Assembly: GCF_004010195.1 (NCBI RefSeq)
Contig: NC_057712.1
Span: 94,717,591 to 94,781,590, forward strand
Length of the DNA stretch: 64,000 bases
Source: Chiloscyllium plagiosum
Taxonomy: Eukaryota
Direction: 5' to 3'
This document shows positions 1-64,000 of this stretch, in pieces; within the stretch, counting starts at the first letter, position 1, and each line of letters begins with the position of its first letter. The position numbers and the translations under genes were made by a program. The notes beneath the pieces are model-generated. The model did not search any database, was not told the origin of the DNA, and saw nothing but the letters and a program-made list of their open reading frames with translations.

Positions 1-455
1 GGGTGGCAGCTGCACCAGCCGCATGGCTAATGGCGTCCGAGCAGTTCCAGAGGCTGGGGGAATCTTCTGGAATGTTTGAGGAGCGCTGGTTATGAGGTGG
101 GTGGATAAAAGTTTGTTGTACTTACAGTTTTTGATGTTTGAGATGGAGTTGAAATACTGTTTGTTGAGAGTATGGATTCTCCTGAGGATGTAGTACAGAG
201 TGGGTCCTTTGCAATTCTGAGAGAGTGTGGCCCTCAGCTGAGGCAGGGCTGACTGTAGAGAGGTTAGGTGCCGGCGCATTGCTGCAAGCGTGGAGCGGAG
301 GATCTTGAAGGAGAACTGTTGCTGGTGTTTTTGAATCTGTAGTCTGTACTGTTTGTCCTGTTCGGGTCTGAACTCTGCTGGTTTAAAGGTGGTCCGGAGT
401 CCGAACTCTGCTGGTTTAAAGGTGGTCCGGAGCTCTGCTGGTTTAAAGGTGGTGT
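1..455 (-). mobile_element. Penelope-like element, N-terminal ORF region (inverted relative to adjacent pLTR); runs off window edge
   Basis: Minus frame open from ~375 to the window start: EFRPEQDKQYRLQIQKHQQQFSFKILRSTLAAMRRHLTSLQSALPQLRATLSQNCKGPTLYYILRRIHTLNKQYFNSISNIKNCKYNKL. It resembles the N-terminus of vertebrate PLE ORFs and directly abuts a PLE 3' end in the opposite orientation. Confidence 0.65.
373..453. repeat. Three copies of 21-mer ctctgctggtttaaaggtggt
   Basis: Exact copies at 373-393, 406-426 and 433-453, followed by gacttgtccg x2 at 462-481. Confidence 0.95.
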
Positions 456-461
456 CCCCTT

Positions 462-735
462 GACTTGTCCGGACTTGTCCGACCTGCCTAGCTCCTTTTC
501 CACCTATCCACTCCACCCTCTCCTCCCTGACCTATCACCTTCATCCCCTCCCCCACTCACCTATTGTACTCTATGCTACTTTCTCCCCACCCCCACACTC
601 CTCTAGCTTATCGCTCCACGCTTCAGGCTCACTGCCTTTATTCCTGATGAAGGGCTTTTGCCCGAAACATCGATTTTGCAGCTCGTCGGATGCTGCCTGA
701 ACTGCTGTGCTCTTCCAGCACCACTCATCCAGAAT
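462..735 (+). mobile_element. Penelope-like element 3' end / pseudo-LTR
   Basis: C-rich tract followed by attcctgatgaagggcttttgcccgaaacatcgatt...ggatgctgcctgaactgctgtgctcttccagcacc, the same module seen repeatedly in this window. Confidence 0.85.
640..675 (+). ncRNA. Minimal hammerhead ribozyme motif (degenerate, AUC triplet)
   Basis: AUUC-CUGAUGA(644-650)-A-GGGC UUUU GCCC-GAAAC-AUC-GAUU. G16.2>A is consistent with CpG decay. Confidence 0.7.
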
Positions 736-839
736 CTGCTGAACCCTTCCCCACTTCTACTATGTCCAAAATTTTCCGTGCAACAGAATCCACACTCCCA
801 CTATTTAGTTTAAATATTTGGACAAAGATTCCACTCATC

Positions 840-1145
840 CAGCTACTGTGGTATGATCTGGATTGCTGTTATTATTTCATTGTTCTTATAGTGTTTGAGT
901 GAAAAGTAAGTAGCCATAGTCATTGCTTCTCTAATTACTTTCCAATCTGTAAATGATTTCTTGTGTTTTTCCAGAAGATGGCAAACTCAGAATGATGTTT
1001 CAATGCAAGTCTTGGCTTTGGCTGCTTGTTTAGAAATAAATGACCATTGAGCTTTCTGAACAGCCTTCGGCTCATCAACTTTCTTTGTATGACGGAAAAT
1101 GATCCTCGAATTTCCTGCGCATTGCTGCGTGGTGGTGTTACAAAT
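840..1145 (-). pseudogene. hAT (Charlie/SPIN, GTF2IRD2/ZBED5-like) transposase relic
   Basis: Minus translation KAQWSFISKQAAKAKTCIETSF*VCHLLEKHKKSFTDWKVIREAM...NNEIITAIQIIP matches the hAT-Charlie motif SF.VS.LLAK.KKPFTDGE.IKE. It contains stops and a frameshift. Confidence 0.7.
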
Positions 1146-1769
1146 TCCTGATATACTTTGGTGGCAAAGTCAAAATGCTTTTATCTTTCTCTTCTGAATC
1201 TTCCTCCCAGGTTACATAGACATTTTCATCATTGTTACCTTGAGGTATTTAAGCAATGATCCCAAACTGATCACCAGGTCACATGTTTGTTGAACTAAAC
1301 ACTGATAGCTCATGGTTCAGATGGAATGCTGCTAATAATCTTCCTTTTTATATTGTGTCTAAAGGTATACATAGTTAACAGTAGTAGAGGGTAAACCATG
1401 ACTGAGTGTCAATAAAGAAGGGTTTTGTTTTAACAACAAGATATCCTATATTGCATGATAGCAATGGGCACAAATTATATTGGCTAGTTCAGCATCATTA
1501 CTAAGACTATCAGGACCTGAGGATGATATATCCAACCCCATCATGATATAGAGTTAGACTCCTGGATTCTCCATCCAATGCTTTATGACATAATTGAATT
1601 GGATGAAACTTTATGGAACTTGAGGCAATCTCCAAAATTAACCCTTTCACACCTTTTAAAACAACACCTGAGTAATATTCATGTCAATGGTCAAATAGAT
1701 GCCATTATGTAATTATATTGTTACAGCTTGGTTTGTGTTTCAGCTAGTTGTTGATTAAAAGAACTCAGT

Positions 1770-2240
1770 ACTTTGCCAGGATGTTGCCAGACGGATTGTC
1801 TTTGCTGTTTTCAATGCCTTCAACTGTTTCTTGATATTAGATACAGTGAATCAAATTACAGAAATTCCCTTTACACAGATTTACAGCCTTTTTATTCCCT
1901 TTCAGATTTCTCTACCTTCGCATGTGATTCTGTTATCATAATTCATCTTCATCAACATTTATTAACACTAACCCTATTACTCTACAATTACCACATCCTT
2001 TTTGCCTTACATCCTCGTACTTTTCTCATTTAATCATTTTGTTCTTTTCACCTATTACAGACTTTCCTTTTTGTTCTCTAGCCCCTAATCTAACCTTTCT
2101 CTTCATCTGTACAACCATTTCATTTGGTATACATCTAACTTGATCTTCAGGAATCAGCTTGAAATTTAAGCTGTTTTACTTATTGTCACAGATGCTTCTG
2201 ATCTGTTGAGTATTCCCAGCAATTTTTCTTTTTATTTCAA
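1770..2240 (+). mobile_element. Old, degraded Penelope pLTR fragments
   Basis: acagatgcttctgatctgttgagtattcccagcaatttttctttttatttca (2188-2240) resembles the pLTR tail at 32926-32977 and is preceded by a pyrimidine-rich tract. Confidence 0.5.
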
Positions 2241-2439
2241 TAAACTATTCTTAAGGCTAAAATCAGACTAAGGACTGAAAGTAGACTGTTTAAACCTGTA
2301 GCTGCCTTATTCTGTGATCTATGCCACAAAGCACAAGTTTCTCCAAATTGCTCTCCTGGAGTGGATAAATCTCTGTGTATGAGCTTCTGTGATGACAGAG
2401 TAATGAACCATATTAATACAAAAGATATAAACTTTATAC

Positions 2440-3400
2440 TGGTGTTTATAAGAGTGGTCTCTGAGATTTGTGAAGAAAGAATTTAAGAGGATGTTAGGCT
2501 CATATTATCTTATCATAACCTTTCATAATCATGACAACCTTGATCAGGTTACCTATTAACTTCAGCTCTAGTGAAAAAAAGCTTTAAGTTCTCAACTCTC
2601 ACTTCGTAACTATAAATCCTCATTCTTTAGAATAACAGAATGAATCTACATTATGCCTTTCCATTGATTTTAACATCCTTCCTGTTACATGTAGTGTTCA
2701 AAACCATAGATAATGACACACTAACAGTCTAAATAAAGTATTGTACAGTTTAGTTTGTCATTGCTATTAAATTCCCTGTCTACAAATTCAAGAATTCCAA
2801 GTTTCTTCTTGCAAATGTATTCAGTCATGTAGGCAGCTTTAATACCTTCTTATTGCCACACCAAGTTTCAACCACTCAATTTCAAATCTTGACAAAATAA
2901 CTTTCCCCATCTTACTTCCAAAATGTATAATTCACATTTTTCCAGAGAGAACACCATTTGTCCTTTTGCCTATAGATCCCATCTGCCATGTCTCATAATC
3001 TTGCTTAATCATATGCCACACCCATAAGTGGATTGTGTCTCCAGCAAATTTCAACACAGTCCCATCATTTCTAAAAAATCAGTCATTTCAATAACATGAG
3101 CCACTACAAGAATTCCTGTCAACAAACTCATCACACTCCACCAGTCTGAGAAATTCTCTTTAACTCCTGCTATTTCTGCCTTCAGCCATCTCTGTGTCCA
3201 TGCAGCCCCATACCATTCAATAGTGTTACTCTTTTCATTGATATTTTATTTGTTACATTGTCAATTTTTTTCTAAAAATCTGTTTAGTCCAGTGTATCCA
3301 TTCCCTCATTACATTAAGGAATTTTAAACAATGGTCAGCTACTATCTACCTTTTTGAGCTTCATGCTGACTTACTCTAGAATTCCAGATATTTATGAATT
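2440..3400 (-). mobile_element. Highly degraded CR1 LINE (RT/3' part)
   Basis: Weak similarity to the CR1 copies at 36-37 kb and 44-45 kb (cttgatcaggttacct..., ttaacatccttcctg, tgtgtctccagcaaatttc). Confidence 0.5.
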
Positions 3401-4097
3401 TAATTCCAGAATCATTGCAGGAGGGGGTGGGTGTGTTTCTTCACCATCCTCGTACCACATCACCCCTGCACCCTCAAGAAAAATAAAATCTCTCTAAGAT
3501 ATGGGGTGTCTGTAAAGGGTTGACATTCTTTAAATCTTCCACTCCATCCAGTGAAGTGACCACCATGACAGGCTGAGGGCTGGAAATAGGATTACAACAG
3601 GGATCCCAACACAGAATTGGGGTGTGGAATCTTATAGGGATCTGAATGATGTGAGCTATGGAGAGATTCATGGCAGAATCAGATGAGAAGTCCTGAGAGG
3701 CCAATCTCAACATTCAGGGCATCTCACTCCAACTTCTATACTTTTCACAAGCAGTACGATAAGTTTTTTGCTAGGCAGCAGTCAGTCACCAATTAAGGGA
3801 GATAATAGCTCATTAAATACTTTGTATATAGTCAAACTTGCGTCATTAATACTCAACTTTCTGTCTTAGCCATCTAGCCAAATAGGCTAGATGTCAAGAA
3901 AACTTGCTATGGAAACCAAAACAAATTCAGCTCCTATGAAGCTTTATTTGGATACCGGGCATTAACATTAACATGCATCCCATGCCCATGGACACTTGCA
4001 TAAAATATGTGCTGCTCTCAAAGAATCTTATGGCACATCTCCAGTTCACTTACAGGTATTTCTGTGCTTCAATGCTGCATCTTTGTGGGGGGGGGAT

Positions 4098-4110
4098 CTA
4101 AGATGGCAGC
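4098..4110 (+). promoter_or_regulatory. YY1-like site at L1 5' end
   Basis: ctaagatggcagc right after the 5' G-run, the position where L1 elements carry their YY1 site. Confidence 0.5.
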
Positions 4111-4274
4111 GATCTGAGAAGATCGCACTGCAGAGCTTCACATGTCAGCAGGAGCGTGATGGTCCTTTAACCTGCCCAACCCAGGTCTTCGGGATTTCTT
4201 GGGACTCTGGAAAGATCGTGGAGTCCCAAGAAACATCTAAAAATTAACTTACCTTTATTCTCAGCCGTTCAGAG

Positions 4275-5079
4275 ATGCCAAAAAAAGGAGGAGGAGCATC
4301 CGAGGGAGGGTCAGCCTGCAGCAGCCTCGGAGCTGATTACTCTCCAGGACCTGGTGAACCAGCTCTCGAAGACTCGTGAGATGCTGGGGAAACAGATTGA
4401 AGAGATGCTGGCTCCAGTCTATCTCATGCTGCAGAATCATGAGCAGCAGCTGGGAGACCTGGAGAAGAGGACGGATGAGGGGGAGCACAGGGTCACAGTG
4501 GTAGAAGCTGATGCCAGTTCATCCAAGGATGAGATCCAAGCTCTGAAGACGCAGGTCCATAATTTGCGTGACCAAGTGGATGATCTTGAAAACAGGAACA
4601 GGAGAAAAACATTCGAATCATTGGTCTGCCTGAGGGTAAGGAAGGTGAGCGGCCTGCGGAATATATTGAGGATTGGCTGCCAAAATTCCTTGACTTTGGG
4701 GCTGGCTTGAGAGGATTGAAGATAGCGAGGGCTCACTGGGTTGCAGTGTGGAGACCGGGTCTGGGTCAACGTCCTCGACCTCTTCTGGTACTGTTCCATC
4801 ACTACCGGGATAAGGAGAGTCATGGAGGCTTCCAGAGTCCAGGGGAAGGATCCGAAGGCCCTAATTTATGAGGCCTCTAAGATCATGTTCTTTCAGGGCT
4901 TCTCAGTGGCGGTGATCCAGAAACAAAAAGCTTACGACGGTGTCAAGAGGAGACTGAGGGAGCTTGGGATTCAGTACTCCCTGAGATATCCAGCAGTGCA
5001 TCGGATCACCTTGGATGGATACATACATCTCTTTGACCCATCGGAGAAGGCAAGAGACTTTGTGGACAAACTAACCTAA
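4275..5079 (+). pseudogene. L1 ORF1p (coiled coil, RRM, CTD), frameshifted
   Basis: ATG at 4275; coiled coil ...LRDQVDDLENRNRR; C-terminal LRELGIQYSLRYPA. Confidence 0.9.
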
Positions 5080-5685
5080 TTTGAACAATTGTAGTATGTA
5101 TAAATAGTGATATTGGGTATGTCTTTATCATTCTGTAAAAGAAATGGAGGAAATCCAGTTGGAACTTTATTTTTCTTCTTTTTCCTCTATTGATAATAAT
5201 TTGATTTAAACTATGTCTGGTGGTGGTTAAGATGTACATTTTCAATTTCTAAGTTAGGATATACCAAGGGAGGGGTGGGGTATTTAGTTCCCCTTTTTTT
5301 TATATATAAAATAATTTTTTTTATTCGTATCGATATTCTATGGGGTGTTTATTCTTTTCAGCTTGTGTTTGCAGTGCGGCTCGAGCTGGGAGAAGTGAAG
5401 GTCATTGGGATTTTTAGATGCCTACTTATGGGCAGTTTGAGATGGGTAGTTGCCCCCTCTGGGCAAGGGGTGAGTTCCCTAATGCAGCACTATTGGCGCT
5501 TTATATGTTGGTTTGATTTTTGTTTTTTGTTGTTTTTTTTATTTTTGATAATTTTGTAGGTTTGTTAAATGTAGTTGTTTTAGTTTATGTAGTTTTTATA
5601 TTTGGTGGATCATGTGACGCTAAGGCTCAGCAGTTTGTGGTTTGAGTTCCTCCTCTCTGGAATTTAAATGTAATTGCAGAAGATT

Positions 5686-8600
5686 ATGGACAATGATTTG
5701 ATTAAATGGTGTACCTGGAATATCAAGGGAAGTCACTGACCAATTAAGAGGAAGAAGGTACTTTTGAGTCTTAGAAAGGAGAAGGTGGATATTGCTTTGT
5801 TACAGGAGACACATTTGGATGACAAGGAGCGTCTGAAATTACAGCAGAATGGCTTTGACCGAGTTTATTTTTTGTCATTTAATACCAGAAGTAGAGGAGT
5901 GGCTATATTGGTTAGGAAAAATCTCCCATTTAAATTGTTGGAATGTGTTAAAGACATATCTGGGAGGTTTGTAATTCTTAAAGCCTTAATAAATGGGGAA
6001 GAATACAGTGTTTTAAATGTTTATTGTCCCCCAGCTCATTCTCTTAAATTTTTGATCGAGGCTTTTTCTAAACTGATACGTCTCGAGTCCCGGCTCATCA
6101 TTATAGGGGGAGATTTTAACTGTCTCATGGATCTCACAGTAGACAGGTTGCCCAAAGGTCCTCAATACTCTTTGTATAAACTAAACAGTTAGTGGGTCTG
6201 TGTGGGGAATTAGGGTTGGTGTACGTCTGGAGGCGTCTCCGCCCGACAGGTAGGGATTTCACATTTTTCTCAAATCCGCATAGATGTCGCATGAGCATTG
6301 ATTTTTTTCTGACCCCTACAGTAACCCTGGATTTGGTGGCATCTTGTACGATCGGTAACATTACTCTCTCTGATCATGCTCCAGTGTACCTTATGGTCAA
6401 GACTAAGGACGTTACGGTGGGTTCAAGGTACTGGCGAATGGATCCCTTCCCTCATGGATAGTAAGTTTGTGGAGTATTTCTCTACGGAATTTCGGGCATT
6501 CCTAGGCATTAACATAGGCTCGGTTGATAGCTCATCCATTCTCTGGGAAACTGCCAAAGCCTATGCTAGGAGGTTAGCTATTTCGTATTCCACCAGTAGG
6601 AAGCAGCAGAAGGGTGAGCAACAATGTCTCCTTGAAGCACGGTTGAAGGCAGCCGCGAAGACCTATTTTGACAGACCCTCGTTGGTCAAACTACAGAGGA
6701 TTACAGCACTGCGGTTCTGCACTAAATTCCATGCTCACGCAGATGGCAAAGAAGGAGCTGGCGTTTGCAAAGCAAAGGTTATACGAGCATGGTGACAAGC
6801 CAGGCAAATACTTAGCATACCTTGCCAGAAAGAGGAGTGCCCACAGACCATTACAGCGATTAGGGAGGGGTCTGGGAACCTAACATATGATTCTAAAAAG
6901 ATTAATGTGGCGTTCCAGAGATTTTACTCTAAGTTATACCAATCTAAGGATTGTGAGGAGGAGCAGGCCAAAATGGAATCCTTTTTTAGAGATCTGATGT
7001 TCCCGGGTGTGACTCCCGAACAACAGTCTTTTCTCAATGCCCCATTATCAGAGCAAGAAGTGCAGGAAGCTGTGAGGCAGCTTCAGAGTGGAAAGGCACC
7101 CAGTCCTGATGACCTCCCAGTGAATTCTATAAGGAATTTATAAGTATACTGTCAGGCCTGATGCTGACTATATTTAATGATTCATACAGTCATGTTTGTC
7201 TCCCACCATCTCTGAGAGAGGCCAATATTTCTGTTATCCTTAAAAAAGGGAAGGACCCGGAAGACTGTGCTTCATACAGGCTCATCTCGGTCTTAAATGT
7301 GGACTTTAAGATCCTCTCTAAGGCTCTTGCATTAAGGCTGGAGACTGTGATACCCTCTATTATTAAAGAGGATCAGACAGGCTTCCTAAAGGGTCGCAGA
7401 TCCTCCAATAATGTTAGGAGGCTGCTTAACGTAATTCAAGCAGTTAATACAGGGATTGGTGATTTCTTTAGCTGCAGAGAAGGCATTTGACCATGGTGAG
7501 TGGCCGTACCTTTTCTATACTCTAGAACGGTTTGGTTTGGGTGAAGTCTTCATAAGATGGGTAAAAGTTCTCTACGGTGTACCTCTCACAGCGTTCATTA
7601 CCAACAGGGTACGATCAAGCAATTTTAATATTTTTAGGGACAGCCGGCAGGGCTGTCCCCTTTCACCATTACTTTTTAGGTTGGTGATTAAACCATTGGC
7701 GGAGGCAATTCGTGGGGATCCCACTATATCACCTCCAGAAGTGGGGTCAAAATTACATAAGATCTCGTTGTACGCAGACGATGTCCTAATTTTTTTGACA
7801 AATCCAGCAGTTTCAGTGCCTCACTAATACAATGCATTTACATGTTTGGCACTTTTTCAGGGTATAAGATTAATTTTGCTAAATCAGAGGCTATGCCTAT
7901 GGGTGGTCTTACGAAGGAGCTGGCTCTTGAGGGCGACTATAGATTCCCACTTAGGTGGTCACAGCGGGGTTTTGTGTATTTGGGCATGTTCATCACTCCA
8001 GTTCTGGATTGGCTGTTTAAAAGCCAATTTTATTCAATTATTTGGAAAAATTAAACAAGATCTTCAAAGATGGGAGACATTTCCGGTCTTGTGGTTTCGT
8101 CGGATAGTGCTAATTAAGATGAATATTCTCCCTTGTCTGCTATACCCTATATGGATGCTCCCCCTGATTTTTCAATAAATAAACACTCAGGAAACTGAAT
8201 AGTATTGTAAGCGGCCCTCATTAAATTAACCAAACTGCACAGATTAGGGGGAGTGGACCTTCCAGACATTAAAAATGACCAACTAAGCTCACTTTTTGTC
8301 CTACGTGAGTGACTGGGTTTGTGGTGATCCTCTTTCAATATGATTAGATTTCGAAGCCTCCCAAGCAAGGTGCTCCCTTACCAGTTTGCTGTTTTTGGCT
8401 AATGTGAGGACAGTTAGGGAATATTGCCATAACACAATAGTCATCAATACTGAAAAAGCATGGAGGACAATTCGGCAGAGGGCAGCAATACTGGCAAAAC
8501 ATCTTTGTTTACCCCTTTAGTGATATGCTGGGTTTTCAACCGGATATGATAAATTCAGGATTTAAATGTTGGGCACCTAGTGGTGTGTCTTACCTGGGCG

Positions 8601-9444
8601 ATCTATTTGAGGGAGACGTAATGATGTCCTTCAATCAGTTAGTACAGAAGTACGGTTATCTAATAGAGACCTCTTTCGTTTTTTCAAGTTAGGGATTTTA
8701 TTCAAAAAAAAGATCACACTTTTGACTGATCCCTGCAAATTTAACATAGAGAGGGGCGTGCTAAGGGCTAAGAGTACACTCTCTGTCAGTACTTTATATC
8801 ATCAGTTGGGGGGTGCCACCTCAGATGAGTCTGATTGACTCTGCAAGATGTGGGAAAGAGAGCTGGGTGTTGAAGTTTCCTCAGAAGTATGGGAGGATAT
8901 TTGGGAGAATGCAAGGAAGATATCAGTTTGTAATAGGACCCATGCTTTACTGTTGAAGATTCTCCACAAGGTCCACTTAGCCCCAGACCATTTGTCAAAA
9001 TTTAAACCAGGGGTATCTTCAGCATGTCCCAAGTGCAAGGTCTGCACGGGTACTCTTACCCATTGTCTTTGGTCTTGTGACAGGCTTCAAACATATTGGA
9101 GCGCTGTGGCGGGTGCAATGGAGAGCATTTTGGGTGTAAGGGTGGAGAAGGACCCTATCTCTCTCCTTTTGGGCCTACCCAATGTTTTTCCTACAGACGT
9201 GCATAAGAAAAAACTTTTCAATATTCTCACGTTCTGTGCAAGAAAGAATATCTTGTTCGGTTGGATATCCGAAATCCCTCCGGGCCTGTCGGGTTGGTGG
9301 AAGATTGTTATGGAGCATATTCCCCTGGAGTTTCTCACAAACATGATACACCACGAAACTGACAATTTTTACAAGACATGGCAGCCCTTTTTGGAATACC
9401 TGGAGACAAAGTTATCTGCCACACTAATGAGGGCTTTTATATAG
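5686..9444 (+). pseudogene. L1 ORF2p (endonuclease, reverse transcriptase), multiple frameshifts/stops
   Basis: TWNIKG, LQETH, GGDFN, SDHAP (APE); RQGCPLSPLLF, LYADD (RT); CPKC..GTLTHCLWSC (Cys-rich). Confidence 0.95.
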
Positions 9445-9779
9445 CCGTAATGATTGTGTTTCGCGAGTCCAATATCCAGCAGGGAGGAAATGTGAATGTA
9501 TGAGTGTTTCATTTGGCTGGACTGAGTTATTACTATTTATTAGTTTGTTGTTGGTTATTTATTTAGTTAGTTAAATAGCTAGTTTAGGTATTTTTTTAAT
9601 TTTATATTTTTCCATATATATTTATACATTTGTAGAGGAGGGTGGGTTGGGGATTCTTTTTATTATTTGGGTTTATTTTTTTACTGTTTTGAATTGCATT
9701 GTTTTGTACCTGTTGTAATATTAAAAAGTCTATTTTTTCTCAATAAAAATATATTATTTTAAAAAAGCTGCACCTTGGG

Positions 9780-11000
9780 CTACACTGGTAGCTATCATTG
9801 TCATACTGCAGCAATGGCACTGTGCGCTAAGGAATACGCACCCAACTCATGGACTGGACCAGGCTGCATTTCTGGGTTCTTTGCTGTCATAGTGCTCACT
9901 CAGTTGAGTGGAACTGGATGCTCACAGCACCTGGTTTTGCCTTTCTGTGCATTGCCCCTCAGCCAGAACTACCGGAATCATATTATTTCTGGCTTGTCCT
10001 GCTGTCCTGTGCAGACATAGAGCCAGGAGGATTGTCATGGCTGTCAGCAGGTCACAGTCAAGTCAGAGGAGCTAGCCATCATTCCGGGGTCCTGGCACAG
10101 TAAGTCAAGGATAGCCTTTGATATTATCCAGAGACTTGGTCAGCCATTGGGTGGTCAGAGTCATGATTCTCTCCACATAAAGGGTGAGGAGCCAAATTCC
10201 AGACAGTCCTCCAATCAGCGTAACTTTTTCTGCCTTACTGAAAGATATTATCTTCTAGAATAAGAGAGTGACCGATATTAAGGGAGATGAAAGTAGGTGG
10301 CACAAGTGCAAGTGCAGAAGTGACCTGAGCTAATGTGTAGGCAGGATTAGTTTTGTTGTGGCTTGGGGTGGTGGAGAGTGAGTGAAGGAAGAGTTGAAGA
10401 TTGTGGTAAAGTATGTGCCTTGGTGTGAGGTGGATACTGTAGGAGAAATACAATGAGTGTCAGGTATCAGAGAGATGATGGTGGCAATTGCACTAGCAGG
10501 GAATTTCACTTTTTCTTCAGAGCTTGGCATTCCTCCTGAACTGCACTAACCTGGTTGGCAACTTCAGATCAGTGGTGTTGTGGACTCAACTGTTAGTTCT
10601 GGGCAAACAGGAAATCCTACCTCTGCACCACTGTGTCCAGCAGGAACTCCAGGTCCCTGCTAACAAAGCAAGGCACCGATTTCTTCCTGTCTGCTATGTC
10701 TGGGGCAAATTCCAGGAACTGTGCAGGACAGCTTTGAATGGACAGAGCTTCTCCTGGTGCACAGCAAGTATCAGTGCAAAGGATACCAATTAATTCCGGG
10801 GCATCTGTTGAGTGGCATGTTGGTCTGGGAATGTTGAGTATGGGAATGATGGGGCTGGAATCAGAGATTAGAGATGCCACCTGAGTGGAACAGGTAGTTA
10901 ATGAGTTGCATTTTGTTAAATAATGGTGAAAAGATTTGCCAGGCCTTGCTGCAGAAAACCCTCGAAAAACATTGACAAAACTCAAAATTAGCCTAAAGAA
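9780..11000 (-). mobile_element. PIF/Harbinger relic with two-exon Myb/SANT-like gene remnant
   Basis: Minus: KKSVPCFVSRDLEFLLDTVVQR...SEVANQVSAV (NAIF1/MSANTD-like) at ~10530-10690, and LLTLYVERIMTLT at ~10153-10190, homologous to 34932-34967. Confidence 0.6.
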
Positions 11001-11701
11001 TGTAAGATTCAGACCATAATATTAAACATTAATGGCTGAGTAATCAGTGTACAAAATGCCATTGGTCTCATCTTCTGAATATCTACCATTATGGTTTGTT
11101 TTACAGTATGAAGCATACTATAGCTAGTATATATCATATAAACATATTCATGTTAAATTTGTCCTCTCATCGTCTGTCCATGAGAAAGCTTTTCAAAGTT
11201 GACTTGAGGAAAATTGCCTTGCACTATAAAGTCAGAATAAAGCAAACTAGCAGTGTTCTGACCAATTTACAGAGGAAACTTAATATTAATGGAATTGATT
11301 GATGATGTGAATTCCAAATTGACCGAGTCTTTCCTGTTCCACAATATGAGAGTAAGTGGCAACCAGCTGCAGAAATTGATTTTTTTCCATGTTTTAATAA
11401 CTGTCTATGCTAAATTGGATGTTTATGTAACCAAAGATGTTTTATATCACGAAAGGCCTAATTTGAATGAAAAGAGTTCAGCTGAGTATTTCGCTTGATT
11501 TCTCACTGGGTTACATGTTGGATATTGGACATGTTTATGTTTTACTGTCTTTTAAATTAGGTGCAGCAAATTTATGTGCAGCACCTCTCCCAGTCTAAAT
11601 TTACAATATACTGGCTCAACAGCTAATGGTGCCCATTATAGGAGTGTGAGCATTAGTATTCCTGCATATACTGTTCATAATTCATTTTCAACAATACTTA
11701 T

Positions 11702-11932
11702 TGAAATAACTCTATGAAGACCAGTATCCCATTACCAAGTCACCCTTTATTTAGATTTGCATAGTAAATGACACTGACCCAGCTAATACAGAGCCAGCTC
11801 CGGACCAGAACCCCTGACACTCCTGTTTATATCTGTCAGCCAGGGCTCCCTGATTAGACCAGATTTACAGCCCCAATCAGGAAACTCATATTCTATGATA
11901 TCCACTTGGCTAACATCATTCCAATCATTACA
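11702..11932 (-). mobile_element. Solo LTR (same family as 19119-20174)
   Basis: Reverse complement reads tgtaatgattgg...aataaagggtgacttggtaatgggatactggtcttcatagagttatttca. It has TG...CA ends and is collinear with the LTRs at 19119 and 19916. Confidence 0.85.
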
Positions 11933-12219
11933 TCTATCATAAATGAAAATTTTTGCTATCATTATCACTACCTTTGACACATCCCGCCTTGACATCCTCA
12001 GAGCTATGTCCATTGAAAAACTCTTACTTGGATGTTAATGAGCTCTCCCATAATGACAGGTGTACTATTATTGCGACAAACTGAAGTTCAAATACGATCT
12101 GATCTCACAAGATGACAAGGTTACTAGGGCATTACTCTCAGCTCCTGATTGCAATGCAAACAGGGTCCCTGATTTAATTTAAATTAGGGCTACAATAAAT
12201 TCTGTAGGCAGCATCAACA

Positions 12220-13455
12220 GAAGACAATATGCATGGTGGTCATATCGAAGGATGTGCAGGGTCAAATTTGGAATTATAGTGAGAGGTATTGGGTGACTTT
12301 AATGATCTGCATATATAATGGTACAATGGTAGTGTAAAGGACAGAGTGGCAGGAATTCCTGGAGTCTGTTCAAGAAAATGTCCTATTGCAGAGTATTTCT
12401 AGTCTAATGTGAAAGGAGACACCACTAGACCTTTTTTCTCGGAATGATGTGAACTAAATGAAACAAAAGTTAGCAGATGAATATTTAGGGGGGAATGATA
12501 ATTTTCTGTAAATTTTGGTTGACTCTGAAAAATGACAATGAGCAGTCTAGAATAAGAATGATTTACTAGAATAAAGCTAACATCTATCAAGTAAGAATAG
12601 TTCTGACTTAGATAGAATGGAATCAAAGGTTGCAGGAAAAATGGTAGCTGAAAGCAAATATTGTTTAATCACATTGAAGATGTATTCTCTTAAAAGGGAA
12701 AGGTAATGGTAAAACCAGAGTTCCTTCTGTGACAAGAAAGATATAAATTAAAATGAGGAAGAGAAAATATGGTTCTGTTAGATGCCAGGTCAAAAATATA
12801 ATTGAGAAACAGGTTCAATACGGATGTTTCATTGGGTTGTGGGAAAGCAAGGATGAGAAGCAAAGAGAGAGTATGTAAAAAGACTGGCAGCTAATGTAAA
12901 CAGAACCCTAAAGTCTTCCATAGGCATATGGATAGTGAAGGTGCAGTAAAAGTAGGATTAGGGCTAATTAGGGTTTAAAAAGGGGGATTTATACATGGAG
13001 GTAGAAGGCATATACCATTACATTCAGGAGCATAATTGGACCATTTGGCACATCGAGTCTGCTCGATAATGACAAATATTATATTTGAGGTATTAACTGA
13101 TTAAGTTCTCATCTGTATTTATCATGGCATAAGATTTTATCTTGGTACTGAATCAGGAGGTAGTTCATTCAATAGAAGTATTTAAAATGAGTAAGGATAA
13201 GGTATTGATTTGGCTGTCTATTGAATAAGCTTAAAGTGGATAAATTACCAGCTGAGATGCACAGAAGAATAATGAGTGAAATGAGAATTGAAATTGTAGA
13301 GATACTGGCTGTAACTGTTCAGACTTCTTCAGATTAAGGGGTTGTAGCCAGAGGATTGAAATTATATACCCTTGTTCAAAAAATAAGTCCAGCAACTGTC
13401 AGGTTAAGTTTGATGATGAGGATATTCCTAGAAAAAATAATCCAGGATAAATAGT
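12220..13455 (+). mobile_element. Degraded CR1 ORF2 fragment
   Basis: gggtgactttaat (GDFN), aaagactggcagctaatgtaaacagaaccctaaagtcttc, and RT-start-like ccagaggattgaa...cccttgttcaaaaaa. Confidence 0.65.
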
Positions 13456-13489
13456 TATGGTTTGGTTTAACTTTTGAAAACATAGAAAA

Positions 13490-14800
13490 TAGATTGTTTA
13501 TCCTTTTCCAGGTTTCTTGCTTACTCATCAACAGTAATGCTTGGTCTTGCGTTCTGTTTCAGCAATGGAATTTGTACTTTTAACCTTTGGACCATAAGCA
13601 ACTGTGCTTAAGAATTCATTGCTTAAGGGTGCCACTCTATAATTAGACAAGGTTAAATCCAAATTATTATTCATATGCATTAGCATTGCAATAGTTTTCA
13701 CTGCTCTCTTGGCCCCTCCATTTGCTTGTGGATGAAGAGGAGGAGTAACATGATTCCACAGGATTCTGCAAATTGCCTTGATGCATTTGTTCATGAATTA
13801 TGGATCATTATCTGAAACAATTTCATCTGGATGGTAGTGCATTGAAAATATGTTCTTTAATGTCGTTTTATGTTGTCAGCTGTTGTAATATGTTGTCTGG
13901 TAGCTTCTAGCCATTTTAAATTCTTTGTAACTAATTATTCTTTTCATTTAAAATTCTGTCTGAGTTTGGCTATTAAGTGACAAGAATAGCAGCTTAAGAT
14001 GAAGTCTTTAATTACTTTGGAAATTCCTGACCATAACACAGATCTACAGTTCACGATTACAAAAAACCCACCAGAGATTCTGTGAAGAATTTCCTCCCTC
14101 AATGCCTTTGCAGTTACTCATCTATTGTTAAATACAAAAAGATTGTCTAATATTGTCTGATGTTTTCTCCACTCATAGTACTTTCTTAAGAGTCAACCAT
14201 TTGGATTATACCTTGACCAAACTTCTTGGCAAAATTTCCTAATTAATATCATTCATTTCTTTTGTGCTTTCCTGATCTCTTGTAATTTTTTTTTTCCAGT
14301 CAGAAACTGTTAAGAGTTTTGTCATGACCAGTGAAAATGTTTTCACTTATGAAGTTTTTCCAGCAATTTCTGTTCTTAGATTCTGAATTCCAGCATCTGG
14401 AGTCCTTTCATTTTTTAAATTAAATCTTATCTTTCTGCCCAATCAACTATTGCTCTACATAATATGTCTGCTGTGATATAGTATTGGGTAGTACTTGCAC
14501 AAACTGTGGCAATTCTTGGTGGAATTCAGTTCCATAATCCGAGTGTAGCATTTCATTTTCTACTCCCAGAAGACCCCATTGCAAACATGCATTTCTTTGG
14601 GTAACGACGTTATCTGATTGCCTAAAATGTGGAGGGCGTCATTAATCTGTCACTACTTGTGTCTAAGTGTGTGAGTGATCTGAGTTTTTTACCCAAAGAT
14701 CTATGCCACCTGCTTTTTTTGATGTCTGCTATACTGTTTTCAGCCATTCCAATGGAGCACCTGCTCTGGTGTCAAGTTTGCATTCTGTTTTCAAACCTGC
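13490..14800 (-). mobile_element. Gypsy/Ty3 pol relic (protease and integrase remnants)
   Basis: Integrase LHPQANGGAKRAVKTI (cf. HPQSNGEAERAVRT) in ORF 13528-13794; protease-like CKLDTRAG at ~14760-14785. Confidence 0.7.
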
Positions 14801-15568
14801 TATGACTGAAATGGGAGGAGTACACTGTTGCTCTCGTCCCATGACTCCATGTGTTGCAATATAAAGTAAAAATATTATCCTCTATTTCAGCAATGGACAA
14901 TCATTTACATCCTTATATTAGACTTAGAATATACTGGTTTAATAAACACAAAATTATCTATTTATTGTAAAATAAACCTCATTCAATACAGATATAGAAT
15001 CAATTAAGACAGACAATTCATAATATGATAATATAAATGTTTCTTCATTAAAATAACTTAAAACACGCGTGCACACTTTCAGGAAGGGGCAAAGAAAGAA
15101 TTTCTCCTTTAGAGATTCATTTTAAAGTAAAGATTTTCTTGCCAATTGTGGTTATTCTTGAAGACAAACAAAAGGGAAAAATATAAAATTTTCTGAAGTG
15201 TGTCAACCTGGGGTTTTTGCACCATTGGTCAAGTCACCATTCATGCACAGTTTTATCTGGACTCTTGGCAGACACAGCTTACTCAGAAAATGCAATATGG
15301 AGAAATTCTTTCAGTCACTCTTCCAGAAGAACAATTAGGTTTCACCCTGATCTCACAACATTGATATTTCAGAGCTGTGAGACGCGGCCTGTGCAGCTTA
15401 TTCTGTTACAGGCCTTTCCCAATTAAATATCCAAACACATATTCCAACCCTGAAAAACAGTGTCCAAAGAAAGGCTATGAAATTCATTATAAAACTGTCA
15501 GGTGTTTTCCCTGAAGTGGTATCAAGCAACCAAGACCAGCAATTATCCAGGTCAATGCGGTTTCCAAA

Positions 15569-16245
15569 ACAGAGACCTGTATTTAAAACCACCCAGAAAA
15601 CTTCTGATTGTTCAGCAGAACTTCAAAGAATATCACTGCAGGAAGAACCCTATGTTAGGAGGCATGGTAAAGACTTTAAGCAGAGTTTCAGCCTGGCCAG
15701 CTGCCTTATCTGAAATAAAAATTCCACTGTGTCTTTTCATTGACCTTTTTAAACATCTAGTCATTTCCACAATCCTTCAAAATAAATTTGAAAAATTATT
15801 AATGAAGCAGCTTCATAACAAGTCTTTGATTTCTAAAGTAATGTACAAAAGGTTTTTTCTTCTCTTTATAACCTTCCCAAGACAATGGCATTTTCATTTG
15901 TTGTGTAAGGCTGAAGATAACAGGAACTGATAAGAGGCCTGACAATCGGCTGTTATGTGAGTGGAATTATGATGAGTCATTTAGGTCTGCTAAGAGTTAA
16001 AACTGCAGGAATTCAGTAACTGCTGTTCTGCCAAAAAAGGCACATACTTGGCCAAAACATTTAGGATTGGTTGCATGCACAGATAATGCCAAATAAGGCA
16101 TACTTGGCACAGAGACCTGTATTTAAAACCACCCAGAAAACTTCTGATTGTTCAGCAGAACTTCAAAGAATAACACTGCAGGAAGAACCCTACGTTAGGA
16201 GGCATGGTAAAGACTTTAAGTAGAGTTTCAGCCTGGCCAGCTGCC
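15569..16245. repeat. 137-bp direct duplication (15569-15705 / 16109-16245)
   Basis: Copies are offset by exactly 540 bp, with 3 substitutions and no indels. Confidence 0.95.
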
Positions 16246-16889
16246 AACTCTCCCAAATAATGACATTTGGGGTTCGTTGCAATAACCAGGGTAGTGAAAG
16301 ACAGTGATTAGGATATATCTACAGTTAAATGTGTATTATTTGTTTAAGTACTTAATAAATTAATTATGTTTTAAAGACTGTCTCTGTTATATCTTCATCT
16401 GTGCGTTTCAAAGACTGGCAACACATTTCTTTGATCAATTGCAAATTGCTGAATTTTTTTGCTTTACAGTGTCATCTTCTTCCTTTATTCCTTTGCTTGT
16501 AGTAGGTTAGCAGAACAGTTTGAAGTATATTACCTTTCTGCATTGGAAATACTTTATCCTCCCCATTGCACTGTCTTGTCTTCTGTGTTATTTCTTAGAT
16601 TCCCACTCTTTAGGACTTGCAGTCTCCTTTTGTTCATGATGATGATCATCCACATTTTCCTGGAAACTAGTCCTACATGGAGGAGCACCCTGCAATGTGT
16701 CAGGCTCACTACCTAAAAAGCAAAAACTCTTCTCATGGTTCCAGAAATTATGTCAACCAATCTCAGATCAACCCTGAGTTCAAAACTACTTTTCATTTCA
16801 GATCACTGATAGAGGCTGGAAAGGCATTGAGAGGGTGGAGGAGTAAGGGCAGCTGCTGCCATGGGAAGAAGACTCAGTAAGTCATGATC

Positions 16890-17870
16890 ATCGGTTGTGA
16901 TGAATGGTGTCATCAACAGTGTCATTAAGCAGCATCTACTCAGCAACAACCTGCTCACTCATTCACTGACACCCGTTTTGGGTTCCACCATGGCCGCTCA
17001 GCTCCTGACCTCATTACAGCCTTGGTCAAAGCATGGACAAAAGAGTAGAACTCCAGGGATGAGGTGAGAGAGACAGCCTTTGGCATCAAGGCCACATTTG
17101 ACTAAGTGTAGCATGAATAGCCTCAGATAAACTAGAGTCAATTGGAATGGTGGGCTTGGAGGGGGTGGGGAGGAAGGGGGGTGGTGGGGGCAAATTCTCT
17201 GCTGGTTGGAGTCATAGCTGGCACAGAGGAAGATGGATATGGTGATTGGAAGTCAGTCATCTCAGCTCCATATGTGTAGGTGTTCCTCTGGGTAACATCC
17301 TCAGCCCAACCATCGATAGCTGCTTCATCAATGACTTTCCCTCCATCATAAAGTCATAATTGGGGATATTTGCTGATGATTGCACAATGCTCAGCATTAG
17401 TCATGACCCCTCAGATACTGAAGTAGTCCATGTCCAAAAGTGGGAAAACCTTAACAATATTTAGGCTTGAGCTGACAAATGACAAATAACATTTACACCA
17501 CACAAGTGCCAGGCAATGACCAACTCCAACAAGAGAGAATGTAATCTATCACTCTTTGACATTCAATAGCATTACCCTCATTGAATCCCCTACTGTCAAG
17601 ATCCGGGGTTGTCCATAAAGTGAACTACACTAGGCACATAAATATATCAGCTACAGGAGCAAGTCAGAGGCTAGGAATGCTGCAGGAATTAACTCACTTC
17701 CTGACTCCCTAAAGCCTGTTCACCACCTGCAAGGCACTAGCCAGGAATGTGATGAAATACCCCGTGCTCGCCTGGATGACTCCAGCTCCAACAACGCTCA
17801 AGAAGCTGGACACCATCCAGGATAAAGCAGCCCGCTTGAGTGGCACCACATCCACCACCATTCACTGTCC
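16890..17870 (+). mobile_element. Jockey-group (CR1/L2-like) LINE RT fragment
   Basis: LLSNNLL, SAPDLITALV, IFADDCT, AWMTPAPTTLKKLDTIQDKAARL. Same family as 53530-54328. Confidence 0.8.
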
Positions 17871-17874
17871 TCAC

Positions 17875-18420
17875 CTCTGGGAGGTTGGAATGGAGAGACC
17901 AAGTGAGAAGAAAATGTTGTATGCAATAGTGAGAGTGGGAGAGCATGGGCCTTGGTGGGAGGTGTGTGAAACAACAGAGAGAGAGTGAGTGTGTGGTAGT
18001 GGGGAGAAGAGTGTGGCACTTATCCTGGTGCAGTTGGAGAGAGTAATTGACCTTCCTCTGCCACTGCACTGAGGAAATGGCACTGAGCCAGCTGGCAACT
18101 TGTACCAGTCTACCAGGCTCTGGTGTTGTGGCCTCATCTTTTAGTTCTCCAGGAGTAAAATGTTCCTCCTCTGCACTACACTGTTCACCGAGTCCTTCAG
18201 ATCCCTGTCAAAAAGAAAACAATCACATTCAATTTTCCTCTTTTAAGAAATGTTTAGATTACACTGTTGACCGAGAAGGGCAGTTTCAGAATGTCAGTGC
18301 TCATCCGGAGGCACAGCTATCTTTTAAAGATAGTGCCAGCACAAGGAATGCCTATTCCTTGGAGGATATTTGCTATGTAGTGAGTTGTTCCAAGATTAGC
18401 GTGTGATAAAATGTGGTCTG
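17875..18420 (-). mobile_element. PIF/Harbinger Myb/SANT relic
   Basis: Minus VQVASWLSAISSVQWQRKVN resembles the W..VA..VSA....QCRKK.NDL helix. The GT/GA-rich intron-like tract matches the other two relics. Confidence 0.45.
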
Positions 18421-18529
18421 GATTGGATGTCAGGGATGCCATGGGGGCAGGGTAGGTAGTTCATGCAGTGAGTTTGGTAAGATATGGCAAAAAAAGGTAT
18501 TGCGATGGAAATGTCTGCACTGCCACAGA

Positions 18530-19105
18530 CTAACAACCCCATGAGATAAACCATTTCGCCTTATTCCCATTTTAAAAAGGGAACCTTTTATTCTTACATT
18601 GTGTCCACTGGTTCTAGCTGCCATCCCCTACAGGAATGCATCCCCCTATATCCACCCTATCAAATCAAATCCTTCCACGATCATGTGTGTTTCAATACTA
18701 CCTCAATCTTTCTAAACTCCAATGTTAAACCTGCTCTTGTTTCTTTTTAAGATGAGCCATTCACTAACTTGAATGAATCTTCTCTGAACTGCGTCTAATG
18801 TAACTATATCCTTTTTTAAATAAGGAGACCAAAGCTGTACACAGTTCTCCAGGCATGGTCTCACCAAGCTGTACAGCTGCAGTAAAACTTCTCAACTTTA
18901 TATTCCTTTCCCCTTGCAATAAACTCCAAAATTCAATTTACTATCCTAATCACTTGCTCTACCTGTAACCTAACATTTTGTGATTTATGTACCAGGGTAC
19001 TCAGACCTCTCAGGATTCTGCAGTCTCTCCCTTTTTAAATAGTATATTGTTTTTCTTATCTTCCTGCCAAAGTGGATACGTTCATTCTTTGTCATATTTT
19101 TCTCC
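18530..19105 (-). mobile_element. CR1 3' fragment
   Basis: Minus GHNVRIKGSLFKMGIRRN; ggagaccaaagctgtacacagttctccagg (HLEYCVQFW-like). Confidence 0.75.
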
Positions 19106-19118
19106 AGAAAATGTATCT

Positions 19119-20174
19119 TGTAGTGATTATAATGTGGTCAGGCAGGTAGATTTGTAGAATATGAATTCCCTGATTCGGGCAGTTAATCTGGTCCATCAAG
19201 GAGGCCTGACTGACAGATTTAAACAGGGCTGTCAGAGATTCTGTTCAGTCTGAGAGCTGGCTCTGAGGGAGCTGGATCACTGTCAAGGATTCTCCACTTG
19301 AAAATAAAGGGTGACCTGGTGATGGGATACCTGCCTCAGTGGAATTGTTTCAGTGGCAATGAGAGGAAACAAGGTCCTGAAGAAATTCGTTCTCAACAGC
19401 TGTATAAGGAACACCAATGCCAGACACAAGACTCCACCAAGCGAAAGAGACAATTTACTTCAGGGGATGAAGTTTGGTGCAGCAAACATGGAATGGCCCC
19501 ACATGGGTAACAGACATGACCAACGCAAAGTCAGGACTAGTGCCGTGTCCAGTTCAGGTAGGTGCAGTGGTACTGAACAAGCACTTGGACCATATGAAAG
19601 CTGCAAACTCGCAAATGATGCGGGAGCAAAACATGCTCGGCTACTTGACAGCCTTTCCAACTGTTCTGGGACCCTCTCTGTTAGGCGTTGAAGAAACCTC
19701 AGAATCTGAGATGGACACGGTGGTTGTCACTGCCTTGATGCCTTTTCAACCTGAAGATGGGAATGAATTTTTTCTGAGATACTCCAGGCACAAGAAGCAA
19801 GCTACTGTGTGTTACATGTCGCACGTATCCAAGGCAGAGTCAGGTGAACGTCATCTAATGCTAAAACATCCAGGAGGAGCTACAAAAAAAAGCCTCCGAC
19901 TCAGAGGGGGAGGGATGTAGTGATTGTACCAAGCTCAGCCAAGTGAACCTCATAGAGTATGAGTTCCCTCATTGGGGCTGTTAATTTGGTCCAATCATGG
20001 AGCCCTCGCTGACAGATATAAACAGGAATGTCAGAGGTTCTGTTCATACTGAGAGCTGGCTCTAAGTATTAAGGATCTAAGTATTAAGGCTCTAAGGATT
20101 AGTGTCGAGGACTCTTCATGTGTAAATAAATGGTAACTTGATGATGAGATGCTGACTTCTGTGGAGTTATTTCA
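19119..20174 (+). mobile_element. Small non-autonomous Gypsy-derived LTR element (TRIM-like)
   Basis: 5' LTR 19119-19352 and 3' LTR 19916-20174, both TG..CA. PBS-like gtggcaatgag at 19353, PPT agagggggaggga before the 3' LTR, and a 563-bp interior retaining an integrase C-terminal remnant (FTSGDEVW / GPTW / VQVGAVVLNKHLDHM). Confidence 0.88.
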
Positions 20175-22052
20175 GAGGGAATCTGACTATTATCTGAAAA
20201 GGAACAATTTACTGGAATACAAGGAGAGGGCAGGAGAATGACACTCAGGAAATTGTTCATTCAGAGCTCAGCTGCCTCCTACTGCACCCTGTATCAAATC
20301 TGTGATCCTGAGCAGACAGCCTGATACTTCAAGGACTTTGATGTTGAAGTGCATCATATTCTATAATGTCCGCTATGATGAGTGAATAAATAGAAAGCTG
20401 CCTGTATTAAGCAGTGTTTTCCACAATGTTAAAGTAATTACCAGATGTCCAAACATGGCTCTGCAAGCAAGCTTTATCCATAATCATACTTCTCTGTTCT
20501 ATGAGAACAGAACTTCCACAACTTCCCAATATGCCCTGGGCAGGCAAGTTGTCCTGCCTATGTAATGTACTCAGAAAATGAAGGTACCTAAATGTGTCTT
20601 GGCCACGTGCACAATGATAGCAATACTGAAATGCAGCAGGGGGTTTTCCCAGTCTACCATTTGTAAGTCTGGCAGGAGAAACAACATAAACAGCTGTTGT
20701 AGCTTCAATGTAATTTAAGATTAAAACCTTCTCAGGTGCTTTAAACTACAGTTACTATCCTGCAAGAAAGGAGTACATTTAGCATTCACTTAGCAGATAT
20801 TGTATCTTGCACTCTACCCAATTAGAAGTGCAGAAAGGTTAAGTTCAAGGCATGCTTTTCAAAAAAATGTATGTTCGATGTTCCAGACTTTTGCTGTCTG
20901 ACTCTCTGATGTTTCAACTTCACAGGGATCACACTAATTGACTATTTAATGTTATTATTTAAAATTTCCATTTATCAGGTGCATGTGACAAAGTAGGATG
21001 AAGTTTTAAAAATTCCATTTGCCAAACGTTATACATGATCTTTGTACACAATTTCCATTCATCATGGGATTTACATTTCAGCTATGTTTAGTTTCAGAGC
21101 TTCAGTACCAGCCGACTGATACATAGGCTTTTAATGATACAGGTTAGCGCAGTGTGAAAGGTTCAAATGCCCATGGCAACCTTATTGTTCCCAAATCTTC
21201 TTTGCTCTTTAAAAAGATGTCGCTGCACTGAACATAAATCTCTGCTAACTTTGAGACTTCCTGGAAATAAACCTCTAGCCTTTCAGCCTTGTTGCAGCTT
21301 GGCGATTGTTCAAAAACATTTGGCAAATTAATTTATCCAACACTAGCCAAAAATAACCTTAAACCCAGCGTCTCTGTTGATTTGTTGTTTGATGTGTTCT
21401 GAACTGAAAAGTCCATTACTAAATTATAAACTTTAGAAAAAATAAGGCTTGTTTTTCTTTACTGTTCTCGGTGGTGATAATAAAGTACAGTATCTGCTGT
21501 TTGATGCCAAGTCAAACAGTTTCGTTTGCTTCATTTATTATATCTTATGGAGTATCTGAAAGCTGAGGGGTGGAATATCTCCTGTTCCAACTCTGAATAA
21601 TATATTGTTATCGCGATAAACTTTTGCTTTCTGCAGCACTAATAACGGTATCTATTAATCACAGAACTATGATGGGCACGACACTGTCTGTCTCTGAAAG
21701 AATGCAGTCTCACTTTGAAGTGAGTTATTTCTGATTCAATGTACACCCACCATCATCATTATTTTCACTGCAACTACCAGTGCAGTTTAGAATAACACAA
21801 GTTTATCTAAGGGGTGCTGTGATATTTATAAAACTTGGTTGAGGTTCACAGACTGACTTAGTTAAAGCTATTTTAAGGAAGGCTAGCTGCCTTCATGGTT
21901 CAAATTGGCAAACCTCATGAGTTGAAGGTAGAGTGGGGAAGCTGACACTGACTGTAACTGTGCTGGAAGTGGTATGCAAGCCTGTTTGAAGAACTGGCTC
22001 TCTCTCTTATGTTCTTGCTACTGAAGAAAGCCATAGATTTAGACAACACCCT

Positions 22053-22143
22053 TTTTAGATTAGATTTTAGATTAGATTACTTACAGTGTGGAAACAGGCC
22101 CTTCGGCCCAACAAGTCCACACCGGCCCGCCGAAGCGCAACCC
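22053..22143 (-). mobile_element. 5'-truncated HE1 SINE tail with 40-bp TSD
   Basis: (tagat)n-tacttacagtgtggaaacaggcccttcggcccaacaagtccacacc, flanked by an identical 40-mer at 22013-22052 and 22144-22183. Confidence 0.92.
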
Positions 22144-22829
22144 TCTTGCTACTGAAGAAAGCCATAGATTTAGACAACACCCTGTGGAACAGGCAACTAT
22201 ATATAATGCAGCCTTCCTAATACAATATTCATCAATAGTTGCCCTTATGAATTTTTACACCAAAGCCCGATTTCAGGTGGATAGTAATTGTCCTGCAATC
22301 CAGCTTATAAAGAGTGTGTTTTTTTTAAAATAGATAAATTTTTCTGTAAATTGAAATTAAATTATTTTGCTGAACTGTCTTCACAGACCCAGTTTCTCAC
22401 TTTTGCATTCCGAGAGTGGAGTCTTGCCTGCTATGAGTAAACATTCTGTTCTTTTACCCTGATGTACTTATAGAAGGTATGATTTGTCTGGTTAGCGTGC
22501 TTTTCACTGTATCTCATTTCATTTGACAATAATAAATCTGAAAATCACATGAGATAAGATCCCTTCTGCACCCTTCATAAATTGACCTGATACAGTAAAA
22601 TATCAATGTAGTTACTAAATTTACACAGTGTAAGATTTATTCCTGGGGTCTAACCAGAAACCTCCTTTTACTGATATAGTTAATTAGGATACAAATGCAA
22701 TTTATGGTTGCACTAGATTATTGTAATTAAATAAGCTTACTGTCACATCTTAAGTAGGTTAAAACCAGCAGTGGAGTGAAGGTGATATACAGAGAGTGGG
22801 TGGGATAGGCTGACTACTGGAGTGTCACA

Positions 22830-23230
22830 AGTACACAAAAAAAGTATGGTCCATCAGGCCTACTCCTTCAGTCAATATGTTCTTGCACTTCACATCCACT
22901 TTCCCATCCATGTCCTCAAATCTCTCGATTCCCCGACAGAGTGAAATTCTGTGTATCTCAGCTTTAAATATATTCAATGTTGAAGAATCCACAACCACCC
23001 GGAGTCAAGAATTCCAAGACTTACAACCTCTTGAGTAAAGAAATTTCTTCTAATCTTAAGCATAAATCATTGTCCCCTTAACCTGAGACAATGGTCCATG
23101 TTTTAGATTTGTCAGCCAGAACAAACAATCTCTCAGCGTCGACTCTGTGGAATTCTTTCATTTTCTATTTTGTTTCAATTAAATCATCCCTTCTTCCTCC
23201 AAGCTCTATAGAATTTAGGCCCAATTGTCT
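22830..23230 (-). mobile_element. CR1 3' end fragment
   Basis: tcagctttaaatatattcaatg, gaattccaagacttacaacctcttgagtaaagaaatttcttc: reverse complement of the CR1 ORF2 C-terminus. Confidence 0.7.
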
Positions 23231-24690
23231 TTGTAATTGAATGTAAACTCGTTATACTATTTATCTTTTCTTACACATAACCAATTTCTCATAAAGGTCA
23301 TTTTTGAAGTAAAACAGAAGCTGTGCTCTAAGTTATTTTTCACAAAGACATTGCAATTTTTAAAATTCTTAAAATATCTAATATTTTACATCTAAATACT
23401 TAGTATATTGTTTTAATTTAGATCAAGTTGCAGAACTTGTTCTTAATTGGGATGAGGTAAAGATGTTAGAGGTTGGTCAGTTTTCAGATGTAGTCTACAG
23501 AAATCACAGTCCAAGCATAACATACCATTTCCTGGAAAATAAGTTTATCAAGATTCGGCTGTGCAACAGACGCAACTGCGGTATTTGAACTACTGGCCAA
23601 AGGACGGTGCTGCAAGTATATTGCACACAGGACGCCATGTGCTTCTTTACAAACCCTGGGGAACATAGCTGATCAAGAACATCAAGATGAAATCTATGCA
23701 CGAACTTAGGAAAGCTCATATTGTCATGAACATTAAATGAAATAACCCATTGAATTAAAGAATGATACAGCACAGAGTGAAGCTATTCAGCTCCATCATG
23801 GCTCTGCCAAAGCCTCAAAAGTAATTACGTAATTCATCTCAATCCTCTCAAGTAAATCGAGAATAATTGTCCGGAATGCCATACCCAAATAGGTACTGAA
23901 AGTGTTGGATAGTTGAGACAAGGACAGAAGTTGTTGCAAGTACAGATCAATCCATATCTGACAAATGGGAAAATGTGTTTGTATTTCAGCCTCAATCAAC
24001 TTGTCAGAATTACTGTGGGAATAGCAAGTGTTAATTGGAGGCTGAGAAATTCTTCCCTGATGCACCCAGCCAAGAGATGTGAACTGCAGAGATCTGAAGG
24101 CACATTGACACCACAAGTTCATGAAATTCCCTATCAGTTCAGACACCTTTTCACTGTCACAGATATTTTTAAAACTTTACTCATGGGATATGAGAGTCCC
24201 TTTGAGAAGGTGGTGTTGAGTAGAGGAAAGGTGAACAGTTACTGAGGGACTTGATCAGGAGGATATTTGAGGGGATATTTTCCCCTTGTGGGAATCTAAT
24301 TTATTGGAGATTTTTGAAGAAGTAAAATGTGCTGTAGATAATGGGAACCCAGTGGATGTATTGTACTTAGACTTCCAGAAACCATTTGATAAAATGCCAC
24401 ATTAGTGTGGAATATAATATATTAACTTGGATAGAAGATTGGCTGACTAACAGGAATCAAAGAATAAGAATATGTGCATCTTTTCAAGCCTGAAAGGATG
24501 TCACATGTGGGTCTGCCACAGGGGCCAGCGCTGGGGCCTCAACTCTTTACAATTTAGATAAATGATTTGGATGAAGGGACTGAAGGTATGGAAGCTAAAT
24601 TTATTGATGACACAAAGATTGGTAGGAAAGTGAGTTGTGAAGAGAACATAAGGAGCATGCAAAGGGGTAGGATAAGTTGAGTAGGAAAGA

Positions 24691-25121
24691 TGTTTAGAAT
24701 ATATTTAGAATATAGCATCCTTACAGTGTGAAACAGGCCCTTTGGCCCAATAAGTCCACACAGACCCTGCGAAGAGTAACCCACCAGACCCATTCCCCTA
24801 CCTTACATTTACCCCGGACCAATGCACCTAACCTACACATCCCTGAACACAATGGGCAATTTAGCATGGCCAATTCACCTAACCTGCACATCCTGGTAAA
24901 TCTCTTCTGAACCATCTTGATATTATCCTCCCTATAACTGGGGCAATCCGAATCGGACCCAAGGTTCCAGAAGAGGCCTCACCTTATTTTTCACAAGGAC
25001 TTTACAATTTTTAAAATACTTAAAATATTTAATATTTTGCATCTAAATACTTAGTATATAGTTTTAATTTAGATCAAGTTGCAGAACCTGTTCTTAATTG
25101 GGGTTAGGTAAAGATGTTAGA
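24691..25121 (-). mobile_element. Composite insertion: HE1 3' half + locally copied CR1 piece + locally copied unique DNA
   Basis: HE1 tail to ~24890; 24888-24983 copies 26104-26198; 24984-25121 copies 23333-23470. Confidence 0.85.
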
Positions 25122-25651
25122 TCTGGTAAATGGAGCACAATGTGGAAATATGTGAAACTGTCTATTTGGAAGAAAGAATGAAAAAGAAGCATGTTATATG
25201 AATGATGAGATGTCACAGACCTGGGTGTATGTGAGATGGTGAGATGTCACCCTGGGAGACCTGGGTGTCCTGGTGTATGAATCACACAAGGTTGGAATGC
25301 AGGTACTGCAACTAATCAGGAAAGCAAATAGTAGGTTACTGTTTATTGAGGGGATTTGAATAGGGAAGAGTAGGGAAGTTATGCTTCAGTTATACAGGGC
25401 ATAGGTGAGACCACATCTGGAATACTGTGTACAATACAGGTTACTGTACTTACAGAAAGATGTTAATGTGTTGGAAGCAATTCAGAGAAGGGATATCAGG
25501 CTAATACCTGGGTTGAGTGGATTGCATATGAGGAAAGGCTAGACAGACTAGGCCTGTATCCTCTTGAATTTTGAAGTGTTGGTGTTGACTTAATAGAAAC
25601 ATATCAGATCCTGATGAGACTTGACTAGGTAGATGTTGAAAGGATGTTTCA

Positions 25652-26245
25652 TAGTCATAGAGTCATATAACATGGAAACAGACTCAGTCCAACCAGTCCA
25701 TGCAGAACATAATCCCAAACAAATCTAGTCTCATTTGCCTGCTCCTAGCCTGTATCCCTCCAAACTTTTCCTATTCATGTATCTATTGAAATATCTTTTA
25801 AACGGTATAATCGTACCCACATCCACCACTTTCTCAGGAAGTTCATCCCACATGAAAACCACCCTCTAAGTAAAATATTTGCCTCTTATATCTTGTGTAA
25901 ATCTGTCTCCTCTCACCTTAAACATGTGACCCCAGTCTTGGAATTCCCCATCCAAGGGAAAAGACAATTACTATTAACTCTATCCATACCTCTCATTGTT
26001 TTATAAACTTCTTTCAGATCGCCTTTCAATGTCCTACACTTCAGTGAAAGAAATCCCAGCCTGTCTAACCTTTCTTTATACCTCAAACGTTCCATACCCA
26101 GCAACATCCTGGTAAATCTCTTTTGAACCATCTTGATGATATCCTTCCTATAATTGGGCAATCAGAATTGGACACAAGGTTCTGGAAGAGGCCTCACCAA
26201 TGGGCTTTTCAACTTCAACATGACTTCCCAAAGCCTGTACTCAAA
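25652..26245 (-). mobile_element. CR1 (HER1-like) 3' fragment nested in CR1
   Basis: (catagagt)n tail at 25650-25670; ORF YRKDIIKMVQKRFTRMLLGMERLRYKERLDRLG. Confidence 0.9.
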
Positions 26246-27194
26246 GTCTTGTGAGAGAACCTATAACTCGAGTCACAGTTTAAAATGTGGGGTCACCCAT
26301 TTAAAACAGAGATGAGGAAACATTTATTTCTCTCAGATGTGAGTCTTTGGAATTCCCTTCCTCATAGGCAGTGGATGCAGAATCTTTAAATATTTTTAAG
26401 AGAGAGATCGATAGATTCTCAACCAACAAAGCGAATGAAAGATTATCGAGAATATGTAAAAGTGTAGGGTTGAGGTTAAAATCAGATCAGCCATGATCTT
26501 ACTGAATGAAGGAGCAGGCTAGAAGGACCCAATGACTTACTCTTGTTCCCTGTTCGCATGAGCTGCCTTCTTGAACTGCTGCAGTTTATTTGATGTGAAT
26601 ACACCCACAGTGCCATTGGGGGGAGTACAAGGAGTGCCAGTGACACTGAGGGAAGTGATATATTGCCAGAAGAATATGTGGGCTTCTGATTAATAGTCCA
26701 TTGACAATACCATTAGGCTATCATATGATAGAAGTGTTAATCCTCATCATATATTTCACAGCATTGTGTTTGTTTTCTGATTTGATTGTAATGGGCTTCT
26801 GTGGCAGCACCTGATTTATTCCTTCCTAACCTGAGCTGGCAAATCTTAATAGTAACTCAGGAGTACTGCTTATAAGGGATCCTGACTTCCACTCAGATCA
26901 GCTATTCGACTGTTTTTTTTAATCAGCTCGAGAAGATGTGCATTTATTTTCAATATTCTGGAGATAATAGTGAATTTAGAACTCTCAGAAAAACTGTCTG
27001 GACTTAGAGGAAGTTTCAGATTGATGCAAGGTCATTGCGAAATCTGTGGAGACGATGAAGGGAATGTCACAGATTACAGCAGGCAGGGTGACAACAATCT
27101 CAGTGTGAAAAGGAAATTCACCCTTCCCGTGAATTTCCAGGAATTGATTTTCTTGCCTCAACTCCAAATCTGGAAGTGTTAAATAAGGAACTCT

Positions 27195-27450
27195 CAGCAT
27201 AAGATCACCCGATACGCTGATGATGTCCTTTTGTTCTTGGCCAATCCAGAGGAGTCTGTTCCTCGATTGATTAAAAAAATTAATTTACTTGGCAGTTTTT
27301 TGGGATACAGGATCAACTACACAAAATTGGAAGCCATGCCGGTGGGGAGTTTACAGGAGGTTCCTGATCTGAAGGATGGAATGCAGTTCCCGTTTAGATG
27401 GTCGTCAAAAGATTTTTTGTATTTGGGAATTTTTATTAGCCCTGCCTTCT
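27195..27450 (+). mobile_element. L1 ORF2 RT fragment
   Basis: HKITRYADDVLLFLANPEESVPRLIKKINLLGSFLGYRINYTKLEAMP, paralogous to 7755-7990. Confidence 0.85.
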
Positions 27451-28609
27451 GGAGGGAGGATATTCAAGAACAAACAATGACTCATGAAATACCCATGACA
27501 GACATCCTTTTGCTTTTGGAACCAATCAGAGGTCCCCCGCAAAGTCTGTACCATCTATACCTACAGCTGCACCCAAGAATCTGTGGCAAGGGGCCAGAAG
27601 GTGTAAAGTGAGAATGTCTTGCTAAGAGTCCAGACAGCCATCTTCTCTCTCTCCTGGCCTGCTGCACTTCCCTGTCAAGAAAACACTGGGGAGCACTTGG
27701 CTGCCTATCAATGAGATGTTGAACCAGGATGGGGATGTTTAACTGCATCCTGTGTGAAGGGGCATCCAGAGTGAAGGCTATTGACCAGGACAAAAATACA
27801 ATTGTTTGGCTGCCCCGTGCCTGATTCTCCAGAGAGCTGGCCCCATTTGCCACAGAAGTGAATACCAGTATAAATACCTGAAGCATCATCGTGCTCATGC
27901 ACAGTTTGGACTCTTCTAACTTCCCTCTAAGGCCACATTAGGACTCTGACAGGAGCACACAGATTTCTCATTCCTGGTCCAAAACTTCCCCTTTTAACTA
28001 TCCAACATCACTGCCCCCCTCCCGAGATTCAGCATGTGCCGTAAACGAGGAAAGCTTGGGGTATCCTACACCCTGTGATGGCGACATTCCGCTGCTGTCC
28101 CTGTTCCCAAAATCTGCTCTTGCTCACATATACTCTGCTTCTCTCCATGTGTTACTGTAGATGTATGCAGCAGCATTTGTGAAGGGTGTGTAAGAGTCAT
28201 GGGCATCCTTAGTGGCTCACTCTCCTGTTGAGGACACCTATCCCTGTACCAACAACAGCTCTTTGTCACCCATGAAAAGGCCTGTGGGAATCATGCAACT
28301 TGAGCTAGTGATGATATTGAGAATGGGTACAAACACTCCAGAGTGCCTATCATGACATTTCAGCAAGGAGTGATTTCAATCCAACATAAGTAAATGTTAA
28401 TGTGTCAAGTCTTTGATCTAATACTGTCATGTGAGGCTGGATTTTTCCATCCCAAGGCCTCAGCTGGAATATCGTGTTCAATTTTAGGCAGTATCCTCCA
28501 AGAATGTGACTGTCTTGGAGGTGTTAAGAAATTCAGTAAATTGAACAGACTGGAGATACTGGAATTGTCCTCTCTAGAGCAGAGGAGGTGAACTTGATAT
28601 TTAATAAGT

Positions 28610-28690
28610 GTCAAGAGTATGCAGCTGGAAAAGCACAGCAGGTCAGGCAGCATCTGAGGAGCAGGAGAATCAATGTTTCAGGCAAAAGCA
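28610..28690 (-). mobile_element. Penelope pLTR fragment (ends within hammerhead stem II)
   Basis: gctggaaaagcacagcaggtcaggcagcatctgaggagcaggagaatcaatgtttcaggcaaaagc. Confidence 0.8.
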
Positions 28691-29111
28691 CATAAGATTT
28701 TAAAAGTGTGTCCTTACAACTGTTTCATTATGATATGACTGCAATAGGCTTAAGTGAAAAATCTGAAACAGGCACTTAAAATTCCAGACATATCAAGCAG
28801 GCTGTGTAGTAGTCCCTAGACTTTTTGTATGAAGGTCAACTGTCCTCTTGTATGACTATAAAAAACTGCCTGGATGGAAAACTTTAAGCTCAGTTGCCAC
28901 TGTGCCAAAACTAAACAGACCACCAAAATATATCCATCAACTACAGTTTGCAGATGAATGCAATGCTTTTCCCACTGTGCATCAGATTTGCAAACCATTC
29001 CTACTCTCTTTAATTCTGTATTCAAGAAGTTCAGCCTGTCCTTAAATGTTACCAAAACAAAAATTCACTTATTGGTCCACACCTTGAAGAAGCTCTCCTC
29101 CTCACTCTACA

Positions 29112-29207
29112 ATTCCTGAAGAAGGACTTAATGCCCGAAACATCGATTTTCCTGCTCCTCGGATGCTGACTGATCTGCTGCGCTTTTCCAGCACCACACT
29201 TTTCAAC
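29112..29207 (+). mobile_element. Penelope pLTR fragment with degenerate hammerhead motif
   Basis: attcctgaagaaggacttaatgcccgaaacatcgattttcctgctcctcggatgctg... Confidence 0.85.
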
Positions 29208-29439
29208 CCACATCAGGCCAGCCAAATAATCCACAACTTTTCCATCCAGCTCCACCATACATTCAGTCCAAATGCCTTAATACGAAGCAGAGAAGTAAGG
29301 AATGCAAATTCTGCAATTCAGAATTCCACTATCTCATGGGATGACCTGTCTCATATGCTCAAATATCTGTGAGTGAAAAATCAGCCTGTTCAGTCACTCA
29401 TGGGAGAAACTCAGAACCCCAAGTAGATGTCACTCGCGA

Positions 29440-29766
29440 ATGGAAACAGGTCCTTCAGCCCAACAAGTCCACACCTTTCCTCTGAAGAGTAACCCACCCA
29501 GACCCATTTCCCTACACTATTATCCTATATTTACACCTGACTAATGCACCTAACCTACACATCCCTGAACACTACGGGCAATTTAGCATTGCAATTCACC
29601 TAATCTGCACATCTTTGGATTATGGGAAAAAAACTGGAGCACCCAGAGGAAACCCATGCAGACATGAGGAGAATGTGGAAGCTCCACACAGACAGTTGCC
29701 TGAGGCTGGAATCGAACCCGGGTCCCTGGCGCTGTGAGGCAGCTGTGCTAAGCATTGAGTCACCAT
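29440..29766 (-). mobile_element. HE1-type tRNA-derived SINE
   Basis: Reverse complement: ggtgactcaatgcttagcacagctgcctcacagcgccagggacccgggttcgattcc..., the conserved central domain, then gtggacttgttgggctgaagg. Confidence 0.92.
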
Positions 29767-29824
29767 GCATTGTCATTGATAATGACAATGATCAAAACGT
29801 TAGAGTTGATTTGGAGAAACTGTA

Positions 29825-30115
29825 AGAAGTGTCAGCTGGCAGAGGATTAATGATCATTGGCAAAAGAACCAGAGGGGAGATGTGAAATCAAGTACAAGTT
29901 GTTGTTCCCTGAATTTCACTGTCTCAAATAATGGAGGAAGCAGATTCACTAGTTAGTGAAGGGAATTGGAATTTGAATCGAGAAGATAGAATTTGCAGAA
30001 CTAACAAGGGAAAAAAGGCAGAGAGTGGGAGCAATTTGATCATTTTAATTCAAAGAGCAACCACAGGCATGTTGGGCCAAATGGCCTCATTCTCCATTGT
30101 ATCATTCTATAGTTC
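29825..30115 (+). mobile_element. CR1 3' end fragment
   Basis: caggcatgttgggccaaatggcctcattctccattgtatcattcta, typical of the CR1 3' UTR. Confidence 0.65.
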
Positions 30116-30897
30116 ACTAGGTTTCCAGTGTCTGGTTAAGGAAAAGAATTTCAGCAAATGAAAACATGTTTCTTGCTATTTTGAAAGCTCTAAAATACAT
30201 GTTGACCTGACCACGAAGAGCGATCATTTTGGGAAATGAAAGTGAACATCTGTTCTCTAAAACTGGAGGTTTACTGTTTATGCTTTTCCATACAGACACT
30301 CTCCAAACTTTGTACACTCTGGACCTGGGACAGAACATATGGATTGTGTTTCCAATAGAACTTTTAAACCTGTATACCAAACAGGAAGCTGATATATTTA
30401 ATAATCTTCTGATCCACAATTTATTGAGGAATAATGGATGACCATTACATAACAATGGAATTTGAAAATAATTCTGCCTCTCAGATGTATGGTAATATCT
30501 GCTCAGCATTGGAGCTGAGTTGAATCAGACTAACAATAAAACATGACATAAATGGCTGTGTGGGAATTATAAAGTTCCTCAATGCTAAACTAATGTTAAA
30601 TAGATAAAATTATTTCCACTCCCCCTCCCCCACCACAAGGTGTCATTCAATATTTTGTTTCATTTGAATTTTCATTTATTTTGAACATTGCTGTGTTCAG
30701 AAAATTTTGTCAGTAAAGTATTGTTAGAGCAGATTTTTGTTTAAAAACAATCAGTGCTGTGGGCCCTGCAGGTTCTGAGAGACGATTCCAGGGCAGAGGG
30801 GATGGAATGGGGCAATAATGAGGTCATCAGATTGCTGAACAAGTATCTTCAAGTTGTCTGCATTGAAGAGAGCCCAAACCATTTTAAATGCTCACGA

Positions 30898-31685
30898 ATA
30901 AGTGAATGATTTATTTGAATGAATGATTCATTTGTCACTTGCATTTTACAGTGACTAGCTTCAGTAGTTGCCACAATCCAGCACCATTTTGAATAGTTTA
31001 CAAATAGAAAGGATAAAAGATATCACTGAAAGAGAGTCCTGAGCCATGAGCCAGCTCACCAATGACACCTGCTCCACCAACCGTACTCCGCTGACTCACT
31101 GCTGCCAGTACCAGATCCACCAAGGTTAGAGTCGCCACTCTCTAGGTGCCATCTCTTCTCCACTATGCCCACATCACCACCACTACCAAGGCCAATGTTG
31201 GTCTCGTGCTGAACCCACACTTGCCCCACAACCAGGAATCCCTGGCTGTGCTGCAGCCTCAATGACATCAGGAGACCCGGCTCCAGGCATAGCACAGTGC
31301 AGCCACTACCTCACGAATGGCAGCAATCCCTGCTCTGGGCCTACTGCGACCAAGGATCCCTGGATCCACTGTCAGACTAGGCCACCACCACTGTCTCACC
31401 AAGAGTCCCACCCCGATCGCCCTTCTCCGAGGTGCCAGCTTGCCAGTGCTGCCTTCCACCAGTAGGTGGAGCTGCCATTCCACACATGGACCGCTCCAAC
31501 TGCCATGCCAGTTTTGCCAGCTGACCTACCACGACTTCAAAGAGAAGAAAGACAAAAGAAAATAAATTAAGGAGAAAGAGCAGAAGTAAAGAGAGGAAAG
31601 AAAAAGAAAGAAAGCATATGGGAGCCAGTGTGCCTCAGGCAAGAGCCCACACACAGCCCTTTTACCCTGCTGCCATTTTGAAACT
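30898..31685 (-). mobile_element. Putative non-autonomous Rex/Babar-related retroelement (5' UTR fused to 3' tail)
   Basis: Minus strand starts caaaatggcagc (YY1-like), has a T-rich tract and a GC-rich body, and ends cactgtaaaatgcaagtgacaaatgaatcattcattca, resembling the Rex tail at 56760-56820. Confidence 0.5.
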
Positions 31686-32777
31686 AAAAGCCCTTGATCT
31701 GATTGGGATATAAATAGGTAGGAATTGCTATCAGAGGCCAACAAGGCTGGCCCTCTCTAGTCAATTGTGGCAGAATGAATGATCTGTCATTCATTTTATA
31801 TCTGGCAATATATCTTTATTTTTGAATGACTCCAACAGTTGTTTGTGAAATCTTAATGCCAATAATATTTGCTTTTCCCAGATCGCATCATTGCTAAGGC
31901 ACAACTGAGGGGTGTTATTTATATCTTATTATAACCTACCTGTCCATTTCTTGGGAAAATGCATTGCACATAACAACACCACTTCTGACTGGAAATTTTA
32001 GAGGTGGGATTAAGAGCTGAACCTAATGGAAGGAATCATCCTGTGAGTTACTGACAATTACACCTCCCCTCACCCTCACCTACCCACTGCCTTAGGCAGG
32101 TTCCAACAACAAAACTGAAAAGAAATTTTGACCCTATGGCATAAATGATCTTTCTTTTTTTTGTAGGTAATGCATAGATTGAGCATGGCGCAAATTACAG
32201 AGAAAATTGCGGGTATTTAAATGTTTTTGTTTCATTAATAACTGAAAAAGCAATCATTAGACTAATTACAAATATTAGTTAGAGTCTGGCTTGTCAAAGT
32301 GATCCCAGTTTTCATTGGGGATCCAGTTTCTGGATGTCTCCCGAGATGTTTCGCTGATTGCTTGTAATGAGTGACAAATCTCTCTCGTCCGTTCCAGTTC
32401 TTCATCACCTTCAGCTCAGGCTCTGTCCACTTTATTAACTATTTCATTCCTGAATTCTGTTACACATCCTCTTTTAGGAGATAGCAGAGCCTAAACGTCA
32501 CACCTGTCCATTGCCGACATGGCAGCTCCCTCATTATTAGGCCATTGAGGAACTTCTGTTATCCTGTGGCAGCCAGGTACCAGAAGTAAGGGTAAGGTTC
32601 TTTGTTTAATTATGATATTGGTGGGCAAGTGTGTAACCTTGCTGTCAGACTACTGTTCTCACCTCAGGTTGCTATCCTCTGTTTCACTTTGCCCACACTG
32701 ATTTTGTGCTTTTCGACTTGCCTCACTATCTGTCATATTTTTACATTAGCATGGTTTCTTTTCTTAAAAATAACCCC

Positions 32778-32978
32778 AAAGGACTGCAGATGCTGGAAAT
32801 CAGAAACAGAAACAAAACAGAAATTTCTGGAAAAACTCAGCAGGTCTGGCAGCATCTGTGGAGAGAAGGCAAAATTAATGTTTCGGGTCCAGTGACCTTT
32901 CTTCAGTTAATTCTGATTTCTCTCCACAGATGTTGGCAGACCTGTTGAGTTTTTACAGCAATTTCTGTTTTTGTTTCT
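32778..32978. mobile_element. Second Penelope family pLTR, inverted pair, with hammerhead variant
   Basis: Minus arm 32778-32906 contains CUGAAGA-A-AGGUC ACUG GACCC-GAAAC; plus arm 32907-32978 is its inverted copy. Confidence 0.8.
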
Positions 32979-34015
32979 TTTCATTAATTCTCCTTTAATG
33001 CCTGCAACTTATTTTAGGATGCCTGTCATATCAGCTCCCATTAACATAACTCCAAACATTTAACTGCATACTGTGCGTAGAGTAACAGATACTCAAAGAT
33101 ATAAATCAATCTAGTCACAACCCTAGGCCTGTCAAACCTTATCCACCCACCCTAACATCACAACAGAGAATTTGACCTTTAGGATAGAAAATTCATTCAT
33201 TATTCATTTGTTCTCTGCCAGAAAGCAGACCTTTGGCTCATTGTTTGCTGATATATCAACTGGAATGGTTTCTGTGCAATTTTTGTCAAATTGTTTGTTT
33301 GTTTTGCCATTAGTTTAATGTAAAGATATGTCACTGTTTATTCCGGCTTATGTGTATAATTGTTTGACCCTGAAAGGGTTCATGCTGAGGGATACATTAA
33401 GCACTGCCCACTATGAAGACATCAAATGGACTCTGGTGGATGAATAGCTCTCAATCTTGAAGGAGATCTGCCGACCAATGAAGTTTCCCTCAGAGTCCTG
33501 AGCTATTGTGTATCATAGCAATATAACTTGTATCTGATGGCAATCATGCAATAGACAGCAACTTGTTTAAAGACAAATGCCTCTTCTCGTTAACCGGCCA
33601 GTGGTTTACTTGACCATATTAGACCAAACAGGTCTATAAATCCCATAGAGGATGTCAGCAGCAAATATACTCCACGATGATAAATAGTCCAGGTAGCCGT
33701 AATAATGCAGTGTCAGTGGTGAGCATCACTTTATCTTACAACACAGTAAGCAACAGTGTGTATTCAGACACAGCTTTATGAGAGCTCCTTGTGCAGTCAG
33801 TCAACAGCCAAAAGAACTGAATGTTCCAGAACTCTGCAGAAGAGCAACTCATGACAAGATTCAACAAAACAGAAACTACCATCACAAGAAACAGCATTTC
33901 TGACCTGAAAAGAGAAGTGCAGAAACAATTGTGAGCTCAGAGCTACGTGGAATTGGAACACAAGTCACACCTGGCATTTCCATATTGTATGTGCTGCTAG
34001 TGACTGTAGGAATGG

Positions 34016-34239
34016 TGAAAGTGAGGACTACAGGTGCTGGAGATTAGAATCGAGAGTGCGGTGCTGGAACAGCACAGTAGGTCAGACAGCATCTGAGGAG
34101 CAGGAGAATTGACGTTTCGGGCAAAAGCCTTTCATCAGTAATGAGCTCATTCCTGATGAAGGGCTTTTGCCCAAAACGTCGATTCTCCTGCTCCTCAGAT
34201 GCTGCCTGACCTGCTGTGCTTTCTCAGCACCCCACTCTC
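34016..34239. mobile_element. Palindromic Penelope pLTR insertion with two hammerhead motifs and 14-bp TSD
   Basis: Arms are centred on atgagctcat (34141-34150). TSD gactgtaggaatgg at 34002-34015 and 34240-34253. Confidence 0.92.
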
Positions 34240-34699
34240 GACTGTAGGAATGGATCCTGTGTTAAGGTTTAGCCAAACAACAAATGGACATCAAAGGCTA
34301 CATGTGCGAAGTTGTAATATCTGATGGGCAAGAGGAAAACATTCAAAAATATGGTGCAGTTACAGGCAAAGAAGCCAAACATAAGCAAAGGACTTATAAC
34401 TCTGAAGGGGTTAATGCTGAGGAGTACATTAAGCACTGCTCAATATGACAAAGCCATATCACCTTGGGTGGGAGAACACTTCTAGATCTTAAAGTAGATT
34501 TAACTACCTTCTAGGTCAGTTTCAGAGGCTTTGTAAAATTGGACAGAATCTTACCAGGCTCTGAGTGCCATGGTAGAATGATGTGTAGCAAGAACACTTT
34601 GCGTTCAGGGGAAAAGCACCAGTTCATGAACTGATCCAGGCTGTATCTCACAGTTCTTCATTTCTCTGACAGTGTTCACTCAATCTGAACCAACCTGGA

Positions 34700-35680
34700 T
34701 GCGTGCAGTATCCCTGACCTGCCTTGCCTTTTTGTGCATTGCCTTCTTAGCCAGAGTTTTCCCCTGAATATTATTACTGCCTTGTCAACCCAGTTAGCAG
34801 AGACACAAAGCAGGGAACCCTATCAGAGTTGTCAGCAGGTCTCAATCCAGTCAAAGGGGACTACCTTTGTTCAGGGGATCCTGGCACATTCAAGGGGAGC
34901 CGATGATACTAGATTAGGTTCTGCTTGGGGAGGTCAGAGTCAGGATTCTCTCCTCATAAAGGGTGAGAAGCTAAATGACAGCCAGCACACCATCTATCCA
35001 TCTGCCCTGTTAAAAGGCTGTTTTGCTGCTGGCATAAGAGAGAAAGAGAGACAGAGACATGTTACACAGAAGATGACGTGGTTCACACAGCTAATATTGT
35101 TGGTTGAGGTGGGAGGGTTTTCCAAGTAAATTAGCAAACTGTTGGAGGGCATGCAGTGTTCATGGTGTCAGAGGTTGGTGTGGGTGACACTGAGTGAGAT
35201 CTTGCAGGCAATAGTGAGAGTGGTGGAGCACAAGCCTTGGTGGGAGGTGGGAGTTGGGTATCATAGTAGAGATAGATTGAGTGTAAGATATCAGAGAGAG
35301 GGTGCCACTTATACTGGCAGATTGGAGAAGGTCATTGACCTTCTTCCCAGTGTTGGGCATTCCTCCAGATGGCTGAGGCTACTCAGGTGGTAACCTTAGA
35401 CCAGGCTGGCATGGTCTGGGGTCATGGTCTGTACTGCTGGTCCAGAGGAAAGAAGACATCCTACTTGTGCACTACCTTGTAGAGCAGGACCTCTGCAACC
35501 ATGCCCACAAAGTAGGCACTATACTCCCCCTGTCTGGGGTAAATGTCAGGAACAGGTGCAGGGCGGCTCTTGACTGATAGTGTCTGTCCAGGCACAAAGA
35601 AGGAACACTTTAATATGGTGCCAGTGCCAAGGATGGCAGTCAATTCCATATCTCTTTTAAATGGGTTTTGTGCCATTGAT
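34700..35680 (-). mobile_element. PIF/Harbinger Myb/SANT relic
   Basis: Minus FVGMVAEVLLYKVVHK*DVFFPLDQQ...QTMPAWSKV...KKVNDLLQSA, then an intron-like tract, then LTLYEERILTLT (34932-34967). Confidence 0.65.
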
Positions 35681-35698
35681 GACACATGGTAAGATGGG

Positions 35699-35824
35699 CT
35701 GAAGAAGGGCTGAGGCCCGAAATGTCGATTCTCCTGCTCCTTGGATGCTGCCTGACCTGCTGCGCTTTTCCAGCAACACATTTTCAGCTCTGATCTCCAG
35801 CATCTGCAGTCCTCACTTTTTCCT
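35699..35824 (+). mobile_element. 126-bp Penelope pLTR insertion starting exactly at the hammerhead core, 15-bp TSD
   Basis: ctgaagaagggctgaggcccgaaatgtcgatt...ctcactttttcct. TSD acatggtaagatggg at 35684-35698 and 35825-35839. Confidence 0.93.
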
Positions 35825-38566
35825 ACATGGTAAGATGGGACAGGTAATCCAATGTGATATTCATTGGAAGTACTGAATCACCATTAATGTCTTGAGTTTG
35901 ATAAAATATTTCAAGAAACATTCATTGGCCTTGTGGAAATAAGCAGTCCAACAAACTCAACATCACTTATACTTCAGAAAAAACCCAAAAGATTCAGCTC
36001 ATAGTCTATCATGAAATAAACCACATCTTGTTTAAGAGACAAGCATTTTCTCCTTGCATTATCTATTGGTTTTCCTCTACCACACTGGACCAAATTGACC
36101 CCTACAGATTTCAACCTAAAAGGAGGATGATGGCAGCACCTCAATGTAAGACCATAGGACTATAAGACATAGGAGTGGAAGTAAGGCCATTTGGCCCATC
36201 GAGTCCAATCCGCCATTTAATCATGGTGGATGGGCATTTCAAGTCCACTTAGCTGCACTCTCCCTGTACCTCTTAATTCCTTGTGAGATCAAGAATTTAT
36301 GAATTTCTGCCTTGAAGACATTAAACATGCTGCCCTCCAATCCACTCCGTGGCAATGAATTCCACAGACCCATCACTCTCTGGTTGAAGAAATGTGTCCT
36401 CATTTCCATTCTAAATTGATCCCCTCTAATTCTAAGGCTGTGCATCCCCGCCTAACAGAAACAAATTCCCAGCGTCCACCCTTCCCAAGCCATGCATTAT
36501 CTTGTAAGCTTCTATTAGATCTCCCCTCAAACGTCTAAACTCTGATAAATACAATCCCAGGATCCTCAGCTGTTTATTGTATGTTAGGCCTACCGTTCCA
36601 GGGATCATCCTTGTGAATCTCCGCTGGACATGCTCCAGTGCCAGTATGCCCTTCCTGAGGTGTGGGACCCAAAATTGGACATAGTATTCTAAATGGGGCC
36701 TAACTAGAGCTTTATAAAGTCTCAGAAGCACATCGCTGCTTTTATATTCCAACCCTGTTGAGATAAATTACAACATTACATTCGCTTTCTTAATCATGGA
36801 CTCAACCTGTTAGTCAACCTTTAGAGAATCCTGGACTAGCACTCCCAGATCCCTTTGTACTTTGGCTTTATGAATTTTCTCACTGTTTAGAAAGTAGTCT
36901 GTGCCTGTATTCTTTTTTCCAAAGTGCAATACCTTACATTTGCTCACATTTAAATTCATCAGCCATTTTCCGGACCACTCTCCTAACCTGTCTAAATCTT
37001 TCTGCAGCCTCCCCACCTCCTCAGTACTACCAGGCTGTCCACCTAACTTCATATCATCGGCAAACTTCACCAGAATGCCCCCAGTCCCTCAATCCAGATC
37101 ATTAATATATAAAGTGAATAACTGTGGCCCAATACTGAACCCTGAGGGACACCACTTGTCACCGGCTACCATTGCGAAAAAGAATCTTTTATTCCAACTC
37201 TCTGCCTTCTGTCAGTCAATCCGCAATCCATGCCAGTAGCTCACCTCAAACACCGTGGGCCCTCACCTTACTCAGCAGCCTCCTGTGAGGCACCTTATCA
37301 AAGGCCTTTTGGAAGTCTAGATAGATAGCATCCACTGGGTTTCCCTGGTCCAACCTACTTGTTACCTCTTCAAAAAATTCTAACAGGTTTGTCAGGCACA
37401 ACTTCCCCTTACTAAGCCCAAACTGATTTGTTCTAATCTGACCCTGCACTTCCAAGAATTTAGAAATCTCATCCTTAACGATGGATTCTAGAATTTTGCC
37501 AACAACCGAGATTAAGCTAATGATCCTATAATTTTCAATCTTTTGTCTTGATCCTTTCTTGAACAAGATGGTTACAACCGCAATTTTCCAATCGTCTGGG
37601 CCTTTCCCTGACTCCAGTGACTATTGAAAGATCACAATCAATGCCTCCGCTATTTCCTCAGCCACCTCCCTCAGAACTCTAGGATGTAGCCTGTCGGGGC
37701 TAGGAGGTTTATCTATTTTTAGATATTTTAGCTTTTCTAGCACTTTCTCTTTTGTAATGGCTACCATACCCAACTCTGCCCCCTGACTCTCCTTAATTGT
37801 TGGAATATTACTCATGTCTTCCACTTTAAAGACTGACGCAAAATATCTTCAGCTATTTCCTTATCTCCCATCACTAGCCTTCCAGCTTCAGTTTGGAGCA
37901 GCCAAATGTCTACTTTTTCCTCTCATTTGTTTCTTTTGTATTGGAAGAAACTTTTACTATCATTTCTAATATAACTGGCTAGCCTACCTTCATATTTGAT
38001 CCTCTTCTACCTTAATTCTCTCTTTGCTATCGTCTGTTTGTTTTTGTAGTCTTCCCAATCATCTGATTTCCCAGTGCTCTTGGAACCTCTGTACTGTGTC
38101 CTTAATTACACCCAGAAACTCCTGCCATTGTTGCTCTACTGTCTTCCCACTAGGCTCTGCTTCTAGTCGATTTTCATCAGTTCCTCTCTCATACTTCTCT
38201 AATTACCTTTATTTAACTGTAACACCATTACATCCAATTTTGCTTTCTCTCTTTCAAACTGCAGATTGAACTCTACTATATTATGATCGCTGCCTCCTAA
38301 GTGTTTCCTTACTTTAAGATATTTTATAAAGTCTGGCTCATTACATAGCACTAAGTCCAATGTGCCGTTGTTCCAAAAAGCCATCCTGTAAGCATTCCAT
38401 GAATTGCCTTACTTTGGATCCACCAGCAACATTATTCACCCAGTCCATTTGCATATTGAAGCCACCCATGATCACCGTGAAATTGTCTTTCTGACATGCC
38501 CTATCTATTTCCCGGTATATCTTGCGCCCCTGGTCCTGACCACTGTTAGGAGGTCTGTACATAACT

Positions 38567-38828
38567 GGAAATGTGTTGCTGGAAAAGCGCAGCAGGTCAG
38601 GCAGCATCCAGGGAACAGGAGAATCGACGTTTCGGGCATAAGCCCTTCTTCAGGAATGAGGAAAGTTTGTTCAGCAGGCTAAGATAAAAGGTAGGGAGGA
38701 GGGACTTGGGGGAGGGGCGTCGGAAATGTGATAGGTGGAAAGAGGTCAAGGTGAGGGTGATAGGTCAGACTGGGGTGGGGGCGGAGAGGTCGGGAAGAAG
38801 ATTGCAGGTTAGGAAGGCGGTGCTGAAT
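38567..38828 (-). mobile_element. Penelope 3' end nested in CR1, 13-bp TSD
   Basis: TSD tctgtacataact at 38554-38566 and 38829-38841 splits the CR1 endonuclease VMYRPP motif. Confidence 0.93.
38622..38657 (-). ncRNA. Minimal type-I hammerhead ribozyme motif, intact core
   Basis: AUUC-CUGAAGA-A-GGGC UUAU GCCC-GAAAC-GUC/GAUU. All conserved core nucleotides are present, with a palindromic ACGU helix III. Confidence 0.8.
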
Positions 38829-39971
38829 TCTGTACATAACTCCCATTATAGTTTTTTTGCTCTGTGGTTCCTCAACTCCACCCATGCAGACTCCACATCA
38901 TCTGACCCTATATCATTTAGTGCCATAGATTTAATTTCATTCTTAACTAACAAGGCAGCCCTGCCCTCTGCCCATCTCCCTGTCTCTTCAATAAGTTGTA
39001 AATCCTTGGATGTTTAACTGCCAGTCCTGACCCTCCTGCAACCATGTCTCTGTGATGCCTACCACATCATAATCATTCACGAAGATTTGTGCCATTAATT
39101 CATCTACTTTGTTGCAAATACTACGAGCATTCGGGTAAAGTGCCCTAATGCTAACTTTCTTACCATTTTTAGAGGTCTTCGAAATCATATGATGTCCGAA
39201 GTTACCCTTCTTTTATGCTGCATTCCTACTTTCTTCAAGCTTAAAGCCACCTGCCCACATGCTATCCTGCTGCTTATCTTTCCATTTAACTCCATACTCC
39301 CTGTCACTTTCCCTTTTCCTTCTCCCCGACTCAGAAGTTTAAAATCCTACTGACCACCCTATTTATCCTTTTTGCTAGAACACCGGTTCCATATCGGTTC
39401 AGGTGGAGACCACCCCAATGGTACAGACCCTCCCGGTTCCAAAACTGATACCAATGCCCCATAAAATTGAAACACTCTTTCCCCACACCAATCCCTTAGC
39501 CCCATGTTTACTTCCCTAACTTTCTTATCCCTATGCCAATTGACACGTGGCTCAGTCAGTAATCCGTAGATTATGATCCTTGAGGATTTCCTTCCTAGTG
39601 CTTGATAATCCCCAAATAGGTCCTCAACCCTAGCTTTGCCTATGTTGTTAGTCCCAACATGGACCACAACAACTGGATCCTCCCCCTCCCGCTCCAATAT
39701 CCTTTCCAACTAGTCGGAGGTGTCCTGCACCCTGGCACCAGGCAGGTAACATACCATGCGGGACTTCCTATCTATCTTACATAGGATACTATTTGTCCCC
39801 CTAATTACAGAATCATAATTATAACCATAATGTTATGGTGATCAATTGACCAGATGGCTCTGACAACATGAGGAGCAATGTTGAGGATTTATCATAGAAC
39901 AACTTACAGATGTGCTCCCTCCGCTGAGTTTTAGATCTGTCTGATACAAAACCTTGGCAGATCATCATCTG

Positions 39972-40170
39972 CAATAAAAGCGAATTACTGTTGATGCTGG
40001 AAATGTGAAATTTAAACAGAAATTATTTGAAACATACTGGCCTTATGGCATCTGTGGAGAAGCAAAATTCTGAAGGAAATTCATATTCAGTTTGAAAAGT
40101 TAATTCTGTTTTTCTCTTTCTGCTGATGGTGTCAGATCTGATGAATATTTCCAGCATTTTTATTTTTTGT
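39972..40170. mobile_element. Old inverted Penelope pLTR pair
   Basis: gatgctggaaatgtgaaatttaaacaga...ggcatctgtggaga / ctgaagga...gaaaagttaattctg...gatctgatgaatatttccagcattttt. Confidence 0.6.
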
Positions 40171-40199
40171 CATGTGTAATACTATCCAGTTCCCTCCTG

Positions 40200-40510
40200 G
40201 AAGAGTATTTGGCCTTAAACTGGGATGGTGCTCATTCACAGTAATAATAGCATGACTGAAAAAGGTTACATTATGAGAATAATGTGGTCTATTAAGTTGA
40301 GTAAACTTGGTTTGAATTCCGTCGAGTATGATTAAGATGTTTAAAATGTTAAAAGAAGTTTGTAGGGTAGATATGGAGGAATCATATCTTTTACTGGGGG
40401 ACAGAAAAACAAAGGTTAAAAATCTTAAGATGAGAGCAAAGCCATTCAGTAGTGAAATCAGGAAGAACCATTTTACACATATAGTAAAAATCTGGAACTC
40501 AAAAGATTTT
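40200..40510 (+). mobile_element. CR1 ORF2 C-terminal fragment
   Basis: MIKMFKMLKEVCRVD...NLKMRAKPFSSEIRKNHFT..VKIWNS. Confidence 0.75.
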
Positions 40511-40757
40511 GAAGCTACAAAGACCTAGAACCCTAAATTAGGTTCCATTGTGACAATGGTGCCACTTGAATTATTTACCCTTACATCACAGAATCACAGA
40601 ATTATAACAATACAGAAGAAGGCAGTTTAATGCATTGTGGCTGCAACAGCTATGTTAATGCACTCTCTAATGTCCAGGTCTTGAGGCTTTGTGTATTTTT
40701 TCCCATTCTTTGAGTCCTTCTGATATAAGAGCAATTTTCAAGCGACCTGATAATTAT

Positions 40758-41516
40758 AGGGTCAATTTTAACTCTACCCAACAAATGAAAAATGGGTGGG
40801 TGGGCAGGTAAGAATCACCTGATTATTTTTGCACTGGAAATACATTAGGACCTCACCATTCTAAATGTGTGTCTCCTTTGTTGAGCAGGCAAATTATGTG
40901 ATTCATCAAACAAAAGATAGGTTTTCTTGGTGGTCTCCATTATGACTTGGACCGAGAACAATAGCTGTGAGGAGTAAGATTGTTAATTGCTGAACTACTA
41001 TACAGTCGGATTTATGTATTTGATTCCAACAGCTTTCCTGAACTCTACTTTAGACTAGACAAATCCACTGAATCTATTTAGACTTGTGAAATGAATAACA
41101 TTTAAACACACTGGTGGTTAAAAAAGTCTTTCAGATAAATAGTCAAGTAATTATACAAATGAAAAATGACCACGGGCTGACTTTGTATTTAACGGTTCAA
41201 CAATTGTATAAAGTAGGAATGAACAAACCTTAAATCAAGCCGAGCCAATGTAAAATGAATGCTGAAAGGTTCCAGTGGGGATAAGAGAAATCCTTCAGGT
41301 CTCAGAATCCATGGATTCTGTAATCTTTACCAATCCTTATGTGTGTTATTTGTCCCGCTTTGAGTTCTTGTATAGATAACAATTTCCAGGTGGCCAGTTA
41401 ACCTCTCAATATAGGATCATTTTAACTCTACCCAACTAGTGCAAAATGGGTGGGTTGTTAAAAATGATCCAGATTATTTACAAGTAAAAAGACACCAGGA
41501 CTCCGCCATTCTAAAT
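40758..41516. repeat. Two diverged ~105-bp hairpin-containing direct repeats
   Basis: 40758-40866 and 41413-41516 share ttttaactctacccaac..aaaatgggtgggt..gattattt..aggac..ccattctaaat. Confidence 0.7.
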
Positions 41517-41967
41517 TTTATGGAGAAGGCAGTAAGGAACCCCATGCAAACTGCTTGTGGTCCTTCCTCCTTTACACATGCAGAGAGTCCGAGTGACTAA
41601 ATCAGGAGCTAATTATATTGTTAACTAGTGCTCTGAACAGGGAAGCCATTGTCATGTTTCCACCATGTGAAGACTGAATTTGGAGTCATGAGAATCCCAG
41701 TGAGGCAATTTGAACTTTTCTATGCTAAACGAAGAAAGCTAGGCCTCTCCTGCAGTGCACTATTCAATGCCCCGATCCCAACTAACCCATCTCCTTAGGC
41801 TCCCAAAACAAATCAAGCTGTTTTCTCAATGATGGCAGATAGCCTTTGGACTCATAATTTTCCATCAGTATGGGAAGTGAGCTGGTACCACCATCCAGAG
41901 CTAAAATTGGGCCTCCTCTACAGTAACATTATCAATGAGGAATATATGTATCTGTGTGTGTTTACAA

Positions 41968-42175
41968 TCATAGAGTCATACAGCATAGAAACAGGATTTT
42001 TGTCCCACCATGTCAATGCTGACCAACATACACCAAACTGAACTAATCCTATTTACCTGCATTTGGTCCATAGTCTACCATGCCCCAGCATTTTAAGTGC
42101 TCATTCAGATGCTTCTTAAATGTTATGACAATGCTTGCAGTGTGAAAAAATTGTCCTTCTTTGTATCTCTATGAC
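41968..42175 (-). mobile_element. CR1 3' tail fragment
   Basis: tcatagagtcatacagcatagaaacagg... Confidence 0.75.
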
Positions 42176-43079
42176 CCCTCCGCTGCCCCTCCACACATGC
42201 AGTTAGATTAAGACCAGGATTTATTACACATAGTTTATCAAAGCTGATACTTCATGAGGCTTTTTTTTAATTGGTTGACCCTGCACTCTTGGTATACTCT
42301 GTGCATGTTACTGTAAATGAGGCTTTGAGGTTACATATACACACTGCTCAATTTCTGAAAGGTTAATGACTTCTGAGCACTAAACATACAATCCTTGTCA
42401 GAAGTCATACAATGTTTTATGGAAAATGTCGATTGATGTTTAGTTAAAAGAGGGAGGGAGAGCTTTTCTTAACCAACAGCAATGCATTTCAGATTGCATC
42501 CAAGTATTTTTAACGTACTGCTAGATAATGCCACAGATTTACCTTTTGTGTTTCCTGAAGCTACATCCACATTTCAGAACCAGCTAAACCATCAATTCAT
42601 TGGCATAAAGAGTGCACAATGCATCAGGCTGCTGTGGAGTATACAACACGCTGGAATAAATGGAAGGAGGATATTGAAGGTTCAAAATCCAGTTTACAGA
42701 TAAAACTGTGCAAGTGACTGCAAATCATCTAAGGATACATGAATCAAGCTAATCTGTAGGCATTAGACTTGTTTGCTGCAGTATTTTAGTGCAATGACAA
42801 GATGGAGTTACAAGACTTTAATAAACTAATAAAGATTGTTGAGATAATCAACAACAAACAAAAAAAGTCAAACAAAATGAGGAAGGTGATAGTTCTATTG
42901 AAATCAGACAGCTCTGGATATTCTTTAATCAGAATGCTACTGTGGACTGTATTTCACAATACAATAAAGTGCACAACTGGCGAAAAACATAAATTCAATG
43001 CATGTTGTTCTAGTCATTGTAGTGGGAAAGCTTCTTTTAATCAAGAACATTAAGACCAAACTGTGAATATGCACAGGTG

Positions 43080-43400
43080 AAGTATAGTGATTGAATTGCT
43101 GTCTTTAGGAGTAATCCAGAGGCTGGGCTAATAATCCAGAAATGTGAGTTCCTATCCCATCACAGCAGTTTGAGAGTTGTGAATTCAGTTACCAAATCAA
43201 AAGTTGGTAGCTGTAAAACTGTAATCATTGTAGAAACCTGACTGATTCATCTCCTAAAGAGAAGGAAATCTGTCATCCTTAACCAACCTAGTCAATGTGT
43301 GATTCCAATGCTGCATCAATGGATGGTCACTTTGAAAAAAAAACTGAACAAATCTCTCAATTGTAATAAATGCTGGACAATAAAGACTGGACCTTGTAGC
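43080..43400 (+). mobile_element. Degraded tRNA-derived SINE (family of 63611-63935)
   Basis: gtaatccagaggc...gagttcctatccc...gaaggaaatctgtcatccttaacc...atgtgtgattcca...aataaatgctgg. Confidence 0.7.
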
Positions 43401-43809
43401 AAATTATGGGTTTTGGTTTTGTGCTTCAAACATATATACAAACAGTAACAGTATCAAAGAATTTACAGCAAAGAACTCACACTTTGTACGTTGGGTATTA
43501 GAATATCTCAAAAGGCAGGTATATCTAAGTCTGCTTATTTAGATAAAGCAAGTAACTCAACAGTTTACACAATATATCAGCTACAGCTAAACTTTTCTAT
43601 TCTCCGCAAATGAGATCACCTTCTCTCTACAAGCAAGAAAAAACAAAACACACATCATCCAGTGGAATACACCTCATATTGTACTTCCTTCCATCTAACC
43701 GACACAACCCTTAAATATATGGGAGGTTATTTTGATGTAAAGATGACATCCATGAAGATATGCCTTTGAAAGTCTAGTTCTAGCACACAAGTTGGCCCTA
43801 TTGCTAATT

Positions 43810-45770
43810 ACAATCATTGGAATTGCCTATAAGTCAGAAGCAGAAGGATATTCAGAGCCTCAGTTCTGCTCCACCATTAGATAAGATTGCGGTTCATATG
43901 ATTGTCCAATCTACACTCTTGCATGCCCCTGATTCCCTTTCATCCCCTTTCTAAAGAATCTATTTACTTCTGTCTTAAAAGTTTTCCAAAACCTTTTCAG
44001 AAAGACAGTTCCAAAGACTCACTACTCTCTTATGGGAAAAAGATGCTCTGTGTTTTAAATATAAATTCCCTGATGTTTAAACAGTGACCTCCAATACTCC
44101 CATATGAGGAATCACCCTCTCCATATCTACTTTGTCAAGATCCTTCAGGATTTTATATGTCTGAATCAACTCGCCTCATACACCTTTGTACATCACAATA
44201 TACAAACCCAGCCTGTTCAACCATTTTGCATAAGACAACCTGCCTATTCCAGGTATTAGTCTATTAAACTTTTTCTGAACTGATTCTGATGCATTTACAT
44301 CAATCCTTAAATAAAATAACCAGTACTGTACACAGTAGACCAGATACGGTCTCAGCAGTGTCCATATAATTGAAATACAATCTCCTTCCTTTTGTATGCA
44401 ATTCTTCCTCATGACAAGTAGTAGCATAGCATTAGTTTTCAGAATTGCTGTACTCATGCACTAGGACACCCGGATTCCTCTGCACCTCAGAGCTCTGCAA
44501 CCTCTCACCACTTAGATAATATGTTTTTTTTTATTCTTGCTGCCAAAATGGACAACTTCACATTTTCTCACATTGTTGTCCACTCACTTCTCTATTTCTT
44601 TTTGTGACTTTCTTATCTCCCCTTCACCATAAGACCATGAGATGTAGGCACAGAAGAAGGCTATTTGGCCTTTCGAGGCTGTTCTGTTATTCATTGAGAT
44701 CATGGATGATCTGAACTCCTGAACTCCACTTTCCTGCCTTTTCCCCATAACTCTTGATTCCCTTACTGTCTCCCTTAGCCTTGAATATACAGATTGGCCC
44801 AGTTTCAAAAGCCCTCTACTGAAAAGAACCCCAGACATTCTCTACTCTCTGAGAGAAGTAATTTCTCTTGATGTCTGTACGGAATAGGTGACCCCTTACT
44901 CTGAGATTATATCGAGACTTAACTTTGTGTCATCAGCAAACTTAGCAACTATACCTTCTGATCCTTCAGCAAAGCCACAGATGTGAATTATAAACAGTTG
45001 AGGTTCCAGCAATGATCCCTGTGGCACAACATTCATTACATCTTGCTAACATGAAACAGACCAATTTACACCACTCTCTGCTTACTGTTCGCCAGCCAAT
45101 CTTCTATCTATGTGAATATGCTGCCCCCTATAGCATGAGCTTTTATTTTCCTCAGTAACCTTTGATGTGGCGCTTTGGCAAATGCCTTCTGAAAATCTCA
45201 GTGCAGTACATTCTCCAGTTCTCTTTGGGCCACAGCACATGTTACCTCCTCAAAGAACTCCAGTAGATTGGTCAAACATGCTTCCCTATCACAAAACCAT
45301 TTTGACTCTGCCTGACGGCTTTAAACTTATCCAATTGTCTTGTTAAAGCTTTTCAAGAATAGCTTCTAGCATTTTCCCTATGACAGATTTTAAGCTAACT
45401 AGCCCATTGTGTCCTGCTTTCCACCTCCCTTTTTGAATAAGGGAGCTACATTCACTATCTTCCAATCTCACAAGACTATCTTTCAATCAAAGGATTTTTG
45501 GAAAATTAAAACGAATGCATCCATTAACTCTCTAGTCATTCCTTTTCAAATCCTGGGATGATACTCATCAGAGTCTGGGCACTTATCAGCCCGTAGATCA
45601 ATAATTTACTCAGTACCACTTCCCTGATGATTGTGATATTCCTGAGTTCCTCCTTCCTATCCATTTCCTGACTTGTTGCTGCTTCTAGGATGTTATTTGT
45701 ATCCTCTGTATTCAAGACGCCTGACCAATTGCCTACCATTTCCTTGTTTTACCATTTTATCTCTCCAGGC
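43810..45770 (-). mobile_element. CR1 LINE fragment with nested CR1 3' end (44628-44915)
   Basis: LLRPYLVYCVQYW..RIDVNASESVQKKFNRLIPG; gtcatcagcaaactt (KFADD); nested tail ccataagaccatgagatg. Confidence 0.85.
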
Positions 45771-47279
45771 TGACTTTCTCTTGCACCAATGCTCACTTTG
45801 CGAAATACAACCATTATTGGCTGTGAGCTGCTTTGATGTACCCTGTGGTCATGAAAGGTACTATATCAGTGCACATCTTTCTTTTTTAGAATAGTTTTTC
45901 TCTTGCACAGGGTTAACAGAAAATCTGAAAGGATATTTTAATTTATTGCACTTACACTGAGTCATGAAGTGTACTCGCACTGCCGACAGCTGCATTTTGG
46001 CCCAAGGTTGCTCATGAATTTAATACTTAATCCCTTCAGAGTATTTTCAAGATAGTTAGTCACATCTGGAAAGAACTGAGAAGTAGCTCACATGACATGA
46101 GGAGTATTGCAGCTCCCTCTCTGCTTGCAATAATCCCCTTAAAACAAAATACAAATGCATAAATCTTCCGTAAGTTATTTGATTCAAATAAATAAAAAAT
46201 CCTTACACACCAAACAGAGTAAATAATGTGTAATTGTAAAACCATCGCATAGCAAGGAAAACCTCTGTGATTCTAAAGAAACCACTGGAACTCCTCACAT
46301 GAAATAAATTGAATATCCATTGGTTCCCCGGGGTGCATCCATACTTCACTTTTTAGCTTGATAGATCACACTGTAATCTAACAGTTTCAGTTTTTAATAT
46401 TAGTAACAAATCACTCAGAGGCAAAGTATGCAGTGAGTGCATCCTGGAATAAATATTGGGATATGACTGCTCAGGACCTCTGTCACTGACCCCATTAAAC
46501 ATCATAGACACTCTGTGGACCACCTGAGAGTAGAGAAGCAGGTGGGCTAATCCGTACATTGGGTGTGGGGGGGAGGGGTGGGAGGACAGATTGCCCATTC
46601 ATTGGCCAATTAAAGCCCTTAAGTGGATAATTAAGGGCTTCATCCCACCTTTACCCAAATTCAGTAAATGATAGGAGAAGCTGGCAATTAATGATCAAAC
46701 ATAATCCTGAGTGTAGCTGGCTAATTGAAATGTCCCCGGCACTGTCATGAGAGCCTGATAGACTGGCCCAGTGATGTACCTTAACGCCAATCTCCTTTCA
46801 ATGAGTGCCATCTCTTTGGTCTTACCTGCAATACTGGCAGTGACCACCAGTCTTGCTTGGTGTTGCTGAGCTTTTGGCTTCCATTTGGCTGCAACTTTAC
46901 GAGGCAGACGGTGGTTCCACCTCATGCTAATTAAAGGGCTGTCATCTGAAAACAGAAAACTGGGTGAGTCATCAAAGCAGAGGTGCGCCTGTCAACAATA
47001 TTTACACTGGGCTACAATGTATAACACAACCCATGGGATCAGGCGACTGCATTTGGGTGATATGTGAATCGCAGGGTGCCTGGTACAGTCAGGGACTAAT
47101 GTAGGATGCCCACTAAACCAATATACCAGAAATATTGGCATACATTTCCTGCTTCACCACCAAACAACGTTTGTCTCACCACTAGAAAACATTTGGATAT
47201 AAAAAAGAGTGTAAATTATATATAATCATCAGATGAAATTTTAACTTTCAACTTTTTGAAGTTGAGATGTGATCCTGTC

Positions 47280-47562
47280 ATTCATCTTGTTTAAATGGGC
47301 AACACCTTATTTTTTTAAACAGTGAGCCCAAGTTCTCCAATCTCCCAAAAGAAGAAATGTTCTTACCACATGCACCCTGTCAAGACACCTCATGTTTCAA
47401 TTAAGTCACTTCATATATTTCTAAATTCCAGTGGATGCAATCATATTCAGTCAAATCTTTCTTTAAAGACAATTCACCTATTCTGGGTACTAACCAATTA
47501 AACTTTCTCTAAACTGTTACCAATGCAGTAATATTATCCCTCAAAGAAGGAGATTAATAGTA
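47280..47562 (-). mobile_element. CR1 fragment abutting truncated 3' LTR
   Basis: caccctgtcaagacacctc...ggtactaaccaattaaactttctctaaactgttaccaatgca. Confidence 0.65.
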
Positions 47563-47643
47563 CTCCAGTAATCTTGAGTTCCAACTCTCCTTTTCATCAA
47601 ATTCATCATAAATTTATAACTTTGAAGGGTCTGTCTGGCGACA
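47563..47643 (-). repeat. Truncated 3' LTR
   Basis: tgtcgccagacagacccttcaaagttataaatttatgatgaatttgatgaaaagg versus 5' LTR tgtatccaggcagactgctcaaaatgataaatttatgatgaatttgataaaatgg. Confidence 0.85.
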
Positions 47644-47829
47644 GTCCCTCCTGTTGATCCTGAACACAAAGTGTGATGGATCACACAATAAAGGCCAATC
47701 TCTTGTATGGTGAGTACATGATCATCAAGCTCAAGCTAACCATAATATATGCTTAAACCACTACACTGTTATAGGTAGCATATGAGAATCAAGCAAACAT
47801 AGTAAACTAAATAAATAAGGAGAAGTGAG

Positions 47830-48135
47830 CAACTACAAAACAAATTCGTAATGAAAAACCAACAAAAAGATGAAACAAATGTTATGAACTACAAAAGAAC
47901 AACAAAAAAAATCATCAAATATAAAAAAAACAAAACAAATGTTATCAAACCACAAGAAAAAAATTCATAACAAAAATTTTCATAACGCAAACTTAAAAAT
48001 TGAACAAACATTATAAAACTGGGGAATATTTTATACATTGGAGAAATAGATGAATATTTAAAAATTCATAACGTGAAATGGAAAAATCAAACAAATGTTA
48101 TAAAATCACAAATGAAAAATATCATAGATCATTTC
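47830..48135. repeat. Degenerate A-rich tandem repeats (U-rich on proviral strand)
   Basis: Recurring aaacaaatgttat and ttcataac motifs at roughly 60-80 bp spacing. Confidence 0.65.
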
Positions 48136-49499
48136 ATACACAATGGTAACTAAGATTCACTAGGCCTAGTCAAATATTTACAATGTTCCAATGGGCTCCA
48201 GGAGACTGTAAGTTTGATTGAGGTGTCCAGACATATGTCCTGAGCTGTTCAGTGTCTCGTAGGAGTTGTTCTTAATGACGATTATGATCCCACAGAGGTA
48301 TATCTTGATTGCGTTCTGCGCGGTCTTGGTTGTCCTGGAGAGAGGTCAAGGTCATTTTTGTTGTTTAATAGCTGAATAGTTTTGAACTAAAGAAATGCCT
48401 ATGATACATAAGCCCTAACCCTCACTCACATTTTTCTTCAAATTAAAAAAAAACATAGCAATGGGAACCTCATATGGAATGTTGAGTTGGGTTTAGAGGC
48501 CTGTTTGACTCCAACCTCAGTTTCTAGTGGTAGGAGTTAAGGTGGTTGAAACGACGTGACCATGGTGTGGTCTGGAAAGTCTGAAATGAGGTGGCCGTGA
48601 CAAGCCATTATTTAAAGACAAGTGAAGAAGAAGATGCCTTGCCTGGAGGACTACGCTGAGGTGGTGAGCACCATAAACAATTTAAAAATAAGTGAGGATG
48701 AAAGATGCTCTCAAGAGGCCAATGATTTAAATATCAGTGAAACTGAGTGGGCAACCAAAGAAGTGTAACCTGGTTAATCTCACCATTTTGCACAGAAATA
48801 AGAATTGGACAATGTGTGAGGTGCATGTGAGTCTGGACCATCAGAAACAGTTGCACCTTGCCTCAGATGGCTATTGGGAGATGTTTCATCACCTGGATTA
48901 GTGAATGAGTGCATGTATCAAATTGGCACCCAACAGAGAGTGATCAGTGTGTTCTGAATTCTCTAATCTTTGGGGGAGTGGCCATAGTGAATCCTCCCGG
49001 TTCCCATGTTTGTGTCTGGTCATTCCCTCTAGTATTGACACCTGGAATTACCATTTGACAATCTGAGTTAATTCGTTCTTCCATAGTCCGTACTAGCTTT
49101 TTCACGGTGTCACCTTTCTATGGGGTAAGTACGTCATCTGGGGTGTGTATAAATGTGAGTCAGGAATATTTGATCTGTCTGTCTATCAGGCGGTTATTGG
49201 GAAGTCGTGTCATGTCTAGCCTGTCGGGAAGGCGTGACATGTTCATGTTGTCAGTTGGTAGTGACTCTTTCCAACCTGTTAGGGAATCTCGTACTGAGTC
49301 ACTTAAAGTGTTGGGGGATTCGTTGGACATGGAAGCTGCTGTCAATGGCAGAGATGGAAGTGCACCATTTTTGTTGGGAGTGGGGTGGTCTGTAGATGTG
49401 TCATGGGGTTTCTTTGGTCTTGTAATTTTTCTAGAACAGTGCCATCCACCATATATATATGTTAAGGTGGTGAGAGTGGTTGTGTTGATCATTAAATCC

Positions 49500-49636
49500 T
49501 GAGATGTTTAGGGTTGTGCAGAATCTCAGGTATCTTGAAGAAATTCTGTAGGGTGGCCTCTTACTTCACCATTGACTAGTGGTCTACCTACACTATCGCA
49601 CACCATATTGCAGTCCCACACTGGGGAGGCAGAGGC
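49500..49636 (-). pseudogene. Retropepsin protease remnant
   Basis: ASASPVWDCNMVCDSVGRPLVNGEVRGHPTEFLQDT* (RP.V..G...FL.DTG pattern; DT* at 49534-49526). Confidence 0.7.
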
Positions 49637-50970
49637 CTAACACCTTGTGGATGTCTCATAGGCTGGGAGTTGTGGGGGGGTTACATGGGTTGGCTAGTGT
49701 CCATGGCTTAGACTGAAGCTTGCCGAGTTGGGCCTTCTAATGGGAATTGGTGATTTCATCTATCACGCTTTGGCCCTCCTGTGGTCGGTGGGACCTGTGG
49801 CTGTGAGTATGGCCGTACATGGGCTCGACATTCCCATGCATTGTGTCCTCTGTGCCCACAGTTGTAGCACTACACTGCCAAATGTTCCCCCTATCTCTGC
49901 TTGTGGCTGTGTAAGGTGGAGCCAGGTTCATTGGGTAAGAGGTCTCCCCTTGTCCTTCATTCCTCCACACCGGACCCTGGTTGTACGTTCAGAATAGAAA
50001 GGAAGCATTTTCCCTCCTTTCTCTGCCTTGCCTTTATTAAATTCATGGGCTTTTCTCGCCCATACCCAGGACATTCTTCTCAGAATCCATGCCTCATTGT
50101 GGCTTGGCTCTGCGAGATTGAAGTTCACACATGCCTTCCTGCTCTCCTTGGCAGCATGGGAAACTAAAGTCCTAGCCCACGTACCTGAGTCAGCCTTGGA
50201 TAACTCACCCTGCTTAAGTCTCCATAGATTCCTGTAAAGTGCACCCATAAGCTACTGGCAAAGGCAGTCGCGTGCTCCCCCTTCTTTTGTTTGCACTTGT
50301 TCAACCTGGCTATGGGGTTTTTTATAGCCAATTGTAGTCAGAATTACCGTTTTCATATTGGCTAGGGTTCTGTCGCCTACATTTACCGGGGCTGGGATTG
50401 CCGACTGTACTGACTGGCTGAAACACATTACAATGGGTTTCACGCCCTCTCTCATCCAGCTCATGTAAGACATTCAGCTGCCTGACACTGTCTAAAAACA
50501 TAAACAGATCAGCTGATGGGTCAAATTCTGGAATCTTTTTTGCAATCTCTGCTAACTGCGGCACTGTAAATGGGGTGGTGTACGTGATTGCCGGGACTTT
50601 GGTCTCCCGACCTGCCTTTCGGTGATAATTGGGCTCATTGTGACTGGGGTGTTCCCAGGGGCACTGAAGGAGTAGACTCCTCTGGGAAGGGTGAGGTCAG
50701 ACCCCAATCCTCAGTGCACACAGCGTACTGCTGCGCGTCTTCCCTGAGCTCATCCCAGTCTATCCCTTGTTCTTCTCCTTCCTCGCTAATCTCCCTATAT
50801 GCACATATTATTCCTTTTTGAATTGAGAGCTGCACTTTTAATTTGTCAATCTCCTGCAGGCACTTGGTATGGTCTGCAGTTGCCTGTCTCTTTTCTCTGT
50901 CTGCCCAGTGCAGTACCCTGACTGCTGCCCGCAAATCTGCACATTTAGTTTTAAATTGACTTACTTCCTT

Positions 50971-51192
50971 CTCAGGCGAAAGTGAGGACTGCAGATCCTG
51001 AAGGTTAGAGTCGAGAGTGTGGTGCTGGAAAAGCACAGCAGGTCAGGTAGCATCCGAGGAGCAGGAAAATCGATGTTTCGGACAAAAGCCCTTCATTAGG
51101 GTTACCTGATGAAGGGCTTTTGCTCGAAACGTCAATTTTCCTGCTCCTCGGATGCTACCTGACCTGCTGTGCTTTTCCAGCACCACACTCTC
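50971..51192. mobile_element. Palindromic Penelope pLTR insertion with two hammerhead motifs, 13-bp TSD
   Basis: Arms are centred at ~51102. TSD gacttacttcctt at 50958-50970 and 51193-51205. Confidence 0.92.
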
Positions 51193-51402
51193 GACTTACT
51201 TCCTTTCCAGCAGCCTCTTTCACTAACACTGTGTGCTGAGTATCTTGATATGCTGGGATTGGTATTGCCCCATGTGGAGCAGGTTTGCCTGATTACTCTG
51301 GTCCTGAGCAGTGTTTTTCAACTATTCCTCTGTGATTACCCTTTTCGCGTCCTCCAGTTCCTTATGGACAGTTTTTATTTCCTGCTCTGATCCCAGTAAC
51401 TG

Positions 51403-51547
51403 AAGATGGCAGAGTGGAGGGCCTGAAGAAGGGCCTGTGCCCGAAACGTCGAATCTCCTGTTCCCTGGATGCTGCCTGACCTGCTGTGCTGTTCCAGCAA
51501 TAAAGTTTCAACTTTGATCTCCAGCATCTGCAGACCTCACTTTCTCC
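51403..51547 (+). mobile_element. Penelope pLTR insertion with intact hammerhead core, 12-bp TSD
   Basis: CUGAAGA(51423)-A-GGGC CUGU GCCC-GAAAC-GUC-GAAU. TSD tcccagtaactg at 51391-51402 and 51548-51559. Confidence 0.92.
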
Positions 51548-51907
51548 TCCCAGTAACTGCCCTAAACAGCACATTATCGCTAATACCTTCTCAGGTTTAA
51601 AAGCCCACTTCCCTTTAGTTCTCCTAAAATCATCCCAAAACTTCTGTCCTAGGGATCCTGGTCCCTTTTTTATCATTGCAACAAAATTCTGCCCATATGG
51701 GCCACTTTTTCTTATTGATATACTGCCTCAGTTTTATTTCCCATACAGGACAATCCTCAACTCTGGTGCCTTTCTCTGCCATTTTCAATTAAACTACAGA
51801 GTTTAGGGGGTGGATCAGACTGAAGATACGGCTTATGCTATGCTCTGGCCCTAATCCCGCCAGGGATGTATTGACTTTCCTAAGGTTTTACCTTACCTAT
51901 CCCACAC

Positions 51908-52198
51908 TAGATTACTTACAGTGTGGAAACAGGCCCTTCGGCCCAACAAATCCACACCAACCCTCCGAAGAGCAACCCATTCCTCTACATTTACCCCTTC
52001 ACCTAACACTATGGGCAATCTAGCATGGCCAATTCTGCATATCTTTGGACCGTGGGAGCAAACTGGAGCACCCGGAGGAAACACATGCTGACACAGGGAG
52101 AATGTGCAAACTCCACACAGACAGTTGCCTGAGGCAGGAATTGAACCTGGGTCTCTGGCATTGTGAGGCAGCAGTGCTAACCACTGTGCCACCGTGCC
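51908..52198 (-). mobile_element. HE1 SINE in proviral leader
   Basis: Reverse complement ggcacggtggcacagtggttagcactgctgcctcac...gtaagtaatcta. The flanks atcc(c)acac on both sides resemble a TSD. Confidence 0.95.
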
Positions 52199-52403
52199 AT
52201 CCACACACAGAAACAGTCGTTTGCTGGGTTTGAAGTATACATCTTTTAAAGATCAGTTCAGTTTCAGATCTTCTATACTCTTCGATTTACTTGGCCTTCG
52301 TATGGGACAGCTGCCCTCCTAACAACCAGCTCAGGCAAAATCTCAAGGAATATTAGGTTGCAAGGGATTCGACCTCAGAGCAACACAGACATTTCTTATC
52401 AAG

Positions 52404-52421
52404 GTCTCATCTTGGGTGCCA
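52404..52421 (-). promoter_or_regulatory. Primer binding site, tRNA-Arg-like
   Basis: TGGCACCCAAGATGAGAC lies 3 nt after the LTR end and matches TGGCACCCCAGATGGGAC at 16/18 (complement of vertebrate tRNA-Arg(CCT) 3' end, from memory). Confidence 0.7.
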
Positions 52422-52424
52422 ATT

Positions 52425-53244
52425 TGTTGTGCCTGCCACACATTGTGATTAAATTCTTATCTTCAGCAAAAGAACTATAAGTCAACTCTTAATAATGATA
52501 TACAAAAACACTCATTTATTTGATACAATTAATATTAGAACAATAAAGTAGACTATAAACTAATGATAAACACTACAAACTATCTTATGCATTAACTTAA
52601 TTTTGCATGATCATTTACCATCATGCGAGAAGCTGGCCTGGCTCCATGTGATGACATCATCTGGTCTTCTCCCAAGAGTCTCAGGGGTGTCTTCTCTTTT
52701 GTTGGTTATTCTTGAGTTACCACTCTCCAGTTACCGCCCACTTTCCAGTAACCACTCCTGTGGGTGGTGTGGCAATACTCCAAAGTCTTCGTGCCCTTTT
52801 GGGAGAGTCTTGAGTATCTTCCAATAGATCGATCAAGTTTGATCACCCTGATTGATCAGACCCAACCAGGTATTGGGAAGCTGATGGCCGGGTGGTCCTT
52901 AAGTGTCCATTACTGCAGGTGCTGGATACATGTAGCCTCCTCCAAACAAGGGTGTGAGGTGCCTCTGTGTCTGGTAAGCACCTCGATATTTCCAATTGTC
53001 CCAAGGGCGACATTCCATTGACCCGTTCAAACCCAAATTTGGTTGTGCATTGTAGGGTCTACAGCTACCAGGTTAGTTTGCACAATGTCCACGGGCAGCT
53101 GCAGTCTGTCTGGATTCTGCAACATGTTAATTGACACAGTCACTTCAGTTAATGCTGGCTCTCATTTCCCAGGATACTTTAGTCCTTGTCCATTTTATCA
53201 AATTCATCATAAATTTATCATTTTGAGCAGTCTGCCTGGATACA
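52425..53244 (-). repeat. 5' LTR (820 bp)
   Basis: Begins TGTA and ends CAACA, with AATAAA ~90 nt before the end (tttatt at ~52515 on +). Confidence 0.8.
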
Positions 53245-53529
53245 GGCTTCAAATGAGTGAACCAAATGCCCAATACTGAAATGCTTCAAACAGTAGAATT
53301 GTCTGGAATTGAAGGACCCATGAAAGTCAGAGCTCAGCTCAAATATATTGGACAAGAAGTACATGTGGTTCCCACCAAAATTCCCAAGACCGTTATGTAT
53401 TCACAATTTAAACTTGGATATCACCTGTGAGGTTGGTTGAGATTTAGGTTCAAGAGCTCTGTTATGATTCCCATAGAGATGATAATCGTAAATAAGATAT
53501 TTATGTTTTCTGTGTCTGACTGGAAGGAT

Positions 53530-54328
53530 CACACAATTTGGACTGATTACAGGCAAGTAACGTTTGTGCCACATAAGTGCCAGCTGATGATCATCTTAAC
53601 CAGAAAGAACCTAACCATTGCTCTTAACATTTATTGGCAGTACCATTACTGAATGCCACTCTATTGACATCCTGGAGTTTACCATTGACCAGCAACTGAA
53701 CTGAGCAAATTATATAAATGCTGTGGTTACAAATGTAGGTCAAAGGCAAGAATTGTGAGGCAACTAAGTCGCCCCTATCCGTTGAATGCTTGAATCCCAT
53801 TTACAATGCACAAGTTAGGGCTACATCAGCCAACTCTCCACTTGCTTGGGTAGTTGCACCTCAAAAATCTCTCATGAGATTTGACATTATTCAGGGCAAA
53901 ATAGCTCACTTGATTTGTATTCTACTAACAACCATTCAACATTCACTTCCTTTACCACTGATGCAGTGACAACAGTTTGTATCATGCACAAGGTGTACTG
54001 TCTCAATGCACCATGGCCATTTCTGCAGCTCTGCTCAAACCTGTGATCTCTACCATCTGGAAGGACAAGGGCAGGAGCACACCCGCACCTGCAAGTTTTC
54101 CTCCAAGTCACAGACCACCCTGACTAGAAATTATATTACCATTGCTTCACATTTGTGGGTCAAAATCCTGGAATTCCCTCCCTCACAGCACTGTATCCCT
54201 ATATCCCAAGGACTGCAGCAACTTCAGAAGACAGATCACCACCACCTTCTTGAGGGCAATCAGAGATGAGTAATAAATGCTTGCTTAATCAGTGACACCA
54301 ACATCCCATGAATTAGTGAAAAAAAAGC
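53530..54328 (+). mobile_element. Jockey-group (CR1/L2-like) LINE 3' part
   Basis: Collinear with 17470-17870. It continues to the tail cttgagggcaatcagagatgagtaataaatgct...catcccatgaat and an A-run. Confidence 0.8.
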
Positions 54329-54339
54329 AAGATTCAAAT

Positions 54340-55680
54340 TTGAAAACCTTTCAGTACAGGAGTAAAGAATTCTTGCTTCAGTAGTACGCAACATTGATTA
54401 GACCATACCTGGAGTAAGCAGTTCTCGTCTCTCTGCCTAAGGAAGGCTATACTTGCCATGGAGGGGGTGCAGTGGTCGTCCACCAGATTGATTCCCAAGA
54501 TGGTGGACTGCCCTGTAAGGAGAAATAGAGGAGACAGAGCTTGTAGTCTCTGGAGTTCAGAAGAATGGGACAGGGTCTTATGGAAACTTAGAAAATTCTT
54601 AAAGGGATGGACTGACTAGATGGAGAAAGGATGCTTCTCCTACCTGTGAAGTCTGGACCCAGGGACCACAGCTTCAGAATAAAAGTCAAGGCATTTAGGG
54701 TTGAGATGAGGAGTAACATATTTACTCAGAGGGTGGCATATCTTTGGAATTCTAGACATGGGAATGTTGTGGAAGTTCAGTCATTAAGTTAAATTCAAGA
54801 GAGAGATTGACAGATTTCTAGTTACTGATGACATCAAAGGATATTGGGCAGCACGGTGGCACAGTGGTTAGCACTACTGCCTCACAGCGTCAGGGACCTA
54901 GATTTGATTCCTGTCTCAGGCGACTGTCTGTGTGGAGTTCGTACATTCTCCCCGTGTCAGCATGGGTTTCCTCTGCCTGCTCTGGTTTCCTACCACAGTC
55001 CAAACACGTGCACGTTAGGTGAATTGGCCATATTAAATAGCCCATAGTGTTCAGGAATGAGTAAGTAGGTGCATTAGTCAGGGATAAATGCAGAGTAGTA
55101 GGGAAATGGGTCTGCTTTGGATGTTCTTCGGAGGGTCAGTGTGGACTTGTTGGGCTGAAGGGCCTCTTTCCACACTGTAGAGATTCTATGAAATTCTATG
55201 ATTCTAGGGATTGTATATGGGAATAACATGGGCAGTGAGGTAGATCCAATTCCAGAGATGCAAGCCCTGTCTTATGAGAGGAGGTTGATTATTTTAGACC
55301 TATACTTGCTAGAATTTAGAAGAATAAGACAAGATCTAATTGAGGTTTGTTAAGTTGCTAAAGATGGTTAACAAAGTAAATGTAGAGCAGAGGTTTCTTC
55401 TTGTGAGTCAATCTGAACCAGGAGGCTATAGTTTTAGCATAAGGGTTAGCAGATTGAAAACAGAGATGAGGAGGAATTACTTCTCTCAAAGGGTCTGAAT
55501 CTGTGGACCGTGGAGTTGAGACTGAGATGAGATCAAGCATGTTCATATCAAATGGTGGAAGAAGCTCAAGGGGCAGAATCACCTACTCCTGCTCTTACTT
55601 CTTATGTTCTTATAATCTAGAATGGTGGAGTGACTTGAGAGTCTGAATGATCTATTCATTGTCCTATGTTCTTAATAAAC
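54340..55680 (+). mobile_element. CR1 3' fragments (two), interrupted by HE1
   Basis: ttagaccatacctggagta, gagatgaggagtaacatatttactcagagggtgg; the second piece 55250-55680 ends with (cttatgtt)n tails. Confidence 0.8.
54846..55205 (+). mobile_element. HE1 SINE
   Basis: gggcagcacggtggcacagtggttagc...cacactgtagagattctatgaaattctatgattcta. Confidence 0.95.
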
Positions 55681-56758
55681 AAACTGATAGCAACATTGAC
55701 TAAACACTATTCAGAGGACAGCTCCTATTTTAAACTACTGAAAAGTTTCTCCACTTTCAGTTAAAATGTTTGAGAATCCCTTGCCACAAATATATTTCAC
55801 TCTGAGCCTGAGGTGGATGCTTCAGTTTTCCAGAACCAGTGTTAAACTATTCTCAGCTCCCATTAGCTAGCCTCTCTTTCAATTTTCAGCCAGGTAACCT
55901 CTAATTTTTGAATTAATTTTTATGCTGAGGGTTGTCCTGGAGATTCCTTCCTGCAGCCAACGTTAGGAGAATCTTTCATTTAAATTCACACAAATTTAAT
56001 CTCTTCAAACATGAACTACCATTTATGCAATGCATAAAAGAAAGACTAGCTGTCTCTCAGAAAGACTAGCTGTCTCTCTCGCCGATTCTTGCAGAGTGAG
56101 CATGACTTTATCATTCAGGGATCTCTTGGAAAATCTTCAAGTTGATTCTACAATGTTTTCCTATGGATTTATCCCTTTGTGTAATAATGTGAATCACACG
56201 GCCATGTATCCAGGCAGAATTGATAATTAGATATCTTATGGAGCACTAACTCTATTCTATCTTGACATTAAGTAGAAAGCTTGAACTCTAACTGTTTAGA
56301 AAACTTGATATTCTGAATACCTCCCTGTGAGACTTTGCATGACAACCAAAGATTGGGCAACAATGCATAAGAAAGAACTACCTGGGAGTAATTTCATGTA
56401 ATAATGGTGTTGTTTGTTCTGAACAGCAAATAATATGGACAAAAGACAAGGTCCAAAACTAAGCAGTCCCAAAACACTTATATGGTTCAGGCCTGTCACA
56501 AGTTCAATTGGGCTCCAAGCCATGTTAGAATGCACATCAGATGACTCAACACACACACAAGTAACTGTCATTTGTTAGAATGAAGGGAACTGATGTTAAT
56601 TTATGACGACGGCAATCAGCTGATTGATCACTCATTTTTATTTTGCTGCCCCGTAGCTTCATATTCCTTGTTATCTTGGCCTGATAGAAATTCAAGGTTT
56701 CAGAGCCATGGAAGTACTTTTTTATGATGTGTCATCACTGTCTCAAAGCAGGAAACTT

Positions 56759-58585
56759 TAATTGAATTGAATTGAATTGAATTGAATTGAATTAATTGTC
56801 ATGCGTACTGAGGCACAGTGGAAAGCTCTGTCTTGCGAGCAATACAGGCAAGATCACAGAGTTAAATAGCATATATAAATAAATAATAGGTAAGCAATGG
56901 CAAAAAACAAATCACAGGTACAGGCGAATGCTACGAATTTGAGAGTCCATTCAGTATTCTAACAACAGTAGGGTAGAGACGGTTGCGAAACTGGCTGGTG
57001 CATGTATTCAGGCTTCGGTACCTTCTCCCTGATGGTAGAGGTTGTAAAAAAGCTTTGTCAGGGTGGGATGGATCTTTGAGAATGCTGGCTGCCTTTCGTT
57101 GACAGCGGGCATGGTAGATGGATTCTGTAGATGGGAGGTTGGCCTTTGTGATTGTCCAGGCCAAGTTAACCACTCTCTCTAACTGTCTCTGATTTTGAAT
57201 GGTACAGTTGCCATACCAGGTAGTGACATATCTGGACAGAATGCTCTCGATGGCGCACCTATAAAAGTTGGCAAGGGTATTCACCATCATGCCAAATTTC
57301 CTCAGCTGCCTGAGGAAGAAGAGATGTTGTTGGACCTTTGTAACCAGTGTGTCCATTTGAAGAGTCCAGTAAAGCTTGTTGTTGATGACTATTTCCAGGA
57401 GCTTGACTCTCTCCACTTGTTCCATCTCTGTGCTGTCAACGTGTAGGGGGGCATGAGTAACGTCCTGACAAAAGTCAATAATGAGTTCCTTGGTTTTGCA
57501 GGCTAGGTTGTTCTCAGCGCACCATTTTTCTAGGTCTTTCATCTCCCATCTGTAGTCTGTTTCGTCACCATCTGAGATTCGACTGACTATGGTGGTGCCA
57601 TCAACAAACTTGTAAATGGCATTTGTCTGGTATTTGGCGACACAGTCATGGGTATACAGTGAGTACAGTAGGGGGCTGAGTACACACCCCTGGGGGGCTC
57701 CAGTGTTGAGTGTTAGTGAGGATGAAATATCCCCAATCGTCACTGATTGTGGCCTGTGGGTCAGGAAACTGAGGATCCGGTTGCCAAGGGTGGGGCTTAG
57801 TCCAAGATCACTAAATTTAGTAATCAATCTTGAGGGGATAATAGTGTTGAAGGCTAACTTTAGTCAATGAGTAGGATCCTTACGTAATTGTTTTTGGTGT
57901 CAAGATGTTCTAGGAGGAGGGAAGGGCAAGTGATATAGCATCTGGTATGGATCTGCTGATCTGATAGGCAATTTGGAGTGGGTCAAGAATAGTGGGGAGG
58001 CTGGATTGGATTAATGCCATGACCAGCCTTTCAAAGCACTTCATGACCACCGAAGTTAGAGCCACTGGGCAGTAGCCATTGAGACATGCTACATGAGCCT
58101 TCTTAGGCACAGGGATGATGTTGGCCCTCTTGTAACAGGCAGAGACAGTGGCCTGCTGCAGGGAGAGGTTGAAGATGTCCAAGAAGACCTCTGCCAGTTA
58201 ATCGTGCGTGCTCTGAGTGCACGGCCTGGTACTCCGTCTGGTCCCAGCACTTTCTTTGGATTCACACGAAGGAAAACTGACCTGCCCTCTGATGCAGTGA
58301 CTGTTGGAATAGGTTCGTCAGGACTTGTTGGAATAGGCGTTACCGCTCCGCTGAAATTCTGCTCAAAGCAAGAATAGAAGGCATTGAGATGGTCTGGGAG
58401 GGATGTGTCATCGTCTGCTATCTTGCACTGTCTCTTTTTAGAACCTGTGATGTCATTCAGTCCTTACCATAGTCACCAGGTGTCTGTCTGGGTCTCTAGT
58501 TTGGATCAGTATCGGTCCTTGGCTGTCTTAATGGCTCTGCAAAGATCATACTTGGATTGCCTGTTCTGAGTGAGGCTTGATCTGA
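56759..58585 (-). mobile_element. Rex1/Babar LINE, 5'-truncated
   Basis: [59 protein letters not shown]; (attga)n tail at 56761-56790. Confidence 0.92.
56931..57827 (-). pseudogene. Rex1/Babar RT C-terminal 298-aa open remnant
   Basis: Longest ORF in the window. The catalytic FADD is altered to FVDG and the upstream part is frameshifted. Confidence 0.85.
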
Positions 58586-58599
58586 ATCACCAGCTAAGT

Positions 58600-59040
58600 C
58601 ACAGCTGACATTGATCTCAGACCTAAAATCTTCAACTGGCCATCAGTCTTCACAATCTTTGAGTTTAGAATTCCAAATTTCTATTATTTACCCATTATTT
58701 GGGAAAGATGCTTCTTGATTTCTCTTCTAAATGGTCACATTGTATCTTTTGTGTATTCAATTATTCATAATTTTCCCCACCAGAGAAAACAGTTCCTCTG
58801 TATCTACCCTAATGAATGCTTTGAATATATATCACCTTGATCAAATCACCCCTTAACTCTATAAATGCAGGGAAATATTGGCCCAGTTTATGAAATCTGT
58901 CCCCATAGTTTAACCCAAAACAACTGTAACGTTCTGCTTTGTAACCCCTTGAAGTCCAATATATCCATCTCAAGGTGCAGTACCTCAAAATGAGTGCAGT
59001 TACTTCAGACAGGTTCTCACCAAAGTATTACACAACAGAA
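58600..59040 (-). mobile_element. Degraded CR1 3' fragment
   Basis: caccttgatcaaatcaccccttaac, caatatatccatctcaaggtgcagtacctcaaaatgagtgcagttac. Confidence 0.65.
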
Positions 59041-62000
59041 TTGTATCGATACAAAGTGGGTTTGGCTTTTCACCAACATAAACTTGGTGTCATGTAATTC
59101 AATATGAAGTCACTTGAATTGTATTTAGTCATCTAGTCTGAGAGCACACACAGGACTATTTCACCTTCACACCCTTCACACAATATAACACCTCACATTA
59201 ATTTCATCACCATTCAGAGGTTAGTGAGTAAGGTTTTCCCTCACCAGAGAGCAATTCGAGCCAGCAGTATAACTCATTTCTGTCAGTCCCAGGTGACGCT
59301 TACCAGTTACCAGTTTCAGACTACTACCTGTAGTATAATAACCTCCTTGAAACCATTTCAATTACAAATCACGTGAAATAATAATCATTAAATCTTTTCC
59401 ATGGTTGTTATGCCTAGTGCTATCAAAAAAACAAATTAATATACTGCTAGTCTAACTGAAACTAATGTTTAATTATCTGATTGTTCTGCATTCAAAAATG
59501 TGTTGTGTAAAACATAAATACCTTTATTCCAGTTTCTATGTATGCATTGTGGAATGTGAAATAAATATATCTGCATGATGTAAATGTTTCCATAATGGGA
59601 ACTCCTCCAGAACGGTGGTGTAATGATAAAGTGATTTTCTTAGCAAATTATTTGTTAGATAATGCGCTGTGTTTGCTTCGGAGCCTAGTCTGGTGTGTTA
59701 TCTCAACTACTGCCTAGTGGGCAGTGGACTTTAATGGCATTCAACAGTTTACTCTTACAAATGAATAAATTCTAGGTTAAATTGTGAAACTGTGACTGGA
59801 AACAAACCAAAGTCACTGTACAAAATCTTCCCACAAGATGCATTCCCCTAGAGATTCAAATTTATCAGCCCGTACGTGCAAATACACATAATAGTAATGC
59901 AGGACTTAGTGCAGCCGTTCATAAATCATAAACCGATTAATAATTTCCTGAAAGATTTTTTCCACTTTTAAATCTTTTGTTTGAGAAATAGGAACCTTAC
60001 ATCCATTTGCTTTAATTTTCAAATGCAAGCTGTAGTTTAACAGCTCATGACTCATGAGGCAATAATGATGAAGCCATCAGAATGATGTAAGACCAAAGGA
60101 AAAGGTTACATCAGAGCACTCTGCTAACTAATTGATCACTAAGAGTTTTTCAACAACCCTTGCAGTTGATTAATGGTTAATTAATTGAATAATCATGGCA
60201 GATGTTGATTCGTGTTTTGGAGAGAGTTGTACAGAATTTTCTTTTCCTTTGAGTGGATTTAACTCTACAGTGTAAAACATTCTGAAAGTTTTAAACTTAC
60301 CCAGTTAACAGTTTTAGCGATGTCTTGCCAGGGTATCTGCCTTCACGAAACAACTATTTCCCACTGTTATAAAAGAAAACCTTCTTAACTGTAATAAAGT
60401 GAAATAAAGAATATTTTTAGACTCCTAACTGAATCAGAAGTTACATGGGATTATATATGATATGCAGCAGAGAAGAAATTATTCAGTCCAACCAGATCAT
60501 GCTGACATTTAAGCTTCAGTCAAGAATCCTTCTTTCTTTTCTTGTCTGAATATGTTACTATTACTCTTTACTCCCTGCTTCTTCATGTACCCATCTAATT
60601 TCCTCTTAAATGCTTGATACTATTCACTCCGAATGTTCCCAGCTGTGATGAACGTCACATTCTCTTCTCACAATGGTTTGGGTGAAGAAGGTTCTGAAAT
60701 AACTGGACAAATTCAGATACAGGCCACTAGAACCATTTCTGTTGCAGCTTCCGTAACAAAGGCCTCAATTGGCAGCGAGGCAGGAAGATTGTCCATGGGC
60801 CTTTCCCCCACAGACTTAATGACAGCACTGGTAGAAAAAGGTTAAGTTTTCAACGTGCCACTTCTAAATGATTAAATGCCTCTGGCATGGTAGTTGGCAT
60901 TAAATTTTGTTCATTGATACAAATGTAAACTGAGCTACAGCACAGATAGGTTGACTGATTTAATGTATATGAAATTATGGTCTGTGATACAGAGACAATT
61001 GTTAAATGGTTTATAGGTTAATACAAGCAGACACCTTGATTTGTGTTTCAAATTGCTTGCTGACATGTGTGTGGTATATTAACCAGAGATTCTGAATTAT
61101 TGAACAGAGTTGAGTCTCTTCTTGTAAATAGTTCAGATAAATCTATTTAAAATACTATCCTTAAGATGGAGTGCAGTAAACTGATTTAAATGATTTTCTG
61201 AACTTGCTTAAAAGGCATCCATTTCTGTTTTATCTATCAGTAATGCAGCTGATACTGGAGGAGACTTTTAACATATCTAATAAATTTCATCCACATCACA
61301 ATTTGGGGCTAATCATTAGACAGGGTTCCCATTCAGGTCGCTATACAAAGACTGCCACTTGCCTTTGTGGTGTGCTTTTCACAGCTAAAAGGTCTGTCTG
61401 ATTATCTGTTGTACCTCAAATATTGTTGTTTTGGGTGAGGTAATGGAGGACTGTCATACAAGAGCCAGTGCCTTCAGGAGAGGAGATAAAAAAAAGGCTG
61501 CTGATAATGGCAGGTCCCTTGTGGCTATGCTCATCATTTTAAGCAGCATGTACTTCCATTGTGCTAATCAGCAATAGTACACGATTATATGAGTGTAGAA
61601 GCCGGCTGTAGATGGTGATTTAATCCTAAAGTCTTGACTAGTGCCACTGTTTCTGTTTTATTTCATGTCTGGCTCAAATGGCTGTCAGTAGAATAAACCA
61701 CTCAGCTAATTCTAGTACTGAGTTACATTGGAGCACTTAAACTTAACAGTTGTACATCAATGGTGCTGTGAAAAACATTACAGGATAATGTCGGTGTGAG
61801 TCCAATGTGGTTACTGGGCTTTCAGATCTTCCAGCAAGAATAAAATGGGCAAAGATTAAAAAGTTAAGAACATTATAGAGTTCAATCTGCTGGGCAATAT
61901 AAGTTACACATAAATCATGAAATTGTCAGTGTAACAGCCTTTGTTTTCCTCTTGACATGAAAATAATGTTCCCAAATAGGAGACAACTTAGGTGACTTAA

Positions 62001-62111
62001 ATAAATCATTTGGGTTCTCTACCTTCCATTTTGTTATTCATTTATAGTACTCTATCTGTGATTAGTGTGATTTATAGAAAGCAACATGATATTTAATTTC
62101 AAAAGTGTAGT

Positions 62112-62315
62112 CATCATAGTTGTACCAGATCATAGGGCTGCACTCTCATCGGAGAGAAATGACTGGTGATGGTATAAACTGGGGATCACTATGCCTCAAG
62201 TGAGGGGAGAAGTTGAGAAGGGCAGTCCATCATAGTAACCACCAATGGGGGAATTGAACCCACATTGTTGGCATTACACTGGATTGCAAATCAGCTATGC
62301 AAGCTAACCAATCCC
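62112..62315 (-). mobile_element. tRNA-derived SINE (non-HE1 family)
   Basis: Reverse complement gggattggttagcttgcatagctgatttgc...gtgggttcaattccc (B box)...gcagccctatgatctggtacaactatgatga. Confidence 0.7.
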
Positions 62316-62322
62316 TTCATTA

Positions 62323-62630
62323 GGGCGGCACGGTGGCACAGTGGTTAGCACTGTTGCCTCACAACGCCAGAGACCCGTGTTCAATTCCCGTCTCAGGCGA
62401 CTGACTGTGTGGAGTTTGCATGTTCTCCCCCTGTCTGCGTGGGTTTCCTCCGGGTGCTCCGGTTTCCTCCCACAGTCCAAAGATGTGCAGGTCAGGTCAT
62501 GCTAAATTGCCCGTAGTGTTAGGTAAGGGGTACATGTAGGGGTATGGGTGGGTTGCGCTGCGGCGGGGCGGTGTGGACTTGTTGGGCCGAAGGGCCTGTT
62601 TCCACACTGAAAGTAATCTAATCTAATCTA
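62323..62630 (+). mobile_element. Young HE1 SINE
   Basis: A box tggcacagtgg, B box gttcaattcc (62379-62388), CpGs retained, (aatct)3 tail. Confidence 0.96.
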
Positions 62631-63094
62631 AAAAATTATTTGTATGGTCGGCACAACAAAAATTTGAATCAATTAATGGTCCACAGGATGTGTTTATAAT
62701 TTCACATTGAGTTTGAAAATTTATTTGGACCAACTCTAGGAACTATAATAAGATTCTTAGACAAAGTAGAAACTAAACACACACCATCCCTGATTACTTA
62801 TCGGGCCCGGTATTCAGAGCAGTTGGTTGGAGGTGGAGTTGGGAAATCTCAAAGTATGAATTCCCCAGGAAGCTCTGCAGTTCAAACAGAGGATGCCTTT
62901 TAACTTGATCTTCAGGTCTCCTATTTTAGATTTTTTTTAGATTTTATTTCTTTTTAAGGTTATTGTCTCTTTCATCTTCAATTTCCTGATTCTTTTGCTT
63001 CAAGGAGTTGTGATGATTAACAGGTTGGGTTCTTAGTGCAAATGAAAGTTATACTGTTCTTGCTGACCTGCAGACAGTGCTGCAAAGGCAAGAT

Positions 63095-63530
63095 TAGCTA
63101 CTGGGAGACAAGAGATACCCTCTGCAGCCTTGGCTGATGAGTTGATTACTTATTCCCAACTGAGGAAACATTCAGGTAAAATAGAGTTCTATTTTCTATT
63201 AAAATCAGTATGGAGCAGTGACTGAGTTGCTTAAGATAGAACATAGAACATAGAAAATTACAGCGCAGTACAGGCCCTTTGCCCTCGATGTTGCACCACC
63301 CTGCCATACTAATCTGAAGACCATCCCACCTGCACTTTTCCATGTACATCCATTTGTCTCTCCAACGACGACTTAAATGCACTTAACCTTGGCAAATCTA
63401 CTTCCGATGCAGGCAAAGCATTCCATACCCTTACTACTGGAGTTCAAATGCTCGGATCAACTTAGAGAAAGCCTTTCAGTTTACCTCAGATGGAGTGTGC
63501 CACATAATCCTGGCAAGCTGTGCTCTGACC
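63095..63530 (+). pseudogene. PIF/Harbinger (HARBI1-like DDE) transposase relic split by CR1 tail
   Basis: *LLGDKRYPLQPWLM at 63095; ...LK|MEFKCSD across the insertion; FTSDGVCHIILASCAL (cf. LLGDxGYPL..WLMTP, LKxRFRCLD, IIxACCxLHN). Confidence 0.8.
63238..63438 (-). mobile_element. CR1 3' tail insertion
   Basis: (agaacat)n tail, cagtacaggccctttgccctcgatgttg. Confidence 0.85.
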
Positions 63531-63610
63531 AGTGAGGGATATGATGGATTCTGGTGAATTGGGTGAGTAGCAGCAGTAGTTGAGGAGGAACATGAAGACA
63601 ATGAGCAAAA

Positions 63611-63935
63611 GGCAATGGCGTAGTGGTATTATCACTAAACTGTTAATCCAGAGGCTCAGGTAATGTTTTGGGGACCTAGGATCGATTTCCTTCAGGGCAG
63701 ATAGCAGAATTTGAATTCAATACGAATCTATGATTAAGAGTCTAATGTTGACCATGAAACTGTTGCTGCTTATCAGGAAAACTCACCTGGTTCACTAATG
63801 TCTTTTCGGTAAGAAAATGTACCATCTTTCCCTGGTTGGCCAACATGTGACTCCAGACCCATAGCAATTAGTGATGGCCAATAAATACTGGCCTGCAGAG
63901 CGATGTCCACATCCCATGAATGAATAATGAAAAAG
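63611..63935 (+). mobile_element. tRNA-derived SINE sharing 3' tail with Jockey-group LINE
   Basis: A box tggcgtagtgg and B-box-like ggatcgatttcc. The tail gcaattagtgatggccaataaatactggc...catcccatgaat matches 54256-54312. Confidence 0.85.
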
Positions 63936-64000
63936 TTGATAGAGTTGTGCGGTTGACAGCACACAGTTCTACGTTTGCAATTCCTACCATCATAGATCCA

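Follow-up and report, generated by a model that had tools for sequence, protein, structure and literature searches.

The window analysed here is a 64,000-nucleotide stretch of the Chiloscyllium plagiosum genome (contig NC_057712.1). At its left end a Penelope-like ORF is represented by its N-terminal part, truncated at the 5' end (1..452, minus strand); the fragment continues past the window's left edge, has a frame break near 94 and opens with a 33-bp piece that is present three times (370-453). Abutting this fragment without a gap is an inverted pLTR placed head-to-head with it (450..735, plus strand), which combines a C-rich upstream part (450-639) and a short 3' end with a minimal hammerhead motif at 640-675 (C3 at 644, predicted cut 671/672; ACAU replaces ACGU). 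The original prediction had listed about ten such motifs dispersed over the window, and all of its core coordinates proved correct, namely 644(+), 29116(+), 32906(-), 34138(-), 34153(+), 35699(+), 38653(-), 51099(-), 51106(+) and 51423(+), together with a core-less partial copy ending at 28689(-). The ten cores are nevertheless the product of eight insertion events, because two inverted pairs hold two cores each. The variation described at position 7 (U/A) and in loop II, the GGGC/GCCC stem II and the separate GGUC/GACC family (32906) were likewise recovered. The core at 51099 is mutated as had been stated (G5A), but a second lesion, G12A at 34153, had gone unflagged; the CUGANGA and GAAA boxes are therefore both intact in eight of the ten core-bearing copies.

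The motif set is far above chance expectation: a pattern allowing up to three mismatches gave eight matches in the window, and 100 dinucleotide shuffles all gave none. When the entire repeat was turned into a profile, each of the 11 listed copies scored E 3.5e-21 or lower, 10 of them being seeds of that profile. The profile search also detected remnants that the original prediction had missed, both of the older family: a tail-only 3' remnant at 14354..14409 (plus strand, E 1.5e-5) and a weak one at 2187..2223 (plus strand, E 0.0014). Equally missed were the core-less arms at 32907-32972(+) and ~39975-40069(-) and a degenerate core at 40070(+). A covariance model built from nine copies recovered these nine training copies and 32906 (E 3e-4), with nothing further in the window under E 1. 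Loose motif matches at 25611, 37024 and 63134 share no downstream repeat and were set aside as chance (shuffles mean 1.65, max 6).

Some of the copies are solo. The short one at 29112..29204(+) keeps its boxes and has an A-C mismatch in stem II and ACAU; no TSD was found for it, nor is there a clear one for the partial copy at 28613..28689(-), which begins inside stem II and lacks the CUGANGA box. The tailed copy at 35699..35824(+) is flanked by a 15-bp TSD (35684-35698/35825-35839), and it lacks the 5' strand of helix I because it begins exactly at C3. A second tailed copy, at 51403..51547(+) with a 12-bp TSD (51391-51402/51548-51559), has 19 unassigned nt preceding its core; there the boxes, ACGU and stem II are all intact, but helix I lacks its 5' strand. 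The copy at 38568..38828(-), 261 bp long, tailless and bounded by a 13-bp TSD (38554-38566/38829-38841), sits inside an old degraded LINE on the same strand and carries the sole intact minimal hammerhead (38622..38657, minus strand; C3 at 38653, predicted cut between 38626 and 38625), which equals the window consensus except at position 7 and in loop II.

The remaining copies form head-to-head pairs. The pair at 34016..34239, with a palindromic junction near 34146 and a 14-bp TSD (34002-34015/34240-34253), has arms identical at 84 of 94 positions; its 34138(-) core carries A10.1 and A1.1 and is followed by a tail, and its 34153(+) arm, with G12A, has none. The pair at 50971..51192 is joined by a 4-nt junction filler and has a 13-bp TSD (50958-50970/51193-51205) and arms identical at 83 of 88 positions, with the tail on the 51099(-) side and A1.1 in the tailless 51106(+) core. 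Two pairs belong to the older family, in whose one core-bearing copy with the GGUC/GACC stem, 32906, stem II has one additional U-A pair. The first (32766..32972; 10-bp TSD 32754-32763/32973-32982) joins a minus arm with core and tail (32766-32906) to a plus arm with neither (32907-32972), which begins 2 nt before the predicted cut. The second (39975..40170) is old and diverged, its TSD gone and its arms overlapping by 4 nt at the junction; the plus arm retains the degenerate core without a tail, and the minus arm starts at the predicted cut site and has a tail and no core. Same-strand neighbours lie 317 bp to 28 kb apart, and their TSDs are separate where found.

Across the nine insertions tested, TSDs of variable length, 10-15 bp, flank six and are absent at three. 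Of 300 random site pairs used as a control, one reached 10 bp and none 12. Inspection by eye for an ATT preference at the target found ATT in one of the six TSDs. The tail is confined to one arm in all four head-to-head pairs, and the 3' ends fall into two classes, lying ~90 or ~125 nt past the core on its downstream side. Insertion length is mostly 90-145 nt, and two copies reach 176-194 nt upstream; in 7 of 11 insertions, and in 5 of the 7 that have firm ends, the start falls no more than 7 nt upstream of the core. Three inverted pairs fold as long hairpins (-87 to -179 kcal/mol), the paired copies forming 90-bp hairpins with tail overhangs of 36, 42 and 48 nt (junction ambiguity included). 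Such hairpins, along with sub-threshold microRNA matches in Rfam, might be read as a sign that the pairs are MITEs or microRNA-like hairpins whose hammerhead likeness is incidental. We regard this as barely credible: the arms are unequal, the junctions are specific to each pair, TSD length varies, solo arms have TSDs of their own, and every microRNA match is below the gathering score. Moreover, the motif fits 11 conserved core positions of the published consensus together with its 9.1 bulge and G-C pair; the bulged A after A9 is present in all ten copies and the G10.1-C11.1 pair in eight (A-C in 34138 and 32906). Searches of the window with Rfam gave no hammerhead family at gathering score and 14 matches at E <=5, all sub-gathering and none a hammerhead.

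The TSDs, one-sided tails, inverted junctions and adjoining ORF fragment bear out the earlier assignment of the repeats to Penelope-like elements (PLEs) with minimal type-I hammerheads; the repeats are PLE 3' ends, consisting of pLTR and tail. A protein of Chiloscyllium punctatum matches the ORF fragment at 84% identity, and one of Hemiscyllium ocellatum at 67%. The window holds no full-length PLE, and neither an RT nor an EN remnant turned up in it when RT/EN-bearing proteins were used as tblastn queries; the link from the ORF to an RT is therefore a three-step homology chain. The fragment matches protein P0009 (E 1e-6), the C-terminal part of P0009 matches Chiloscyllium proteins with an RVT_1 domain (58-62%), and these in turn share 44-46% identity with an Acropora protein that has an RT, a GIY-YIG domain bearing CxxC and a CxxxxCxxC linker. 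The GIY-YIG match of the coral relative, P0017, is slightly below the Pfam cut-off (20.7 vs 22.6 bits), and the RT-EN linker cysteines are seen in this coral protein only, the shark proteins stopping short of the linker. Neither the ORF fragment nor its N-terminal relatives could be placed in a Pfam family, and in scans of 183 of the 341 stop-free stretches of at least 55 aa plus 15 chosen ones, only retroelement domains rose above cut-off. Among 59 candidates no full-length relative of at least 796 aa was present, nothing of use on P0009 came from the ESM Atlas, two scans of GTDB genomes with the motif pattern returned no stray copies, and tblastn of P0015 against phages found no match; P0013 was dropped as a spurious repeat match. 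Judging from these sequences, the parent elements were probably of Neptune type, a clade call resting on the coral relative, and at least two PLE families are probably represented in the window.

The helices are less regular than had been proposed. Helix III is ACGU in the majority form, as predicted, but this is intact in only five of ten copies (ACAU in four, AUGU in one), each of the others being one CpG transition away from it. For helix I, given as AUUC/GA(A/U)U, no copy has a perfect 4-bp helix, and AUUC and GAAU never occur together: three of four pairs form in 644, 29116, 34153 and 38653, the helix is lost or truncated elsewhere, the main family has a U-U mismatch, and the predicted probability is at most 0.07. 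A strict hammerhead descriptor passes one copy of ten (38653; shuffle mean 0.00, n=20), and three of ten when helix I is left out (shuffle mean 0.10, n=20).

That variation follows the ribozyme structure is supported at the subfamily level, for position 7 and loop II, but not among individual copies. Counting all differences, the core has 2/99 and the tail 31/387 (Fisher p=0.04), a comparison among non-independent copies selected for having a core; private substitutions are alike in core (2/99) and tail (11/387). Of the 13 differences that fall in structural columns, 12 are G>A or C>T, 8 of them at CpG. Double changes occur in none of seven stem pairs among nine closely related copies, a small sample, RNAalifold predicts 13 pairs with compensatory changes in none, and the folding z-scores of five segments run from -0.78 to +0.81. 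On this sequence evidence the window copies have decayed since insertion like neutral DNA.

It could still be that some copies are retained as active ribozymes cutting host transcripts. The slightly better conservation of the core over all differences is in keeping with this, as is the intact 38622-38657 hammerhead, whose stem II is predicted to form (P >0.9). However, at 2-3% private divergence neutral decay yields one intact copy in nine; the predicted probability of helix I in context is 0.004 for this copy, and its double-hammerhead fold (-9.3 kcal/mol) is disfavoured against a competing dimer whose pairing spans the cut site (-21.9 kcal/mol; both are nearest-neighbour energies, which leave out tertiary contacts). 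The copy also lies within a degraded LINE, the Pfam scans gave only retroelement domains above cut-off, and single minimal hammerheads failed to cleave in vitro in the experiments of PMC4209133. We accordingly think host-directed retention very improbable. The suggestion that some copies are still competent narrows to 38622-38657, which alone passes the strict descriptor; its helix I is weak, and the nearest neighbour on its own strand is more than 4.5 kb away; the sequences offer only a weak case for remaining ribozyme function in the window.

Taken together, we consider it highly probable that these are minimal type-I hammerheads in the pLTRs of EN-bearing PLEs, left by dead-on-arrival insertions that have since decayed neutrally. 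Points against this are the absence from the window of a full-length element, of an Rfam hammerhead match and of covariation, the sub-threshold GIY-YIG match, the three insertions that have no TSD, and the want of significant likeness between the C-rich upstream regions of 38653 and 644, for which 73 of 1000 shuffles score as high. By analogy with other PLE minimal hammerheads, the motif would have acted in the active parent element by cutting after GUC, where two copies would have to pair through ACGU because the motif has no helix III of its own, with an element protein probably assisting. The window copies would themselves be dead on arrival: the element endonuclease made staggered nicks 10-15 bp apart, as the TSDs show, and reverse transcription would begin internally, from either of two sites ~90 or ~125 nt downstream of the core. 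This equation of the two 3'-end classes with RT start sites is drawn from the Anolis element of PMC11167929. The RT would then have copied uncleaved RNA through the ribozyme, mostly halting just beyond it; the template is taken as uncleaved because none of the ten main-family arms begins at the cleavage site, which agrees with the in vitro insertion of the Anolis PLE described in PMC11167929, for which cleavage was not needed. Synthesis of cDNA from both nicks, or on a folded-back strand, could give a head-to-head pair with a one-sided tail; the pair structure is observed, and we infer the route.

One might instead posit a self-propagating non-autonomous family, akin to non-LTR retrozymes or SINEs, in which a short RNA undergoes ribozyme cleavage and circularisation before PLE proteins insert it anew. 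The prevalence of short insertions with clustered 5' ends is what a short master RNA predicts, and pLTR-related retrozyme monomers have been described, with tandem retrozymes in one chondrichthyan (preprint 10.64898/2026.07.22.740005). Yet the motif occurs in none of nine tandem arrays found in the window, cleaved monomers should start at the cut site as no main-family arm does, and the ends vary, two copies having the long upstream extensions noted above and one joining an ORF; described retrozymes, furthermore, have canonical hammerheads in tandem (PMC7229834). We therefore hold such propagation to be unlikely, if less so than the host-directed alternative.

Within the preferred PLE origin, the 5' ends suggest run-off cDNA from uncleaved RNA beginning at helix I, where an initiator-like motif has its A at -4; a candidate splice acceptor lies at about +75. 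We tentatively propose, as an idea with appreciably less than even chances, that the short copies are run-off ('strong-stop-like') cDNAs of a transcript that starts at the first base of helix I, with RT priming 90-125 nt from the 5' end. Under this reading the template would have been uncut in the main family and possibly cut in the older one, whose two core-less arms start either right at the cleavage site or 2 nt ahead of it.

The in vivo role of PLE hammerheads has been called unclear (PMC8557442), and the sharp 5' ends of TSD-bounded shark copies make it possible to ask, across a whole genome, at which point the RNA begins and if it is ever copied after cleavage. If the run-off reading is true, the genome would be a very large fossil record of transcript starts and of the cut or uncut state of the template, and the role in vivo could be tested from assemblies alone. 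The very large genome-wide number put forward in the original prediction extrapolates from this one window. Should the window's density of 1-3 descriptor-passing motifs in 64 kb hold, sharks would rank with the vertebrates richest in such motifs, which is useful for covariation analysis.

The class itself is known: minimal hammerheads in metazoan PLEs have already been published (PMC4209133, Cervera and de la Pena 2014), and the shark families are further members; a search that fell short of most subscription journals and of repeat databases found no published description of them. The motifs of PMC4209133 resemble those here in CUGANGA, the unpaired 9.1, G10.1-C11.1, GAAA, a palindromic 15.2-16.2 without loop 3, a U-rich upstream flank and a short helix I, incomplete in the shark copies, and in occurring mostly as solo copies with some close opposite-strand pairs. 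The same source reports thousands of solo copies per genome in coelacanth and Xenopus, and its set of 56 motifs from 40 species includes no chondrichthyan. Nearest in its alignment is the Acropora digitifera Neptune motif, whose stem II likewise opens with GGGC and which also has CGUC; the shark stem II, at 4-5 bp, is at the short end of its range, and the main-family helix I differs in its U-U mismatch. Dimer cleavage of PLE hammerheads is credited to Lunse et al. in the review PMC6765202. Non-LTR retrozymes, as described in PMC7229834 and the above preprint, share the type-I hammerhead, the relation to pLTRs and dispersed monomers, but are characterised by head-to-tail arrays, of which the window has none with the motif, mostly canonical ribozymes and circular RNAs. 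A 30-40 bp one-sided tail and inverted pLTRs are described for PLEs in PMC8557442 and PMC3846280, and EN+ Neptune-clade elements in these sources match the shark repeats in 5' truncation, head-to-head pLTRs, palindromic junctions, a one-ended tail, variable TSDs and a pLTR hammerhead; the nearest non-fish relative carries the linker cysteines that mark Neptune/Nematis there. Unlike those elements, most shark insertions are reduced to ribozyme and tail, with 5' ends at the ribozyme edge. The Poseidon element PAc of Anolis (PMC11167929) belongs to a different clade, and its ORF starts in stem II, whereas the N-termini of the shark-related proteins have no tblastn match to the short copies; it parallels what is proposed for the shark repeats in that its tail is set by two internal RT start sites, both strands are nicked and extended, uncleaved RNA is used and protein assists the hammerhead.

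The original prediction had placed minimal hammerhead motifs, here named for the window position of C3, at 644(+), 29116(+), 32906(-), 34138(-), 34153(+), 35699(+), 38653(-), 51099(-), 51106(+) and 51423(+), with a partial copy at 28690, and all of these positions were borne out by a CUGANGA...GAAA scan and direct reading of the window. At three or fewer mismatches the motif has 8 matches in the window versus none in 100 dinucleotide shuffles, and downstream of it lies an 85-125 nt repeat common to all copies. A profile of this repeat, for which 10 of these 11 copies served as seeds, recovers all 11 in the window at E-values of 3.5e-21 or better and adds four old pieces (E 2e-7 to 1.4e-3) as well as a weak partner arm at 39988-40068 (E 0.19). 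Core-bearing insertions number 8, of which 7 lie between 29 and 52 kb. Rfam matched nothing in the window at gathering score, and none of its hammerhead families came up at E-values as high as 5; consequently, our identification is based on the published descriptor (PMC4209133), which defines the minimal form by CUGANGA, one unpaired base, G10.1-C11.1, GAAA, a palindromic 15.2-16.2 and a short helix I. The majority form in the window has every one of these features, in agreement with the predicted architecture. Copy by copy, 38653(-) is the sole whole one: 644(+) carries ACAU, 29116(+) a stem II mismatch and ACAU, 34138(-) A10.1 and A1.1, 34153(+) G12A, and 51099(-) G5A; 51106(+) combines A1.1 with a truncated helix I, 35699(+) and 51423(+) are both without the 5' strand of helix I (AUGU being a further change in 35699), and 32906(-) has A10.1 and ACAU and is devoid of helix I. 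The strict descriptor matches only 38653, and three copies in the window if the helix I requirement is dropped. Judged by the testable sequence features, the motifs belong to the minimal hammerheads of Penelope-like elements (PLEs) and would work as these do, being neither canonical Rfam hammerheads nor tandem retrozymes; the family is real and mostly dead in this window. Chondrichthyans are not among the species in the 2014 hammerhead alignment (PMC4209133), whereas a 2026 preprint (10.64898/2026.07.22.740005) includes a single chondrichthyan in its survey of tandem retrozymes.

The proposal that variation follows the ribozyme structure is partly supported, namely over all differences, which occupy 2/99 core cells versus 31/387 tail cells (Fisher p=0.04) in nine main-family copies that are related and were picked for having a core, with partial and older-family copies set aside. 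The most variable columns in these nine are position 7 (4/9) and loop II (7/36). Such a pattern is what selection on the parent elements would leave, though in copies that are related and core-selected. It is not supported by substitutions private to one copy, which show no difference (core 2/99, tail 11/387), and no stem pair of the window copies carries a double change (0/7 pairs, and 0/13 in a second count). The structural columns hold 13 differences, 12 being G>A or C>T and 8 lying at CpG. We read these observations together as neutral decay of the copies after insertion. The arms of each head-to-head pair would have been identical at birth and now agree at 83/88, 84/94 and 54/68 positions in three pairs. 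At 51013-51192 all 5 arm differences fall within the ribozyme part, with none in the ~58 nt beyond, a bias absent from the pair at 34146.

Exact direct repeats of 10-15 bp surround 6 of the 9 insertions tested, while among 300 random site pairs only 1 had a repeat as long as 10 bp and none one of 12 bp. The 3' ends fall into two classes set apart by a tail, an additional 3' stretch, and in all four head-to-head pairs (junctions near 32907, 34146, 40068 and 51102) the tail is on one arm only. Inverted 5'-truncated terminal repeats (pLTRs), palindromic junctions, one-sided tails of 30-40 bp and short target-site duplications (TSDs) are described as marks of PLE insertion (PMC8557442; PMC3846280); for an Anolis PLE the tail is reported as the stretch between two internal reverse transcriptase (RT) start sites, and insertion as nicking and extension of both DNA strands (PMC11167929). 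A 7-bp stem between ~+46 and the tail (35699-35824 (+), 51422-51547 (+), 32766-32907 (-)) is possible in tail-bearing copies only, is common to both families and is perfect in 3/5. Within this stem lie a 5-bp hairpin and, at the short 3' end, an AC-rich stretch; the arrangement recalls the Anolis RT start stem-loop, and shows no covariation. At 51403-51421 (+), 19 purine-rich bases separate the TSD from the core, their start resembling an aborted first core copy joined via a 3-nt microhomology.

The 5' ends, placed by eye and with the 2187 remnant excluded, fall in the 8-nt interval -7 to 0 (C3 taken as 0) in 7/11 cases, counting one arm per insertion (scan-corrected p 1e-4 for a null that is uniform across 100 nt; 0/20000 draws under a geometric null). 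Where a TSD or inverted junction fixes the end, 5/7 lie in this interval (32906, 34146, 35699, 40070, 51102), with 644 and 38653 outside it; no TSD fixes the end of 29116, 28690 or 14354, and in 51423 the core is preceded by 19 extra nt. Of the main-family arms, 0/10 begin at the cleavage site (nine arms in one scan plus 644). Using what we take to be the initiator consensus, a similar motif with A at -4, the first helix I base, is seen in 3/4 copies keeping upstream bases, against a background of 1.3% per position, in related copies whose flank is pyrimidine-rich. PLE pLTRs contain internal promoters (PMC2377424), and the end of the Drosophila virilis Penelope intron at 491 (PMC2377424) beside C3 at 496 (PMC4209133, supplement), assuming one numbering, supplies a precedent for an RNA boundary at helix I. 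In our preferred reading, reverse transcription of the copies was primed internally and ran off an RNA whose 5' end lay at helix I. The same ends might instead mark RT arrest at a protein-bound ribozyme, or reflect a short non-autonomous master. The two core-less arms of the older family start at the cut site (40069) or 2 nt before it (32907), and could record cleavage; however, a third alternative is that junctions were chosen by microhomology, and as helix I complementarity is itself microhomology at the cut site, these two diverged cases decide nothing. A single literature search found no earlier report of such clustering among the papers it listed; the family offers a lead on how PLEs replicate that can be put to the test. 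Conservation within the repeat is highest 3' of the ribozyme, at ~C3+53 to C3+75 (e.g. 35752-35773 (+)), which holds a branch-point-like CTGAC, pyrimidines and a CAG invariant in 11/11 copies. By the acceptor consensus that we assume here, this looks like a candidate 3' splice acceptor ~47 nt past the cut site; if real, the hammerhead would sit in a 5' UTR intron.

As for cleavage, single minimal hammerheads are reported not to cleave in vitro and dimers to cleave weakly (PMC4209133), the Anolis motif to require the element's protein (PMC11167929), and nine Xenopus retrozyme dimers to include one that cleaved (preprint 10.64898/2026.07.22.740005). Close pairs in the window are on opposite strands, their predicted read-through transcript forming a hairpin (-161 to -179 kcal/mol) with a stem II probability of 0. 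On one strand the nearest cores are 51106 and 51423, at a distance of 317 bp, and neither has a proper helix I. As to the expectation that some copies are still competent, 38653 is whole and its stem II is predicted to form, but its predicted helix I is weak (probability 0.07 alone, 0.004 in context) and, tertiary contacts ignored, a dimer via a palindrome across the cut site is favoured (-21.9 versus -9.3 kcal/mol for the double hammerhead). This second palindrome, spanning the cleavage site at 38620-38628 (-), has a predicted intermolecular duplex stronger than that of ACGU, and might lock the motif in an inactive state that protein binding would end. Window copies may be weakly active in vitro and are unlikely to be active in cells.

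The 38653 copy is embedded in, and interrupts, a degraded LINE at 36242-39709 (-), presumably CR1-like, which with those at 56934-58463 (-) and 27183-27608 (+) retains RT and endonuclease pieces. A further broken, near full-length LINE at 4171-9441 (+), with coiled-coil ORF1, AP endonuclease and RT, we take to be L1-like. The 51102 pair is inserted at the upstream end of broken reading frames at 50325-51042 (-), which have no Pfam match and to our eye look gag-like. The window also holds a second dispersed family of ~300 bp, which we assume to be SINE-like (22013-22183, 24693-24892, 29441-29768, 51908-52198, 54846-55198, 62323-62632), and two local direct duplications of ~137 bp, 15569-15705/16109-16245 (98% identity) and 23333-23470/24984-25121 (93%).

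The 644 copy extends upstream for ~194 C-rich nt, showing no significant likeness to the region upstream of 38653, and then joins head-to-head a minus-strand reading frame (1-452) that leaves the window; at the inverted junction itself (370-453) a 33-bp piece of this frame is present in 2.8 copies, as from repeated RT restarts. The unlike upstream regions speak against a link to a PLE ORF, as do two negative results: PLE RT or endonuclease remnants were found nowhere in the window, and a search for full-length relatives found none. A Chiloscyllium punctatum protein matches the frame at 84% identity and one from Hemiscyllium ocellatum at 67%, so that the host is probably a shark close to these two. 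Among its 13 matches in a representative library, a stingray protein (P0009) and P0007 contain this N-terminal part as well as a later stretch shared with two Chiloscyllium proteins, P0015 and P0016, in which RVT_1 scores above cut-off. P0015 and P0016 in turn show 44-46% identity, across alignments of about 560-600 residues, with a coral protein (P0017) that combines RT, a linker with cysteines and a GIY-YIG domain (20.7 bits; cut-off 22.6) with two cysteines between the motifs. Endonuclease cysteines are described as a PLE mark and the linker as a Neptune/Nematis mark (PMC8557442), and Neptune and Poseidon are reported from vertebrates (preprint 10.64898/2026.07.22.740005). Because P0017 has both the linker and the endonuclease cysteines, and these two groups are known from vertebrates, we propose that the parent element, assigned without a tree, is probably Neptune-like. 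The published Neptune example from Acropora digitifera (PMC4209133, supplement) is built as the majority form of the window.

Follow-up and report, generated by a model that had tools for sequence, protein, structure and literature searches.

A hammerhead-bearing palindrome in Chiloscyllium plagiosum, probably formed by twin priming of a Penelope-like element

The palindromic insertion at 34002..34253 of the 64,000-nucleotide stretch of Chiloscyllium plagiosum DNA analysed here (the window) is a TSD-flanked, head-to-head pair of truncated Penelope-like pLTR ends, one with a tail and one without. Both arms were probably made in one insertion by twin priming, each cut target strand priming its own cDNA, a reading that rests on family statistics drawn from genomic copies. 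The locus itself is an old, dead stub, and its architecture of inverted pLTRs, tail, TSD and apex palindrome is already published for Penelope-like elements (PLEs) (PMC3846280; PMC8557442). It is therefore of little weight in itself; the family to which it belongs matters moderately, and the rules that emerge at family level may constitute new evidence on the open question of PLE mechanism.

The insertion is enclosed by an exact 14-bp TSD, GACTGTAGGAATGG, a 14-mer found only twice in the window, and the 224 bp between the two copies (34016-34239) consist of inverted arms that abut between 34145 and 34146 with zero spacer (Table 1). The arms pair at 84 of 94 positions up to the TSD, or at 87 of 98 when GACT is included, and the predicted RNA fold of the hairpin (-173.4 kcal/mol; z -18.35) was matched by none of 200 shuffles. 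Two hammerhead cores diverge from the apex, beginning at 34138 (-) and 34153 (+). The original prediction had described just such a 224-bp insert, with a 14-bp TSD, a hairpin and two diverging hammerheads, and is borne out in these respects; its further claim of a single integration event is upheld by the presence of one TSD around both arms and by the assignment of both arms to subfamily C. The long arm ends at -4 (strict -1) and the short arm at -35, and both begin at -7 (or -9), which is 5' of the family's hot spot at -4. Where the subfamily reference has GACT, the left arm reads GATT. Diverged 110-nt direct copies (72%) that flank the insertion at 33367-33476 and 34399-34508 are unrelated to it.

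Table 1. Features of the palindromic insertion, in window coordinates.
Feature	Position	Strand	Remark
TSD, left copy	34002..34015	+	14 bp; last 2 nt also match the element continuation (long-arm microhomology)
Long arm	34016..34145	-	5'-truncated PLE pLTR (subfamily C) starting 7 nt ahead of the CUGA core; ends at the distal (L) site
One-sided tail	34016..34047	-	~32-35 nt from the S (proximal) site to the L (distal) site; no pairing partner in the hairpin; definition of the tail follows PMC11167929
Minimal hammerhead motif, long arm	34107..34142	-	Core letters intact, stem I broken
Apex ATGAGCTCAT	34141..34150	.	Blunt join of two -7 starts, or 4-nt AGCT overlap if a single-C upstream variant was the template
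Short arm	34146..34239	+	Same pLTR segment to the proximal (S) site; end 34243 if GACT is counted as element
Minimal hammerhead motif, short arm	34149..34184	+	G12>A at 34173; predicted inactive
TSD, right copy	34240..34253	+	Opens with GACT, 4 nt shared with the element (short-arm microhomology)

Arms were classified against six subfamily references. The family hammerhead is of the minimal type with a palindromic ACGU, and its CUGANGA and GAAAC-GUH boxes are accompanied by helices I and II in five of the six references, the sixth having GUU. A scan of the whole window with Rfam returned no family at gathering score. At the locus the left-arm motif keeps its core while its 4-bp stem I is broken, and the substitution in the right-arm motif falls within the GAAA box. 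Minimal hammerheads with a palindromic ACGU have been proposed to act as dimers, and those described share with the present family a short helix I, a larger helix II and palindromic helix III positions; closely spaced opposite-strand pairs have, moreover, already been noted in Schistosoma, as they are here (PMC4209133). Unlike the minimal hammerheads of that account, both motifs at the locus are damaged and predicted to be locked inside a long hairpin. A short frame starting MLPDLL lies 46 nt after the core in 6/6 references despite indels (34191-34241, plus strand, at the locus). In full subfamily A copies (L167, L170, L179) it apparently extends for about 42 codons and overlaps the start of the main ORF, and it is a possible upstream ORF.

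A linker of the form CX2-5CxxC before the endonuclease characterizes Neptune and Nematis (PMC8557442). Translations of subfamily A (L143, L145) contain a CCHH motif and a C-X4-C-X2-C linker, by which the predicted parent is an endonuclease-bearing PLE of the Neptune type, the linker motif being common to Nematis. The end of a GIY-YIG endonuclease lies upstream of related arms, C-type copies included; the Pfam GIY-YIG model was matched by one of three pieces, at an E value of 0.059, which is below the cut-off. Homologous arms also precede the start of the ORF in subfamily A and in one E copy, and full copies continue through the long-arm end into the ORF. The long-arm end is therefore an internal site, and not, as had been supposed of the sequence ctcactttca, the natural end of the pLTR. 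For subfamily C itself, a pattern search for such run-through copies gave six matches, none of which continued into the ORF.

The abundance of the family was gauged from a blind sample of 132 stretches, each 10 kb long and taken at set points of a grid, comprising 1.286 Mb without N, which yielded 294 arms and 72 head-to-head pairs, or about 56 per Mb. Extrapolation gives about 2 x 10^5 pairs genome-wide, a figure that we read as of order 10^5 because the sample takes in large contigs only. A genome search with the locus (3.56 Gb) told the same story, all 40 candidates scored of 6205 matching on both strands. The locus, put forward as remarkable, is thus ordinary, being one of order 10^5. From the 72 blind pairs, five were dropped for touching a locus edge or N, leaving 67, and three further wide-gap pairs of another family were removed, leaving 64; the 29 loci chosen for their likeness to the query are left out of all blind counts. 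Subfamily C, with a median identity of about 91%, is older than A, B and E.

Both arms of a pair belong to the same subfamily in 61 of the 64 blind pairs, against an expectation of 27%, so that the arms of differing subfamily named beforehand as a refuting result are absent as a general pattern. This concordance bears directly on the notion that two independent insertions, or a later rearrangement, brought two solo copies into head-to-head position. Such copies are indeed common in both lengths and three of the 64 pairs were called discordant, but a single exact TSD surrounds both arms at the locus and the first 80 stretches held 39 head-to-head pairs as opposed to no tail-to-tail pair; with the concordance of the remaining 61 pairs, these observations leave independent insertion scarcely credible.

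A further possibility is that master hairpins are copied in their entirety, which would make the palindrome a non-autonomous mobile unit in its own right, MITE- or retrozyme-like. High copy number, similar size and the recurrence of some apexes would suit such a unit, yet apex position and filler vary from copy to copy, the -7/-7 apex of the locus occurs in none of the 64 blind pairs, the same long-plus-short design is found at 4-5 kb with coding arms (L143, L145), and tandem units are absent. This very improbable reading is already largely refuted. Two specific assignments were likewise rejected: a non-LTR retrozyme, since head-to-tail tandem units are absent and the locus is one inverted pair, and a MITE or DNA transposon, since the ends are made unequal by the tail, the apex varies among copies and the parent encodes a PLE endonuclease. 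In the first sample together with the window, direct neighbours numbered 3 versus 41 head-to-head. Head-to-head insertions on the kilobase scale, with coding arms, were observed at L143:671-5910, L145:744-5201 and L148:6238-8863. At positions 1-760 of the window, a minus-strand frame resembling the N-terminal region of the element lies beside a plus-strand subfamily E pLTR, and probably belongs to a longer inverted insertion that extends beyond the window.

The evidence that carries twin priming lies in where the arms end. Among the 64 blind pairs, 48 combine a long with a short arm, none has two long arms, the arms are both short in one, and in 15 an end is non-canonical; the tail is thereby confined to one end in 48 of 64, as at the locus. 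Solo copies (n = 97) end at the long site in 44 cases and at the short site in 38, and with the two sites used about equally, free choice would therefore yield same-type pairs in half of all cases. Instead, each site is used once in 48 of the 49 pairs whose ends are canonical (p 9e-14), which lends support to the proposed priming of both target nicks. The spacing between the sites has a precedent in the PLE tail, which has been tied to two adjacent start sites of reverse transcription (PMC11167929). Since the GACT stop coincides with this published tail boundary, it is a fixed site and not a chance landing. The original prediction of a microhomology-directed stop at GACT consequently stands in part only: there is a 4-nt overlap with the subfamily reference at this junction, but the proximal stop is a site fixed across the family. 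A TSD is found in only 34 of the 48 long-plus-short blind pairs (10-19 bp by strict exact extension; 14 bp at the locus), a caveat on twin priming. In L210:5517, the only short-plus-short pair, a few bases at one end match the tail end, and the arm concerned may be a distal-site start that slipped.

Overlap between TSD and element of at least 2 nt was present at 13 of 23 clean short junctions and at 12 of 19 clean long junctions, compared with 18% and 17%, respectively, in a simulated null of 1454 insertions. Junctions with gaps or mismatches numbered 11 and 15 of 34, and results are therefore given both ways; when unclean junctions are scored as misses, the proportions become 13/34 and 12/34 (p 0.005 and 0.007). 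A looser junction caller gave a weaker result, with p 0.42 for the long junction over all 65. At the locus, the overlap with the subfamily reference is 4 nt at the short junction, as had been proposed, and 2 nt at the long junction, which had been missed. Thus far the genomic junctions suggest that the RNA, at each of the two sites, could pair with the 3' end of the target strand primed there. Initiation by PAc, the Poseidon element of Anolis, is said to need no homology (PMC11167929), a statement that overlaps as short as these need not contradict. A solo short copy at L035:3990-4110 has a 5' junction with an inverted TSD end at a GGCC palindrome, a target-end snap-back.

The apex offers a second line of evidence. 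In the 48 long-plus-short pairs, the short arm reaches furthest 5' in 26 (by 8 nt or more in 22 of these), the long arm in 17 and the two are equal in five; within the young subfamilies, the short arm reaches further in 10 and the long arm in 8 of 20. Apexes of the 64 pairs comprise 34 with three or more filler bases and 21 with overlaps of 1-6 nt, the rest being blunt or nearly so, a mixture that would be expected of end joining, although later deletion could also generate uneven apexes. The random ends and apexes that were to count as refuting are absent, the blind sample being far from random in both. The arms of a pair furthermore have non-reference letters in common at 0.0195 per site, as opposed to 0.0085 for shuffled partners (91 pairs; 0/1000 shuffles), for which arm-to-arm conversion could be an alternative source.

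These data weigh against a simple fold-back, in which cDNA begun at the distal site would snap back near the ribozyme, copy itself and meet the second target end by microhomology. The idea is close to the self-priming proposed for PLEs (PMC3846280), and several features accord with it: perfect palindromic apexes recur, the 20-nt apex of the locus having 64 exact copies genome-wide; variants and subfamily are common to the arms; microhomology occurs at the short junction; and short snap-back copies of a target end exist (L035). Fold-back demands, however, that the long arm extend furthest 5', which is contradicted by the 26 of 48 pairs with a longer-reaching short arm unless later deletions intervened. 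Solo copies stop at the same short site, 7 of the 26 short solos that start near the core carrying a TSD, identical apex overlap is seen in both directions (+9/-1 and -1/+9), and no sequence by which a cDNA could self-pair to give ATGAGCTCAT is present in the upstream references. Fold-back, one of two routes advanced in the original prediction, is for these reasons unlikely. For the locus apex, an upstream variant containing AGCT was present in 3 of 20 inspected loci, and it is therefore possible that two cDNA ends annealed at the self-complementary AGCT; the apex may have arisen in this way.

The other route advanced, in which two separate RNAs, paired through the ACGU palindrome into a hammerhead dimer, would each prime one nick, draws on the family motif being a minimal hammerhead of the kind proposed to dimerize (PMC4209133), and two RNAs would account for arms that cover the same sequence without strand displacement. 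A symmetric dimer nevertheless gives no reason for 48 long-plus-short pairs as against 0 and 1 of the same type, arm starts avoid the cut site, and ribozyme mutants of PAc insert normally in vitro (PMC11167929). The dimer is accordingly unsupported by the family data, and we judge it quite unlikely.

Where the arms start is informative in its own right. The starts of 75 of 128 arms fall within 10 nt of the CUGA core, with a peak at -4 to -1. A 5' end set by the ribozyme cut was considered and rejected, as six of the 128 starts lie within 2 nt of the cut and 36 are scattered over +11..+60. Position -4 is the A of TCATTC, which we take to be an initiator-like motif, and TTATC is conserved 30-32 nt upstream in 6/6 references. 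An extra G before the start was seen in 10 of 24 cases in a small sample, and in one of seven C-type starts at -4; the small-sample result was not significant, and genome-wide counts were therefore made. Across subfamily A, the letter before start -4 is G in 5546 matches versus A or T in 3654 (60% G), and the letter before start -3 is G in 1352 versus C or T in 8260 (14% G). Within the first 40 G matches, four solos have exactly one G between TSD and element and two pairs have one G between the arms; in 14 the G could stem from the other arm or from the TSD. A subfamily with a native G at -5 was dismissed as the source, since these 40 matches have no upstream sequence in common and one is a point change. 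An untemplated 5' G in L1 and SVA has been attributed to cap copying (PMC3287187), and the extra G of subfamily A similarly suggests run-off at a capped RNA end. An internal promoter has been described in Penelope of D. virilis (PMC2377424). In an RNA run of which about 2% was read, too thin to address silence or start sites, depth was zero on the unique flanks, repeat reads were family-wide and starts were unclustered.

Taken together, a course of events can be proposed for twin priming at the locus. Cuts by the endonuclease in the two strands would be offset by about 14 bp. The long arm would then start from the top-strand end (..GG-3'), annealed to the RNA at the distal site, and the short arm from the bottom-strand end (..AGTC-3'), annealed to GACU at the proximal site, which lies about 35 nt further upstream. 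Both cDNAs would pass the hammerhead and halt within a few bases of its 5' side, most likely where, or close to where, a transcript initiated in the pLTR begins; their ends would then be joined, with the ribozyme presumably a passenger at the 5' end of the RNA. The template may have been a single RNA copied with strand displacement, a tandem RNA that supplied two units, or a pair of RNAs of the same source; that a common template served at the locus is taken from the family, because the locus arms have 0 non-reference letters in common over 84 sites.

It is tempting to extend this course to a more specific form, which we hold tentatively: one RNP, probably a protein dimer with a single pLTR-initiated capped RNA, may prime both strands at two fixed sites 35 nt apart, with run-off at the capped end followed by end joining. 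Priming would proceed by 1-4-nt pairing, and the cap would be copied as the extra G just before the hammerhead. If true, a single obligatory and asymmetric reaction of twin priming would by default yield the inverted pLTRs, the tails and the many mini-insertions, and neither a fold-back nor a ribozyme step would be involved.

Insertions of EN+ PLEs are described as having inverted pLTRs, a one-sided tail and a TSD, and the mechanism of the inverted structure is left open or ascribed to self-priming (PMC3846280; PMC8557442); the origin of both tandem and inverted PLE structures is indeed characterized as still undefined (PMC8557442). The stubs reported here agree with those units in their head-to-head inverted, 5'-truncated pLTRs, their TSD, the palindrome at the inverted junction and the 30-40-bp tail on one end only, and differ from the published units in consisting of two pLTR stubs with no ORF between them and in existing in order 10^5 copies. 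The closest biochemical parallel is PAc, for which cleavage and extension of both strands has been described, starting from two adjacent internal sites on the RNA, such that in PAc and in the present family alike two adjacent internal start sites bound the tail; its upstream hammerhead is dispensable for insertion and its protein is predicted to act as a dimer (PMC11167929). In contrast to PAc as there described, the family has a Neptune-type linker and 1-4-nt microhomology at both genomic junctions, and each insertion uses each site once.

A more distant parallel is LINE-1, in which the arms produced by twin priming are usually without overlap. The second site of L1 is free, whereas the two sites of the present family are fixed and its two arms span one and the same stretch. 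The two systems nevertheless have in common that the second target end primes internally on the RNA by microhomology, that the TSD is kept and that two cDNAs are end-joined (PMC11702581). Non-LTR retrozymes resemble the stub in being short, non-coding, hammerhead-bearing and PLE-derived, but are defined by head-to-tail tandem units, in place of which one inverted pair is found here (bioRxiv 10.64898/2026.07.22.740005).

The genome thus offers order 10^5 natural reaction products that bear on the origin of the inverted structures of PLEs. Three regularities are predictive for PAc in vitro: the use of each site once per insertion, microhomology at both outer junctions and an extra G at one 5' stop. 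None of the three was found stated for PLEs in searches of open-access papers, nor did these searches yield anything to the point on Penelope twin priming, non-templated G in PLEs or Neptune in cartilaginous fish. Hairpins at such a density could perhaps also feed dsRNA pathways; for the locus hairpin, the long dsRNA envisaged in the original prediction is a potential only.

An empty site was sought by aligning four runs of two related organisms to 33400-34900. Contigs join the left flank to the long arm in one organism and the short arm to the right flank in the other, none spanning the insert, and among the 15 joints listed, with 297 more beyond the list, there was no insert-skipping one that would mark an empty site. 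An arm standing alone at orthologous loci, which was to count against a single event, was absent, the relatives showing the junctions of both arms. As the relatives carry insertion junctions, the insertion appears to predate its host's splits from both.

Other insertions of related appearance were observed in the window and the sampled loci. A second palindromic stub of subfamily C lies at 50978-51194, its 13-bp TSD also starting with GACT and its arms having three non-reference letters in common. A palindromic stub of a different, older hammerhead-bearing family, with a similar long-plus-short look, occupies 32780-32982. At 35684-35839 a subfamily A copy, solo and long, begins exactly at the CUGA core and is flanked by an exact 15-bp TSD, and L236:1286-1760 holds a nested insertion, in which one palindromic stub lies within a stub of a different subfamily.
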